A DNA stretch of 64,000 nucleotides from Candidatus Spongiisociaceae bacterium (lineage in GTDB: Bacteria > Actinomycetota > Acidimicrobiia > Spongiisociales > Spongiisociaceae): NCBI GenBank assembly GCA_965219685.1, contig CBDCOH010000002.1, positions 4,160,001 through 4,224,000 on the forward strand, in the 5' to 3' direction. Position numbers and translations under genes: made by a program. Below the pieces are notes generated by a model. The model made no database searches. It worked only from the letters and a program-made list of their open reading frames with translations, and was not told where the DNA came from. Shown one piece after another: positions 1-64,000 of the stretch. How positions within the stretch are numbered: position 1 is the stretch's first letter; each line of letters starts with the position of its first letter.

Positions 1-9464: not shown

Positions 9465-9606
9465 GGTGGTAACTCTAGAGGGTACTCGCCTTCCGGGACA
9501 GGACGACCACGATTAGCCGGCTAGGTGTGGTAGCTGGCAACTGGCAACTGGCATGGGGCATCGGGCAACTGGTAACGGGCAACGGCCGTTACCATCCGCG
9601 GCGGTC

Positions 9607-10824
9607 ATGAAGCATGTGGATCTCGTCATCATCGGGGCCGGCCCGGCCGGCGCAGCCACCGCGATACGCGCCGCTCGCCAGGGGGTCAAGACCGTTGTGT
9701 TCGATCGGGCGCCTTACGGACGCGACAAGGCGTGCGGTGACGGCCTGACACCGAGGGCCGTGGGTGTGCTTGGCCAACTGGGGATCGATCTCGGCGACGC
9801 CCACCTGATCCACGGCCTCCGGATGATCGCCGGTTCCACCGAGCGCGTGCTCCCGTGGCCGGAGACGAGTCGGTTCCCCGCGTACGGGGCGGTCTGGCCC
9901 CGCCGGGCGCTGGACGCGGCGTTAGTCGACGCGGCCTCCGCGGCGGGTGCGGAGATCGTGTGGAACACCGAGGCGCTGCCTGTCTTCGAAGATGAGCGTG
10001 TGGAGGGGGTCAGGGCGGGTGGCGAGATCTGGAAGGCGCAGATGGTGGTGGCTGCAGGCGGCGCCCCGGGAAAGGTCGCCAGGATCCTGGGGGCGACGCG
10101 TGCGTCACAGGAGCCTTACGGGGTGGCGATCCGCAGCTACGTCTCCTCGCCCCGTCACGCCGAGCGTTACCTCGAGGCATGCCTGACCATGCAGGATGCG
10201 GGTGGTAACTCGATTCCGGGGTACGGGTGGATCTTCCCGGCCGGTGACGGAACGGTGAACATCGGAGCCGGGTCGATGTCGACCATGAAGCGTTTCAAAA
10301 GGCTCAACCTCAACTCGTTGCTCGAGCTCTACCACTCCGGTGTACGGGACTCGTGGGAGCTGGGCCCATACCTGGAGCGCCCCCGGGCATGGCGCCTGCC
10401 CATGAGCACGGTACGAAGGCATGGTCCGGGATGGGTGGCGGTGGGGGATGCCGCCGGGCTGATCAACCCGATGAACGGGGAAGGAATCGACTACGGCCTC
10501 GAGTCGGGAATGATCGCCGCCGACCTCTTCGTCAAGGATCCGGCAAACGCCCCGCGGGCTTACGACCAGGCCATAGGGGAGCGTTTCGATGCCTTCCTGC
10601 GTACCGGTCGGCGATTCTCCTTCCTCATCGGTCATCCCTCGATCCTCAAGGCGGGGCTACGCCTTGCGGTGGGAACTCAGGCCATAGCAGGCGTGACGCT
10701 CCGGGTCATGGGGAACCTCGTCGACTCGGAATCCCCGGGCGTGGCGGGGAAGGTGCTTGCCGCGGCCGACCGTACCCTGGCCGTGGCCGATCCTGTTCTT
10801 CGAAGGACCCGGGCTCGCGGGTAG
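9607..10824 (+). CDS. Geranylgeranyl reductase family FAD oxidoreductase (MenJ-like)
   Basis: IIGAGPAG, RDKACGDGLTPRAV, GYGWIFP, VGDAAGLINPMNGEGIDYG. Confidence 0.88.
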   Translation: MKHVDLVIIGAGPAGAATAIRAARQGVKTVVFDRAPYGRDKACGDGLTPRAVGVLGQLGIDLGDAHLIHGLRMIAGSTERVLPWPETSRFPAYGAVWPRRALDAALVDAASAAGAEIVWNTEALPVFEDERVEGVRAGGEIWKAQMVVAAGGAPGKVARILGATRASQEPYGVAIRSYVSSPRHAERYLEACLTMQDAGGNSIPGYGWIFPAGDGTVNIGAGSMSTMKRFKRLNLNSLLELYHSGVRDSWELGPYLERPRAWRLPMSTVRRHGPGWVAVGDAAGLINPMNGEGIDYGLESGMIAADLFVKDPANAPRAYDQAIGERFDAFLRTGRRFSFLIGHPSILKAGLRLAVGTQAIAGVTLRVMGNLVDSESPGVAGKVLAAADRTLAVADPVLRRTRARG

Positions 10825-11014
10825 ACGGACGTTCGAGACACCCGGACCCGATCAGCGACCTCGCCCGTCACGGGCATCGCGAGCCCTGGTCGCCACCTGT
10901 CGGGAGTCGTGTCATGGACGTAGCGCTCCCGGACGGTCTAGAGTCAGAGTCGGGCACCTTCAGGGAGTCCACGCCGGAGTTTGGTAGGTCGGTCCGACAG
11001 CGAGAGGGCGACAG

Positions 11015-12193
11015 ATGGCAGGAATCACCTTTGATGCGGTGGGCAAGATATATGGCGGCGAGACACGGGCGATAGCCGACGTATCGATAGATGTGGGCGA
11101 CGGCGAATTCGTCGTGCTCGTCGGTCCTTCCGGCTGCGGCAAGTCCACCCTCTTGCGAATGGTGGCAGGGCTCGAGGAGATCACCGAAGGCGTCATCAAG
11201 ATCGGTGACCGGGTGGTCAACGACGTGGCGCCTAAGGATCGCGATATCGCGATGGTCTTCCAGAACTATGCCCTGTACCCGCACATGACCGTGCGGGACA
11301 ACATGGCATTCGGTCTGAAGCTGCGCAACACCCCGAAGAAGGAGATTGCAGCCCGCGTGGAGGAAGCGGCTCGGGTTCTCGAAATCACCGACTTCCTCAA
11401 CCGCAAGCCCAGGGCGCTGTCCGGAGGCCAGCGACAGCGGGTTGCTATGGGTAGGGCCATCGTGCGAGAGCCTGCGGCCTTCCTGATGGACGAACCGCTC
11501 TCGAACCTCGACGCCAAGCTGCGAGTCCAGATGCGATCGGAACTCGGTCTGCTCCATGCCAGGCTCGGGACGACGACTCTCTACGTTACCCACGACCAGG
11601 TGGAAGCAATGACCATGGGAGACCGTGTGGCCGTTCTCAAGGCGATCGCCGACGTGGAGTCGAACCTTCAGCAGATCGCCGCTCCGAGAGAGTTGTACGA
11701 CCACCCGGTCAACCTGTTCGTAGCCGGCTTCATCGGCTCTCCCGCGATGAACTTCGTTTACGCCACCGCCAATTCACGGGGAACTTCGACCACGCTCGAC
11801 TTCGGCGGTCACAGCCTGGCTGTGGACGGAACCTCGCTTCCGGACGGAGTAGCCGGCAAGGAGATCGTCCTGGGTGTCAGGCCGGAGGCGTTCGAGATCC
11901 GGTCGGCGGCCGGCGCCGGTGGAAGCTCGGTGACGGTGGACATCAACCTGGTCGAGCAACTCGGCTCGGAGGCGTACGTGCACTTCATGGTCCCGGTTCC
12001 GCCGGTCGTAACCGCAGACATCGAGGCCCTGCTGGCTGACGAGGGTGCCGACGCCAAGTCGTTGGGCGAGGAGACCAAGTTCACGGCCCGGATAAACCCG
12101 GATCACGCGCCCCGGGTAGGCCAATCCGCTGAGTTGGTCATCGACACCTCGAAGCTGCACTTCTTCGATAAGGAAACCGGCGACGCTCTCTAG
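11015..12193 (+). CDS. Carbohydrate ABC transporter ATP-binding protein (MsmX/MsiK/UgpC family)
   Basis: [45 protein letters not shown]. Confidence 0.93.
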
Positions 12194-12368
12194 CCCGGCT
12201 CTTCCCGTTAGCTGAGAACCGACGGTCTTAACGCTTGGAGTTGTAGGTTTCTGTACATGTTCACCTGCTTGCCGCCCAATATCCGCCGGAAACCCGGCGT
12301 GCGGGGGTCTTCCTAGCTAACCTTTGAGGGTCCCGCTGCCAGCCGGGCAGCGGAGGAAGGGAGGGAAA

Positions 12369-13697
12369 ATGGCACAAACGGGTCTTGACAGTTTCTTCAA
12401 GATCTCAGAGCGTGGATCCTCGGTAGGAACAGAGGTTCGAGCCGGTGTGACCACGTTCCTGGTAATGGCCTACATCCTATTCGTCAACGCCGACATTCTC
12501 GGCGCGGCCGGTCTTGATCCGGTCTCGGTAGCGGCCGCAACGGCCCTGGTTGCCGGGATACTGACGATTGCGATGGGTGTCTTCTCGAACTATCCGATCG
12601 CCATGGCAGCCGGTCTCGGGCTCAACGCCGCCGTTGCTTTCGGGCTGGTACTCACCGATGGTCTGACCGCCGAGGGGGCGATGGGAGTGATCGTCTGGGA
12701 GGGCATCCTCGTCACCTTGCTGGTGGTCCTCGGGCTGCGGGAAGCTGTAATGGAAGCGATTCCCGCCAGCCTGAAGTACTCGATAGGTGTAGGCATCGGG
12801 TTGTTCATCCTTTTCATCGGGTTGGTCAACGGAGGGCTCGTCCAGGGCGGCGGTGCGATCGTTGAGTTCGTATTCCCGACCACGGTCTCCCAAGGCGTGA
12901 CTTTGATCGGTGTCCTGATCGCGGTAGTGCTCCTGGTCCGCAAGGTCAAGGGGGCGATGATCATTACGATCATCCTCACCACCATCATCGCCTTGATCCT
13001 CGGTGTGGTCGACCTACCCGACAGCCTGGCTGCGACCGTGAGCTTCGATACTCTCGGCGCTGTCGATATGGGCAACGTGTGGGTGGAGATGGGCGCCCTG
13101 GTGGCGATCCTGACGATCTTCACCTTCATGCTGACCGACTTCTTCGACACGATGGGAACCGCTACTGCGATCGTTGAGCAGGCGGAACTCACGGACGACG
13201 AGGGCCGGATCCCGAACCTGCGCAACCTGCTACTGGTCGACTCCATAGGGGCGGCCATCGGTGGCTTGTGCGGTGTCAGTTCCAACACAAGCTACATCGA
13301 GAGTTCGGCGGGTGTTGCGGAAGGCGGCAGGACAGGCTTCGCGTCGGTGGTGACCGGGGTACTGTTCCTCATCGCCATCATCCTGTCCCCTCTGGCGCTG
13401 CTGGTTCCGGGGCAGGCGACTGCGCCGGTGCTCATCCTCATCGGCTTCTTGATGATCGGCTTGCTGAAGCACATCGATTTCACGGATCTGGAAGAGGGGC
13501 TGCCGGCTTTGCTGGCAATCATCCTCATGCCGCTTACCTTCTCGATTACGGTGGGCATCGCGGCTGGCTTCGTGACCCATACCCTGATCAAGATCGTCAA
13601 GGGCAAGGCGAGCCAAGTCCACGTCCTGATGTGGATCGTTACGGCAGCTTGCGTGGTTTACTTCGGACAGAGCCTGCTGAACCACTGGTTCGGATAG
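12369..13697 (+). CDS. NCS2/AzgA family purine permease
   Basis: TEVRAGVTTFLVMAYI, DFFDTMGT, YIESSAGVAEGGRTG. Confidence 0.92.
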   Translation: MAQTGLDSFFKISERGSSVGTEVRAGVTTFLVMAYILFVNADILGAAGLDPVSVAAATALVAGILTIAMGVFSNYPIAMAAGLGLNAAVAFGLVLTDGLTAEGAMGVIVWEGILVTLLVVLGLREAVMEAIPASLKYSIGVGIGLFILFIGLVNGGLVQGGGAIVEFVFPTTVSQGVTLIGVLIAVVLLVRKVKGAMIITIILTTIIALILGVVDLPDSLAATVSFDTLGAVDMGNVWVEMGALVAILTIFTFMLTDFFDTMGTATAIVEQAELTDDEGRIPNLRNLLLVDSIGAAIGGLCGVSSNTSYIESSAGVAEGGRTGFASVVTGVLFLIAIILSPLALLVPGQATAPVLILIGFLMIGLLKHIDFTDLEEGLPALLAIILMPLTFSITVGIAAGFVTHTLIKIVKGKASQVHVLMWIVTAACVVYFGQSLLNHWFG

Positions 13698-13722
13698 ACC
13701 ACAACCCAGATAGGACTCAAGT

Positions 13723-13747
13723 GGAGGGCGCCGAATAGGCGCCCTTC
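13723..13747 (+). terminator. Hairpin after the permease
   Basis: GGAGGGCGCC-GAATA-GGCGCCCTTC. Confidence 0.5.
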
Positions 13748-13752
13748 GCTGT

Positions 13753-13846
13753 GGTGAGTCGTGAGTGGTGAGTCGTGAGTCGTGAGTCGTGAAGTGTTAG
13801 AGCTCTACCAGCCACAAGCCACAAGCCACAAGGCACCAGCCACCAG
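13753..13846. repeat. Heptamer arrays: (G/C)GTGAGT x5-6, then CCACAAG/CCACCAG x4-5
   Basis: Read directly from the sequence. Confidence 0.9.
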
Positions 13847-13858
13847 TATCATCGGCCC

Positions 13859-14869
13859 ATGGAGGAGTTCGTCCGGGGTCTGCCAAAGGCGGAACTGCAT
13901 CTCCACATCGAGGGAACTCTCGAACCGGAGTTGATGTTCGAATTGGCGGAGCGAAACCAGTTGGAGATTCCCTATGGCTCCGTGGACGAGGTCAGAGCCG
14001 CCTACGAATTCGACGATCTACAGGCCTTCCTCGACATTTACTACCAGGCTGCCGAGGTTCTTCGGACGGAGGACGACTTCGCAGACCTGATGGCTGCCTA
14101 CCTGCATCGGGCGGTGGCCGACGGGGTACGTCACGCCGAGATCTTCTTCGATCCCCAGACCCACACCGAGCGGGGTGTCGACGTAGGGACCGTGATCCGA
14201 GGATTCGCCCGGGCCCGTATGGCAGCCGCGGCGGACATCTCCACGACGCTCATCCTGTGCTTTCTTCGCCACCTGCCCGCCCGTTCCGCGGTGGAGGTCC
14301 TTGAGGCGTCCCTGCCTTACCTGGAGCACCTCCAAGGAGTCGGGCTCGATTCGGGTGAGGCGGGCAATCCCCCCGAGTTGTTCGCGGAACCCTACCGGCT
14401 GGCCGTGGAGGCTGGGCTGAGGCCTGTGGCCCACGCAGGTGAGGAGGGTCCCGCTGAGTACGTACGGGCGGCCCTCGACGTTCTCGGCGTGGAGCGCATC
14501 GATCACGGGGTCAGAGCGTCCGACGACCCCGAGTTGGTCCGGCGACTGGCCGAGGAGGGGATCCCGCTGACGATGTGCCCGCTCTCGAACCAGAAGCTCA
14601 AGGTCGTTCCGGATCTGGCCGACCACAACCTGAAGGAGTTGATGCACGCCGGGGTCATGGTGACGGTCAACTCGGACGACCCGGCCTACTTCGGGGGGTA
14701 CGTGGCCGACAACTACCTGGCAATCGCCGAGGCTCTCGACTTCTCGCACGATGACCTGGCTAGGTTGGCACTCAACTCCATCGAGGCCTCGTTCCTGCCC
14801 GATGACCGCAAGGCCGCACTCCGCGAGGAGATCACGGCATACGTAGAGTCGGTAGTCGGTAGTCGGTAG
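13859..14869 (+). CDS. add: Adenosine/adenine deaminase
   Basis: LPKAELHLHIEGTLEP, AHAGEEG, ERIDHG, NSDDPAYFGG. Confidence 0.92.
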   Translation: MEEFVRGLPKAELHLHIEGTLEPELMFELAERNQLEIPYGSVDEVRAAYEFDDLQAFLDIYYQAAEVLRTEDDFADLMAAYLHRAVADGVRHAEIFFDPQTHTERGVDVGTVIRGFARARMAAAADISTTLILCFLRHLPARSAVEVLEASLPYLEHLQGVGLDSGEAGNPPELFAEPYRLAVEAGLRPVAHAGEEGPAEYVRAALDVLGVERIDHGVRASDDPELVRRLAEEGIPLTMCPLSNQKLKVVPDLADHNLKELMHAGVMVTVNSDDPAYFGGYVADNYLAIAEALDFSHDDLARLALNSIEASFLPDDRKAALREEITAYVESVVGSR

Positions 14870-14892
14870 TCGGTAGTCGGTAGTCGGTAGTC
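14845..14892. repeat. Heptamer array (GGTAGTC)6 spanning the deaminase stop codon
   Basis: Read directly from the sequence. Confidence 0.93.
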
Positions 14893-15165
14893 GCAGCCAC
14901 CTCCCGGCAGCCGGCCACGCCGCCCACCATCGACCCATCCACCATCCCAGGGCTGACCACCGGGCTAATGTGGGGGTAACGGATCCCGAAGCTCCTGCGT
15001 TGTTTCTTGCGGGATGACCCCTTCAGGCATCCGGTCTCCGGCGCGATGTGCAGCGGGAACCGGCACGACGCGGGAAAGGCCGGGTCCTGTCTTGGAAAAT
15101 GGTTGTACCAGCGGCCATAATCTGGCGGTCGCCTTGACCGTTGTTGCTCGTCCCTAGGAGTCGTC

Positions 15166-15801
15166 ATGTCGGAGGTCACACTACGAGCGGAGACCGGCCG
15201 CGCCACCGGTACCAGACCGTCACGCCGGTTGAGGAGGCAGGGAAAGGTCCCCGCCACTCTGTACGGTCACGACACCGATGCCGTTTCGGTAGCGGTCGAC
15301 GCCCGCGAGTTGCGGACCGCTCTGTCCACCGAGGCCGGGATCAACGCGGTGATACGCCTACGTGTGGGCAGGGAAACCCACACGTCGCTGGCGCGCCAGT
15401 TGCAGCGCCACCCGACCCGGGGTGACATCATCCACCTCGACTTCGTCAAGATCGCGCTCACCGACCGTGTCGATGCCGTGGTACATGTCGAGTTGATCGG
15501 TGATCCGGTGGGGGTCACCGAGGACGGTGGGATCGTCGAAACGGTCGCGAACACGGTGAACGTGCACACCCTGGTCACTGCCATTCCCGAGTCGATACAG
15601 ATTGACATCTCGGATCTCCGAGCCGGCCAATCGGTAAGGGTGGCTGAACTCCCCGCGTTTGACGGTGTCGACTATCTTGACGATCCCGACCAACCCATCG
15701 TCACCATCAGCCTCCCCGCCGCAGCTCTGGTGGAGGAAGAAGAGCACGAGGAGGGGGACCTCGAGCCGGGAGACCTTGACGAGCCTGGTGCGACGGTCTG
15801 A
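15166..15801 (+). CDS. rplY: 50S ribosomal protein L25/Ctc
   Basis: SRRLRRQGKVPATLYG, QRHP…IIHLDF, acidic tail; adjacent to pth. Confidence 0.95.
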   Translation: MSEVTLRAETGRATGTRPSRRLRRQGKVPATLYGHDTDAVSVAVDARELRTALSTEAGINAVIRLRVGRETHTSLARQLQRHPTRGDIIHLDFVKIALTDRVDAVVHVELIGDPVGVTEDGGIVETVANTVNVHTLVTAIPESIQIDISDLRAGQSVRVAELPAFDGVDYLDDPDQPIVTISLPAAALVEEEEHEEGDLEPGDLDEPGATV

Positions 15802-15959
15802 AAGGAACGTGCCTAGGCCGGCACGGACCGACCGCTCCGCCCGCAAGGTGACGGCATAGGGCCGCCGGAGGTCGGGCGGATCCGGCGACGGGCGACCGGC
15901 GTACCATCAGGCATGTGAAGTTCCGGAAGGCGGGTCGGGGCGGGACGCCGCGGCGTGAG

Positions 15960-16541
15960 ATGAAGGTGATCGTAGGGCTCCACAATCCCGAGCCCAGGTA
16001 CGCGGGAACCCGACACAACGTGGGTGCCGAGGTCGTCCGAGCGCTGGTGGAGGGTCAGGGGGTCAGGTTCAGGCGGGGACCGCGCGGGATGAAGGGCGAG
16101 ACGGCCAGGGTGTCCATCGAGGCGAGGCCGGCGGTTCTTGCGCTGCCGCTTCTCTCCATGAACGTCTGCGGGCCGGCGGTCAGGGCCGTGCTCGCCTATT
16201 ACAAGGTCCGTCCCTCCCGGCTACTCCTGGTGCACGACGACATCGACCTGCCCTTCGGCAGGCTGCGCCTCCATGAAGGCCGCGGCCATGGCGGTCACAA
16301 TGGGGTGAGGTCGGTCATCTCAGCCCTCGGCACCCGGGACTTCTGGCGTCTCAAAGTGGGTCTTGGTCGCCCGCCGGGACGCATGGACCCGGCCGACTTC
16401 GTGTTGGGCAGGTTCACCCGCGAGGAGCGGGAGGAGGTCGGCCACCTGATAGCGGATGCCGCCGGGGTGGTGCGAACCTTCATGGCGGACGCCGACCGGG
16501 CCGTCGCCCAAGCGGCCGGGCGCCGCCCGCCGGACGGTTAG
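15960..16541 (+). CDS. pth: Peptidyl-tRNA hydrolase
   Basis: IVGLHNP…[24 protein letters not shown]. Confidence 0.95.
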
Positions 16542-16584
16542 CTTTAGGCGTGCTGACAGGTATCGGAAGAGACCGGATGGGGCA

Positions 16585-18081
16585 ATGAAACGGGCAATCG
16601 GAGCTATCGACCAGGGCACAACCAGCACCCGGTTCATGGTCTTCGACGGCCAAGGGAGGGTCGTCGCCTCCGCCCAGCGCGAGTTCAGCCAGATCCTCCC
16701 CCGGCCCGGTTGGGTAGAGCACGACCCGTTGGAGATCTGGAACACCGTGGAGACGGTGGCGGCCCAGGCCCTCGCCGAAGCCGGCATGAACGCCCGGGAA
16801 CTCGTGGCGGTGGGTATCACCAACCAGAGGGAGACCACGGTCGTGTGGGATCGCACCACGGGCCTCCCGCTGTCCAACGCGATCGTGTGGCAGGACACCA
16901 GAACAGACGCACTCTGCGAGACCCTGGCGGAGGGGCACGGGATCGACCGTTTCCGTAGCCGGACCGGCCTCCCGCTCGCGACGTACTTCAGCGGTCCCAA
17001 GGCGGCCTGGCTCCTCGCCAACGTGGACGGCCTGGCCGGGGCGGCTGCATCGGGCCGGGCGCTGGCCGGAACGATCGACTCGTGGGTCGTGTGGAACCTC
17101 ACCGGCGGCGTCCACGGAGGCCGCCACGTGACCGACGTGACCAATGCCTCCAGAACGCTCCTCATGGACATCCACACCCTCGAGTGGAGCGACGAGTTGC
17201 TCGAAGCGATGGGGGTTCCCCGCTCGATGGTGGCCGAGATAGTCCCCTCGGTCGGGAGGATCGGAGAGGGGATCGGCGTGCTCGACGGGGTGCCCATCTC
17301 CACCATCCTCGGCGACCAGCACGCCGCCCTGTTCGGCCAGGCGTGCTACGAGCCCGGGGAGGCCAAGAACACGTACGGGACGGGCTGCTTCATGGTCATG
17401 AACACCGGCGCCCGGATGGTGCCCTCGACCCATGGTCTCCTCACCACGGTCGCCTACCAGGTAGCCGGCGAGGATGCCGTATATGCGCTGGAGGGCTCGG
17501 TGGCTGTCACGGGCGCCCTCGTCCAGTGGCTACGAGATAACCTGGGCCTGATCTCCGCTTCCGAGGAGGTGGAGGCGCTGGCCGAGGAGGTCGAGGACAA
17601 CGGTGATGTGTATTTCGTGCCGGCTTTCTCAGGTCTCTTCGCTCCGCACTGGAGGTCGGATGCCCGGGGCGTCATCACCGGTCTCACCCGCTTCGCCCGC
17701 CGCGGCCACCTGGCCCGTGCGGCGCTGGAAGCCACCGCATACCAGACGCGGGAGGTGCTGGAGGCCATGCGCGCCGATTCCGGTGTAGCCCTGACCGAAC
17801 TCAAGGTGGACGGCGGGATGGTGGTGAACGAACTGCTCATGCAGTTCCAGGCCGACATCCTCGACGTCCCGGTGGTCCGTCCCCGCGTCAACGAGACCAC
17901 CGCGCTCGGCGCGGCCTACGGCGCCGGGCTGGCCGAAGGGTTCTGGGACGGCACCGACGTTCTGAGGGAGAACTGGCGGGAGGAACGGAGGTGGACACCC
18001 TCCATGCCGCCCGATGCGCGGGAGAACCGCTACCAGAGGTGGAAGATGGCGGTCGACCGTTCCCTGGGCTGGGTCGTCTGA
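16585..18081 (+). CDS. glpK: Glycerol kinase
   Basis: [39 protein letters not shown]. Confidence 0.96.
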
Positions 18082-18160
18082 GGGCCGGATCGGAGACGGC
18101 TTCCGCTCCAGCACCCCGCACGGCCAAGTCGGTAGATCCCGGTGGCAAGTCGGCCGGCCG

Positions 18161-19876
18161 TCATGCCTTCCGGCCGCAGCTTCCGTCCGGGAAACCAGGG
18201 CTCCCGTTCGAGAGGAGGCCCACCGCGTCCAGCTCGCTCCGGTACCGGGCAACGGCCTGCTTGCGGCGTTCTGGCGACCAGAACAGCTCTTCGGCCAGTT
18301 CCTCTGCGATCAGGGGGGCCCATCGAAGACCGTGGTCGGCGCTGGACAGGGCGAGGCAGGTCCTGCGCAGAGCGAAGTCCGCGACCGAGGTGGCCGACTC
18401 GTGGCGGGCCGTGTACACCACCTCGGCAGCCGAGACCGGGGCCGGATGAAGCAGGGTCCCGAGCCGGGGTTTCGCCTCCACAAGCTCCACCACCGCGGTC
18501 GCCTCCGTTCCGTACCGGGCGACCAGCCGGTCCGCGTAGTCCTCCGGTAGCCCGGATCGGAGCCCCCGAGCCCGGAGCCGATCCCGGAAGCCGGGGCTGA
18601 TACCCGCTCCTACCAGGGGCTCGTCGGTGGTCCGGGACGCCAGGTCGACGCCGAGGTGCCGACACACGCGGTCGACGACCCCGACAGCTATTGCCCGGGC
18701 GGAACTCAGCTTTCCCCCGGCCACCCTGAGGACACCGGGTCCCTCCTCGACGATCCGGTGCTCGCGCGACAAGGCGGCGGTCTCCCCGTTGCCCGCCAAT
18801 GCCCGCAGTCCGGCGAAGGCCGCCAGGGGAGTCGCTCCGTCGATGTCCATGTAGCGTCCCAGGTGCTCTTCGAGGTACTCCACGTCCGCCCGCTCCGGCC
18901 GAGCCTGGCCCGGCGGTTCCTCATAGGGGGTGTCGGTGGTGCCTACCAGGGCCAGTCCCTGCCAGGGAATTGCGAACAGCAGACGCCCGTCGTCGGTCTC
19001 GGGCAGCACCAGGGCCTGGCCGCCTAGGGCCAGATCGCCGGCCCGGTACACGAGGTGTACACCCTTCGAGAGCTTGCCGGGCAAGCCCGCCGGCTGTCCG
19101 TCGAGCCCGGGGGGCCGGTAGGCCCAGGTCGCGGAGACCACGGCTCGGGTCCGTACCCGGATCGTCCCCGCCGCCTCCTCGTCCAGGGTGACCCGGAGCA
19201 GGCCGCCCTCCGTGGCGATGGAAGAGGCCCTCATCCCGGAGACCGCAGTGGCTCCGTACCGCCGGACGGCTGTCTTGAGAAGGGTGATCGTCAGGCGGGC
19301 GTCGTCCGTCTGGGCGTCCCGGTAGGCGAACCCCCCGCGCAGCGAGTCCCGGCGCAGCCTGGGGAAGGACATGGCCAACTCCTGGTTGGCGAGCCGGCGG
19401 TGCCGGTCCGCTCCCCGCCGCCGTCCCAGCCGGTCGTACACCGCCAGTCCGGCTCTGAGGCTGAGGGGTAGGAGGGGTCCCGCGGTCAGCCACCCCGGAA
19501 GGTCCACCAATCCTCGTCCGGCGAAGAGCGGGATGACGAAGTCGAGGTCCGCGTAGAGGAAGTCCGCCGTGCGCCGGAGGACGGCCTGTTCCCGCAGACC
19601 GTCCCGGATCAGCCCGAAGCGGAGATGCGGGAGGTAGCGGATCCCACCATGTAGCAACTTGGTCGACTTGCTGGACGTTGCACCGGCGAAGTCGTGCTGC
19701 TCGACCAGTGCGACATGCAGTCCCCGGCTCGCCGCGTCACGCGCGCAAGCGGCACCGATGACTCCCCCGCCGATGACCAGCACGTCGAAGACCCGGGTGC
19801 CGGCCAGGGTGGACCTAGAGGATGATCGGGTCCAAGTTCCCGGGGTGGCCGGCACCCGACGGATTGCCTCCCCCAT
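18161..19876 (-). CDS. glpD: FAD-dependent glycerol-3-phosphate dehydrogenase
   Basis: IGGGVIG, TSSKSTKLLHGGIRYL, DDARL, KGVHL, GGKL. Confidence 0.92.
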   Translation of the reverse strand: MGEAIRRVPATPGTWTRSSSRSTLAGTRVFDVLVIGGGVIGAACARDAASRGLHVALVEQHDFAGATSSKSTKLLHGGIRYLPHLRFGLIRDGLREQAVLRRTADFLYADLDFVIPLFAGRGLVDLPGWLTAGPLLPLSLRAGLAVYDRLGRRRGADRHRRLANQELAMSFPRLRRDSLRGGFAYRDAQTDDARLTITLLKTAVRRYGATAVSGMRASSIATEGGLLRVTLDEEAAGTIRVRTRAVVSATWAYRPPGLDGQPAGLPGKLSKGVHLVYRAGDLALGGQALVLPETDDGRLLFAIPWQGLALVGTTDTPYEEPPGQARPERADVEYLEEHLGRYMDIDGATPLAAFAGLRALAGNGETAALSREHRIVEEGPGVLRVAGGKLSSARAIAVGVVDRVCRHLGVDLASRTTDEPLVGAGISPGFRDRLRARGLRSGLPEDYADRLVARYGTEATAVVELVEAKPRLGTLLHPAPVSAAEVVYTARHESATSVADFALRRTCLALSSADHGLRWAPLIAEELAEELFWSPERRKQAVARYRSELDAVGLLSNGSPGFPDGSCGRKA

Positions 19877-19932
19877 AATCCGGATCGTACCCGCGCCGCG
19901 GGTGTAGTCTGCTCGGCGGGAAGGGAGCAGCG

Positions 19933-20499
19933 ATTTCGATACCAGACAGTCTTGCCCTGTTCCGGGTGCTATGCGTCCCGGTCATCATCGGGCTGGTCGT
20001 GGCGACCGAGCGCACCGACGTCGAGCACCTGTTCGGGTACGCGGTGGTGCTGGTCATCTGTGCCGGCCTGAGTGACTTCCTCGACGGTTACATCGCCCGC
20101 AAGCAGGGCATCACCTCCATCGTGGGGGCGTTCTGGGACACGACCGCCGACAAGATACTGGTGAGCGGGGTTCTCATAGCGTTGGTCTCGGTGGGCCGGG
20201 CGTCGGTCTGGATCACCTTCATCATCATGACCCGCGAGTTCGTGGTGATGGCTGTGCGTAGTGTGGTCGCCATCGACGGGAAGGTGGTTCCCGCGTCACT
20301 GGCCGGCAAGGCCAAGGCCACCGTGCAGTTCGTCGCGTTGGGGCTGGCGATGTTGCGACTTCCCGAGCCGTGGGGCCCGTTCTACCTGGACGAGTACTGG
20401 ATGTGGCTGACGGCTGCGGTCACGATCGCATCGGGCTGGGACTACATCGTCCGCTTCACGGGCGCCGTCCGCGAGGTGGGACGGACCGCTAAGCCATGA
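19933..20499 (+). CDS. pgsA: CDP-alcohol phosphatidyltransferase (PgsA-like); probable ATT start at 19933
   Basis: SDFLDGYIARK…GAFWDTTADK motif. The N-terminal ISIPDSLALFRV matches the PgsA MNxPNxLTxxR pattern upstream of the first GTG (19966). Confidence 0.8.
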   Translation: MSIPDSLALFRVLCVPVIIGLVVATERTDVEHLFGYAVVLVICAGLSDFLDGYIARKQGITSIVGAFWDTTADKILVSGVLIALVSVGRASVWITFIIMTREFVVMAVRSVVAIDGKVVPASLAGKAKATVQFVALGLAMLRLPEPWGPFYLDEYWMWLTAAVTIASGWDYIVRFTGAVREVGRTAKP

Positions 20500-21467
20500 C
20501 GGTCCTGGTGACCGGCGGCACCGGGGTGGTCGGAAGGCCGGTCGTGCGGTACCTGGTGGAGGCGGGTAGGCAGGTGCGCGGGCTGGCCCGGTCCGAGGCT
20601 TCCGCCGCGTTGCTGGCGGACATGGGGGCCGTTCCGGTGCGAGGCGACATATGCGAGCGCGACTCCCTGGAGAAGGCCGTAGCCGGCTGTGATGTGGTCT
20701 ACCACATAGCCGGCATGGTCCGGTTCTGCCCGCAGTCCCCGGATCGCCTGTACCGGGTCAACGTCGAGGGGACCCGCAACGTTGTGAGAGCGGCCCGCCG
20801 GGCCGGGGTACGCCGGATGGTTCACACGTCGTCCGTGGTGGCGCTGGGGGAGAAGCCGGGCACGGTCGGCTCGGAGGCGACCACCCACCGCGGTCACTAC
20901 CTGAGCCACTACGGACGGTCAAAACACCAGGGTGAGGAGCTGGCGTTCGCCGAGTCGGGGGACATGAAGGTGGTGGTGGTCAACCCCTCCTCCGTGCAGG
21001 GAGCGGCCCGGACGACCGGGAGTGGCGGCTTGCTCCTCCAGGCGGTCAACGGCCGGTTCAAGTACCTGGTCGACACCCCGATCTCGATCGTGGACACGGA
21101 CGACTGCGCGCGGGGTCACCTCGCGGCGGAGGAGCGGGGGATCGCGGGAGAGCGCTACGTGCTCAGCGGGTTCACGATCTCGCTGCGGCAGGCGGTGGCC
21201 CTGATGGGTGACCTGACCGGGCGCCGGTACCGGATCCGTTTCATACCGAGGATCCTGCTGGCGCCGGCGGGCCTGGTAGCGGACTCCGTCGGGAAGTATG
21301 TCGACTCGGTCCCGCTGTGCAGGGAGACCGTGCACCTGATGCGGTACGGCGCCAGCTACGACGGCTCGCGGGCCCGCTGGGAGTTGGGCGTGGACTACCG
21401 GTCGCCGCGGGAGACGTTCGCCAGGGCGCTCGAGTCCTTCCGGGCCGCCGGCCTCACCAACATCTGA
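20496..21467 (+). CDS. NAD-dependent epimerase/dehydratase (HpnA/dihydroflavonol reductase-like)
   Basis: VTGGTGVVG, VNVEGTRNV, HTSS, YGRSK. Confidence 0.88.
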   Translation: MTVLVTGGTGVVGRPVVRYLVEAGRQVRGLARSEASAALLADMGAVPVRGDICERDSLEKAVAGCDVVYHIAGMVRFCPQSPDRLYRVNVEGTRNVVRAARRAGVRRMVHTSSVVALGEKPGTVGSEATTHRGHYLSHYGRSKHQGEELAFAESGDMKVVVVNPSSVQGAARTTGSGGLLLQAVNGRFKYLVDTPISIVDTDDCARGHLAAEERGIAGERYVLSGFTISLRQAVALMGDLTGRRYRIRFIPRILLAPAGLVADSVGKYVDSVPLCRETVHLMRYGASYDGSRARWELGVDYRSPRETFARALESFRAAGLTNI

Positions 21468-21515
21468 GCCGCCCGGGGCCCGGCACCGATCTGCTTTGCC
21501 GGACGTGCCGGTACG

Positions 21516-24500
21516 ATGGGTTTCCTCGTGCCCGCACCACTGTCAGCCCTGCTGGATCGTTGGCGTCCCCGCCATCTCCCCCAAGCTCCCGGAAGGCGGG
21601 TCGTGCCCCCGTCGGCCCGGGCCCTCACGCTGGGGGGGCTCTCCACATACGCCGAGGGGCCCCTGCTGGCGGTGGTCCCGTCGGAACGCGAGGCCGAGGC
21701 CCTGGCCGCCGATCTGCGGCTGTTCACCGACGATGTCATGCTTCTCCCCTCGTGGGAGACCCTTCCGTTCGAGCACGTCTCCCCCAACACGGGGACCATG
21801 GCCCGCCGGGCCGAGGCCCGGCGCCGCCTCGCTCGGGGCCGAGCAGGTCTGGTGGTCGTGGCGTCGGTCCGGGCGACCGTCCAGAGGGTGAGCGGGTCCT
21901 CGACCGCGCCGGTAGTGGCGAGCGCCGGCGCCGAGGTGGAGTTCGAGGCTCTCGTGAGGAGCCTCGACGAGGCGGGCTACTCCCGGACGGATCGAGTCGA
22001 GTCGAGGGGTGAGTTCGCGGTCCGGGGAGGTATCGTCGACGTCTTCCCCGCCCAGTCGGACTCCGCGGTCAGGGTCGACTTCTGGGGGGATCACATCGAC
22101 GAGATAAGGGCATTCTCGGTCGGCTCTCAGCGGTCGATGGGACAGGTGGGGGAACTGCGCGCCTACCCGGCCCGGGAGTTCCGCCCCGATCGGGCGGTTC
22201 GCGAAGCCGCGCGGGCTCTGCGGTCGACCGAACCGTGGGCCTACTCGATCTGGGACCGCATCGCCGAGGGTGTCAGGTTCGCCGGTATGGAGTCGTGGCT
22301 ACCGTGGCTCACCCCGGCCCGCAGCTTGCTGCATGACCTACCCGGTTCGGGGACGCTGGTGCTCCTCGATCCTGTACGGGCCCGGGCGCGGGCGGACGAT
22401 CTGGCTCGGGAGGAGCAGGACCTGGCCGAGGCGCTGGCGGGGACGTGGGGCGAGCGCTACCGGGCCGACGGACGCCGTCCGTCGCTGTTCCTCGACCTGG
22501 TCTCGGAGCTCCCGGAGCGCCTCATCGAGTGCCCGCCGCTCCCGGCCCGCCCCGAGGATCGGCAGATCGAGGTGGGGGCGCTGGATGCCACGCCCGGGGA
22601 TCCGGATGCGGTCGCGACCGGTCTGACCCGGCTCATGGCCCGCGGGGTCGATGTCGTGCTGGCCATGGACGGGAAGCCCGCCGCCGCCAGAGTGGCGAGG
22701 ATCCTCGGCGAGCACGGTCTGGACCTCCCCCTCATCGAGGGCCTCGAGGGCGCCGGCAGGTCCGGGATAGTCGGTGAGGGTATCCACACCGGAGTAGTAC
22801 TCCCGGCGCTCAAGCTGGCAGTGCTGGGCGAGCGGGAGATCGTGGGCCGCCGCAGGACTCACCGCCGTCCGGGCCGGAGGACCTCGGGGTCCGGACCCGC
22901 CTACCAGGATCTGACGCCGGGAGACTACGTGGTCCACAGCCAGCACGGCATCGGCCGGTTCGACGGCCTGGCCAGCCGGACCATCGCCGGGGTCGAGCGC
23001 GACTACCTGGTCATCGCCTACGCCAAGGGAGACCGGCTCTACGTCCCCACCGATCAACTGGCTGCGGTCCGCAAGTACACGGGGGGTGAGTCGCCCAGGG
23101 TGAGCCGGATGGGGGGCAGCGACTGGGCGGCGACGCGGAGCCGGGTGCGCCGGGAGGCCGCGGTCGTGGCCGACCACGTGGTGGAGGTCCACCGGGCAAG
23201 GGCGGCGGCGCAGGGTCACGCCTTCGCTCCGGATACGCCGTGGCAGCAGGAGGTGGAGGACGCCTTCCCCTACGAGGAGACCCGTGACCAGTTGGCGGCC
23301 ATACACGATGTCAAGGAGGACATGGAGTCACCCACACCCATGGACCGCCTGGTATTCGGGGATGTCGGTTTCGGCAAGACGGAGGTGGCGCTGCGAGCTG
23401 CCTTCAAGGCGGTCGCCGACGGGTTCCAGGTGGCGATGCTCTGTCCCACCACGCTCCTGGTCCAGCAACACTTCCAGACCTTCTCCGAGCGGTTCGACCC
23501 CTATCCGATCCGGGTGGAGATGCTCAGCAGGTTCCTGACGCCGGCCCAGGCCCGGAGGGTCGTGGCCGGCCTCCGGACGGGCGAGGTGGACGTGGTGATC
23601 GGCACCCACGCGCTGCTGTCCGAGCGGGTGGAGTTCCGCAGGTTGGGGCTGCTGGTCGTGGACGAGGAGCATCGGTTCGGTGTCAAGGCGAAGGACCGGG
23701 TCAAGGCTGTGGCGGTCGGCGTCGATGTGCTGACCCTGACCGCCACCCCGATACCGCGAACGCTCGAGATGGCGCTCACCGGCATCCGTGACGTGAGCCA
23801 CATACTGACGCCGCCGGAGGACCGCCATCCGATCCTCACCTACGTCGGCCCCTACGACGCCCGGGTCACCTCGGCCGCCATCCGCAGGGAGTTGCTGAGG
23901 GAGGGTCAGGTCTTCTACGTCCACAACCGGGTCCGGTCGATCGAACACGCGGTGGCGAGACTCCGGGAGTTGGTGCCGGACGCCCGCTACGGGGTGGCTC
24001 ACGGGCGGATGAGCGAGGGTCGCCTGGAGCAGACGATGCTGGACTTCTGGGATCACCGGTACGACGTCCTCGTGGCCACCACCATCATCGAGTCCGGATT
24101 GGATCTTCCGCAGGTCAACACGCTCATCGTCGAGCGGGCCGACCAGCTCGGGCTGGCCCAGATCTACCAGCTGCGGGGCCGCGTCGGCCGGTCGGGCAGG
24201 CGGGCCTACGCCTACCTATTCCACCCGGAGGATCCCAGGCTGTCCGAGACCGCCTACCGCCGCCTGGAGGCGGTGGGGGAGTTCACTGACCTTGGGTCGG
24301 GAATGCACCTGGCCAGGCGCGACCTCGAGATCCGGGGCGCCGGATCGGTACTCGGCGAGATGCAGTCCGGCCACATCGCGGCGGTCGGATTCGACCTGTA
24401 CGTGGAGCTGGTCTCCGAAGCGGTGGCAGAGCGGATGGGCACCGAACTTCCCTCCGCCCCGCGCCAGGAGGTGCGGATCGACCTCCCCGTCGACGCCCAC

Positions 24501-24923
24501 CTTCCTGATGGCTACGTCACCGAGCAGGCGGCCCGCCTCGAGGCATACCGGCGGCTGGCCGGGGCCGACACCCACGCCGAGGTGGACGACGTGGCGGCCG
24601 AGTGGCGCGACCGGTACGGGCCGTTGCACGGGGAGGCCGAGCGCCTGATCGAGATCGCGCGCCTGCGCGTGGAGGCCATCCGGATCGGTATCGACGAGAT
24701 CGTAAACCTGCGTCGCGAGGTGAGGCTCGCGCCCGTCGACCTCGCCCAGTCACAGGAGATACGGCTCCAGAGGTTGGCGCCCCGGGCGATCCTGCGCGCC
24801 GCCCAAGGCCGATTGTTCCTGCCCGTGCCTCCATCCGGTGATCTCCTTCGCTACCTGCTGGATTTCCTGGTGGCCATGTGGCCCCCGCCGACTGACCCGG
24901 ACAGCACCACGAATAGGCCGTAG
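21516..24923 (+). CDS. mfd: Transcription-repair coupling factor
   Basis: GEFAVRGGIVDVFP, CarD-like domain, GDVGFGKTEVA, DEEHRFG, QLRGRVGR, TRCF domain. Confidence 0.97.
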   Translation: MGFLVPAPLSALLDRWRPRHLPQAPGRRVVPPSARALTLGGLSTYAEGPLLAVVPSEREAEALAADLRLFTDDVMLLPSWETLPFEHVSPNTGTMARRAEARRRLARGRAGLVVVASVRATVQRVSGSSTAPVVASAGAEVEFEALVRSLDEAGYSRTDRVESRGEFAVRGGIVDVFPAQSDSAVRVDFWGDHIDEIRAFSVGSQRSMGQVGELRAYPAREFRPDRAVREAARALRSTEPWAYSIWDRIAEGVRFAGMESWLPWLTPARSLLHDLPGSGTLVLLDPVRARARADDLAREEQDLAEALAGTWGERYRADGRRPSLFLDLVSELPERLIECPPLPARPEDRQIEVGALDATPGDPDAVATGLTRLMARGVDVVLAMDGKPAAARVARILGEHGLDLPLIEGLEGAGRSGIVGEGIHTGVVLPALKLAVLGEREIVGRRRTHRRPGRRTSGSGPAYQDLTPGDYVVHSQHGIGRFDGLASRTIAGVERDYLVIAYAKGDRLYVPTDQLAAVRKYTGGESPRVSRMGGSDWAATRSRVRREAAVVADHVVEVHRARAAAQGHAFAPDTPWQQEVEDAFPYEETRDQLAAIHDVKEDMESPTPMDRLVFGDVGFGKTEVALRAAFKAVADGFQVAMLCPTTLLVQQHFQTFSERFDPYPIRVEMLSRFLTPAQARRVVAGLRTGEVDVVIGTHALLSERVEFRRLGLLVVDEEHRFGVKAKDRVKAVAVGVDVLTLTATPIPRTLEMALTGIRDVSHILTPPEDRHPILTYVGPYDARVTSAAIRRELLREGQVFYVHNRVRSIEHAVARLRELVPDARYGVAHGRMSEGRLEQTMLDFWDHRYDVLVATTIIESGLDLPQVNTLIVERADQLGLAQIYQLRGRVGRSGRRAYAYLFHPEDPRLSETAYRRLEAVGEFTDLGSGMHLARRDLEIRGAGSVLGEMQSGHIAAVGFDLYVELVSEAVAERMGTELPSAPRQEVRIDLPVDAHLPDGYVTEQAARLEAYRRLAGADTHAEVDDVAAEWRDRYGPLHGEAERLIEIARLRVEAIRIGIDEIVNLRREVRLAPVDLAQSQEIRLQRLAPRAILRAAQGRLFLPVPPSGDLLRYLLDFLVAMWPPPTDPDSTTNRP

Positions 24924-24995
24924 CGGACTCTCCCCGGTAGCATCGGCAGCCGAATCCGGATGTGGAGACCGGGAAACTCTTTGGAAGGAGGCGGG

Positions 24996-25939
24996 TTGCC
25001 CAGCTTCTTATCTAGCCGGAGCCGCCTCACGAGCCGCACGGCGTTCGTACCCGTGCTCGCGCTCGCCGTCGTGCTGGCTGCCTGCGGAGTTCCGACCAGG
25101 TTGCCACCGTCGACGGAGAAGCGGTCACGTTCGACGAGGTGGCCGCGCTGATTCCATCCGAGGGCGACACCGTGGACACCGGTGTCTTCGCCCGGTCGCT
25201 GATGCTGGTGATCTCCGAGAGGGTGCTCACCTCCGAGGCCGAGCGGCAGTTCGGGTTGGTGTTCACCGAAGGTGACATCGAGGCCATGGTCGACGAGTTG
25301 GTCCTCCAGAGCGGCCAGACCGAGGAGGAAATTCTCACGAACTACAACCTGACCGACGCCTCGCTGCGGTCCATAGGCGCCCAGCAACTCCTGGCCGACC
25401 GGGTCATCCCCGAGTTGGTCGCCGACCAGCCCGATCCCGGCGAGGCTGATCTAATGGCCCGCTACGACGAGATGTTGCCGGGCCTCACGCAGGTGTGCAG
25501 CTCTCACATACTCCTCGAGACCTCCGAGGACGCGCAGGCGGCCCTCCGGAGGGCCGAGGCCGGCGAGGATTTCGCAGCCCTGGCGATGGAGCTGTCCACC
25601 GGTCCGAGCGGTCCAGGCGGGGGAGAGCTCGGGTGCACATCACCCACCAGCTTCGTTGCGGAGTTCGCAGAGGCGATCCAGGTGGCCGAGTTGGGGGTTC
25701 CCTACGGACCGGTCCAGACCCAGTTCGGCTGGCACGTGATCCTCGTATCCGACCGCGTCGTACCGGGATTCGAGGATATGCGGGAACAGATCGTCACCGA
25801 GTTGAAAGCAGCCGGCAGCGAGCAACTGTGGATAGCGTGGCTCACCGACGCCCTGGTCGCCGCCGACGTGCAGGTGGAAGCCGAGTACGGCACCTGGACG
25901 ACCGACCCGGCTCCCAACATCATCCCACCGGGAAGCTGA
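24996..25939 (+). pseudogene. PrsA/parvulin-type peptidyl-prolyl isomerase lipoprotein, frameshifted near 25090 (real lesion or sequence error)
   Basis: SD GGAGG + TTG, and a signal peptide ending LAAC in one frame. The SDQVATVDGEAVTF…SHIL…DFAALAMELS…GGELG…TQFGWHVI rotamase domain is in another frame. Confidence 0.75.
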
Positions 25940-27375
25940 CCAGCCCGCTGATCGTCGCCGGCCTCGGACCGGGAACGCTGGACCGGACACCGGCCGGCAT
26001 CATGGAGGTGGTTCTCGACCCCTGCTATCAGGTGATCCTCCGGACCGGGCGCCATCCGGCCGCGGCACAACTGATGGAGCGCAGGGATGTGACAGCCTGC
26101 GACGATCTCTACGAATCGGCGGAGACATTCGAGGAGGTATACGAGTCCATCGTGGCCCGGGTGCTGGAGATGTCGGGGACAGGCCCTGTGGTCTACGCGG
26201 TTCCCGGCAGCCCTCTGTACGGCGAGAGATCGGTCGCCCTACTGCGGGCCCGCTGCCGGGAGCTGGGCAGATCGGTGGAGGTGCTCCGGGCGCCTTCCTT
26301 CCTCGACGAGGTGTTCGCCGCCCTGGAGAGGGACCCCACCGAGACCGGGTTCACCCTCCTGGACGGCCGCGACCTGCCGGATCCTCTGCTGCTCCACCTG
26401 CCGACCGTGGTGTTCCAAGTCGATACCGAGATTGTGATCGACGACGTGTTGGGACGCTTCCGCCGCACCCTCCCAGCCGATACGCCCATCACCGTGCTCT
26501 CGGAACTCGCCACGCCCGGCGCCACGGTGATGACCTACCCCATCGGCGAGGTCCCGGCCGGGCTGGCCGGTCTGAGGACCACCCTGTTCCTGGATCCACC
26601 CGGCACCGGCTTGGTGGGGGCGATCAAGGCGATGCGGCGCCTGAGGGTGGAATGCCCCTGGGATCGCCGCCAGACCCACGACTCTCTCATGCCCTTTGCG
26701 GTCGAGGAGACGTTCGAGTTGCTCGACGCCGTCGGCCACCTTCCCCCCGGGTCGCCCGATGTGGAGGAACCCGACTACGTGGCCTACACCGACGTGGAGG
26801 AGGAACTCGGCGACCTGCTGCTACAGGTGATCTTCCACTCGAACCTGGCATCCGAGGTGGGGGCCTTCGACGTCGAGGACGTCGGGGAGACCCTGCTGCG
26901 CAAGCTGGTGCATCGACATCCCCACGTATTCGGGGATGTCGAGGTCGAGGGCGCCGAGCAGGTGGTGGCCAACTGGCGGGCCATCAAGGCGGCCGCCAAG
27001 CCCCGCGAGTCCCTGATGGACGGCGTTCCCGGATCCCTGCCCGGCCTGGACCGGGCGATCAAGGTGCAGCGCCGGGCCGCCCGGGTGGGATTCGACTGGC
27101 CCGACGCCCGGTCCGTGGTGGGCGACGTGGAGGAGGAACTGGAGGAACTGGTCGAGGTGATCGACCGGCCGGAAGCCGCCGACGAACTCGGCGACCTCCT
27201 CTTCGCGGTCGCCAACCTGGCCCGCCATCTCGAGGTCGAGCCCGAGATCGCCCTCCGGAGAGCCGTCGACCGCTTCGAGCGCCGCTTCCGCCGCATGGAG
27301 GAACTCGACGACCTCGAGTCCGCCGATCTCGCTCGTCTCGACGCCCTATGGGAGCAGGCCAAGAGCGAGGAGTGA
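25936..27375 (+). CDS. mazG: Tetrapyrrole-methylase-like/MazG nucleoside triphosphate pyrophosphohydrolase (YabN-type)
   Basis: IVAGLGPG N-terminus, VYAVPGSP, CPWDRRQTHDSL, EELGDLLLQV, GFDWPD. Start probably CTG within a CTGA overlap. Confidence 0.88.
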   Translation: MTSPLIVAGLGPGTLDRTPAGIMEVVLDPCYQVILRTGRHPAAAQLMERRDVTACDDLYESAETFEEVYESIVARVLEMSGTGPVVYAVPGSPLYGERSVALLRARCRELGRSVEVLRAPSFLDEVFAALERDPTETGFTLLDGRDLPDPLLLHLPTVVFQVDTEIVIDDVLGRFRRTLPADTPITVLSELATPGATVMTYPIGEVPAGLAGLRTTLFLDPPGTGLVGAIKAMRRLRVECPWDRRQTHDSLMPFAVEETFELLDAVGHLPPGSPDVEEPDYVAYTDVEEELGDLLLQVIFHSNLASEVGAFDVEDVGETLLRKLVHRHPHVFGDVEVEGAEQVVANWRAIKAAAKPRESLMDGVPGSLPGLDRAIKVQRRAARVGFDWPDARSVVGDVEEELEELVEVIDRPEAADELGDLLFAVANLARHLEVEPEIALRRAVDRFERRFRRMEELDDLESADLARLDALWEQAKSEE

Positions 27376-27485
27376 CGGGCAGGCCGCCGTTGCAACTGAA
27401 CGGTCTCCCGCCCCACTCCCGGGACACGACTCCGGAGGATCTACGGCGGCCTGACGCTTCGCTCGACCCCTGTCCCCCACCTTGA

Positions 27486-28876
<1,391 letters not shown>

Positions 28877-28877
<1 letters not shown>

Positions 28878-29278
28878 TGGTGGCAGCGCGAAGGCGCCGT
28901 GGACTCTTGATCCCCCTGTTCTTGGTGGTGCTGCTGCTCGTGGCCGCCGTGGACGTGTTCCCGGTGCGCCAACTCATATCCCAGAACCGGGAGCGGCAGG
29001 TGGTAGAGGCCCGGTTGGCCGAGATCCAGGCTGAGAACGCCCAGTTGGAACGCGAGATCGAGGCTCTCCACAGCCCGTCAGCGATCGAACGCATCGCTAG
29101 AGCCGACTTCGGGTACGTACGCCCGGGGGAGGTCAGCTACGTGGTGTTCGAGCCCCCAGAGGAGGGGACGGAGGAGTCCGGAATGGTGGAGACCGCAACG
29201 GTCCCGGTCCCCGAGTCCGGCGGGTTCTGGGAGGCCGTGTGGGACTACGTGACCGGCCGGGATGTCGTCGTTGAATGA
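28877..29278 (+). CDS. ftsB: Septum formation initiator (FtsB/DivIC)
   Basis: TM helix, coiled coil, IERIARADFGYVRPGE; directly after eno. Confidence 0.85.
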
Positions 29279-29804
29279 CCGCGACCTGGTCGCGGTACAG
29301 ATAGGCCGTCCTTCGAGAGCCCCGATCGCGACCCTTTCCCGCTGCCATCTCTCCCTTCCGGTAGTGGTCCGGGTCCCCCCGGTGCTCGAGGACGGAACCC
29401 CGTTCCCTACCCTCTACTGGCTCACGTGCCCTCTGGCGGTGAAGCGGGTGAGCCGCCTCGAGAGCGGGGGAGGGGTCAAGTCGATGGAGCGCCGGGCCGC
29501 CCAGGTCCCCGAGTTCGGAGCCGCACTGGATGCCGCCCATGCCTGCTACGAGGCACAGCGGGATAAGCTGCTGCCGCCCGGCGCCGACCCGCGGCCCACC
29601 GGGGGAGTGGCCGGTGCCCGGCGAGGCGTCAAGTGTCTCCACGCCCACTACGCCGACACCCGAGCGGGCAACGCCAACCCGGTCGGCGAGCTGGTGGCCC
29701 CGTGGGTCGAGCCTCTGGACTGCGCCGTTCCCTGCATCGTCGAGCACAAGGGGCGGCCCACCCGCAACCCGCAGTGGACGGAGCCACGTCGGCGCCGGTC
29801 GTAG
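29262..29804 (+). CDS. DUF501 family protein
   Basis: DGTPFPTLYWLTCP and VKCLHAH motifs; conserved position after divIC. Confidence 0.88.
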   Translation: MSSLNDRDLVAVQIGRPSRAPIATLSRCHLSLPVVVRVPPVLEDGTPFPTLYWLTCPLAVKRVSRLESGGGVKSMERRAAQVPEFGAALDAAHACYEAQRDKLLPPGADPRPTGGVAGARRGVKCLHAHYADTRAGNANPVGELVAPWVEPLDCAVPCIVEHKGRPTRNPQWTEPRRRRS

Positions 29805-29849
29805 ATACCTATTGCCGAGCGCCGGACCCCCCGCGAGAATGGACCGACA

Positions 29850-29934
29850 GCCCGGGTGACGGAATTGGTAGTCGTGGCGGACTTAAACTCCGCTGCCCCT
29901 TAGGGGCGTGTGGGTTCGAATCCCACCCCGGGTA
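29850..29934 (+). tRNA. tRNA-Leu(UAA), long variable arm, CCA not encoded
   Basis: Acceptor GCCCGGG/CCCGGGT-A, anticodon arm GCGGA-CTTAAAC-TCCGC, variable arm GCCCC-TTA-GGGGC, T-arm GTGGGTTCGAATCCCAC. Confidence 0.95.
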
Positions 29935-30534
29935 CGCCGGTCTCGCAACGTCCCTGGTTGTTTCCAGATGGTTCTCGCATCACCCATCTCACCACCCGAG
30001 GGCGTCCGTTGGGCGAAGCCCGTCTAGCGATCGGTAGGTGTGACCGCGCCGAGATGCCGACGTGGCCGGGCCGACCTCCGCACCAATCAGCTGTCATCAT
30101 GCTGGGTCTGCACACTCCGCCCGTAGCTCTGAACCGGGTCGGATAGTCCGTTAACCGGGTTCGGAGTCCTCTTAGGGGAGGGTACGTGGCTAGCGCGGAT
30201 TTTCCGTTTGTAGGGTCGTCCTAAAGGAAATGTCCAGGACCACCCTACGGCTGTCCGTCGGCCTGCCGGCGGATCCTGTGTCAATCAGCCGGGTAGCCGT
30301 GTCCTCTTGTCAACACCGTATAGGGCAAGTGTGATCGGATGTGAGCGGCGGGGCGGGGCAGAGCCCGACGGTTGGCAGCCTCAACTGCCCGGCGACCCAC
30401 CAATCCTCCCGGTGCGCTTGTTCTGAGCAGATCCGAAGGAGCCAGACGCCGCTGCTTCTTCCGTTTGTTATGCGACACTGCTGCTGCCTGTCAAGGCCGG
30501 TCGAATACTGCGCGGTCTAGTGGGTGAGTTGGTG

Positions 30535-30632
30535 GATGCCTCCTTCGTTTGCCTCTGAGTCGGTAGCCTTGGCCTCGAGGACGATGACTTGCGTGGTGGA
30601 CGAGGCGGTCGACCATGGCTGCGACGGTGGCC
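30535..30632 (-). mobile_element. IS21-family istB C-terminal relic (frameshifted)
   Basis: Minus strand reads ATVAAMVDRLVHHA / VIVLE / GYRLRGKR across shifts, resembling the IstB end AxxDRLVHHAEVIxLxGxSYR. Confidence 0.65.
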
Positions 30633-31248
30633 GATTTGTCGTTCAGTCATCCGACCCCGTGATCGGATTTGATTCGGCGTATGCCTCTGTACCGGCGCCC
30701 GGTTGGTGGGTGTCCGATGGCTGCTATTCGGGTGCTCTCCGAACGGAGTGTGCACTACATCGAACGAAGATGGAGGCCCGGCAGACGGAGCGATCTCGGG
30801 TATTGCGGGTACGGGCCGGATGCCTGTATTACCCGACCAGTCCGAAGCCGGGCTACCAGGGGTGACGGGACCCATTTGACCAGCTTCCCACCGGTCGGGG
30901 ACCCTCGGTATTGTCCGGTGATCGTGGGCGGGGGAGTCTGACGGTCCGAACGGTGAGCGGGATTTGTGTCGGTGTCTTCCAGGGGGAGGCATTCGTGTGG
31001 GGTCTGTGTGGACGGCTCCGTTGTCTGCGCTTCACCGAGCGTCTGCTGCTCCAACAAACTGCCTCCAACGGCCTGGACGGAAGGGGTCGGCTCAGAACAG
31101 CGGGGAGTGCCTCAATCAGTGAGAATGTTCTGCCGAGCTTGTAGGTCCCGGCGTATCGGTTCTGCTCTGGCGGACTCCTACCCCGCAGCAGATCCCCCTA
31201 CTCCCCCCACTCCCGAAGAGCCAACAAGTCACAACATACCTGTCGGAG

Positions 31249-31313
31249 TTTACAATAATATCACATATTTAGCAGAGTATCTTATGGCTAACTTACGCTC
31301 AGACGGGTAGAAT
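31249..31313 (+). promoter_or_regulatory. Four-box element copy 1 (orphan, no intact gene downstream)
   Basis: TTTACA/ATCACA/CTTATG/CTTACG at offsets 0/11/32/43, TAGAAT at +59. Confidence 0.7.
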
Positions 31314-31609
31314 GGGTGAACTCTCGGGCACCTATCTGGACTGTTCTCGACACCGGCGCGGGTATGGATCTAAACAGATAGGTGCCCGACGCCACGAGCT
31401 CGATTAAGCCTGGATCCACCGATCCGGCTGGTGGGCGGCGGGTTGGTTCTGGTTGTGCTCGGTATGGAGTGGGTTCAGCAGAGTTGGGGAAGAGAGCGGA
31501 GGTTACCGAGGGTGGTCAGGTAGATGTTGGCCCAGGCCCAGCGGGTGGGTAGGCGAAGGATGTGCCGAAGAGGCGGGTGCGGCCTACGATTAGGCGGAGT
31601 TTCATTCTC

Positions 31610-32170
31610 TCGATGTCCTCGACCGTCTTCTGTCGCCCGCTGGTTCACCGAAGGCTGGACTCTGGTTCGGCGGGAACTGCATCGCCGCCCCCTAGATCAG
31701 CGTCCCCCGATATATGAGCCGGATCTGTTCCGAGCCCGCTTCACGTTTTCCTGCGGCGGAGGATCATCTCAGCTCCACCCACCAGGACCTGGGGCGGCTG
31801 TTCGATGCTCATCCACGGCTGCGAACCGCCTGAGACGCGCTCCGGGAACACTACCAGTTCTACGAAGCCGAAGACCTCGAGGGCGCCAACCAAGCGCTGG
31901 GACGGTTCGCCGACTTCTTCGCTACAGGCCAGATCCCCGAATACCACCAAGTGACACCATCATCGCGTGGGGAGAAGAGATCCTGGCCTACCACAGCAGC
32001 AGACGAGCATCCAATGGACCGATCGAGGGGATCAACGACCTCCACCCGGTCCTACGCGACGTCGCTCACGGGTTCACCAACACCAACAGTTCCGCAGCCC
32101 GAGGACTCCTCGTAACATAACCCCCACACCGACAACAGCGCCCAATACCCAACGAAATCGCGCAGCTTCG
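31610..32170 (+). mobile_element. ISL3-family transposase relic
   Basis: Fragments …LVRRELHRR…DLFRARF, HPRLRTA*DALRE and WGEEILAYH…ASNGPIEGIN…VAHGFTN (ISL3 C-terminal motif), with a stop and frameshifts. Confidence 0.75.
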
Positions 32171-32182
32171 CTTATTGTCGGC

Positions 32183-32310
32183 CTAGGCGTCCATTAGTTC
32201 GCGGCGGCGTTGCAGGAGGTCGCTTCTCGCATATGCCTGCTCGGCGGAGGAACCGACCGGATGCGCGAGGCATGCTTCTGCTACTTCGCGGACAGTGCCT
32301 GTGAGACGCT
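32183..32310 (-). pseudogene. Tyrosine integrase C-terminal relic (P4-like)
   Basis: REVAEACLAHPVGSSAEQAYARSDLLQRRRELMDA matches the box-II LAH…AY(catalytic Tyr)xRSDLLxRRRxLM end of phage integrases. Confidence 0.7.
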
Positions 32311-32523
32311 CCCTAAGGAGCTCTGACTCGACCACCTCCACACGGGCCTGTACCTGTAGCCTCTCCACAACGCCCGACCTTCCCGGCCCGGGCCAGCGGG
32401 ATCGTATCCCCATCTGGTGGGCCTGCCACTGCTCATCACGGCGGTTCACGGCGATCACGTCAGGTCTTGTTCACCGAGCGGTGCCCAGGCTGACCCGATC
32501 CGATTCGCGAAAACCCCTGGCGG

Positions 32524-32588
32524 TTTACAGTAATTTCATATAGATTGCCTATGATCTCATGACTATCTTATGCTGACGTTTGTCGGGT
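32524..32588 (+). promoter_or_regulatory. Four-box element copy 2, upstream of the giant SLH gene
   Basis: TTTACA/TTCATA/CTCATG/CTTATG at 0/11/32/43. Confidence 0.72.
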
Positions 32589-32790
32589 AGCAGAGTTTCG
32601 AGCATGATTTGGATCAAGGCCGGTGCGGGTCCGGTGTGAGTATGGATTGGGCCAGCGGGTTCCGGCGGAGGAGGGTCCCCGGAAGCGGACAAGTGGGGCA
32701 GCCCGGCATCCTCCAGAGATTCACCGGGACCTCGCAGGCGTCACATCTGGCTCAGGCCGACGGGCCACTGGAGAGGCAGAGATCCGGGAA

Positions 32791-35700
32791 ATGGGCGAGC
32801 AGTATCGGGCTTCTAGACGGGATGACAAAGCGACGTGCTCGGTGACTGTTCTTCGGGTTGTGGCGGTCGCGGCGGTGATCTCCGCGGCGGCGGTCGCCGC
32901 GACGGCGCAGAGCGGGACTGTGCCCGATGCGCCGCAGGGGCTTGCGATCTCCGCGGTCTCCCATGATTCGGTGACGCTGTCATGGACCGATCCGGGGGAC
33001 TCTTCCATCACGGGGTACCAGGTTCTTCGCCGCAACCGCGCGGTGCAAGCTGCGGGTGTGTTCGAGATCATCGATGACGCGGTGCCCGCCAACGCCACCA
33101 GCTACACCGATATGCCTGTTGAGGCATCGACCCGGTACGCGTACCGGATCAAGGCCCGCAACGCGCATGGGCTCAGTGGGTGGTCAGCGTGGGTCCGGGC
33201 GGACGTCCCCGAGCCCGCTCCCGAGCCCGACCCGTCCGTGACAGAGGCTACCGTACGAGACTCTGTTCTGCGCCAGGTCGCGGCTGCTCCGGTGATCACG
33301 AGTCTGGGCCCGTTCGCGGTGGATGAGGGCACGACTGCGGTGGTGACGCTCACCGCTTCTGATGACGACACCGCGGTTGGTGATCTGGTGTGGTCCAAGG
33401 CGGGGGGCGCGGATGCCGACGTGTTCACGTTGAGTTCATCGGGTGTGTTGTCGTTCGGTTCGGCCAAGGACTTCGAGGATCCTGACGATGACGACGCCGA
33501 CGGCGCCTATGAGGTGACGGTGCAGGTCAGCGACGGCGACAACAAGGTGACCGCTGCGGTGTTGGTGTCGTTGGTGAACATCGTTGAGTTGACCGCGATC
33601 GATGGGCCCACGGCTGTGACCTTCGAGGAGAACAGCTGGCTGCGGGTGGCGGAGTTCACGGCGTCCTCATCGCAGGACCGCGATGGGGTCTCTTGGACTT
33701 TGGGGGGCGCTGACTCGTCTCATTTGAGGATCGATGAGCCTGCGGGGGTGCTGCGGTTTGATCTTGATGCGGTGTCGCCGTCTGTGGTGTCGAAGCCCCC
33801 GGACTTCGAGGCGCCGGTGGATGCCGGCGCCGACAACGCGTATGTGGTGACGCTCACGGCCAGGGTGGGATCCGACACCGGCACGCCTTTGAGCGTGACG
33901 GTGACGGTGTCTGATGTTGACGAGCCCGGCACGGTGTCGCTGTCGACGAAGCGGCCCCGCACCGGCGTGGCGGTCACCGCGACGCTCGCTGATCCCGACG
34001 AGGTCACCAGCGGGTCGGAGACGTGGGTTTGGGAGCGCAGCGGCGCCTACGACGAGTGGATCGAGATCGCGGGTGCGACCGCCTCCAGCTACACGCCGGT
34101 CGCGGCCGACGCGGGCAATTTCCTGCGGGCCAGCGTCACCTACAGCGACCGCCACGGCAGCGGCGCGTCGGCCCAGGCCACCGCGCCCGAGGTGGTGGCC
34201 GCGGACCAGTTGAACGCGTTGGCGGTACGCACCAACGACTCTGCCGCGTCCTCGGACACGGAGCCGTGGCGGTTGATGCGGCCGTTGTTCGACGCGGCCA
34301 CGCTGCACTACTCGGTGGGCTGTGGCAGCCCTGACTTGATGACGCTCAGGTTCAGCCCCGCCGACGGGTCGAGCCGGATCTCGGTCGACGGCGTCCAGCA
34401 CGCCAACCCCGGCGCGGGCAACTCGACCACGGCGACGGTCTTGGTAACCGGCGACAGCGTCGTGGACGTCGTGCTGGCCGGCGCCGACGGCGCATACACC
34501 CGGTACGCCGTGCACTGCCTCGCCGAGAGCATCCGCGAGATCACACTCACGAAACCCCTCGGAGAAGCCGAGGTCCTCGACGAGCTGATGCTCTTCTTCA
34601 TCACACCGCACCTGGTGATCGTCGACAGCAACGGCGTCCCGCGCTTCCAGCGCCATCCGATCGCCTCCGCGGGGCCCTACTTCCGGTTCTATCCCGACGT
34701 CAACGGCGAGCCGCGCTACTCCCACAACGAGCCCGGCCGGGACTTCGTCATCCTGGACGGCAACTTAGACCGAGTCGACTCACCCCACACAGTCGCGCCC
34801 CTGACCCGTCACGACAACCACGACTTCCGGGTGCTCGACAACGGCGACTACATGCTGATGGCCTACCAGGACACCGAACGCGACCTCTCCCATCTGACCT
34901 TCACCGACAGGAACGGCGACCCCTTCGGGACCGACGTGTACGTCGAGGACTCTGTCATCCAGATCGTCACCCCCGGTGGCCGGGCGACGTTCAACTGGAA
35001 CTCGTGGGACCATATGCCGCTGGAGGACTGCGCGCAGCACTTCTTCCCGCCCGGCCGCGGCAGCTGGGCACATGTGAATGCCATCCAGTACGTGGACGAT
35101 GTGATCGTCGCGTCAATGCGGGGCTGCTCGCGGGTGCTGGCGATTGACGTCGACACCGGTGATGTGGTGTGGAGGGTGGGTCCCTCCAATCTCAGCACCG
35201 CCGAGTGGGCCGAGCGCGGCATCGGACCGCCGCCGCTGGACATCATCGGCGACCCGGCGGGCCAGTTCTGCGGACAGCACGGGTCGACGCTGCTGCCCGA
35301 CGGCAACCTGATCCTCTACGACAACGGCGTGGTGTGCACGATCGATCCCTGGACGGGTGAGACTCTTGTCCGGACGAACGAGGAGTACAGCCGCGCCGTC
35401 GAGTACGCTCTCGATCTCGACAACGGCGAGGCGGTGTTCGTGCGCGACCACTCGCTGCACGGCACCGAGTCCGAGGTTGGCTACCGGGGCGGGCACGTCG
35501 AGGCGCTGAGCAACGGCCATTGGCTCATCAGCTGGGGCAACAAGCATCCAACGCGCGACGATCCCCCGGAGCCGTCCGATGTATTGACCCAGGTCGACCC
35601 GGACACCGGCCAGGAGTGGCTCTCGGTGGACGGGCTCAGACGCGGGACTCGGGCCACCGTCATGCGGCCTGAACAGTTGTTGAGGGCCCGCCCGGCGCTG

Positions 35701-38700
35701 GAGGCCCGTTTTGTGGACAGCACCTACACGTCGGTGTTCCACACCGGTGCAGGGGACGCCCCTACGGTGGTGGTGGCGTTCAACCGTCCGGTGGCGGACT
35801 TCGCGGCGTCGTCTGCTTCGCTGAGTGTTCGGGGCGCGTCGGTGACCAGCGTGGCGCCCCATGTGGTGGCCGGGGAGCCCGCCAACGCGTACCTGGTGAC
35901 CCTGGCTCCCGACGGGCCCGGCGCCATCACGGTGAGGGTTGTTGCCGGCAAGGCGTGCGATGCCGGCGGGGTCTGTACTGCGGACGGAGCCGAGGTGGAG
36001 ACGGTTCCTGAGGCCTGGGTGATCAGCCCGCCGATCAGCGTGTCCTTCGGGGCCGGTTCCTATTCGGTGCGTGAGGGCGCCGCGCTGTCGGTGCCGGTGG
36101 TGTTGAGCGGAGCCCACGGCAGCCCAAGTCCCATAGACGTGCTGTTGGTCGCGTCGGCGGTGAGCGCCTCTGCGGACGACTTCTCGGTGCCGTCCAGTGT
36201 GAGCTTCGCGGCGGGCGAGACCCGCAAGTCGGTGTCCTTCGATGCGGCCGACGACGAGGTGGTGGAGGGCGCCGAGACGGTCGAGTTGAGCCTCGTCGCG
36301 CTGCCGACGGGTCTGATGGCTGGTTCGAACCAGACGACGACGATCACCGTCGCCGATGCCGACACGGCTGCGATCAGATTCGACGCTGCGGTCAGCGAGG
36401 TTGCTGAAGGGGGCCAGGTCGAGTTGACGTTCGCCATCACCAACGGTGTCGTCTTCGCAGCCGATCAGTCCATCAGCATCGAGGTCTCCGGGTCGGCGAC
36501 AGCCGGCGACGACTACGAACTGGTGGGCTCGCGGGGCCAGACGCTGTCGGCGCCGTACTCGGTGACGCTGGCGGCGGGAACGAACTCGCTCACGGCCACA
36601 TTGAGGGCGTTGGACGACTCCGATGCCGAACTGGCCGAGACAGTGTCGCTGAGCGCCCGGCTCGTCTCCACCGGCGCGCTGATCGGAGCGCGCACGGTGA
36701 CCGTCAGTCCCAGCGACCTGGACGCTCCCGAGGTCGAGATCGCCCAGGACGGTGCGGTGACCGAGGGCACCGAAGCGGTGTTCACCCTGACGCGCACCGG
36801 GACCGCCGGCAGCCCGCTGAGCGAGCCGCTCACCGTGCGGGTGCAGGTGACGGCCGCCGGCGGGGTCCTGCAGGGTGTGCCGCCGTCGACAGTGACCTTC
36901 GCCGGCGGCGCCAACACCGCCGAGCTGCGGGCCGCGACCGCCGATGACGACATCGTCGGCGACACAGTCACGGTCACCGCGCTGGTGCTGGCAGACAGAG
37001 CCAACCCTCCGGCGTACCTGACCGGCCCGTCCAATCACGCGACGGTTACCGTGCAAGACGACGACGCTGCAAGTTTCGCGGTGTCCGCATCCGCCAGCAC
37101 CATCGTCGAGGGCACCGACACGACGGTCACGATCGACACCGGCGGAACCACCTTCGCACAGGCCCAGACCATCAGCATCATCGTCGGCGGCAACGCAACC
37201 GCAGGCGACGACTTCGTGTTGACCGACACCGGCGGGCACCAGATCCAGGCGCCGTATGAGCTGGTGCTCGCGGCCGGCGCCGCGTCCACGAGCCTGACCG
37301 TCGCAGCCGCAACCGACGAGGCCAACGACAGCGGCGAGACGGTGGTGCTGTCGTTCCGCCACGACGGGAACTCCATCGGGACGGTCACCATCACCGTGGA
37401 CGACGTCAACCAGCGACCGGTGGTGGCCGGCGGCCGCTCGTTCTGGTACGCGGAGAACGACACAGCGACCGTGGCCGAGTTCACCGCGACCGACGCCGAG
37501 GATGACACGATCACATGGTCTCTCGGCGGCGCCGACGGCTCCCTGTTCACCATCGCCGGCGGCGAGTTGCGGTTCTTGGCGCCTCCGGATTTCGAGACGC
37601 CCGCAGACGCCGGCGCCGACAACTTCTATGACATCGTCGTGGAGGCTTCCGACGCCGGCGGCACGGCGGGCCGCGACGTGACCGTGACCGTCACCAACAT
37701 CGACGAAACCGCGACCATCACCAGCGACTCGGGCTCCTTCGCCATCAGCTACCCCGAGAACGCGGCCACCGATGTGGCTTCCTTCACCGCCGACGATCCC
37801 GAGAGCGCCAGGATCAGGTGGTCGCTCGGCGGCGACGACCGCGACGACTTCGAGATCGACGACGGTGGCGTGCTCAGCTTCTCGAGTCCGCCCGACCATG
37901 AACGCCCCGACGACGACAACGAAGACAACCAGTACCGGTTACAGGTCCAGGCCAGAGCAGGCGCGAGCGCCCCGGTGGCCGAGGCGGTGACCGTCAGCGT
38001 GAGCAATGTGGAAGAGCCCGGGGTCGTGCGTCTGTCGTCCCTGAGGCCCCAGGCGGCCACCGCTCTGACCGCTTCGCTCAGCGACGACGACGGCGTGTTG
38101 GCGGTACTGTCATGGACCTGGCAGCGCTCCCTGGCCGGTGGACCCTGGACAGATACCGGCAACGCCGCCACCTACACGCCAGCGGACGCCGACGTGGGCT
38201 ATGACCTACGGGTCGAGGCCACCTACCGAGACGGCGCCGGTTCGGGCACCGACAGCGCCAGCGCACACGCCGAGCACCCGGTGCGGGCCGCGCCGCTCAC
38301 CAACAGCCCGCCCACCTTCACCGGCGACGCCGCCGAACGCTCCATCGTGGAGAACTCACCCGCAGGCACACCCGTCGGCACAGCCGTCGCAGCCACCGAT
38401 CCCGACCCCGACGACCGCAACAAGCTCACCTACAGCATCTCAGGCACCGACGCCGATCTGTTCAGCATCGACGGAGCCACCGGACAGATCCGCGTCGGGT
38501 CGGGGACAGTGCTCGACTACGAGACCACCACAGGCCCCTACTCGGTCACCGTCACCGTCGCCGACCCCTCAGGCGACACCGACGACCAGCCCGTCACCAT
38601 CGAGGTGACCGACATCAACGAAGCACCCGAAGCGCAACACGACACCGCCACCACCTCCGAGGACACGCCCTTAAACATCACAGTGCTCTCCAACGACACC

Positions 38701-40443
38701 GACCCCGACGGCGACGCCCTCACGGTGACACGGCGTGACGCGCCCCTCAACGGCCGCGTCACGGTGCATGCCGACAACACCGTCACCTACACACCCCGCC
38801 CCGACTTCAACGGCGAGGACATTTTCACCTACGCCGCCTCCGACGGACGCCTCACCCACGAGGCAACCGTTACGGTGACGGTGACCGCGGTCAACGACCA
38901 GCCCCAGTTCTCTTCGGCATCCACCACCCGCAGCATCGCCGAAGGATCCCCTGCCGGGACGGCGGTCGGAGCTCCGGTGCAGGCCACCGACATCGACCGG
39001 GAACCCCTCACCTACAGCCTTTTCGCAGAGGACTCGCAGTCCTTCGCCATCGACCTCCACACCGGCCAGATCAGAGTCGCCGCAGGCGCTGTGATCGACC
39101 ACGCCCAGCAGCCCACCTACCGGCTCAGAGTCCAAGCAACCGACCCCCACAGCGCCAGAGCAAGCACCGCCGTCACCATCACCGTCACCACCGGAGGCGG
39201 AAGCGGACGAGGAACAAGCGGCGGCGGTGGCGGTGGAGGTGGTGGAGGTGGTGGTGGTGCAGGTGGTGGTGGTGGCCCGGTTCAAGACATCGGTGTGCCG
39301 GTGTTTGTGGAAGGGTCAACGGGTGTCCGTTCGGTGGCTGAGAACAGTGCGGCTGGGACCAGCATCGGTGACCCCCTCATGGCGGTGGATCCGGAGGGAG
39401 ACCCACTCACCTACACGCTTTCAGGAACCAACGCAGACCTTTTCGACCTCGACGCATCAACAGGTCAACTACTAACCAAAGCCGCCCTCGACTACGAAAC
39501 CAAAAACAGCTACACCGTCACCGTCGACGTGGGAGACAACAAGAACCCCGACGGTGAACCCGGCCAACAACGCGACGACTCCATCCGAGTAACCATCCTC
39601 GTCACCAACCAAGACGACCCCGGGACGCTCACCCCCTCCGTACCCACCCCACGAGTCGACCAACCCTTCCACATCGCATTAACAGATCCCGACGGCGGCG
39701 TCACCGACCTCGCCTGGAGATGGGACCGCTCCCCCGATCGGAACAGGTGGACACCAATCACCAGCGCAACGTCGGCCGCATACACCCCGACCGCAGACGA
39801 CCAAGGCCAACACCTGCGGGTAACCGCCACCTACACCGACGACTTCGGAGCAAACAAGGCAACAACACTCGAGCCCAATGCAGTTACCACCGGTTTCCGA
39901 ACCGGGTTCGAAGACCTATCAGCCGACAGCGTGCACACCCCCGCCATCCAAGCCCTAGCCAAACAAGGCGTGTTCGCCGACTCCGAATGCGGCCAAAGTG
40001 GTTTCTGCCCACACGAACCCATGCAACGATGGGTGATGGCAGTCTGGATGATCCGACTCCTCACCGAAGAACCCCCACCGGTGGTGGGCACCTCCCGCTT
40101 CGGTGACATAGCCGACGGACAATGGTGGATCCGCTACGTCGAACAACTAGCAGACCGCCGCATCACCATCGGATGCGACACCAACCCACCCCGATACTGC
40201 CCCAACAGTTCCGTAACCCGAGCGCAGATGGCCACCTTCCTGGCACGCGCCCTCCAACTCCAACCCGCAGCCCGCGCCGGGTTCGCCGACACCGAAGGCA
40301 ACACCCACGCCGCCAACATCGACGCGCTATTCGCCGCAGGGATCACCGTCGGATGCGACACCGACCCGCTGCGGTACTGCCCCGACCAGCCAGTAACCCG
40401 AGCACAGATGGCCACCTTCCTACACCGAGCCCTCAACCCCTAA
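32791..40443 (+). CDS. Giant secreted surface protein: FN3, cadherin-like repeats, arylsulfotransferase-like beta-propeller, Calx-beta/Ig-like repeats, Gly linker, cadherin, C-terminal SLH domains
   Basis: Signal peptide (VVAVAAVISAAAVAATAQ), FN3 (VTLSWTDP…YRIKARN), PDFE.P.D cadherin motifs, HDNHDF…AHVNAI…GQH…LYDNG (ASST-like), VTRAQMATFL SLH repeats. Start chosen at the conserved leader ATG. Confidence 0.85.
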   Translation: MGEQYRASRRDDKATCSVTVLRVVAVAAVISAAAVAATAQSGTVPDAPQGLAISAVSHDSVTLSWTDPGDSSITGYQVLRRNRAVQAAGVFEIIDDAVPANATSYTDMPVEASTRYAYRIKARNAHGLSGWSAWVRADVPEPAPEPDPSVTEATVRDSVLRQVAAAPVITSLGPFAVDEGTTAVVTLTASDDDTAVGDLVWSKAGGADADVFTLSSSGVLSFGSAKDFEDPDDDDADGAYEVTVQVSDGDNKVTAAVLVSLVNIVELTAIDGPTAVTFEENSWLRVAEFTASSSQDRDGVSWTLGGADSSHLRIDEPAGVLRFDLDAVSPSVVSKPPDFEAPVDAGADNAYVVTLTARVGSDTGTPLSVTVTVSDVDEPGTVSLSTKRPRTGVAVTATLADPDEVTSGSETWVWERSGAYDEWIEIAGATASSYTPVAADAGNFLRASVTYSDRHGSGASAQATAPEVVAADQLNALAVRTNDSAASSDTEPWRLMRPLFDAATLHYSVGCGSPDLMTLRFSPADGSSRISVDGVQHANPGAGNSTTATVLVTGDSVVDVVLAGADGAYTRYAVHCLAESIREITLTKPLGEAEVLDELMLFFITPHLVIVDSNGVPRFQRHPIASAGPYFRFYPDVNGEPRYSHNEPGRDFVILDGNLDRVDSPHTVAPLTRHDNHDFRVLDNGDYMLMAYQDTERDLSHLTFTDRNGDPFGTDVYVEDSVIQIVTPGGRATFNWNSWDHMPLEDCAQHFFPPGRGSWAHVNAIQYVDDVIVASMRGCSRVLAIDVDTGDVVWRVGPSNLSTAEWAERGIGPPPLDIIGDPAGQFCGQHGSTLLPDGNLILYDNGVVCTIDPWTGETLVRTNEEYSRAVEYALDLDNGEAVFVRDHSLHGTESEVGYRGGHVEALSNGHWLISWGNKHPTRDDPPEPSDVLTQVDPDTGQEWLSVDGLRRGTRATVMRPEQLLRARPALEARFVDSTYTSVFHTGAGDAPTVVVAFNRPVADFAASSASLSVRGASVTSVAPHVVAGEPANAYLVTLAPDGPGAITVRVVAGKACDAGGVCTADGAEVETVPEAWVISPPISVSFGAGSYSVREGAALSVPVVLSGAHGSPSPIDVLLVASAVSASADDFSVPSSVSFAAGETRKSVSFDAADDEVVEGAETVELSLVALPTGLMAGSNQTTTITVADADTAAIRFDAAVSEVAEGGQVELTFAITNGVVFAADQSISIEVSGSATAGDDYELVGSRGQTLSAPYSVTLAAGTNSLTATLRALDDSDAELAETVSLSARLVSTGALIGARTVTVSPSDLDAPEVEIAQDGAVTEGTEAVFTLTRTGTAGSPLSEPLTVRVQVTAAGGVLQGVPPSTVTFAGGANTAELRAATADDDIVGDTVTVTALVLADRANPPAYLTGPSNHATVTVQDDDAASFAVSASASTIVEGTDTTVTIDTGGTTFAQAQTISIIVGGNATAGDDFVLTDTGGHQIQAPYELVLAAGAASTSLTVAAATDEANDSGETVVLSFRHDGNSIGTVTITVDDVNQRPVVAGGRSFWYAENDTATVAEFTATDAEDDTITWSLGGADGSLFTIAGGELRFLAPPDFETPADAGADNFYDIVVEASDAGGTAGRDVTVTVTNIDETATITSDSGSFAISYPENAATDVASFTADDPESARIRWSLGGDDRDDFEIDDGGVLSFSSPPDHERPDDDNEDNQYRLQVQARAGASAPVAEAVTVSVSNVEEPGVVRLSSLRPQAATALTASLSDDDGVLAVLSWTWQRSLAGGPWTDTGNAATYTPADADVGYDLRVEATYRDGAGSGTDSASAHAEHPVRAAPLTNSPPTFTGDAAERSIVENSPAGTPVGTAVAATDPDPDDRNKLTYSISGTDADLFSIDGATGQIRVGSGTVLDYETTTGPYSVTVTVADPSGDTDDQPVTIEVTDINEAPEAQHDTATTSEDTPLNITVLSNDTDPDGDALTVTRRDAPLNGRVTVHADNTVTYTPRPDFNGEDIFTYAASDGRLTHEATVTVTVTAVNDQPQFSSASTTRSIAEGSPAGTAVGAPVQATDIDREPLTYSLFAEDSQSFAIDLHTGQIRVAAGAVIDHAQQPTYRLRVQATDPHSARASTAVTITVTTGGGSGRGTSGGGGGGGGGGGGGAGGGGGPVQDIGVPVFVEGSTGVRSVAENSAAGTSIGDPLMAVDPEGDPLTYTLSGTNADLFDLDASTGQLLTKAALDYETKNSYTVTVDVGDNKNPDGEPGQQRDDSIRVTILVTNQDDPGTLTPSVPTPRVDQPFHIALTDPDGGVTDLAWRWDRSPDRNRWTPITSATSAAYTPTADDQGQHLRVTATYTDDFGANKATTLEPNAVTTGFRTGFEDLSADSVHTPAIQALAKQGVFADSECGQSGFCPHEPMQRWVMAVWMIRLLTEEPPPVVGTSRFGDIADGQWWIRYVEQLADRRITIGCDTNPPRYCPNSSVTRAQMATFLARALQLQPAARAGFADTEGNTHAANIDALFAAGITVGCDTDPLRYCPDQPVTRAQMATFLHRALNP

Positions 40444-40687
40444 CCCTGATTCTTCATGTTCCCGGCACACCGACGTACATCAGCCCAGTTCAACCTCATG
40501 ATTCCGGAGGGGCCACCCTTCACCCGGCGGGTTAGGCTCGCGCGGCCGCCGGGGCAAGGCTATCCGATAGCCGTAATCCCAGGTCAGGACTCCAAAGCTC
40601 CCGCTCCATCGATCCCTACAAACTCCGATCCATGAAGACTTGGGGCTAACACACGCCACCCTGCGAATCGGCCCCACTCGGCTGAAC

Positions 40688-40951
40688 TGAGGTTGCCCAG
40701 CTCGAGTGGACGCTCTGTGACTTGGGATTGTTCCCAGAAGGAGCGTTCAGAGAATGGGGAAGACGAAACCACCGTATCCGGCGGAGTTCCGAGCAGCGAT
40801 GGTTCGCCTGGTGCGAACCGGTCGCACGCCTGGCGAGTTGAGCCGGGGTGTCGAACCATCGGACCAGACCATCCGCAAGTGGGTGAACCAAGCCGATGTC
40901 GACGAAGGCCGCCGTGAAGGGCTGACGACCACCGAACGGGAAGAACTGCGC
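40688..40951 (+). mobile_element. IS3-family left end and truncated orfA
   Basis: IR TGAGGTTGCCCAGCTCGAGTGGAC…, then [13 protein letters not shown]…[28 protein letters not shown] (HTH_Tnp_1 type). No orfB. Confidence 0.8.
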
Positions 40952-41044
40952 TGGGCGTGTTGGGGTTCGGAAGGGTCGGTTCTGGTCTGGTGAACTCCGG
41001 CCATTTCCCCGTAGTGGGGGTAATCGCGGCAGCTTAGCCCAGAG

Positions 41045-41109
41045 GTTACATTGCTCTTATATAAATGGCCCAAGATTTTACGGCTATCTCATATCCGGGT
41101 TTGACAGTA
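41045..41109 (+). promoter_or_regulatory. Four-box element copy 3
   Basis: GTTACA/CTTATA/TTTACG/CTCATA at 0/11/32/43. Confidence 0.7.
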
Positions 41110-41302
41110 GCTGGGGGGTCTCGGAGCATTGGGACTGTTCTCGATGCCGGTGCGGGTGGGATGAAGACGAACAGGATTCCTGATATAGAGAGTCCCGGTA
41201 GAACCCGCGGGCGGTCCATATCTCAACAGTCTCCGCGATCGGCCCGGGACCTCTCCTCGGGTTTCGTTTGTTGTGGCAGCCCGAGCGTTAGAGACCGACG
41301 AG

Positions 41303-44300
41303 ATGGTTGATGGCCTTGGCATGTTGTCGGCTCTCCGGTGGGGGTGGCGTGGTGCCGCGGGTGTTCCGGGCGGGTGCGTGGGTCTGCTGCTGTTGGCGAT
41401 GTTGTTGGTGCCGGTCCCTGCCGCGGGGGGTAGCGGTAGTGTGCCGGCGCGGCCGGCACGGCCTGCAGTGACCGCGGTTTCTCATGATTCGTTGACGTTG
41501 TCTTGGGCTGATCCCGGAGATGGGTCCATCACGGGTTACCAGATTCTGCGTCGTAGCCCCGACACTGACGTAGTCGGGGTGTTTGTCGTTGTTGAGGATG
41601 ACACCGCAACGGCGGCTACTACCTATACAGATGTCACTGTGGAGGCGTCGACGTCGTATGTATACCGAGTCAAGGCCCGCAACGCCCACGGGTTGAGTTT
41701 GAGGTCGGGGTTCAGCCGGGTTACCACTCCCGCTGCCCCGTCACCGGTGACCGAGACGGAGACCGATTCGGTGTCGGCGCGTTCTGTTCGGCAGGTCATT
41801 GGCAGTTCGTTGAATCAGCCGCCGGAGTTCCCGGCGACCGAGACCGGTGACCGCAGCGTGGCTGAGAACACGTCGGCTGGGTCTGATGTAGGTGTTCCGG
41901 TCGCGGCTACCGACCCCGACAACGACTCCCTGACCTACTCGCTGGGCGGCACCCATGCCGACGTTTTCGACATTGTTGCCTCTACCGGCCAGCTTCGTAC
42001 CAAGGCAGCGCTGGACTATGAGACAGCCTCGAGCTATTCGGTCGAGGTCGAGGTCACCGACGGCAAGGACGCTTCCGGTTCGTCGGATGACACTATCGAC
42101 GACACGATCGAGGTGACCGTCGCTGTTGACAACGTTGACGAGCCCGGGACGGTGTCGTTCGCTCCGGCCGAAGCCCGGGTTGGAGCGGTGCTCAGAGCCT
42201 CGCTCAGCGACCCGGATGGGCCGACGAGCGTGCGTTGGACATGGCATACCTCCGATGACAAGGTCGACTGGGACCAGATCAGCGGCGCTTCGTCCCATAT
42301 CACGCCGGGCGACGCGGTCGAGGGCAAGTGGCTGAGAGCGAGCGCCGCTTACAGCGACGGCGCGGGCGGTGACAAGACCGCGCAGGGGGTGACGGCTGAT
42401 GTTGTGGCCGTTGAGGAAGCCTCCCCGAAGCTGGTGGTTGAGACGCTCGTGAGGGACGGTATCAAACATCCCTGGGGTATCGCGTTCACGCCCGACTCCA
42501 CGATGCTGTTCACACAGCGGGAGGGTGTGATCAATGCCCGGCTGGCCGACGGGACGCTCAAGACTGTAACCGCGGACTTCTCGGACCTGTATCTCCACCT
42601 CAAGGTCGGACTCATGGCGATAGTCGTGGATCCCGACTTCGCTACCAACCGGCGCTTTTACACCTGCCAGGGTCATACCGGGATGACCGTGCAGGTGATC
42701 GCTTGGACCATCGACGGGGACTACTCGGCGGCGACCCGAGTCAACGACCCGCTCGTCGGGGGTATCGAGACCGACACCCAGCACAGCGGCTGCCGGCTGC
42801 GTTTCGGTCCGCAGGGACACCTGTGGATAGCGACCGGTGACGGCCGCGTGGCGACGGGGCCGCAGGACCTGACATCGCTGGTCGGGAAAGTCCTGCGGGT
42901 GGACTCCATGACGGGCAACGCGCCGGACTCCAATCCGATCGCAGGGTCCCGGGTCTACACCTACGGCCATCGCAACCTTCAAGGGCTGGCTCTGCGGCCA
43001 GGGACGGACCAGATGTGGTCCGTCGAGCACGGTCCGGAGCGCGACGACGAGATCAATCTGCTCACTCCGGGCGGAAACTACGGCTGGAACCCGACCCGCG
43101 ACGGAGAGAACTACACCGAGGACGTCCCGATGACCGACGTCTCCAAGTTCCCCGACGCGGTGCAGGCAAAGTGGTCCTCGGGCCTGCCGACTCTGGCCAC
43201 CTCCGGCGGTATCTTCCTCGAGGGTTCCCAGTGGCGCCACTGGGAGGGCCGGCTGGCGGTGGCCACACTCAAGAACCAGACCCTGCGAGTCTTCGAGTTC
43301 GACTCCGACGGCACGCTGCTGAGCGAGGTGGTCCCGCCCGAGCTCAACAAGACGGGCCAGCGTCTACGGACGCCGATGATGGGTCCCGACGGTGCCCTGT
43401 ACATCGCCACATCCATCACCACCGACGACAAGATCCTGAAGGTCACCCCGCTGTGGCCGCCCGAGTTCGAGTCGGACACCGCCGTCTTCATGGTGCCCGA
43501 GGACGTAGGCACTGCCGATGTCGTTGCAACCGTCGAGGCCACCGACGACAACCCCAGCAGCCTCAGGTACAGCCTGAGCGGTCCCGACGCGGCCTCCTTT
43601 GCTATCGCCGACGACACGGTCGGCAAGTTGACGCCCGCCACGGAACTGGACCACGAGGGGAAAGGCTCGTACGAGGTGACGGTCATCGCGATCAACGGCA
43701 ACCGCCTCAGGGCAAGAATTGCGCTCACGATCATCGCTACCAACGTTGAAGAGCCGCCAACCGTGGACGGTCCCACCGAGGTGACCTACCCGGAGGGCTC
43801 CACGGACGATGTGGCCGTATACACCGCGTCGGATCCCGAGGACGGGGAGCTTCCGGTAACGCTGAGCGGTGCGGACAGCACCTTGTTCACCCTCGACGCC
43901 GGGACGCTGAAGTTCAAGGCGCCGCCCGACCACGAGCAGCCCGGCGACTCGGGCCGGGACAATGACTACAACCTGGTGGTCGAAACCTCCGACGGTGCCA
44001 ACACCGTCGAGCGCGCCGTGACGGTGACCGTAACCGACGTGGACGAGCCGCCAACTCTGGACGGTCCCACCGAGGTGACCTACCCGGAGGGCTCCACGGG
44101 CGATGTGGCCTCCTACACCTTTGACGATCCTGAGGAGAGAACGGCTCAGTGGTCGCTGTCGGGTACCGACCGTCAGAACTTTGGTCTCTCAGGCGGTGTG
44201 CTCTCCTTCGTGGTCTCTCCCGACTACGAGAACCCCCACGACTCCGGCAAAGACAACGACTACGAAGCGGTAGTGCGCATCCTCGACGGGCCTCACACCG

Positions 44301-45862
44301 TCGAGCGCGCGGTGACGGTGACCGTAACCGACGTGGACGAGGACGGGACGTTAACGCTCTCTTCGGCGTATCCCCGCGTCGGGACCTCGGTGACCGCGAC
44401 CCTACGCGACCCAGACGGTGCCGTCTCCGACATAGGCTGGCAATGGGAGACATCCACCGACATCTCCGACCCTCACGGATGGTCGCTTGTCCCGGATGAG
44501 AACAACGCCTCCTACACCCCCACCGACGACGATGAGGAACGCTGGCTGCGGGCAACGGCCTCCTACACAGACCGATACGGCCCCGCCAAGACAGCCCAAT
44601 CCCCGCCCGCGGGTCCGGTCGCGTCAGCGCTCAGCCCCCGCGAGCCCCTGATAAGAGGAGGCGGCGGTGGTGGTGGAGGCGGTGGTGGTGGTGGCTCGGG
44701 TCCGCCGGCCGGTTCGCCCGAGTTCGCTGAAGGGTCGACAGTTGTCCGTTCGGTAGCGGAGAACACCGCGCCCGGAACCAAGATCGGTGATCCCCTGACT
44801 GCGGTGGATCCGGAGGGAGACCCACTCACCTACACGCTGCGCGGCGCCGACGCGGACCTCTTCGACCTGGACACGTCAACGGGTCAGCTACTCACCAGAG
44901 TGGCCCTCGACTACGAAACCGGCAACAGCTACATGGTCACCGTTGACGTGGGAGACAACAAAGACCCCGACGGTGAACCTGACCGAGGTCGTGATGACTC
45001 CATCCGGGTGACCATCCTCGTCACCGACCAAGACGACCCCGGGACCCTCACCCCCTCCGCACCCACCCCACGAGTCGACCAGCCCTTCCACATCGCGCTA
45101 GCCGATGCAGACGGCGGAGTCACCGACCTCGCCTGGAGATGGGAACGATCCCCCAACCGGAACACCTGGGCACCCATAGAAGGCGCCACCGCCCGGACCT
45201 ACACCCCGACCGCCGACGACCAAGGCCACCACCTTCGGATAACCGTCACCTACACCGACACGTTCGGAGCGAACAAGACAGCAACACTCGAGGTCAATGC
45301 AGTTACCAGCGGTGTCCGAACCGGGTTCGAAGACACATCAGCCGACGGTGCGCACACCCCCGCCATCGAGGCCCTAGCCACCGAAGGCGTGTTCGCCGAC
45401 ACCGAATGCGGCCAAAGCCGTTTCTGCCCACACGAACCGATACAACGATGGGTGATGGCAATCTGGATGATCCGCCTCCTCGGCGACGAACCCCCAACAG
45501 TCGGCACGTCCCGCTACGACGACATAGCCGACGGACAGTGGTGGATCCGCTACGTCGAACAACTAGCAGAACTCGGGATCACCGTCGGATGCGACACCAA
45601 CCCACCCCGATACTGCCCCAACGACTCCGTGACCCGAGCGCAGATGGCCACCTTCCTCACACGCGCTCTCCAACTCCAACCCGCAGCCCCCGCCGGGTTC
45701 GCAGACACCGGAGGCAACACCCACCAAGCCGACATCGACGCGCTATACGCGGCAGGCATCACCGTCGGATGCGACAACCACCCCCTCCGATACTGCCCCA
45801 ACGACTCCGTGACCCGAGCGCAAATGGCCTCCTTCCTACACCGAGCCCTCAACAACCTGTAA
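41303..45862 (+). CDS. Surface protein: FN3, cadherin, PQQ-dependent glucose/sorbosone dehydrogenase domain, cadherins, Gly linker, cadherin, C-terminal SLH
   Basis: HPWGIAFTPD, HSGCRLRFGP, GKVLRVD, YTYGHRNLQGL, EHGP..DDEIN…GGNYGW (GSDH); SLH repeats. Start uncertain (41273-41321). Confidence 0.87.
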   Translation: MVDGLGMLSALRWGWRGAAGVPGGCVGLLLLAMLLVPVPAAGGSGSVPARPARPAVTAVSHDSLTLSWADPGDGSITGYQILRRSPDTDVVGVFVVVEDDTATAATTYTDVTVEASTSYVYRVKARNAHGLSLRSGFSRVTTPAAPSPVTETETDSVSARSVRQVIGSSLNQPPEFPATETGDRSVAENTSAGSDVGVPVAATDPDNDSLTYSLGGTHADVFDIVASTGQLRTKAALDYETASSYSVEVEVTDGKDASGSSDDTIDDTIEVTVAVDNVDEPGTVSFAPAEARVGAVLRASLSDPDGPTSVRWTWHTSDDKVDWDQISGASSHITPGDAVEGKWLRASAAYSDGAGGDKTAQGVTADVVAVEEASPKLVVETLVRDGIKHPWGIAFTPDSTMLFTQREGVINARLADGTLKTVTADFSDLYLHLKVGLMAIVVDPDFATNRRFYTCQGHTGMTVQVIAWTIDGDYSAATRVNDPLVGGIETDTQHSGCRLRFGPQGHLWIATGDGRVATGPQDLTSLVGKVLRVDSMTGNAPDSNPIAGSRVYTYGHRNLQGLALRPGTDQMWSVEHGPERDDEINLLTPGGNYGWNPTRDGENYTEDVPMTDVSKFPDAVQAKWSSGLPTLATSGGIFLEGSQWRHWEGRLAVATLKNQTLRVFEFDSDGTLLSEVVPPELNKTGQRLRTPMMGPDGALYIATSITTDDKILKVTPLWPPEFESDTAVFMVPEDVGTADVVATVEATDDNPSSLRYSLSGPDAASFAIADDTVGKLTPATELDHEGKGSYEVTVIAINGNRLRARIALTIIATNVEEPPTVDGPTEVTYPEGSTDDVAVYTASDPEDGELPVTLSGADSTLFTLDAGTLKFKAPPDHEQPGDSGRDNDYNLVVETSDGANTVERAVTVTVTDVDEPPTLDGPTEVTYPEGSTGDVASYTFDDPEERTAQWSLSGTDRQNFGLSGGVLSFVVSPDYENPHDSGKDNDYEAVVRILDGPHTVERAVTVTVTDVDEDGTLTLSSAYPRVGTSVTATLRDPDGAVSDIGWQWETSTDISDPHGWSLVPDENNASYTPTDDDEERWLRATASYTDRYGPAKTAQSPPAGPVASALSPREPLIRGGGGGGGGGGGGGSGPPAGSPEFAEGSTVVRSVAENTAPGTKIGDPLTAVDPEGDPLTYTLRGADADLFDLDTSTGQLLTRVALDYETGNSYMVTVDVGDNKDPDGEPDRGRDDSIRVTILVTDQDDPGTLTPSAPTPRVDQPFHIALADADGGVTDLAWRWERSPNRNTWAPIEGATARTYTPTADDQGHHLRITVTYTDTFGANKTATLEVNAVTSGVRTGFEDTSADGAHTPAIEALATEGVFADTECGQSRFCPHEPIQRWVMAIWMIRLLGDEPPTVGTSRYDDIADGQWWIRYVEQLAELGITVGCDTNPPRYCPNDSVTRAQMATFLTRALQLQPAAPAGFADTGGNTHQADIDALYAAGITVGCDNHPLRYCPNDSVTRAQMASFLHRALNNL

Positions 45863-46260
45863 CACAAACACCACCCTGTGGAACCAGGCACCGCTCGTCT
45901 GCGTCCCCGAAACCCTCGTAACGGAAGAGCTATCCGCTGCCGAAACCGGTGAAGAGCCAGTTAGACCATGTGTTGGGTAAGGACACGGTGGCTGAAGTCC
46001 CACTTGCTGTACCACGTTGTGGGTTGTGTGCACCCGATGCTGGCCTGCGAAGTCTGAACCGCCCCGCCACCGGCCAGAAGCTAACACCCCAAGAGTACCC
46101 GCAACAATCCGGCTCATCCGGATAGCGGCGCTTGCTCGGGCCGGTCCATTTGGCAGAGTCAGGGGTCGACAGAAGGCAACACCGGAAAGCGTCCAAGCCT
46201 CGATCGGATCGTCCCCGTCCCGATCGGCCGGGTCTGTACCGCCACTCGCGAACGCATTAC

Positions 46261-48108
46261 TCAAGTTGGAGGTCGTCCCATTCCCGAGACCGTGAGGTCG
46301 AGGAGGCAGGTGGCGTATTGGTAGGGTGTTTGTTTGATGTGGTTAACGTATACATCGCTTATGTTAACGATATAGCAGAGGTCTCCGTCTGTGGGTTCGG
46401 CTAGTTGACCCGAGTTTGTATCGCCGTGAACTGCCCATACGATTCCGTTTTCGACGCCGGCGACCCGTGAGAGTATCTGTACCTGAACAGGGCCTTGGTC
46501 GTTTGTGACGGTGATTGTCATACTGGAGAAGTTAGCGTTAGGTAGCGTGAACGACCAGCGACTCCAGACCGTCTGTGCTGGTACGTAGCCAGAGGGGGGC
46601 CAGGATACGAAGCCACGTTCCTCGCGAACGTCCGGACGGGACCCCCAGGCGTTGTCGTCCTGTACGTGGAGGGCGTTTGACCTTCGGCCTTGGGGTACGT
46701 CGCCGGTGCCGGTCTCTCGAAGTTGCGGGTAGAGAATCCAGAGTCGGTGACCAACACTGATGTTGTGGAGACCGGAGTCTTGCATATAGCCGTCGATAGC
46801 GGAGACACCAGCTGCTCCGAGTGCGAGGTTGCTGCGGGCTGCGGTGGCAGCGCCGACGGTTGTGTAACAAGCCCAATCGCTGCTCGGATAGTGGGACAGG
46901 TTATTCTCGGCCGACATCATCATGGCGGTCTCGCGCGTGGCTGTGGAGTATTCGGGCCGTTCCGTGACCTGGGGAAGTCCGGCCATCTGCCGGTACCAGT
47001 TGACCCGTCCGATGACGCTGTCGCGGTACTCCTGGCTGGTGGCGCCTACTACACAGTCGGCGATGCTTCCGGTGTATCCGGGATCGGGTTCGGTCCGGTC
47101 GAACTCCGTCGAGTAGGCCTCCAGTACCGCGGATCGGTCCCATGTGTCGATGCCAGGACCTGCGGTGGCGTTGCCGGCGGTCTTCGTCCGAGTAAACGGC
47201 AACGAAGGAAGGTTGCCTCTGTTCTCCCTGTCTGTGACCGCATTCCCGGGTACCCGTACCATCACGGTTCCATCCGCAGCCGGTTCGATCAGCGCCCGGT
47301 AGGACGACCCTGAACCGCTGAGGCTCGTGACGCTGCCGTTGACGACATCTATTGCTTTGCTAGTCAGTCCGGTCACCGGTTGAGAAAAGCGGATCTCCAC
47401 TTCGAAAGCACCGCTTACTTCCCGCTCGTCCGGTGAGCTGACTTGAACCGATACGTCGCCTGTCGCTCGAGCCCGGGTGAGGAAGGATGACATCTGAGCA
47501 CGGGTGACGTCGCCGCGAGGGCAGAACCGGGCCGGACCCGTCCCACAACCCTTCGTGACCCCGGCAGCGGCCAACGCGTTGATCCCAGCCGCATGAACAC
47601 TGCCCGCAATATCGACGAACCCGGCGTCCGGTCCCGTCGCTAGACGGAACGCCCGAGTCAGGAAGGTCGCCATCTGTCCCCGGGTCACCGTGTCCCCCGG
47701 ACAGAACCGGGCCGGACCCGTCGCGCAACCCCGGGTAACCCCCAAATCAGCCAAACGCTCGACAAACGGTGTCCACCACAAACCAGCATCTATGTCCGAA
47801 AACCGAGATGGCCCCGAAACGACCGGATCTACACCATCCAGAACCCGAACCAGCCACACCGCCATCACCCAACGCAGGATCGGCTCGCCCGGACAGAACC
47901 GGCCCGCATCGCATGCGGTTCCCTCGAACACTCCATCGTCGGCCAGAGCCCGAACATCCGACTCGTGAACCCCCGCCTCGCCAACATCAGAAAACCGGTC
48001 CTCACCCCCAGCCGTACCTCCATTACCCAACAACAATCCCACCACCGACAGCACAACCAGACCAGCCCTCACCCGCACCGCAGTACCGCCCCGATGTCTA
48101 CGAGACAT
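46261..48108 (-). CDS. N-terminal SLH, Ig-like domain and CAP (SCP-like) domain surface protein
   Basis: SLH repeats, VEIRFSQPVTG Ig-like domain, VNWYRQMAGL…LSHYP…SNLA…VGHRLWIL (CAP). Start uncertain. Confidence 0.82.
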   Translation of the reverse strand: MSRRHRGGTAVRVRAGLVVLSVVGLLLGNGGTAGGEDRFSDVGEAGVHESDVRALADDGVFEGTACDAGRFCPGEPILRWVMAVWLVRVLDGVDPVVSGPSRFSDIDAGLWWTPFVERLADLGVTRGCATGPARFCPGDTVTRGQMATFLTRAFRLATGPDAGFVDIAGSVHAAGINALAAAGVTKGCGTGPARFCPRGDVTRAQMSSFLTRARATGDVSVQVSSPDEREVSGAFEVEIRFSQPVTGLTSKAIDVVNGSVTSLSGSGSSYRALIEPAADGTVMVRVPGNAVTDRENRGNLPSLPFTRTKTAGNATAGPGIDTWDRSAVLEAYSTEFDRTEPDPGYTGSIADCVVGATSQEYRDSVIGRVNWYRQMAGLPQVTERPEYSTATRETAMMMSAENNLSHYPSSDWACYTTVGAATAARSNLALGAAGVSAIDGYMQDSGLHNISVGHRLWILYPQLRETGTGDVPQGRRSNALHVQDDNAWGSRPDVREERGFVSWPPSGYVPAQTVWSRWSFTLPNANFSSMTITVTNDQGPVQVQILSRVAGVENGIVWAVHGDTNSGQLAEPTDGDLCYIVNISDVYVNHIKQTPYQYATCLLDLTVSGMGRPPT

Positions 48109-48327
48109 CGCGAACCGAACCTGACATGTTTGTATCGACGGCATCGTCCGTCTCCCGAACCGAGAACCACTAACACTGGAACCCGCTCACACCCACCCAA
48201 GACAACTCGGCGCTTTGTTCCACCAAAGCGTCCACCGAAGCGGGCCAACCGCAACTAGTTCTCGACGCTTTGGTATGGCCGTGATCACTAGCAGTGTTCG
48301 ACCGGGTGGTCCTCCACACGTGGCAGC

Positions 48328-50859
48328 TCATCCCTTTTCGCTTCTTGGGGTTCCTCCCGCCTGTATCCATACCGGCTTTGAGTCAAGGCCGGTGGTGAGT
48401 TGTTCGGGATTCTCGCCGTCGAATCCCATAATCCAAATCCCGTGTCCGGGCTCCAACTCGATGGTGTCCGATCTGGATCCTCCATAATCACCGTAGATAT
48501 AACTAGTAGCGTGCCCGTAGACCATGCGGGTGCCGTCCGGCGACAAAACGCTGCCAGCAAACCAAAAACGGTGATCCGTTATCTTCTGTTGGGTGCCCGT
48601 GTTCACATCCACGAGGTAGAAGTTAATGCCGTCGTTGTAGACGAGGCGAGAGCCATCCGGTAGCCATTGCAGATCCCTCGGATCTCTCTCGGGTGTTGCT
48701 ACTTCTCGGTTGTAGTGACCGTCAGCGCTTATGACATAGATCGATTTCCAATCGTAGGTATATGCGAGGAGAGTGCTGTCCGACGACCACGCAATGGAGC
48801 TTATAGGTCCGCTTGCTATTTGCTTTTGGTTCTCCCCACCGGGTCCTGAAACGAAGATACCATGGCTACCGCTGTTTGTGTACGCGAGGCGGCTACTGTC
48901 GGGTGACCACGCTGGGCGATCGGCGTCATAGATTAGGGTTCGGGTACTGTTGTCCGGATCGATGATGACGATGGTGGAGTGGTCCTGTACGTATGTAAGG
49001 TACCTACCGTCGGGAGACCACAGGGGAGTAGGTACCCATCCACAAGCGCCAGCAGCCAGGTATTGTCTGTTGGTGCCGTCAGCCTCGATAAGGTACAGTG
49101 ATCGCCCGTCGTTGTAGGCAATTCTGCTGCCGTCCGGTGACCAGGCAGCCCGCTCTACTATCTCCCGAAGAGTCTTCAACTCGGGGTCATCGGTAGTGTC
49201 CGCCGTCAGAGAAGCCAAAGGCTGTACATTGCCGCCGTCGGCGTTCATCACCAGAAACTCGACCTCGTCGCTGCCTACATAGGCGACTTGTGTACCGTCG
49301 GGAGACCAGGAAGGGTCATGGCCGTGCCATGTGAGTACTCGCTGGCCGGAACCGTCCAACTCCGTCACGAAGATCCCGGGATCCGTCACGCCGTGGCTGT
49401 AGGCGATGCGAGTACTATCGGGCGACCACACCGGTCCCTGATCTCGCTCGTCGGACGTGAGCTGTTTACGGTTGGTACCGTCCGGGTCTATTACATAGAT
49501 TCCCGGGTCTCCGACATAAGCGATCCGGCTACCGTCGGGGGACCACACCGGGTTCCTGCCGTTATCGGCTAGTGTCCTTCGATGATTACCATCAGCATCC
49601 ACCACCCAGACCTCGGACAGTCTGTCCTGGAACTTGCCCGGAGAGTAGGTGACTCCATAGACGAGACGGTCACCGTCAGGGGACCAACGCGGGCTGTAAC
49701 CCTTGTCGGACACCTGCCTCTTCCCGGTGCCGTCACCGCTCATCACCCAAATAGATCCATCATCTGAGGAGTGCGCACCGGCCGTGGCAAAAGCGATCCG
49801 GGTACCGTCGGGAGACCACACCGGACTCAGACCCCTGAACCAGCCCGTTTCAGGACGATACACCGGGCCTTCGACCAGCGGCCTCCTGCCCGTGCCGTCC
49901 GTGTTGACAAGCCACACCTCAGATGATGCCGCAACATAAACAAACCTGGTCCCGTCCGGATGCCAAACCGGGTGGAAACCCCCATCAGAAGTGACCTGGC
50001 TCCGGTCTGTTCCGTCAGCACCCACCACCCTGATCCCATCGTCACGACCACCGTGATACGCGATCCGGGTGCTGTCCGCCGACCATACCGGGTTCCAACC
50101 CACATGGTCAGTCAGCCGCGTCGGGTTCGAACCATCCGCGTTCATCACCCAAATCTGTCTACCAACCGTGCGGCTGAAAGCGATACGCGGCTCCGGTGGC
50201 ACATATTCACGGGCTCGGTTGAGGAAGGACGACATCTGTGCTCGGGTCACATCCCCACTGGGGCAGAACCGGGCCGGCCCCGTACCACAACCCTTCGTGA
50301 CCCCGGCAGCGGCCAACGCGTTGATCCCAGTTGTGTGGACACTGCCCGCGATGTCTACGAACCCTGCGTCCGGTCCCGAAGCGAGATCGAACGCTCGACT
50401 CAAGAACGTCGCCATCTGCGCCCGGCTCACGGAATCCAGCGGACAGAACCGGGCCGGACCGCTGGCACAGCCTAAGGTAACCTCCAAATCAGCTAAACGT
50501 TCCACATAAGGCGCCCACCACAAACCAGCATCCACATCCGCGAACCGTGACGAACCCGAACCAACCGGGTCCTCACCGTCCAGAACCCGAACCAGCCACA
50601 CCGCCATCACCCAACGCTCAACCGGATCCCCCGGACAGAACCGATCCGTACCACACTCGGTACCCTCAAACACCCCATCAGCCGCCAGAGCCCGAACAGC
50701 CCCCTCATGAACACCCGCCTCGGCAACATCAGAGAACCCGTCCAAAGCCTCCGCCACGGACCTACCAGCACCCACCGACAACACAACCACCGACAACACA
50801 AGCACCCCAACACCCAAGAACCGCCCGACGGGCCGAACCCTCACGTCGAGCCCACCCAC
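48328..50859 (-). CDS. N-terminal SLH plus TolB/PD40-like beta-propeller repeat surface protein
   Basis: SLH repeats followed by more than ten PxWSPDGxRIAY repeats. Confidence 0.87.
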   Translation of the reverse strand: MGGLDVRVRPVGRFLGVGVLVLSVVVLSVGAGRSVAEALDGFSDVAEAGVHEGAVRALAADGVFEGTECGTDRFCPGDPVERWVMAVWLVRVLDGEDPVGSGSSRFADVDAGLWWAPYVERLADLEVTLGCASGPARFCPLDSVSRAQMATFLSRAFDLASGPDAGFVDIAGSVHTTGINALAAAGVTKGCGTGPARFCPSGDVTRAQMSSFLNRAREYVPPEPRIAFSRTVGRQIWVMNADGSNPTRLTDHVGWNPVWSADSTRIAYHGGRDDGIRVVGADGTDRSQVTSDGGFHPVWHPDGTRFVYVAASSEVWLVNTDGTGRRPLVEGPVYRPETGWFRGLSPVWSPDGTRIAFATAGAHSSDDGSIWVMSGDGTGKRQVSDKGYSPRWSPDGDRLVYGVTYSPGKFQDRLSEVWVVDADGNHRRTLADNGRNPVWSPDGSRIAYVGDPGIYVIDPDGTNRKQLTSDERDQGPVWSPDSTRIAYSHGVTDPGIFVTELDGSGQRVLTWHGHDPSWSPDGTQVAYVGSDEVEFLVMNADGGNVQPLASLTADTTDDPELKTLREIVERAAWSPDGSRIAYNDGRSLYLIEADGTNRQYLAAGACGWVPTPLWSPDGRYLTYVQDHSTIVIIDPDNSTRTLIYDADRPAWSPDSSRLAYTNSGSHGIFVSGPGGENQKQIASGPISSIAWSSDSTLLAYTYDWKSIYVISADGHYNREVATPERDPRDLQWLPDGSRLVYNDGINFYLVDVNTGTQQKITDHRFWFAGSVLSPDGTRMVYGHATSYIYGDYGGSRSDTIELEPGHGIWIMGFDGENPEQLTTGLDSKPVWIQAGGTPRSEKG

Positions 50860-51068
50860 GAGGACACACCAAATCTATCGCTAACCAGCACCAGATTTGC
50901 CGGAGAGTGTTCTACTTGACACCAGCGGACTAGGGCTGGGGCGCGTTCAAGGCGGTACATGTCCTCCCTTAAGACTTGGTCGGCTTCCCTGCCTTCGGGA
51001 ACCTTCTGTCTTGATCCATACCCGCACCGGTGTTGAGAACAGTCCAGATAGTGCCCGAAGTTCACCCC

Positions 51069-51133
51069 ACTCTACAAGTCTATAAGTAAGCTGTGCGTGA
51101 GATCCTCGGCTATACGTATGATATTAGTGTTAA
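51069..51133 (-). promoter_or_regulatory. Four-box element copy 4, upstream of the SLH-PD40/SLH-CAP pair
   Basis: Minus strand TTAACA/ATCATA/CTCACG/CTTACT at 0/11/32/43, TAGAGT at +59. Confidence 0.72.
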
Positions 51134-51180
51134 CTCTAGTCCCCTGTGGTCTGCTTGTGGTTTGTCGGCTGTTCCGGGAT

Positions 51181-51301
51181 TGAACCGTCCCTGGTTCACA
51201 GGAGAGCGCCCACCGCAGCGGGTCAACCCCAGTACACCGCGCAGAGGGCATCGTGAACCGCACCGGCTCACCTGAGCGTCCACTCGAGCGGGTCAACCTT
51301 A
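51181..51301. mobile_element. Two tandem ~50 bp IS3-end relics (MITE-like)
   Basis: 51181-51231 and 51254-51301 each start TGAACCG and end GCGGGTCAACC..A. The second matches the reverse complement of the IS3 end at 40688 in 25 of 28 nt. Confidence 0.55.
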
Positions 51302-51327
51302 TCCTGCGGTTGTTCCTCATAAACCAC

Positions 51328-51546
51328 TCATTGCTCCTCTAGGTAGTCGTCCTTCATGGCTTGGACTTCGTTCCGGAGGGCGGTCAGCTTTCGATCCATT
51401 CGGCCTAGTCGGGCGCTGTGGCCTCGGAGGCGTGACTCGATGTTTCCGAGGCGGGCTCGGACTTCGGCGATGTCGTTGGCGATGACGGAGATGCGGTCGG
51501 TGATCCGGCCCAGGCGTCGAACGATGATGGATGTCAGGCTATCCAT
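51328..51546 (-). CDS. Small coiled-coil hypothetical protein (72 aa)
   Basis: Heptad pattern IANDIAEVRARLGNIESRL…LGRMDRKLTALRNEV. Confidence 0.5.
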   Translation of the reverse strand: MDSLTSIIVRRLGRITDRISVIANDIAEVRARLGNIESRLRGHSARLGRMDRKLTALRNEVQAMKDDYLEEQ

Positions 51547-51709
51547 GCGGCAACAATCCGCAGCAGGATGACGAGAGAGAGGGGGAGGAGGTATCCGCAT
51601 CCGCGCCGAGATGGGGGCGCTGCTTCGCCGGGTTTCGCTGCCCGCTCTGCCCTTTGAGAGCTTCGCCTTCTCTGTTGGCCGCATCACGGACCCGACGCTG
51701 GTTGGCCAT
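51539..51709 (-). pseudogene. 5' relic of a paralog of the 58368 SLH-FN3 gene
   Basis: MANQRRVRDAANREGEALKG aligns with MGKQRRVRLAANKEREALNG. After a frameshift, GYLLPLSLVILL aligns with GYVLPSLLVVLL; then homology stops. Confidence 0.7.
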
Positions 51710-51906
51710 ACTCCCCGATCTTCTCCCTCTCCCGTAGCCGGTTGGCCTGCACCAGAATGCGGTACCGGCAAGATCCCGGATGAAATCTCAGGCCGCAGGG
51801 CTGCCGCTACCCCGTAGGGTCCCCTGAACCCTCCTTCCGCCGAGCACCACTCGCTCTGATCCATACCCGCACCGGGCTCAATCCGAATGATGCTCCAAAC
51901 TCCGCT

Positions 51907-51971
51907 ACCCTACAAACTTCAATATAAGATAGCCGTGAGGCAGACAGCCATCTATATGATATATCTATAAA
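51907..51971 (-). promoter_or_regulatory. Four-box element copy 5
   Basis: Minus strand TTTATA/ATCATA/CTCACG/CTTATA at 0/11/32/43, TAGGGT at +59. Confidence 0.72.
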
Positions 51972-52065
51972 CTCTGGGTCAAACGACCGGATCCACCCCA
52001 CCTAACGTCCAATCCGAGCCGCCACACCTACCTGTTGCTCGGGGCTGCTTGTGACCGGGTCAGGG

Positions 52066-54450
52066 TCATCTTGCGGGCAACTCGGGGGTGTTGCCCTTGG
52101 GCATGCGGTAGCCGACGCGTAGTTCGGTGAAGATGTAGGTTGGGTTCTCAGCATTGTCGCCCAGTTTGCGCCGCAGGCTGCTTATCGCGGTACGCATGGG
52201 TCGTATGTCGGCGTCGGCGTCGAGTCCCCAGACCCGTCTGAGTAGGTGCCGGTAGGTGAGGACGCGTCCTGCGTTGGCCGAGAGTTCCGCGAGGGTTCGG
52301 TACTCGATGGCGGTTAGTTGGACGGGCTGGTCGGCGACGCTTACACGGCGTTCGGTGTAGTTGATGGTCAGGTCCTCCAGGACGTACGTCTGTGTGGGCT
52401 GGGGTGTGTGCTGTCTGCGTAGGCTTGCTCTGATACGGGCTGCGAGTTCTACTGGTGAGAATGGCTTGACGATGTAGTCGGCGGCTCCGGCATCGAGGGC
52501 GCCGGCGACGAGTTGGTCCTGGCCGTAGGCTGATAGGAAGATGACCGGCAGGTCTGCGGTGGTCGTGATCTGTTTCATCAACTCGATTCCGTCGGTGCCC
52601 GGCAGCATTAGGTCGAGGAGGACGAGGTCGGGGTTCTTGTCGTGCACGAGGGGTAACGCTTCGGCTGGGTCGGTCGTGACGATGGGTGTGTAGCCCGACT
52701 TGGTGAGGGCTTGTTGGACGTATCTGAGCGTTTGGGGGTCGTCGTCGACCGCTAGTACCCGTGTCTGCTCTTCGGTCTGCTGTGCCGAGGAGGGGGTCGG
52801 TGACGGAACGGCCGCCAGGGGAGAGACGTATCCGGCGTCTTCGATTGTGGGGATGGTAAAGGTGAACTTCGCACCGAGTCCCGGGCCGTCGCTGTCGGCC
52901 CAGATGCGGCCTCCGTGGGCTTCGACTATTCCCTTGCAGATCGCAAGGCCTAGGCCGGTGTCGCCTCTCTGGTCGTCGGTGTCTATGCGGGAGAACTTCC
53001 GGAACAGGTGGGGCAGGCTCTCTGCGGGGATGCCACTGCCCTCGTCCGAGATCGATACGGCCACCTGCAGGTCTTCGCGGGTGGCGGCTAGCTGGATGGG
53101 GGACTTCTCGGGGGAGTTCCTGGCGGCGTTGGCCAACAGGTTGGCCAGCACTTGGATCATGCGGGGCCGGTCGGCCATCACCCAGGGAAGATCCCTCTCC
53201 AGGTCGGCGTCGATCCGGTGCCTGCCTCCGCCGCTCCGGAACGTGTTCCTGGCTTCGCCTATCAGCGTGGCGATGTCGGTGGGTTCAGGAGAGATCGCCA
53301 GGGTGCCCGTCTCGATGCGGGCCACGTCGAGCAGGTCGCTGATCAGCACGTGCATCCGGTCGATCTGGGCATTGATGATCTTGAAGAACTGGCGCATCTC
53401 GGTAGGACCCAACGCGTTGGGCGGGTCCAGCAGGGTCGCGATCGAGCCCTTGACCGACGTGAGCGGCGTGCGCAGTTCGTGGCTCACCATCGCCAGGAAC
53501 TCGGCCCGCAGCCGCTCCAGCTCGTGCAGCTGGGTCAAGTCCTGGAGGGTCACGACGAAGGACTCGGTCTGCCCGTCGTCGGAGCGGATGGGTGTGGCGT
53601 TGACCAGCGTAGTGACGCTTCGGCCGTCGGGGACCCTCATGACTATCTCCTCGGCCCGTACCGTCTCACCCCAGCTCAGCGCCTCGGCTATCGAGAACTC
53701 CTCGAGCGAGACCTGCCGACCGTCGGCTCGGACGACGGTCATCACGTCCAGGAGGTCCTCCGGTGGCCGCCCCGGTGTTCGGAGGCCGTCGAGGATTCTC
53801 ACGGCTTCCGGGTTGAACGACACCGGTGCTCCGGTTCTGGCGTCGAGGACGGCGACCCCCACAGGTGAGGTGTTGATCAGTGTCTGGAGGTCGGTTCTCG
53901 CCCTCTGCTCGTCGCGGTACCGGCGGGCGTTGGCGATGACGAGCGCTGCCTGGGAGGCGAACATCACCAGGACTTCCTCGTCTTCCTGGGTGAAGTCCTG
54001 TCCCCTTTCCTCCCTCCCTACGTAGATGTTGCCCACTGGTTCTCCCTGGTGGCGGATCGGCGCGGTCAGCAGCGGACCGACCGCCATGGGGAGAACGTCG
54101 GGAAGCCCGACCGAGGAAAGGTGGTGGCGGGAGTCCCCGACCCGTAGCGGCCGCTCCAGTCCGCTGAGGTATTCGAACACCAGCAGGCCTTCGGGCGGGG
54201 AGTCGTCTAGGGTTTGGCGGTGGTCGGGTGAGATGCCGGAGGTCACGAAGTCGGGCGGTCTGCCCGACCCGTCCAGGGTAGTGATCACCCCGTAGCGCGA
54301 GTCCGTCAATGCTCGGGCGGACTCGACGACTTCCTTGAGCACGGTGTCGAAGTCGAGGCTCTCGTTGATACGCAGGCTGGCTTCGGACAGCCGGGACAAC
54401 CGATCCCTCAACGCCCGTATCGCCACGTCCCGGGGGTCGTCTGGGTTCAT
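52066..54450 (-). CDS. Single-chain hybrid regulator: GAF-PAS-HisKA-HATPase-receiver-OmpR-type winged-helix DNA-binding domain
   Basis: VSHELRTPLTS (H-box), LANLLANA, DEGSGI, GLGLAICKGIVEAHGG, AVDDDP…LLDLMLP…YIVKPFS, LTAIEY…LRRKLGD…YIFTELRVGYR. No TM segment visible. Confidence 0.92.
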   Translation of the reverse strand: MNPDDPRDVAIRALRDRLSRLSEASLRINESLDFDTVLKEVVESARALTDSRYGVITTLDGSGRPPDFVTSGISPDHRQTLDDSPPEGLLVFEYLSGLERPLRVGDSRHHLSSVGLPDVLPMAVGPLLTAPIRHQGEPVGNIYVGREERGQDFTQEDEEVLVMFASQAALVIANARRYRDEQRARTDLQTLINTSPVGVAVLDARTGAPVSFNPEAVRILDGLRTPGRPPEDLLDVMTVVRADGRQVSLEEFSIAEALSWGETVRAEEIVMRVPDGRSVTTLVNATPIRSDDGQTESFVVTLQDLTQLHELERLRAEFLAMVSHELRTPLTSVKGSIATLLDPPNALGPTEMRQFFKIINAQIDRMHVLISDLLDVARIETGTLAISPEPTDIATLIGEARNTFRSGGGRHRIDADLERDLPWVMADRPRMIQVLANLLANAARNSPEKSPIQLAATREDLQVAVSISDEGSGIPAESLPHLFRKFSRIDTDDQRGDTGLGLAICKGIVEAHGGRIWADSDGPGLGAKFTFTIPTIEDAGYVSPLAAVPSPTPSSAQQTEEQTRVLAVDDDPQTLRYVQQALTKSGYTPIVTTDPAEALPLVHDKNPDLVLLDLMLPGTDGIELMKQITTTADLPVIFLSAYGQDQLVAGALDAGAADYIVKPFSPVELAARIRASLRRQHTPQPTQTYVLEDLTINYTERRVSVADQPVQLTAIEYRTLAELSANAGRVLTYRHLLRRVWGLDADADIRPMRTAISSLRRKLGDNAENPTYIFTELRVGYRMPKGNTPELPAR

Positions 54451-54563
54451 CTCTACACCTCGGTTGGATTGTGGAACGGCCTGCTACTACCAACTCGAGA
54501 CGGACAGGTCCTGCAGCCCGTGTTGGAAGTTGTCAGGAATGATCTAAGCAGTCTGAGCCAAAG

Positions 54564-54623
54564 TTTATAGCCATTTGATATAGATTGCCAGTTACCTCAT
54601 GGTTATCTTACATTAACGCTTGT
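54564..54623 (+). promoter_or_regulatory. Four-box element copy 6, truncated, divergent from and upstream of the regulator
   Basis: TTTATA/TTGATA/CTCATG/CTTACA at 0/11/32/43; the downstream leader is missing. Confidence 0.7.
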
Positions 54624-57593
54624 TCGGGTGATGTCGAGACTGTATGTCTTGCGGGTGGTGGCATCCGCCGAGATCACGGTCATGTGTACGGTGGTGACCG
54701 ACGGCGCCGCGTCGAGTTCGATCTGCCAGATGGTGGTGATTCCTGGAACGATCCGCTTGACCTCGATGGGCTGATCGTTGGCTGTGACCTGCACCGTGGC
54801 CTCTCCGGACGAGGCTTCGAGATACAGGTCCACGTGATCGACCGAGGGGCCGACTGTTCCCGAGTATGACGTTACGTGTCGTTCGAAGCTCGGTGCGAGA
54901 TCGAGGAGGGTCGGCGCGGACATGCTTGCCAGGTCGGCATCATCGTCGTCGGACGGGGCAACACGCGTGACATCAATCGTGTACTCGCCTACCGCACCGT
55001 CGTTGGCGAGGACTTCCACCGTGATCGGTGTGGTCGTGGCTCGCCCGTCGAGCCCGATCGCACCCAGCGCAACCTGGTGTCCTAGCGTATTCGGGTCGGC
55101 ATCAGCCGGGGAGATTGCCACCACGGCACCGGATTCGGGGGTGGTCGCCGCCACGGTCACCTGGGATCTTGTGGTGGGCACTATCGCCTTGTAGGAGACG
55201 GCGGCCGGGCTGAACAACCGGTTCAGCGGGACTCCATCGAGGCTCAACGAGTCGAGCGTCGCCACCCGGACGACCGACAACTGGTAGGTGCCCGTGGTGC
55301 CGTCGCTGCCGCTGACCGAGATGTACAGGGTGCCGGCCCCGCCGGACCCGATTATGAATCGGCTGTTGGCGCCGGTCCCGCTGTCGTCATCGGTGGTCCT
55401 CGGGATCGGACTGCCGGTGGCGTCGTACACGCCGATCAGCATCGGGTCGCCAAGAGTGCCGTCGCCGCTGGGTTCGCCCTTCACGTCGATAGCGAAGTGG
55501 TCGTTGCCGGCGGGAAGGGTAACGGCGAACCAGTCATGGTCGCCGGGGAAGTCAATCGATCCCTCCGAGTGAGTGCCGTCGGCCGTGACGGTGGCCGTCG
55601 TCGTGGTGTCTGCGGGGTAGTCATTGAACAACGCGACGGTGTAGTCGACAGTACTCAGCCCGCCGGGCTCGGACACGCTTACGGTGAGATCGGTAACGCC
55701 CTGCTGCGGCACTTCGACCTGGTGGCCGGAGGCGTTGGTGTCGGCGTCGGTGGGCGAGATGGACACCTCAAGCGGAGGAGACGCCGTCTCGGGCGTCGCT
55801 TCCACCGTCACGGTCCCCGCGGCATGGTCCATCCGGTAGGCGAACCTCGCACTCGGATAGAGCGACGGGACCGCCGCGCCATCGATGGTGAGGGTGCTCA
55901 GGCGGGGGCCCCGCACCGGCTGGGAAGTGAGGGTGATGCTGAGTTCATACTCGCGCTGACGCCCGTCCCTGCTGAAGTGCTGGACCAGCTCGAGCACATA
56001 CGGCCCGGCATCGAGCGTGGCATCGATCCCCGGCACGGGCGAGCATGGATACTCGAAGAACCCGCACAGGTGGCCGCTGCGGTGGTCGGGGGCGTGCATC
56101 ACGTGTCTGATCTCGGTGCCGTCGGGGGCGCGCAGGACGTAGTGGTGGGCGGTGGGGAACTCCGTCAGCCTGATGGCGACATCGCTGGTGTCGGCGACAT
56201 CGAAGCGGTAGAAGCGAGCGTATCCCGTCGTCCGGTACCCGGGCAGCGCATTCCGGTCGTCCTTGTAGGTGAGGATCGACCGGCATGCCGGTCGCCACCT
56301 GCCGCTTGCGGTAAGTGTGGCGCCGTTCGCGGTGAGCTCGCGGAGGTTGCAGCCGTTGGGCAGTTCCACCGTGACTTCTCGTGCTACGTCGGGTCCGGGG
56401 ACGGTCACCCGGGGGTGGTTGCGGACCTGACGTCCGTCCGGCGCGCACACCGCGGCGGGTTGAGCGCAGTCCGCGGCAGGGGGCAGCGCAACCGTGATGT
56501 CGTCGTTCCCGGCGGGCTGCGCCCGGATAGTCCACGAGCGGGTGCCGGAGCCAGTGGCGCGCACATCGATAAGGGTGGCGCCGGTGACCGTCAGCGCGTG
56601 GTCGCGTAGCTGCTGAGCGCTGACCGACAGGCCTTCCTCGTCGAGCACGAACTGCAGCTCGAAGGGCGTCGTGCCGTCGTGAGAGTCGGGCACGCCGGAG
56701 AAACGCGCCGACGGCGGCGCCGGCGCGCGGCCGTCCAGAGATCCTGAGCCCTCGAACGCGAGCGACACATGCACCGAACCGCCCGGCTCGCCCAGCACGC
56801 CTTCGGACGGCCACCAGAACGCACTCGCCGTCGCGATCCAGGGGCGCAGGCTCTCGCTGCCCACGAACTTCGTGCCGCCCACCGACAGCACGAAGTCAGC
56901 GCTCAACTCCGAACGCAATGCGAAGTACAGGCCGCCCGCGTGCTCGATCAGCACCAGCACCTGCACCGATGCGCCGTTCACCTCGAAACGGTCCGGCGAC
57001 AACGAGCCCGATCCCGACCATCGCGAGTACCCCGCCGTCGCCGGAACCGAAGACCCATCGCTGCCCACCGACAGCACCGCGGTCCATACGGGTCCGGGTT
57101 CGGGTTGGGGCTCGGGCGCGGCCGGAGTGTTGGCGCGAACGAACCGCGAGCGGGTGCTGAGCCCGTGCAGGTTGCGGGCCTTGATCCGGTAGACGTAGCG
57201 TGTGGATGCTTCGACGGTGGTGTCGGTGTAGCTGGTGGCGTTGGCGGCGACGGTGTCGTCGATGATGTCGAACTCGCCTGCGGCTTGCGCGGCGCGGTTG
57301 CGGCGGAGGATCTGGTAGCCGGTGACCGAGGAGTCTTCCGGGTCGTTCCATGTCAGCGTCACCGAGTCATGGGCGACCGCATCAACCACCAGTCCCTGCG
57401 GGGCGTCGGGTGCGGTCCCGGTCTTTGTTGCTGCGGCGACTACTGCTGCTGTTACCAGTGTCACGAGGGCAGCGATGAGGAGTACGGTCATCGAGCGCGC
57501 GGTCAGGTTCGCGGGTCCGGATCCCGGGATGGTCGGATGAGGGCTGGTGTCTAGGGTCTTGTCTGCTCTGCGAGCATGACGGTGCTTGCCCAT
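54603..57593 (-). CDS. Secreted FN3 / Ig-like / cadherin-like beta-sandwich protein without SLH
   Basis: Signal peptide, FN3 very similar to that of 32791, PPC-like DHDWFAVTL segment, three cadherin-like beta-sandwich repeats (ATLDSLSL…VTVAAT…YTIDVTR). Start chosen at the conserved leader ATG. Confidence 0.8.
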   Translation of the reverse strand: MGKHRHARRADKTLDTSPHPTIPGSGPANLTARSMTVLLIAALVTLVTAAVVAAATKTGTAPDAPQGLVVDAVAHDSVTLTWNDPEDSSVTGYQILRRNRAAQAAGEFDIIDDTVAANATSYTDTTVEASTRYVYRIKARNLHGLSTRSRFVRANTPAAPEPQPEPGPVWTAVLSVGSDGSSVPATAGYSRWSGSGSLSPDRFEVNGASVQVLVLIEHAGGLYFALRSELSADFVLSVGGTKFVGSESLRPWIATASAFWWPSEGVLGEPGGSVHVSLAFEGSGSLDGRAPAPPSARFSGVPDSHDGTTPFELQFVLDEEGLSVSAQQLRDHALTVTGATLIDVRATGSGTRSWTIRAQPAGNDDITVALPPAADCAQPAAVCAPDGRQVRNHPRVTVPGPDVAREVTVELPNGCNLRELTANGATLTASGRWRPACRSILTYKDDRNALPGYRTTGYARFYRFDVADTSDVAIRLTEFPTAHHYVLRAPDGTEIRHVMHAPDHRSGHLCGFFEYPCSPVPGIDATLDAGPYVLELVQHFSRDGRQREYELSITLTSQPVRGPRLSTLTIDGAAVPSLYPSARFAYRMDHAAGTVTVEATPETASPPLEVSISPTDADTNASGHQVEVPQQGVTDLTVSVSEPGGLSTVDYTVALFNDYPADTTTTATVTADGTHSEGSIDFPGDHDWFAVTLPAGNDHFAIDVKGEPSGDGTLGDPMLIGVYDATGSPIPRTTDDDSGTGANSRFIIGSGGAGTLYISVSGSDGTTGTYQLSVVRVATLDSLSLDGVPLNRLFSPAAVSYKAIVPTTRSQVTVAATTPESGAVVAISPADADPNTLGHQVALGAIGLDGRATTTPITVEVLANDGAVGEYTIDVTRVAPSDDDDADLASMSAPTLLDLAPSFERHVTSYSGTVGPSVDHVDLYLEASSGEATVQVTANDQPIEVKRIVPGITTIWQIELDAAPSVTTVHMTVISADATTRKTYSLDITRTSVNVR

Positions 57594-57668
57594 ACTCTCG
57601 GACCTCTGTCTCTCCCGTGGCCGGTTGCTCCGTGCCACATGTGGTGTCGGCGGTATTCGGGGCGTCCC

Positions 57669-57734
57669 ATTCTATCTAAGGTAGTATTAGTTATTCATGA
57701 GATCTTGCATCTAGTAGTATTAGATTACTATGAA
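57669..57734 (-). promoter_or_regulatory. Four-box element copy 7
   Basis: Minus strand TTCATA/CTAATA/CTCATG/CTAATA at 0/11/33/44, TAGAAT at +60. Confidence 0.65.
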
Positions 57735-58104
57735 GTCCCGGCGCGGTCGGGTTGTACGGCGGACTATCACAGGGCCGGTCCGGCGTCGGAGGGTAGACCG
57801 CACCCCGGAACGATCCAGGATGCCGATTGCAAGGGGAGATTGTGGAGACGCCACACGGTCCCCGCTGGCTTGAAGAGGGATACTGCGGAAGAAGACCCGT
57901 TGGGATTGAGGCTTGGGCCGGCGCGGTCGGTCCGGATGTGGCCTCTGTCTCGGGACTCGACGGCGGCGACGACACACGTCCGATGCGTACCTCGATAGGC
58001 GGCCTGCCGGCGCAACCAGGGCGACAACGCCGAGAGCCAACCTAACGTCTGTTACAGCCCGGATCGGGACGTTGGCTGGGGTGAAACCAGCCGTTTCGGT
58101 AGAG

Positions 58105-58169
58105 TTTATAGAAATTTGATATCAGTAGCTCATTATCTTATGACAATCTTACGCTAACGCTTGTGGCAT
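58105..58169 (+). promoter_or_regulatory. Four-box element copy 8
   Basis: TTTATA/TTGATA/CTTATG/CTTACG at 0/11/32/43. Confidence 0.72.
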
Positions 58170-58367
58170 AGGCGGTTTTCGAGCATCATTTGGATTGAGG
58201 TCCGTGCGGGTATGGAACAAGGCCAGCCCGGTTCCCAGTGAAGGAGTGGCCGGAGACCCCTACAGGTGGTGGCAGCCCTGCGGCCTCAGCGATCAGCCGG
58301 GACTTGGTCGGTGCCGCATTCTGGTGCAAGTCGACCGGCCACGGGAGAGGCAAGAGATCCCGGGAGT

Positions 58368-61300
58368 ATGGGCAAACAGCGTCGGGTCCGTCTAGCGGCC
58401 AACAAAGAACGGGAAGCTCTCAACGGAGCGGAGCAGGAGGGGATCTCCAGCGGAGCAGTACCCGTACCCCGCCTGGGATACGGATATGTGCTGCCGTCTC
58501 TTCTCGTCGTCTTGTTGGGGGCTGCGGTGCTGGCGGCGGCGGCGCAGGAGGCTACGCCGTTTCCGGATGTTCCTCCGGATGCCTACTACGCGGAGCCTGT
58601 TAGCACACTTGCGGCCGTGGGGGTCTTTGTGGGCACTGAGTGTGATGAGGGGTTCTGCCCTGAGGAGGATATAGATCGCGTCACTGTGGCGGTGTGGGCT
58701 GTTCGTGTGCTGGACGGAGCGGATCCCCCGCGGGTTGCGTCAACGCGTTTCGGGGACGTGGCCGGCACGCATCCTTTCGCGGCGTTCGTCGAGCGCCTAG
58801 CGGTGCTTGGCGTCACCCAGGGATGCGGGGACGGTAGTGACTTCTGCCCTGACAGGACCGTTACCCGCGCCCAGATGGCTGCCTTCCTGGCGCGAGCGTT
58901 CGGTCTGGCGGCGGGTCCTGACCCTGGCTTCAGCGATGTACCGTCGGGTGCTTGGTACGCGGCAAGTGTCGCCAGGCTTGCCGCTTCGGGTATCACCAAG
59001 GGATGCGGGGACGGCACGATGTTCTGCCCGGACCGGGCTGTTACCAGGGCACAGATGGCCACGTTCCTTGCGCGCGCCTTGGAGTTCGCGAACGAACGCT
59101 CCGGCGGGGGAGAAGGCTCTGGAGGCGGTGGCTCCGGCGGTGGAGGCGGTGGTGGCTCCGGTGGCGGTGGTGGCGGTGGCGGCTCGACACTGTCTCAGCG
59201 GCAGGTGCAGGCGCCGGGCGCGCCCCAGAGTGTGGTGATGGCAGTGCGGGGGGATACGACTCTTGAAGTGCTGTGGGATTCGCCGCACAGCGATGGGGGC
59301 GACTCGAACCTGTCGTACGTGGTACAGCGCCGTCCGGGGGCGCTGGGGATCTGGTCATCGACGCGCGTGACGGTGACGCCTTCCGAGTCGGGCACCGGGC
59401 ACCGGGCCGAGATGGAGGGCCTGGTGAACGGGGTGACCTACCAGATCCGGGTGGCGGCGAGGAACAGTGGCGGGACCGGGTCGTTCGTGGTGGTGGAGGG
59501 CCAACCGGTCGGGACGCGGGCGCCGGGCGATCCGACCAGCCTCTCGGTTCGGGCCGGCAGGAACCAGCTGTCGGTGTCGTGGCGGGCCCCGTCCGATCGG
59601 GGCGGGTACGCATCCGTTACCTACGAGGTGCAGTATCGGGTGGCCGACACCGGCGGCTGGACCACGTTCGCGACTGACGAGACGGGCACATCGGTGACCA
59701 TCACCGGCCTGGACAACGGCGTCGAGTACCAGGTCCGGGTCGCGGCCAGGAACCCGGTGCTGTCCAGCCGCTATGTCGAGGGAACGGGAACACCGACCGG
59801 GAGCGGGCCGAGTGTGCCTCGCTTCGTGTCGGTAACGGCCGAGTTCGAGCGGTTGTCGGTGTCGTGGCAGGAGCCGGAGGATCCGGGCGGGTATGACCTT
59901 TCGTTGTTGAGCTATTCGGTGCTGTATCGGGAGAGCGGCGGCGGGGCCTGGACGACGTTCGCTTCGGACGAGACGGGCATTTCGGTGACGATCACCGGTC
60001 TGGACAACGGCGTCGAGTATCAGGTGCAGGTCGCGGCCAGGAACCCGGCCGGTTCAAGCGGCAGCATCACGAGGGCGGGCACGCCGGTCGGGAATCTGCC
60101 GGGAGCGCCGACGATCGACACCGTGACGGCCGGCAACAGGTCGCTGGAGGTGGAATGGAGCGCCCCGTCGAACACCGGCGGGTACGCCGATTCGTTCTTG
60201 ACCTATTCGGTTCAGTACCGCAAGGGCAGCAGCGGTAGTTTCACGACTTTTGCTTCCGGGGTGACGGGTACGTCGGTGACGATCACCGGTCTGGACAACG
60301 GCGACGAGTACGAGGTGCAGGTCGAGGCGGTGAACCCGGCCGGCGCCAGCGGCTACACCACGTCGGCCAGGGGCACGCCGGTGGGCATTGCGCCGGGCAA
60401 GCCTGGCAGTGTCTCGCTGATCGCGGGCAACGGCTCGTTGAGGGTCGACTGGCAGAAGCCGTCGACCGGTGGCTATGCCGATTCGTTCTTGACCTATTCG
60501 GTTCAGTACCGCAAGGGCAGCAGCGGTAGTTTCACGACTTTTGCTTCCGGGGTGACGGGTACGTCGGTGACGATCACCGGTCTGGACAACGGCGACGAGT
60601 ACGAGGTGCAGGTCGAGGCGGTGAACCCGGCCGGCGCCAGCGGCTACACCACGTCGGCCAGGGGCACGCCGGTGGGCACCAAGCCCGAAGCGCCGACGGG
60701 TGTGTCCGTTACCGCGGGAAGGAACCAGATGTCGGTGTCGTGGACTGCGCCGTCGGTCACCGGCGGTTACAACGCCTCGGATCTGACCTATTCGGTTCAG
60801 TACCGCAAGGGCAGCACGGGAGGCTGGACCACCTTTGCCTCCGCGGAGACCGCCACGTCGGTGACGATCACCGGCCTCGACAACGGCTACGAGTATCAGG
60901 TGCAGATCGCCGCCAGGAACCCGGGGAACTTCGTCAGTACCTACAGCGATCCGGAGTCGGCCACGCCGGTGGGAGATGCTCCTGACAAACCGACCAACGT
61001 GTCGGTCACCGTGGGCAAGAACCGGTTGTCGGTGTCGTGGAACGCGCCGTCGGGAACCGGAGGGTATGCCTCCTCTTTCCTCACCTACACCGTCGAGTTC
61101 CGGGAGGGAAGCACCGGACAATGGTCCACCGACGGTGTGAACGTGTCGGGCCGCTCCGCGACGATCACCGGCCTCGACAACGGGGTGGAGTACGAGGTGC
61201 AGGTCGAGGCGGTGAACCCGGCCGGAGGTAGCGGCTTCACCGACCCCCAGTCGGGCACCCCGAGGGGCGACCGGCCCGGTACACCGACCATTGACGGGGT

Positions 61301-64000
61301 GAGGGCGGGTAACGGGTCGCTCGAGGTGTCGTGGACCGCGCCGACGGACACCGGAGACTACGCCTCTTCGTTCCTGGCCTATGTGGTGCAGTACCGCAAG
61401 GGCAGCAGCGGAAGCTTCACGACGTACGCTTCGGACGAGACGGGTACGTCGGTGACGATCACCGGCCTCGACAACGGTGACGAGTACCAGGTGCAGGTGG
61501 CCACCAAGAACCCGGCCGGGACCAGCGGCTACGTCACTGCCACGGAAACGCCGGTAGGGACTGCCCCGGATGCGCCGACGATCGACACCGTGAGGGCGGG
61601 TAACGGGTCGCTCGAGGTGTCGTGGACCGCGCCGACGGACACCGGAGACTACGCCTCTTCGTTCCTGGCCTATGTGGTGCAGTACCGCAAGGGCAGCAGC
61701 GGAAGCTTCACGACGTACGCTTCGGACGAGACGGGTACGTCGGTGACGATCACCGGCCTCGACAACGGTGACGAGTACCAGGTGCAGGTGGCCACCAAGA
61801 ACCCGGCCGGGACCAGCGGCTTCGACACCGCCACGGGAACGCCGGTGGGGACCATGCCGGGCAAGCCGGGCAGCCTCTCGGCACAGGCCCGCAACGCTGC
61901 ACTGCTGGTGTCATGGGCGGCTCCGTCGAACCTCGGCGGGTATGACGCCTCCTTCCTGACCTATTCGGTCCAGTACCGGGAAGGCAGCAGCGGGAGCTTC
62001 ACGACGTTCGCTTCGGACGAGACGGGTACGTCGGTGACGATCACCGGTCTGGACAACGGTACGGAGTACGAGGTGCAGGTCGAGGCGAAGAACCCGGCCG
62101 GGTCCAGCGGTTACACCACGCCGGTGAAGGGAACGCCGGTGGGTACCGAGCCCAGCGCGGTACGCAACCCTGCGGTGACCAGTGACGGCGACGGCGAGCT
62201 GGACGTGTCATGGGATGCGCCCGACGACCACGGCGGGTACTCCACGCTGACCTACGTGGTCGAGCGCCGGAAGGCCGCCGGCAACCGAAGCTGGTCGGAT
62301 GCCGGCGTGACCATCTCAGGGACGACTGCCACGATCACCGGCCTCGACGTCGGCGAGGAGTACGACGTGCAGGTCGCGGCAACCAACGGCGCCGGCACCG
62401 GTCCGTACGAGGAACTTTCCGGCACGCCGGAGGGATCGCTGCCGGGAGCGCCGGGCAACCTGATGGTCACGGCCGGAAGCAGGCAGCTCAGCCTGTCGTG
62501 GGATGCGGCGGACGACGGCGGGTACGACTCGGTGAGCTATGTAGTCGAGTACCGAACCGGCACCGACGAGTGGTCCGTGTTCGCCGAGTCGAACAGCACC
62601 GACACCGCGGCAGTGATCACCGGTCTGGTCAACGGCACGTCCTACGACGTCCGGGTCGCGGCAACCAACGTCAGGGGCCGCGGGCCGGACACCGCTTCGA
62701 CGGGCACTCCGGTGGGAACGGTCCCGGGAGCCCCGAGACACGTTGCCGCACGCCCCGGCCACGAGTCGCTGGAGATCACCTGGAGCGTGCCCGCCAGCAC
62801 CGGCGGATACGGCGCGGCGACCCTGACCTACACCGTCGAGTTCAAGGAGAGCGGGAGCACCGACGACTGGTCGGACACCGGGGTGACCGTCACCGGCACG
62901 GCGGCGGAGATCACCGGCCTCACCAACGACACGGCATACCAGGTGCGGGTTGGTGCCTCCAACGCGGCCGGCACCGGCACCCAGTACGGCACCGTGACCG
63001 CAACCCCGGCCAAGAGCTTCAAGCCGCGCGACGTGGTTGTGACCGGCGGCGGCAGAAGCTTGGTCGTCACCTGGTCGGCGCCCGCCGCGCCCGCCGGCGA
63101 GATCACCACCTACGACATCCGGTACCGGCAGGACGGCACCGACACATGGACGACCGTGTCGTCGGTCACCTCCCCCCACACCATCTCCTCTCTGATGGCG
63201 AACACCAGCTACGACGTGCAGGTGGGCACCAACGACACGTCAGCCAACCCGACCGTCTGGTCGGACACCGTCACCAGGTCGACCCGTGCGGCGCCGGGCC
63301 GGCCCTGGGGGCTGAAGAGCCAGGCCCAGTTGACCGAGACCAAGCTCCACATCCGCTGGAGCATCCCGACCAGCGGGGTGATAACCGGATACAAGATCCA
63401 ATGGAGACGAGACGGCGATGACTGGGATCCCTCCAGGCGGCAGACGACGAAGCGTTACCCGACGAGTCCCGCCAACGTTCTGGATGCCGAGATCAATGTC
63501 GGCAGCGCGAAGGACAACGACGGCGACGGCACCGAGTGGCAGATCCGAATCATGGCCTACAACAACGGCGGCGACAGCGAGCCGATCGAGATCGACTACA
63601 CCCAGCTCCACACGGTTGCCGAATACAACGCGTGGGCCGAGGACAACATCATCGAACCGCTCGAGGAGGACTGGCCGTGGCTGCGCGCCGTGTGGGACTT
63701 CCTCGACTCACGGCCGGGCGCCAACCTCAAGGTCGCGAACACATCGAGCTACCAGGGCCGCACCAGGCTCAACCTGATCAGAGATCCGAGAGCCGCCAAC
63801 GACAACCTGCCCGTATCCACGCTCACGGACGTGTCCATGAGGAAGGCCTTGAGGCGGGAGGATCCGGAGCACCTGTCCGCGTTCATCCATGAACTGGCCC
63901 ATGTGTACGCCCAGACAACCGACATCGCCGACTGGATCGACGATGTCGCGCTCATCGGCATGGTCTACCTGTACGTGAACGAGGAGTACGAGAACTCGCC
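58368..64000 (+). CDS. SLH + Gly linker + about 15 FN3 repeats + HEXXH-containing domain (3' truncated by window; absent from ORF track)
   Basis: Start and end translated by hand and found in the same frame: MGKQRR…LLVVLLGAAVLAAAAQ, SLH (VTRAQMAAFLARA), repeated SVSW…YxVQYR…VTITGLDNGxEYxVQVxAxNP, and FIHELAHVY at 63882-63908. Confidence 0.88.
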   Translation, partial: MGKQRRVRLAANKEREALNGAEQEGISSGAVPVPRLGYGYVLPSLLVVLLGAAVLAAAAQEATPFPDVPPDAYYAEPVSTLAAVGVFVGTECDEGFCPEEDIDRVTVAVWAVRVLDGADPPRVASTRFGDVAGTHPFAAFVERLAVLGVTQGCGDGSDFCPDRTVTRAQMAAFLARAFGLAAGPDPGFSDVPSGAWYAASVARLAASGITKGCGDGTMFCPDRAVTRAQMATFLARALEFANERSGGGEGSGGGGSGGGGGGGSGGGGGGGGSTLSQRQVQAPGAPQSVVMAVRGDTTLEVLWDSPHSDGGDSNLSYVVQRRPGALGIWSSTRVTVTPSESGTGHRAEMEGLVNGVTYQIRVAARNSGGTGSFVVVEGQPVGTRAPGDPTSLSVRAGRNQLSVSWRAPSDRGGYASVTYEVQYRVADTGGWTTFATDETGTSVTITGLDNGVEYQVRVAARNPVLSSRYVEGTGTPTGSGPSVPRFVSVTAEFERLSVSWQEPEDPGGYDLSLLSYSVLYRESGGGAWTTFASDETGISVTITGLDNGVEYQVQVAARNPAGSSGSITRAGTPVGNLPGAPTIDTVTAGNRSLEVEWSAPSNTGGYADSFLTYSVQYRKGSSGSFTTFASGVTGTSVTITGLDNGDEYEVQVEAVNPAGASGYTTSARGTPVGIAPGKPGSVSLIAGNGSLRVDWQKPSTGGYADSFLTYSVQYRKGSSGSFTTFASGVTGTSVTITGLDNGDEYEVQVEAVNPAGASGYTTSARGTPVGTKPEAPTGVSVTAGRNQMSVSWTAPSVTGGYNASDLTYSVQYRKGSTGGWTTFASAETATSVTITGLDNGYEYQVQIAARNPGNFVSTYSDPESATPVGDAPDKPTNVSVTVGKNRLSVSWNAPSGTGGYASSFLTYTVEFREGSTGQWSTDGVNVSGRSATITGLDNGVEYEVQVEAVNPAGGSGFTDPQSGTPRGDRPGTPTIDGVRAGNGSLEVSWTAPTDTGDYASSFLAYVVQYRKGSSGSFTTYASDETGTSVTITGLDNGDEYQVQVATKNPAGTSGYVTATETPVGTAPDAPTIDTVRAGNGSLEVSWTAPTDTGDYASSFLAYVVQYRKGSSGSFTTYASDETGTSVTITGLDNGDEYQVQVATKNPAGTSGFDTATGTPVGTMPGKPGSLSAQARNAALLVSWAAPSNLGGYDASFLTYSVQYREGSSGSFTTFASDETGTSVTITGLDNGTEYEVQVEAKNPAGSSGYTTPVKGTPVGTEPSAVRNPAVTSDGDGELDVSWDAPDDHGGYSTLTYVVERRKAAGNRSWSDAGVTISGTTATITGLDVGEEYDVQVAATNGAGTGPYEELSGTPEGSLPGAPGNLMVTAGSRQLSLSWDAADDGGYDSVSYVVEYRTGTDEWSVFAESNSTDTAAVITGLVNGTSYDVRVAATNVRGRGPDTASTGTPVGTVPGAPRHVAARPGHESLEITWSVPASTGGYGAATLTYTVEFKESGSTDDWSDTGVTVTGTAAEITGLTNDTAYQVRVGASNAAGTGTQYGTVTATPAKSFKPRDVVVTGGGRSLVVTWSAPAAPAGEITTYDIRYRQDGTDTWTTVSSVTSPHTISSLMANTSYDVQVGTNDTSANPTVWSDTVTRSTRAAPGRPWGLKSQAQLTETKLHIRWSIPTSGVITGYKIQWRRDGDDWDPSRRQTTKRYPTSPANVLDAEINVGSAKDNDGDGTEWQIRIMAYNNGGDSEPIEIDYTQLHTVAEYNAWAEDNIIEPLEEDWPWLRAVWDFLDSRPGANLKVANTSSYQGRTRLNLIRDPRAANDNLPVSTLTDVSMRKALRREDPEHLSAFIHELAHVYAQTTDIADWIDDVALIGMVYLYVNEEYENS
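60187..61821 (+). repeat. Exact intragenic FN3-coding duplications with 291 bp period
   Basis: About 60187-60387 equals 60478-60678, and about 61299-61530 equals 61590-61821. Confidence 0.9.

Follow-up and report, generated by a model that had tools for sequence, protein, structure and literature searches.

An AT-rich four-box module recurring eight times in an actinobacterial surface-protein gene cluster, with a fused OmpR-type protein as its candidate binder

Direct-repeat operators and one-polypeptide regulators

At the pho box, PhoB activates transcription in a class II manner, from promoters without a good -35 element. OmpR loads hierarchically at ompF and ompC, where tandem direct-repeat sites of unequal quality lie upstream of the -35 element or abut it, and half-sites of the form xTxAYA are common to many OmpR-family regulators. 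The hybrid two-component systems (HTCS) of Bacteroides have periplasmic sugar sensors and AraC-type outputs. For E. coli KdpE, EMSA and ultracentrifugation have defined an operator in which 5 AT-rich base pairs separate the half-sites TTTATA and TTTACA, and R193, R200 and T215 are needed for DNA binding, according to the accessible text of PMC3264566, which also mentions the tandem sites of OmpR. Streptomyces coelicolor PhoP binds arrays of 11-nt direct repeat units in many promoters (PMC2275107, accessible text). In the HTCS, kinase, receiver and DNA-binding output are combined in one transmembrane polypeptide, which controls adjacent clusters (PMC11253607 and PMC13292587, accessible text).

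Here we describe a 27-kb surface-protein gene cluster of an actinobacterium, which carries eight copies of one AT-rich four-box module. The cluster lies within the 64-kb stretch of DNA that was analysed (the window), and it also encodes a fused kinase-regulator protein. We interpret the eight copies as promoter-operator modules of one regulon, with the fusion protein of the cluster as the most likely binder, and give this reading a probability of about 0.5.

The locus shares features with each of these systems. As in the KdpE operator of kdpFABC, described in the accessible text of PMC3264566, 6-bp direct-repeat half-sites are separated by a 5-bp spacer, and the pattern of boxes 1 and 2 matches exactly. 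The receiver and winged-helix part of the fused protein (REC-wHTH) is 38% identical to E. coli KdpE (85/222, E 1e-46), with R753, R760 and T775 aligned to R193, R200 and T215, and its kinase core resembles the C-terminus of KdpD (34% identity to residues 659-880). Unlike KdpD/KdpE, however, kinase and regulator form one polypeptide with GAF-PAS input, the N-terminal sensor of KdpD is absent according to Pfam, no kdp genes were found in the window, the operator has four boxes instead of two, and the candidate targets are surface proteins. As in the pho box, an 11-bp-phased pair ends 10 nt upstream of a candidate -10 hexamer in 4 of 8 copies, and the upstream pairs share a helix face with it. 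The box sequence differs from that of the pho box, though, the upstream pair is 32 bp away instead of 22, there is no phosphate link here, and the other four copies have no TANNNT at that position.

Like S. coelicolor PhoP, the candidate binder is an actinobacterial OmpR-family regulator associated with arrays of 11-nt direct repeats (PMC2275107, accessible text), whereas the repeat sequence is another one, and PhoP belongs to a two-protein system with a variable number of repeats, in contrast to the rigid four-box layout found here. The regulator resembles the HTCS in that a single chain, of 794 aa, combines HisKA, HATPase_c, Response_reg and Trans_reg_C. The output of this chain, Trans_reg_C, is an OmpR-type winged helix and not of the AraC type. 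In addition, the regulator is soluble with GAF-PAS input, whereas the HTCS are transmembrane (PMC11253607 and PMC13292587, accessible text). The several unequal tandem sites recall OmpR at ompF and ompC and would suit an alternative promoter reading (TTGNNN at idx 56, see below), but the OmpR sites are contiguous 20-bp units, whereas the pairs here are split by a 15-bp conserved linker (T21, G23).

A conserved module with a sharp 5' edge

All eight copies were located where the original prediction had placed them (31249+, 32524+, 41045+, 51133-, 51971-, 54564+, 57734- and 58105+). They are listed with their scores against a motif HMM built from the eight copies.

31247..31297, + strand: motif copy 1 (four 8-mer units), 50.4 bits
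32522..32572, + strand: motif copy 2, 54.3 bits
41043..41093, + strand: motif copy 3, 46.1 bits
51085..51135, - strand: motif copy 4, 47.3 bits
51923..51973, - strand: motif copy 5, 50.3 bits
54562..54612, + strand: motif copy 6, 49.4 bits
57685..57736, - strand: motif copy 7, extra base between boxes 2 and 3, 33.9 bits
58103..58153, + strand: motif copy 8, 51.0 bits

Searching the whole 64-kb window with this HMM (nhmmer --max) recovers the 8 copies at 33.9-54.3 bits (E 1.3e-9 to 5.5e-16). A ninth copy was not found in the 64 kb, where the next match has 3.8 bits (E 3.4). A 49-nt IUPAC pattern, with up to 2 mismatches allowed, recovers 7 of the 8 copies in the window, all except 57734, and has 0 matches in 100 dinucleotide shuffles. 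The predicted box offsets of 0/11/32/43 are borne out by an inter-unit identity of 0.586 at those offsets, a value that 0 of 123 random offset sets reach (mean 0.28, maximum 0.43), and the variant 0/11/33/44 is found in the 57734 copy as predicted, where boxes 2 and 3 stand one base further apart. The repeat unit is better written as an 8-mer, A-K-N-T-Y-A-Y-R, which begins 2 nt before each hexamer.

Averaged over all pairs of copies, identity reaches 0.747 within the four hexamers and 0.524 within the spacers, and it falls to 0.264 over the 26 nt upstream, compared with a random expectation of 0.28 at the composition of the motif. The formal alignment therefore agrees with the earlier claim that the boxes are better conserved than the spacers. 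Sixteen columns are invariant among the eight copies (idx 1, 3, 5, 10, 12, 14, 16, 21, 23, 33, 35, 37, 41, 43, 44 and 46), and 12 of these 16 are located inside boxes (hypergeometric p = 0.012). The spacers had been described as drifting, which is true of their lower identity, but T10, T21, G23 and A41 are invariant, so that the spacers are not free. Similarity is lost at a sharp 5' edge at idx -4 in all eight copies, and the upstream flanks are random. Since the flanks are randomised while boxes and spacers retain these identities, the pattern reveals purifying selection at specific positions and not recent duplication. Our data support a direct-repeat element with 11-bp phasing and position-specific constraint, placed where the transcription units have their 5' edge. 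[quoted passage not shown] IS21, ISL3 and IS3 fragments do lie beside copies 1 and 3, leaders and N-termini are common within classes, and the two copies on either side of the regulator face in opposite directions, as terminal repeats do. However, all eight copies have the same edge with flanks at random identity, six of them are solitary and co-oriented with genes, and invariant columns stand beside scrambled ones inside the module, an arrangement that needs selection.

Genes, promoter geometry and leaders

The cluster begins at a tRNA gene and consists of the following genes.

29850..29935, + strand: tRNA-Leu(taa), left edge of the cluster
32791..40443, + strand: giant surface protein, FN3/arylsulfotransferase/cadherin/Calx-beta/SLH, headed by copy 2, start at a conserved ATGGGC
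41303..45862, + strand: FN3/cadherin/glucose-sorbosone dehydrogenase (GSDH)/SLH surface protein, headed by copy 3
46261..48144, - strand: SLH/Big_12/CAP protein, no motif of its own
48328..50859, - strand: SLH/PD40 beta-propeller protein, headed by copy 4
52066..54450, - strand: regulator, 794 aa, GAF-PAS-HisKA-HATPase-REC-Trans_reg_C
54603..57593, - strand: FN3/cadherin-like protein, headed by copy 7, directly upstream of the regulator on the same strand
58368..63998, + strand: SLH protein with an array of 15 FN3 domains, headed by copy 8, 3' end outside the window

Every surface-protein transcription unit had been predicted to have a copy. Five surface genes are indeed headed by one, but the CAP-SLH gene (46261-48144) is not; it follows the PD40-SLH gene after 183 nt that include a terminator-like hairpin, and may either come second in the 51133 unit or form a unit by itself. 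Three of the eight copies head no intact gene. The 31249 copy is an orphan, followed by an ISL3 transposase fragment instead of a surface gene. The 51971 copy heads a frameshifted remnant of a 58368-like gene and then a 71-aa coiled-coil ORF. The 54564 copy overlaps the stop codon of the 1011-aa ORF, and no gene follows it on its own strand. An IS3-type HTH_Tnp_1 fragment is located at 40721-40990, just upstream of copy 3.

Two copies flank the regulator gene, as had been noted, and both point away from it. The 51971 copy lies 95 nt beyond the stop codon of the regulator. The 54564 copy lies 114 nt upstream of its ATG, inverted relative to the gene, and box 1 of this copy reads TATAAACT in reverse complement. 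Because of the inversion, simple pho-box-type autoactivation is inapplicable there. The regulator is the only protein with a transcription-factor domain among 10 main ORFs, 9 further ORFs and 82 intergenic frames. In these 82 frames, out of 100 stop-to-stop frames of at least 45 aa overlapping intergenic regions, Pfam detects only IS21, ISL3 and IS3 transposase fragments and no other regulator; the 18 left-out frames are mostly inside large genes or leaders.

We rejected a foreign origin of the cluster because the large surface genes and the regulator have the same GC3 (0.78-0.84) as the core genes that flank them; it is lower, 0.65-0.66, only in the two SLH genes at 46-51 kb. The window also contains the gene order pth-mfd-mazG-eno-ftsB-DUF501, which we take to be an actinobacterial marker.

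Downstream of the boxes, TANNNT stands at idx 59 (idx 60 in 57734) in 4 of 8 copies, at exactly the distance foreseen, and the remaining four have no TANNNT there.

31308-31313, + strand: TAGAAT of copy 1 (31249), 10 nt after box 4
51074-51069, - strand: TAGAGT of copy 4 (51133), 10 nt after box 4
51912-51907, - strand: TAGGGT of copy 5 (51971), 10 nt after box 4
57674-57669, - strand: TAGAAT of copy 7 (57734), 10 nt after box 4

With boxes 3 and 4 ending 10 nt before TANNNT, these four copies would have pho-box geometry if the hexamer is the -10 element. As a -10 reference within the window we used GAGAAT at 29835-29840, upstream of tRNA-Leu(taa); this tRNA gene is preceded by GAGAATGG, which is similar to the TANNNT hexamers of the motif copies. 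In addition, TTGNNN occurs at idx 56-61 in 6 of 8 copies, and a CATCAT-like hexamer follows 17-18 nt later (idx 79) in the six leader-bearing copies. This second candidate core promoter, TTGNNN at idx 56 with the CATCAT-like hexamer at idx 79, fits the copies without TANNNT better.

The promoter-like features raise the question of whether the module works without a dedicated activator. It would then be an AT-rich UP-element-like or alternative-sigma core promoter, or a favoured site of a nucleoid-associated silencer of AT-rich DNA (Lsr2-like in Actinobacteria), and the boxes would be promoter or curvature elements. In favor of this, the module has 67% A+T within a window of 65% G+C, the boxes could lie wholly upstream of the complete core promoter formed by TTGNNN and the CATCAT-like hexamer, and one generic sigma-70 site falls inside the 54564 copy. 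That site, however, is the single one that a generic sigma-70 scan finds in 12.8 kb, where 2.5 are expected, so that the scan tells little. The box spacings of 11 and 21 bp misfit -35/-10 geometry, and invariant T and A at alternate positions, repeated four times at 11-bp phase, are not general AT-richness. We regard an activator-free module as quite improbable.

The leaders fall into class A (copies 31249, 41045 and 51133) and class B (32524, ~190 nt; 51971; 58105); the 57734 copy has a short leader and the 54564 copy no conserved leader. The class-A leader of 31249 forms a perfect 15-bp hairpin (z = -4.79), and the class-A hairpins of the other copies have z-scores of -2.16 (51133) and -1.01 (41045). 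The class-B leader of 58105 was rejected as a stable structure (z = +1.38, with 183 of 200 shuffles folding as well). With three sequences per leader class, alifold gives few compensatory pairs, too few to count. No known cis-regulatory RNA matches in the cluster at the Rfam gathering score, and at E<=1 over 31000-59000 Rfam returns two chance-level eukaryotic/archaeal families, elsewhere in the region. We also discarded a conserved upstream ORF, since the frames that start at the ATG in GGGTATGGA differ widely in length from copy to copy. Promoter and leader DNA has no match in the plasmid collection.

The fused regulator as candidate binder

The one-protein GAF-PAS-kinase-receiver-wHTH regulator that had been described is present, with all its Pfam domains in one 794-aa ORF: GAF 32-172, PAS 187-307, HisKA 315-382 (H324), HATPase 427-535, REC 565-674 (D613, K662) and Trans_reg_C wHTH 708-783 (R753, R760, T775). 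Response_reg scores 97 bits (cut-off 30.2) and PF00486 Trans_reg_C, at residues 708-783, 63.2 bits (cut-off 26.2). Aligning the receiver with KdpE and MtrA placed its acidic pocket at D569-D571, its phospho-acceptor Asp at D613 and its conserved Lys at K662, and H324, D613 and K662 are intact. [quoted passage not shown] The protein is soluble, with no hydrophobic segment (maximum 19-residue Kyte-Doolittle mean 1.39).

Among solved structures, REC-wHTH aligns full-length with KdpE, MtrA, RegX3 and PrrA; KdpE is best (137.3 bits, E 5.9e-39) and MtrA nearly equal (135.8 bits). The MtrA model NF040689 ranks first in NCBIfam (177 bits, below its cut-off of 300). Therefore, the KdpE-like label is not exclusive. 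The PRK10529 KdpE model scores 149.4 bits, below its cut-off of 325, so the regulator is not a KdpE orthologue; it is not an equivalog of MtrA, an essential response regulator of actinobacteria, either, and is fused to a kinase. In the plasmid collection, its best places include adjacent KdpD/response-regulator gene pairs (H2-H10, 39-41% identity).

All of the 119 other clusters among the matches listed show 64-96% identity over 97-100% of the regulator length, and ~77 of the 150 listed 50%-identity representatives align with it end to end (count from the table). The wHTH is among the most conserved parts (0.82 identity to the query). Judged by these alignments, the fused architecture is a large conserved family and not specific to the cluster. 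Its lineage is probably Acidimicrobiia, a taxonomic name that comes from one source, 'Acidimicrobiia bacterium' (P0095). A full-text literature search, with subscription journals outside its coverage, found no description of the regulator family or the motif. In cis, the locus follows the tandem-direct-repeat logic already known from PhoB, KdpE, OmpR and Streptomyces PhoP. Given this known logic and the conserved family, calling the locus a candidate new system, as the original prediction did, was too strong.

The boxes themselves point towards KdpE. The two-box pattern TTTAYANNNNNHTNAYA, with at most one mismatch, has 9 matches, all inside the 8 copies, whereas 0.43 are expected. In the 10.5-kb E. 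coli kdp locus, the same pattern without mismatch has one match, at TTTATACTTTTTTTACA, which is the defined KdpE operator; 0.03 matches are expected there, and 5 of 200 shuffles give one. These sequence matches support the assignment of boxes 1 and 2 to the KdpE operator type. Where KdpE has R193, MtrA has N.

Alternatively, the module could be the operator array of a regulator encoded outside the window, and the position of the fused regulator would be coincidental or serve another purpose. The genome surely encodes further OmpR-family regulators outside the window, and candidates would be another OmpR/PhoB-family response regulator (possibly a true KdpE or MtrA) or a SARP-type activator. The 11-bp-phased xTxAYA repeats are typical of the OmpR family as a whole, the fused regulator matches KdpE and MtrA with equal scores, and the copy upstream of it is wrongly oriented for classic autoactivation. 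In addition, the fused-regulator family is widely conserved, and the strict motif was not found in the genomes of other species. The strict 49-nt four-box pattern (17 fixed and 6 twofold positions), run against 185,579 species genomes in a collection without the source genome, has one locus, in Candidatus Brocadia pituitae. This match lies inside a 271-aa ORF in DNA of 44% G+C and scores 13.1 bits, compared with 33.9-54.3 for true copies, and we judged it a chance match. If the wHTH specificity were shared across the family, many genomes should carry related operators. The absence of the strict motif thus counts against the link between regulator and motif, but weakly, because the pattern is so strict and the source genome is outside the collection. 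Against an outside regulator, the 34 kb with all eight copies encode no further transcription factor, the fused regulator has motif copies on both sides, and it keeps the three DNA-contact residues of KdpE, which accompany the operator type of boxes 1 and 2. We therefore consider an outside regulator somewhat unlikely; if another regulator binds the boxes, the finding shrinks to an ordinary regulon motif.

Binding by the fusion protein, the reading that we prefer, suggests the following model. Each module would offer two pairs of 11-bp-phased direct half-sites, all on one helix face: an upstream pair, TTTAYA-N5-NTNAYA, and, 32 bp away, a weaker downstream pair, CTYAYG-N5-CTYAYR. Each pair may be bound by a head-to-tail dimer of the OmpR/PhoB-family winged-helix domain. 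Through its DHp (HisKA) domain, the fusion protein would be a constitutive dimer with two REC-wHTH arms. We infer who binds, activation or repression, the loading order, the transcription starts and the signal. According to this model, GAF-PAS would sense a cytoplasmic signal, H324 would be autophosphorylated, and the phosphate would be transferred within the dimer to D613, leading the REC domains to pair. The wHTH arms would load the KdpE-like upstream pair first and then, cooperatively, the downstream pair. In the TAGAAT-type copies, the downstream pair, located at the pho-box position and ending 10 nt before the -10 hexamer, would replace a presumably poor -35 element and recruit RNA polymerase. 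Transcription of the regulator itself might come from read-through that starts at the 57734 promoter, from a promoter that overlaps the inverted 54564 copy, or from both, creating feedback.

A wider reading is possible but doubtful. A soluble single-polypeptide system, arisen from a KdpD/KdpE-like fusion, might act throughout a class (probably Acidimicrobiia) as master switch of the SLH-anchored surface repertoire, through a two-dimer four-box operator. If this is true, it would be the first OmpR-type counterpart of the Bacteroides HTCS with a defined regulon, and a natural self-contained sensor-to-promoter module.

If the fused protein binds the boxes, a large and uncharacterised family of one-polypeptide two-component systems would gain a complete regulon of unusual clarity, made up of a single sensor-regulator, eight operators that are nearly identical, and six envelope proteins. 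The rigid operator with its graded half-site quality would be a substrate for studying the cooperative loading of OmpR-family dimers, and the soluble kinase-regulator fusion with its 60-bp operator would have appeal as a compact, orthogonal sensor part. Experimental genetics is almost absent from the lineage (probably Acidimicrobiia), and the regulon would tell how the SLH-anchored surface layer of this lineage is switched.

A four-box module repeated across the surface-protein cluster

In the window, whose G+C content is 65.3%, an AT-rich module of ~60 nt (67% A+T) with four hexamers at offsets 0/11/32/43 has the same layout in eight places, all within a 27-kb cluster of surface-protein genes. 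An HMM built from these copies and run against the whole window returned exactly the eight of the original prediction (33.9-54.3 bits). It found no ninth copy there, the next match scoring 3.8 bits (E 3.4), and none at all in the first 31 kb. A 49-nt IUPAC pattern allowing ≤2 mismatches recovered 7 of the 8 and had 0 occurrences in 100 shuffles. The copies, named by start and strand, and their leaders (the DNA downstream of the boxes) are:

31249+: orphan before a transposase fragment; leader 31298-31420, class A
32524+: intact surface gene; leader 32573-32790, class B
41045+: intact surface gene; leader 41094-41302, class A
51133-: intact surface gene; leader 50860-51084, class A
51971-: frameshifted remnant with an N-terminus like that of the 58368 gene; leader 51709-51922, class B
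54564+: directed into the 3' end of a convergent ORF; no leader
57734-: intact surface gene; one extra base between boxes 2 and 3; leader shared only where it adjoins the start codon
58105+: intact surface gene; leader 58154-58367, class B

The boxes are better conserved than the DNA between them, the opposite of the result named beforehand as one that would refute the original prediction. Mean pairwise identity is 0.747 in the hexamers, 0.524 in the spacers and 0.264, equal to random, in the 26 nt upstream, with a sharp edge of similarity 4 nt 5' of box 1. The age of the copies has thus been sufficient for DNA free of constraint to drift to random. Sixteen columns are invariant across all eight copies, 12 of them inside hexamers (p = 0.012), and the linker between the upstream and downstream pairs has its own invariant positions, T21 and G23. 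The four units are mutually alike only at offsets 0/11/32/43 (identity 0.586, against a mean of 0.28 and a maximum of 0.43 for 123 random offset sets), and the repeated unit is an 8-mer, A-K-N-T-Y-A-Y-R. The observation behind the original prediction is confirmed.

Left of the cluster lie, in this order, the core genes pth, mfd, mazG/yabN, eno, ftsB-like and DUF501, followed by a tRNA gene. The cluster itself encodes six large secreted proteins (with SLH, FN3, cadherin, PD40, CAP, arylsulfotransferase and glucose/sorbosone-dehydrogenase domains), one regulator and transposase fragments beside the first and third copies:

29850-29935: tRNA-Leu(taa)
30494-30646(-): IS21-type fragment (IstB-like, weak)
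31524-32120(+): ISL3-type fragment (DDE)
40721-40990(+): IS3-type fragment (HTH_Tnp_1)

Because the cluster begins directly after tRNA-Leu(taa) and carries these fragments, it has been reshaped by insertion sequences. A copy had been described for every surface-protein transcription unit. This is true of five intact genes; the CAP-SLH gene lacks one of its own, and 31249, 51971 and 54564 head no intact gene. Downstream of copy 51971, at 51328-51922(-), a frame resembling the N-terminus of the 58368 gene (MANQRRVR...) ends after about 56 codons, and a separate 71-aa coiled-coil ORF follows at 51546-51328. This region is a decayed paralogue retaining promoter and leader. Third-position G+C is 0.65-0.66 in two SLH genes (PD40, CAP; 46261-50859(-)) versus 0.76-0.87 in other cluster and core genes, which hints at a different history. 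Elsewhere in the window, at 7478-7556(+), a SAM_alpha (SAM-II) riboswitch match (42.5 bits; Rfam gathering score 36) is immediately followed by a betaine-homocysteine S-methyltransferase gene (7551-8657), in a genome that looks actinobacterial rather than alphaproteobacterial.

Promoter geometry and conserved leaders

In the pho-box arrangement, direct repeats end 10 nt before the -10 element. Just as had been proposed, a TAGAAT-type hexamer (TANNNT) lies exactly 10 nt past box 4 in four copies (31249, 51133, 51971, 57734), and a similar hexamer, GAGAATGG, precedes the tRNA-Leu gene. The other four copies have no TANNNT at this distance. Six of the eight carry TTGNNN at module columns 56-61, and 17-18 nt after that position a hexamer resembling CATCAT, CATGAT or CACTAT follows in the six leader-bearing copies. 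On this alternative reading, a complete core promoter would come after all four boxes, the layout found at OmpR-controlled promoters.

The leaders of six copies share ~60 nt 3' of the boxes, including an invariant GCGGGT with GGA about 15 nt before it, and divide beyond this part into classes A and B. They match no Rfam family, and no conserved upstream peptide is present, which rules out that candidate. Class B leaders do not fold unusually stably; a class A hairpin is significant in 2 of 3 copies. In the 31249 leader (31324-31389(+)), a perfect 15-bp stem, TCGGGCACCTATCTG / CAGATAGGTGCCCGA, encloses a 36-nt loop (z = -4.79; 1 of 200 shuffles folds as well), and the sequence that every leader-bearing copy conserves is its 5' arm. 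Leader conservation may reflect core-promoter sequence, a 5' stabilising stem or a translational control element.

The fused regulator and its proposed link to the boxes

52066-54450(-): regulator, 794 aa, with GAF, PAS, HisKA, HATPase_c, Response_reg and Trans_reg_C domains

The predicted one-protein sensor kinase and regulator is indeed a single ORF, with residues H324, D613 and K662 present and no hydrophobic segment found. The cluster's 10 main ORFs, 9 further ORFs and 82 of 100 intergenic frames yielded no additional transcription-factor domain. The protein is no rarity. At least 119 other 90%-identity clusters exist; all those listed have its domain set and match 97-100% of its length at 64-96% identity, and one is attributed by its source to an Acidimicrobiia bacterium. 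Among 50%-identity representatives, 171,215 proteins reach E ≤ 1e-30, and by manual count about 77 of 150 listed can be aligned over the full length, with 38-61% identity. HisKA (0.84) and the winged helix (0.82) are most conserved relative to the query, and GAF (0.51) least. Neither this family nor the four-box motif was found described in searches of full texts outside subscription journals.

A strict pattern searched against 185,579 species genomes, a collection without the source genome, had a single match, in Candidatus Brocadia pituitae (AP021856.1; positions 2001-2049 of the matching locus). This stretch is internal to a 271-aa ORF, reaches 13 bits against the motif HMM and was judged a chance match. 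The absence from the other species scanned argues against the model weakly, because the pattern is very strict and the sole regulator >76% identical among the listed 90%-identity clusters sits on a 29-kb ENA contig.

The nearest solved structures to the REC-wHTH half are KdpE (E 5.9e-39) and MtrA (1.7e-38). This half shares 38% identity with E. coli KdpE and the kinase core 34% with the KdpD C-terminus, and the best places for the regulator in a plasmid collection include adjacent KdpD and response-regulator gene pairs. Together, these likenesses suggest descent from a Kdp-like pair through fusion. As described for the KdpE operator, 6-bp direct repeats, TTTATA and TTTACA, are separated by 5 AT-rich bp, and KdpE R193, R200 and T215 are required for DNA binding (Narayanan et al., PMC3264566). 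These residues align with R753, R760 and T775 of the regulator; in MtrA the first of the three is N. Five of the 8 copies carry TTTACA or TTTATA as box 1, and the remaining three differ by a single base. The pattern TTTAYANNNNNHTNAYA, taken from boxes 1-2, has 9 matches in the window with ≤1 mismatch, all within the eight modules (0.43 expected), and one match in the 10.5-kb E. coli kdp locus, exactly on the KdpE operator (0.03 expected). These findings are the strongest evidence obtained that a KdpE-like winged helix would read the module, though no proof for the cluster's regulator itself.

Copy 54564+, situated 114 nt before the ATG of the regulator gene, has the opposite orientation to that gene, and its box 1 reads TATAAACT on the regulator strand, a possible -10 candidate. 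The stretch separating the upstream 1011-aa ORF from the regulator yielded no terminator-like site; feedback is therefore conceivable by transcription reading through from the 57734 promoter, where the inverted 54564 module would serve as operator or roadblock. Copies 51923-51973(-) and 54562-54612(+), mutually inverted and both outward-facing, surround a 2.6-kb segment with the regulator alone, reminiscent of terminal repeats; no transposase lies there.

Taken together, we consider the module a cis-regulatory operator-promoter unit, with a probability of about 0.85. Its binder is probably a winged helix of the OmpR/PhoB family, and the cluster's fused kinase-regulator, at roughly even odds, is the best single candidate. 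The cis-logic is that of KdpE, PhoB, OmpR and Streptomyces PhoP. Bacteroides hybrid two-component systems are also one polypeptide, but differ from the cluster's regulator in sensor and output.
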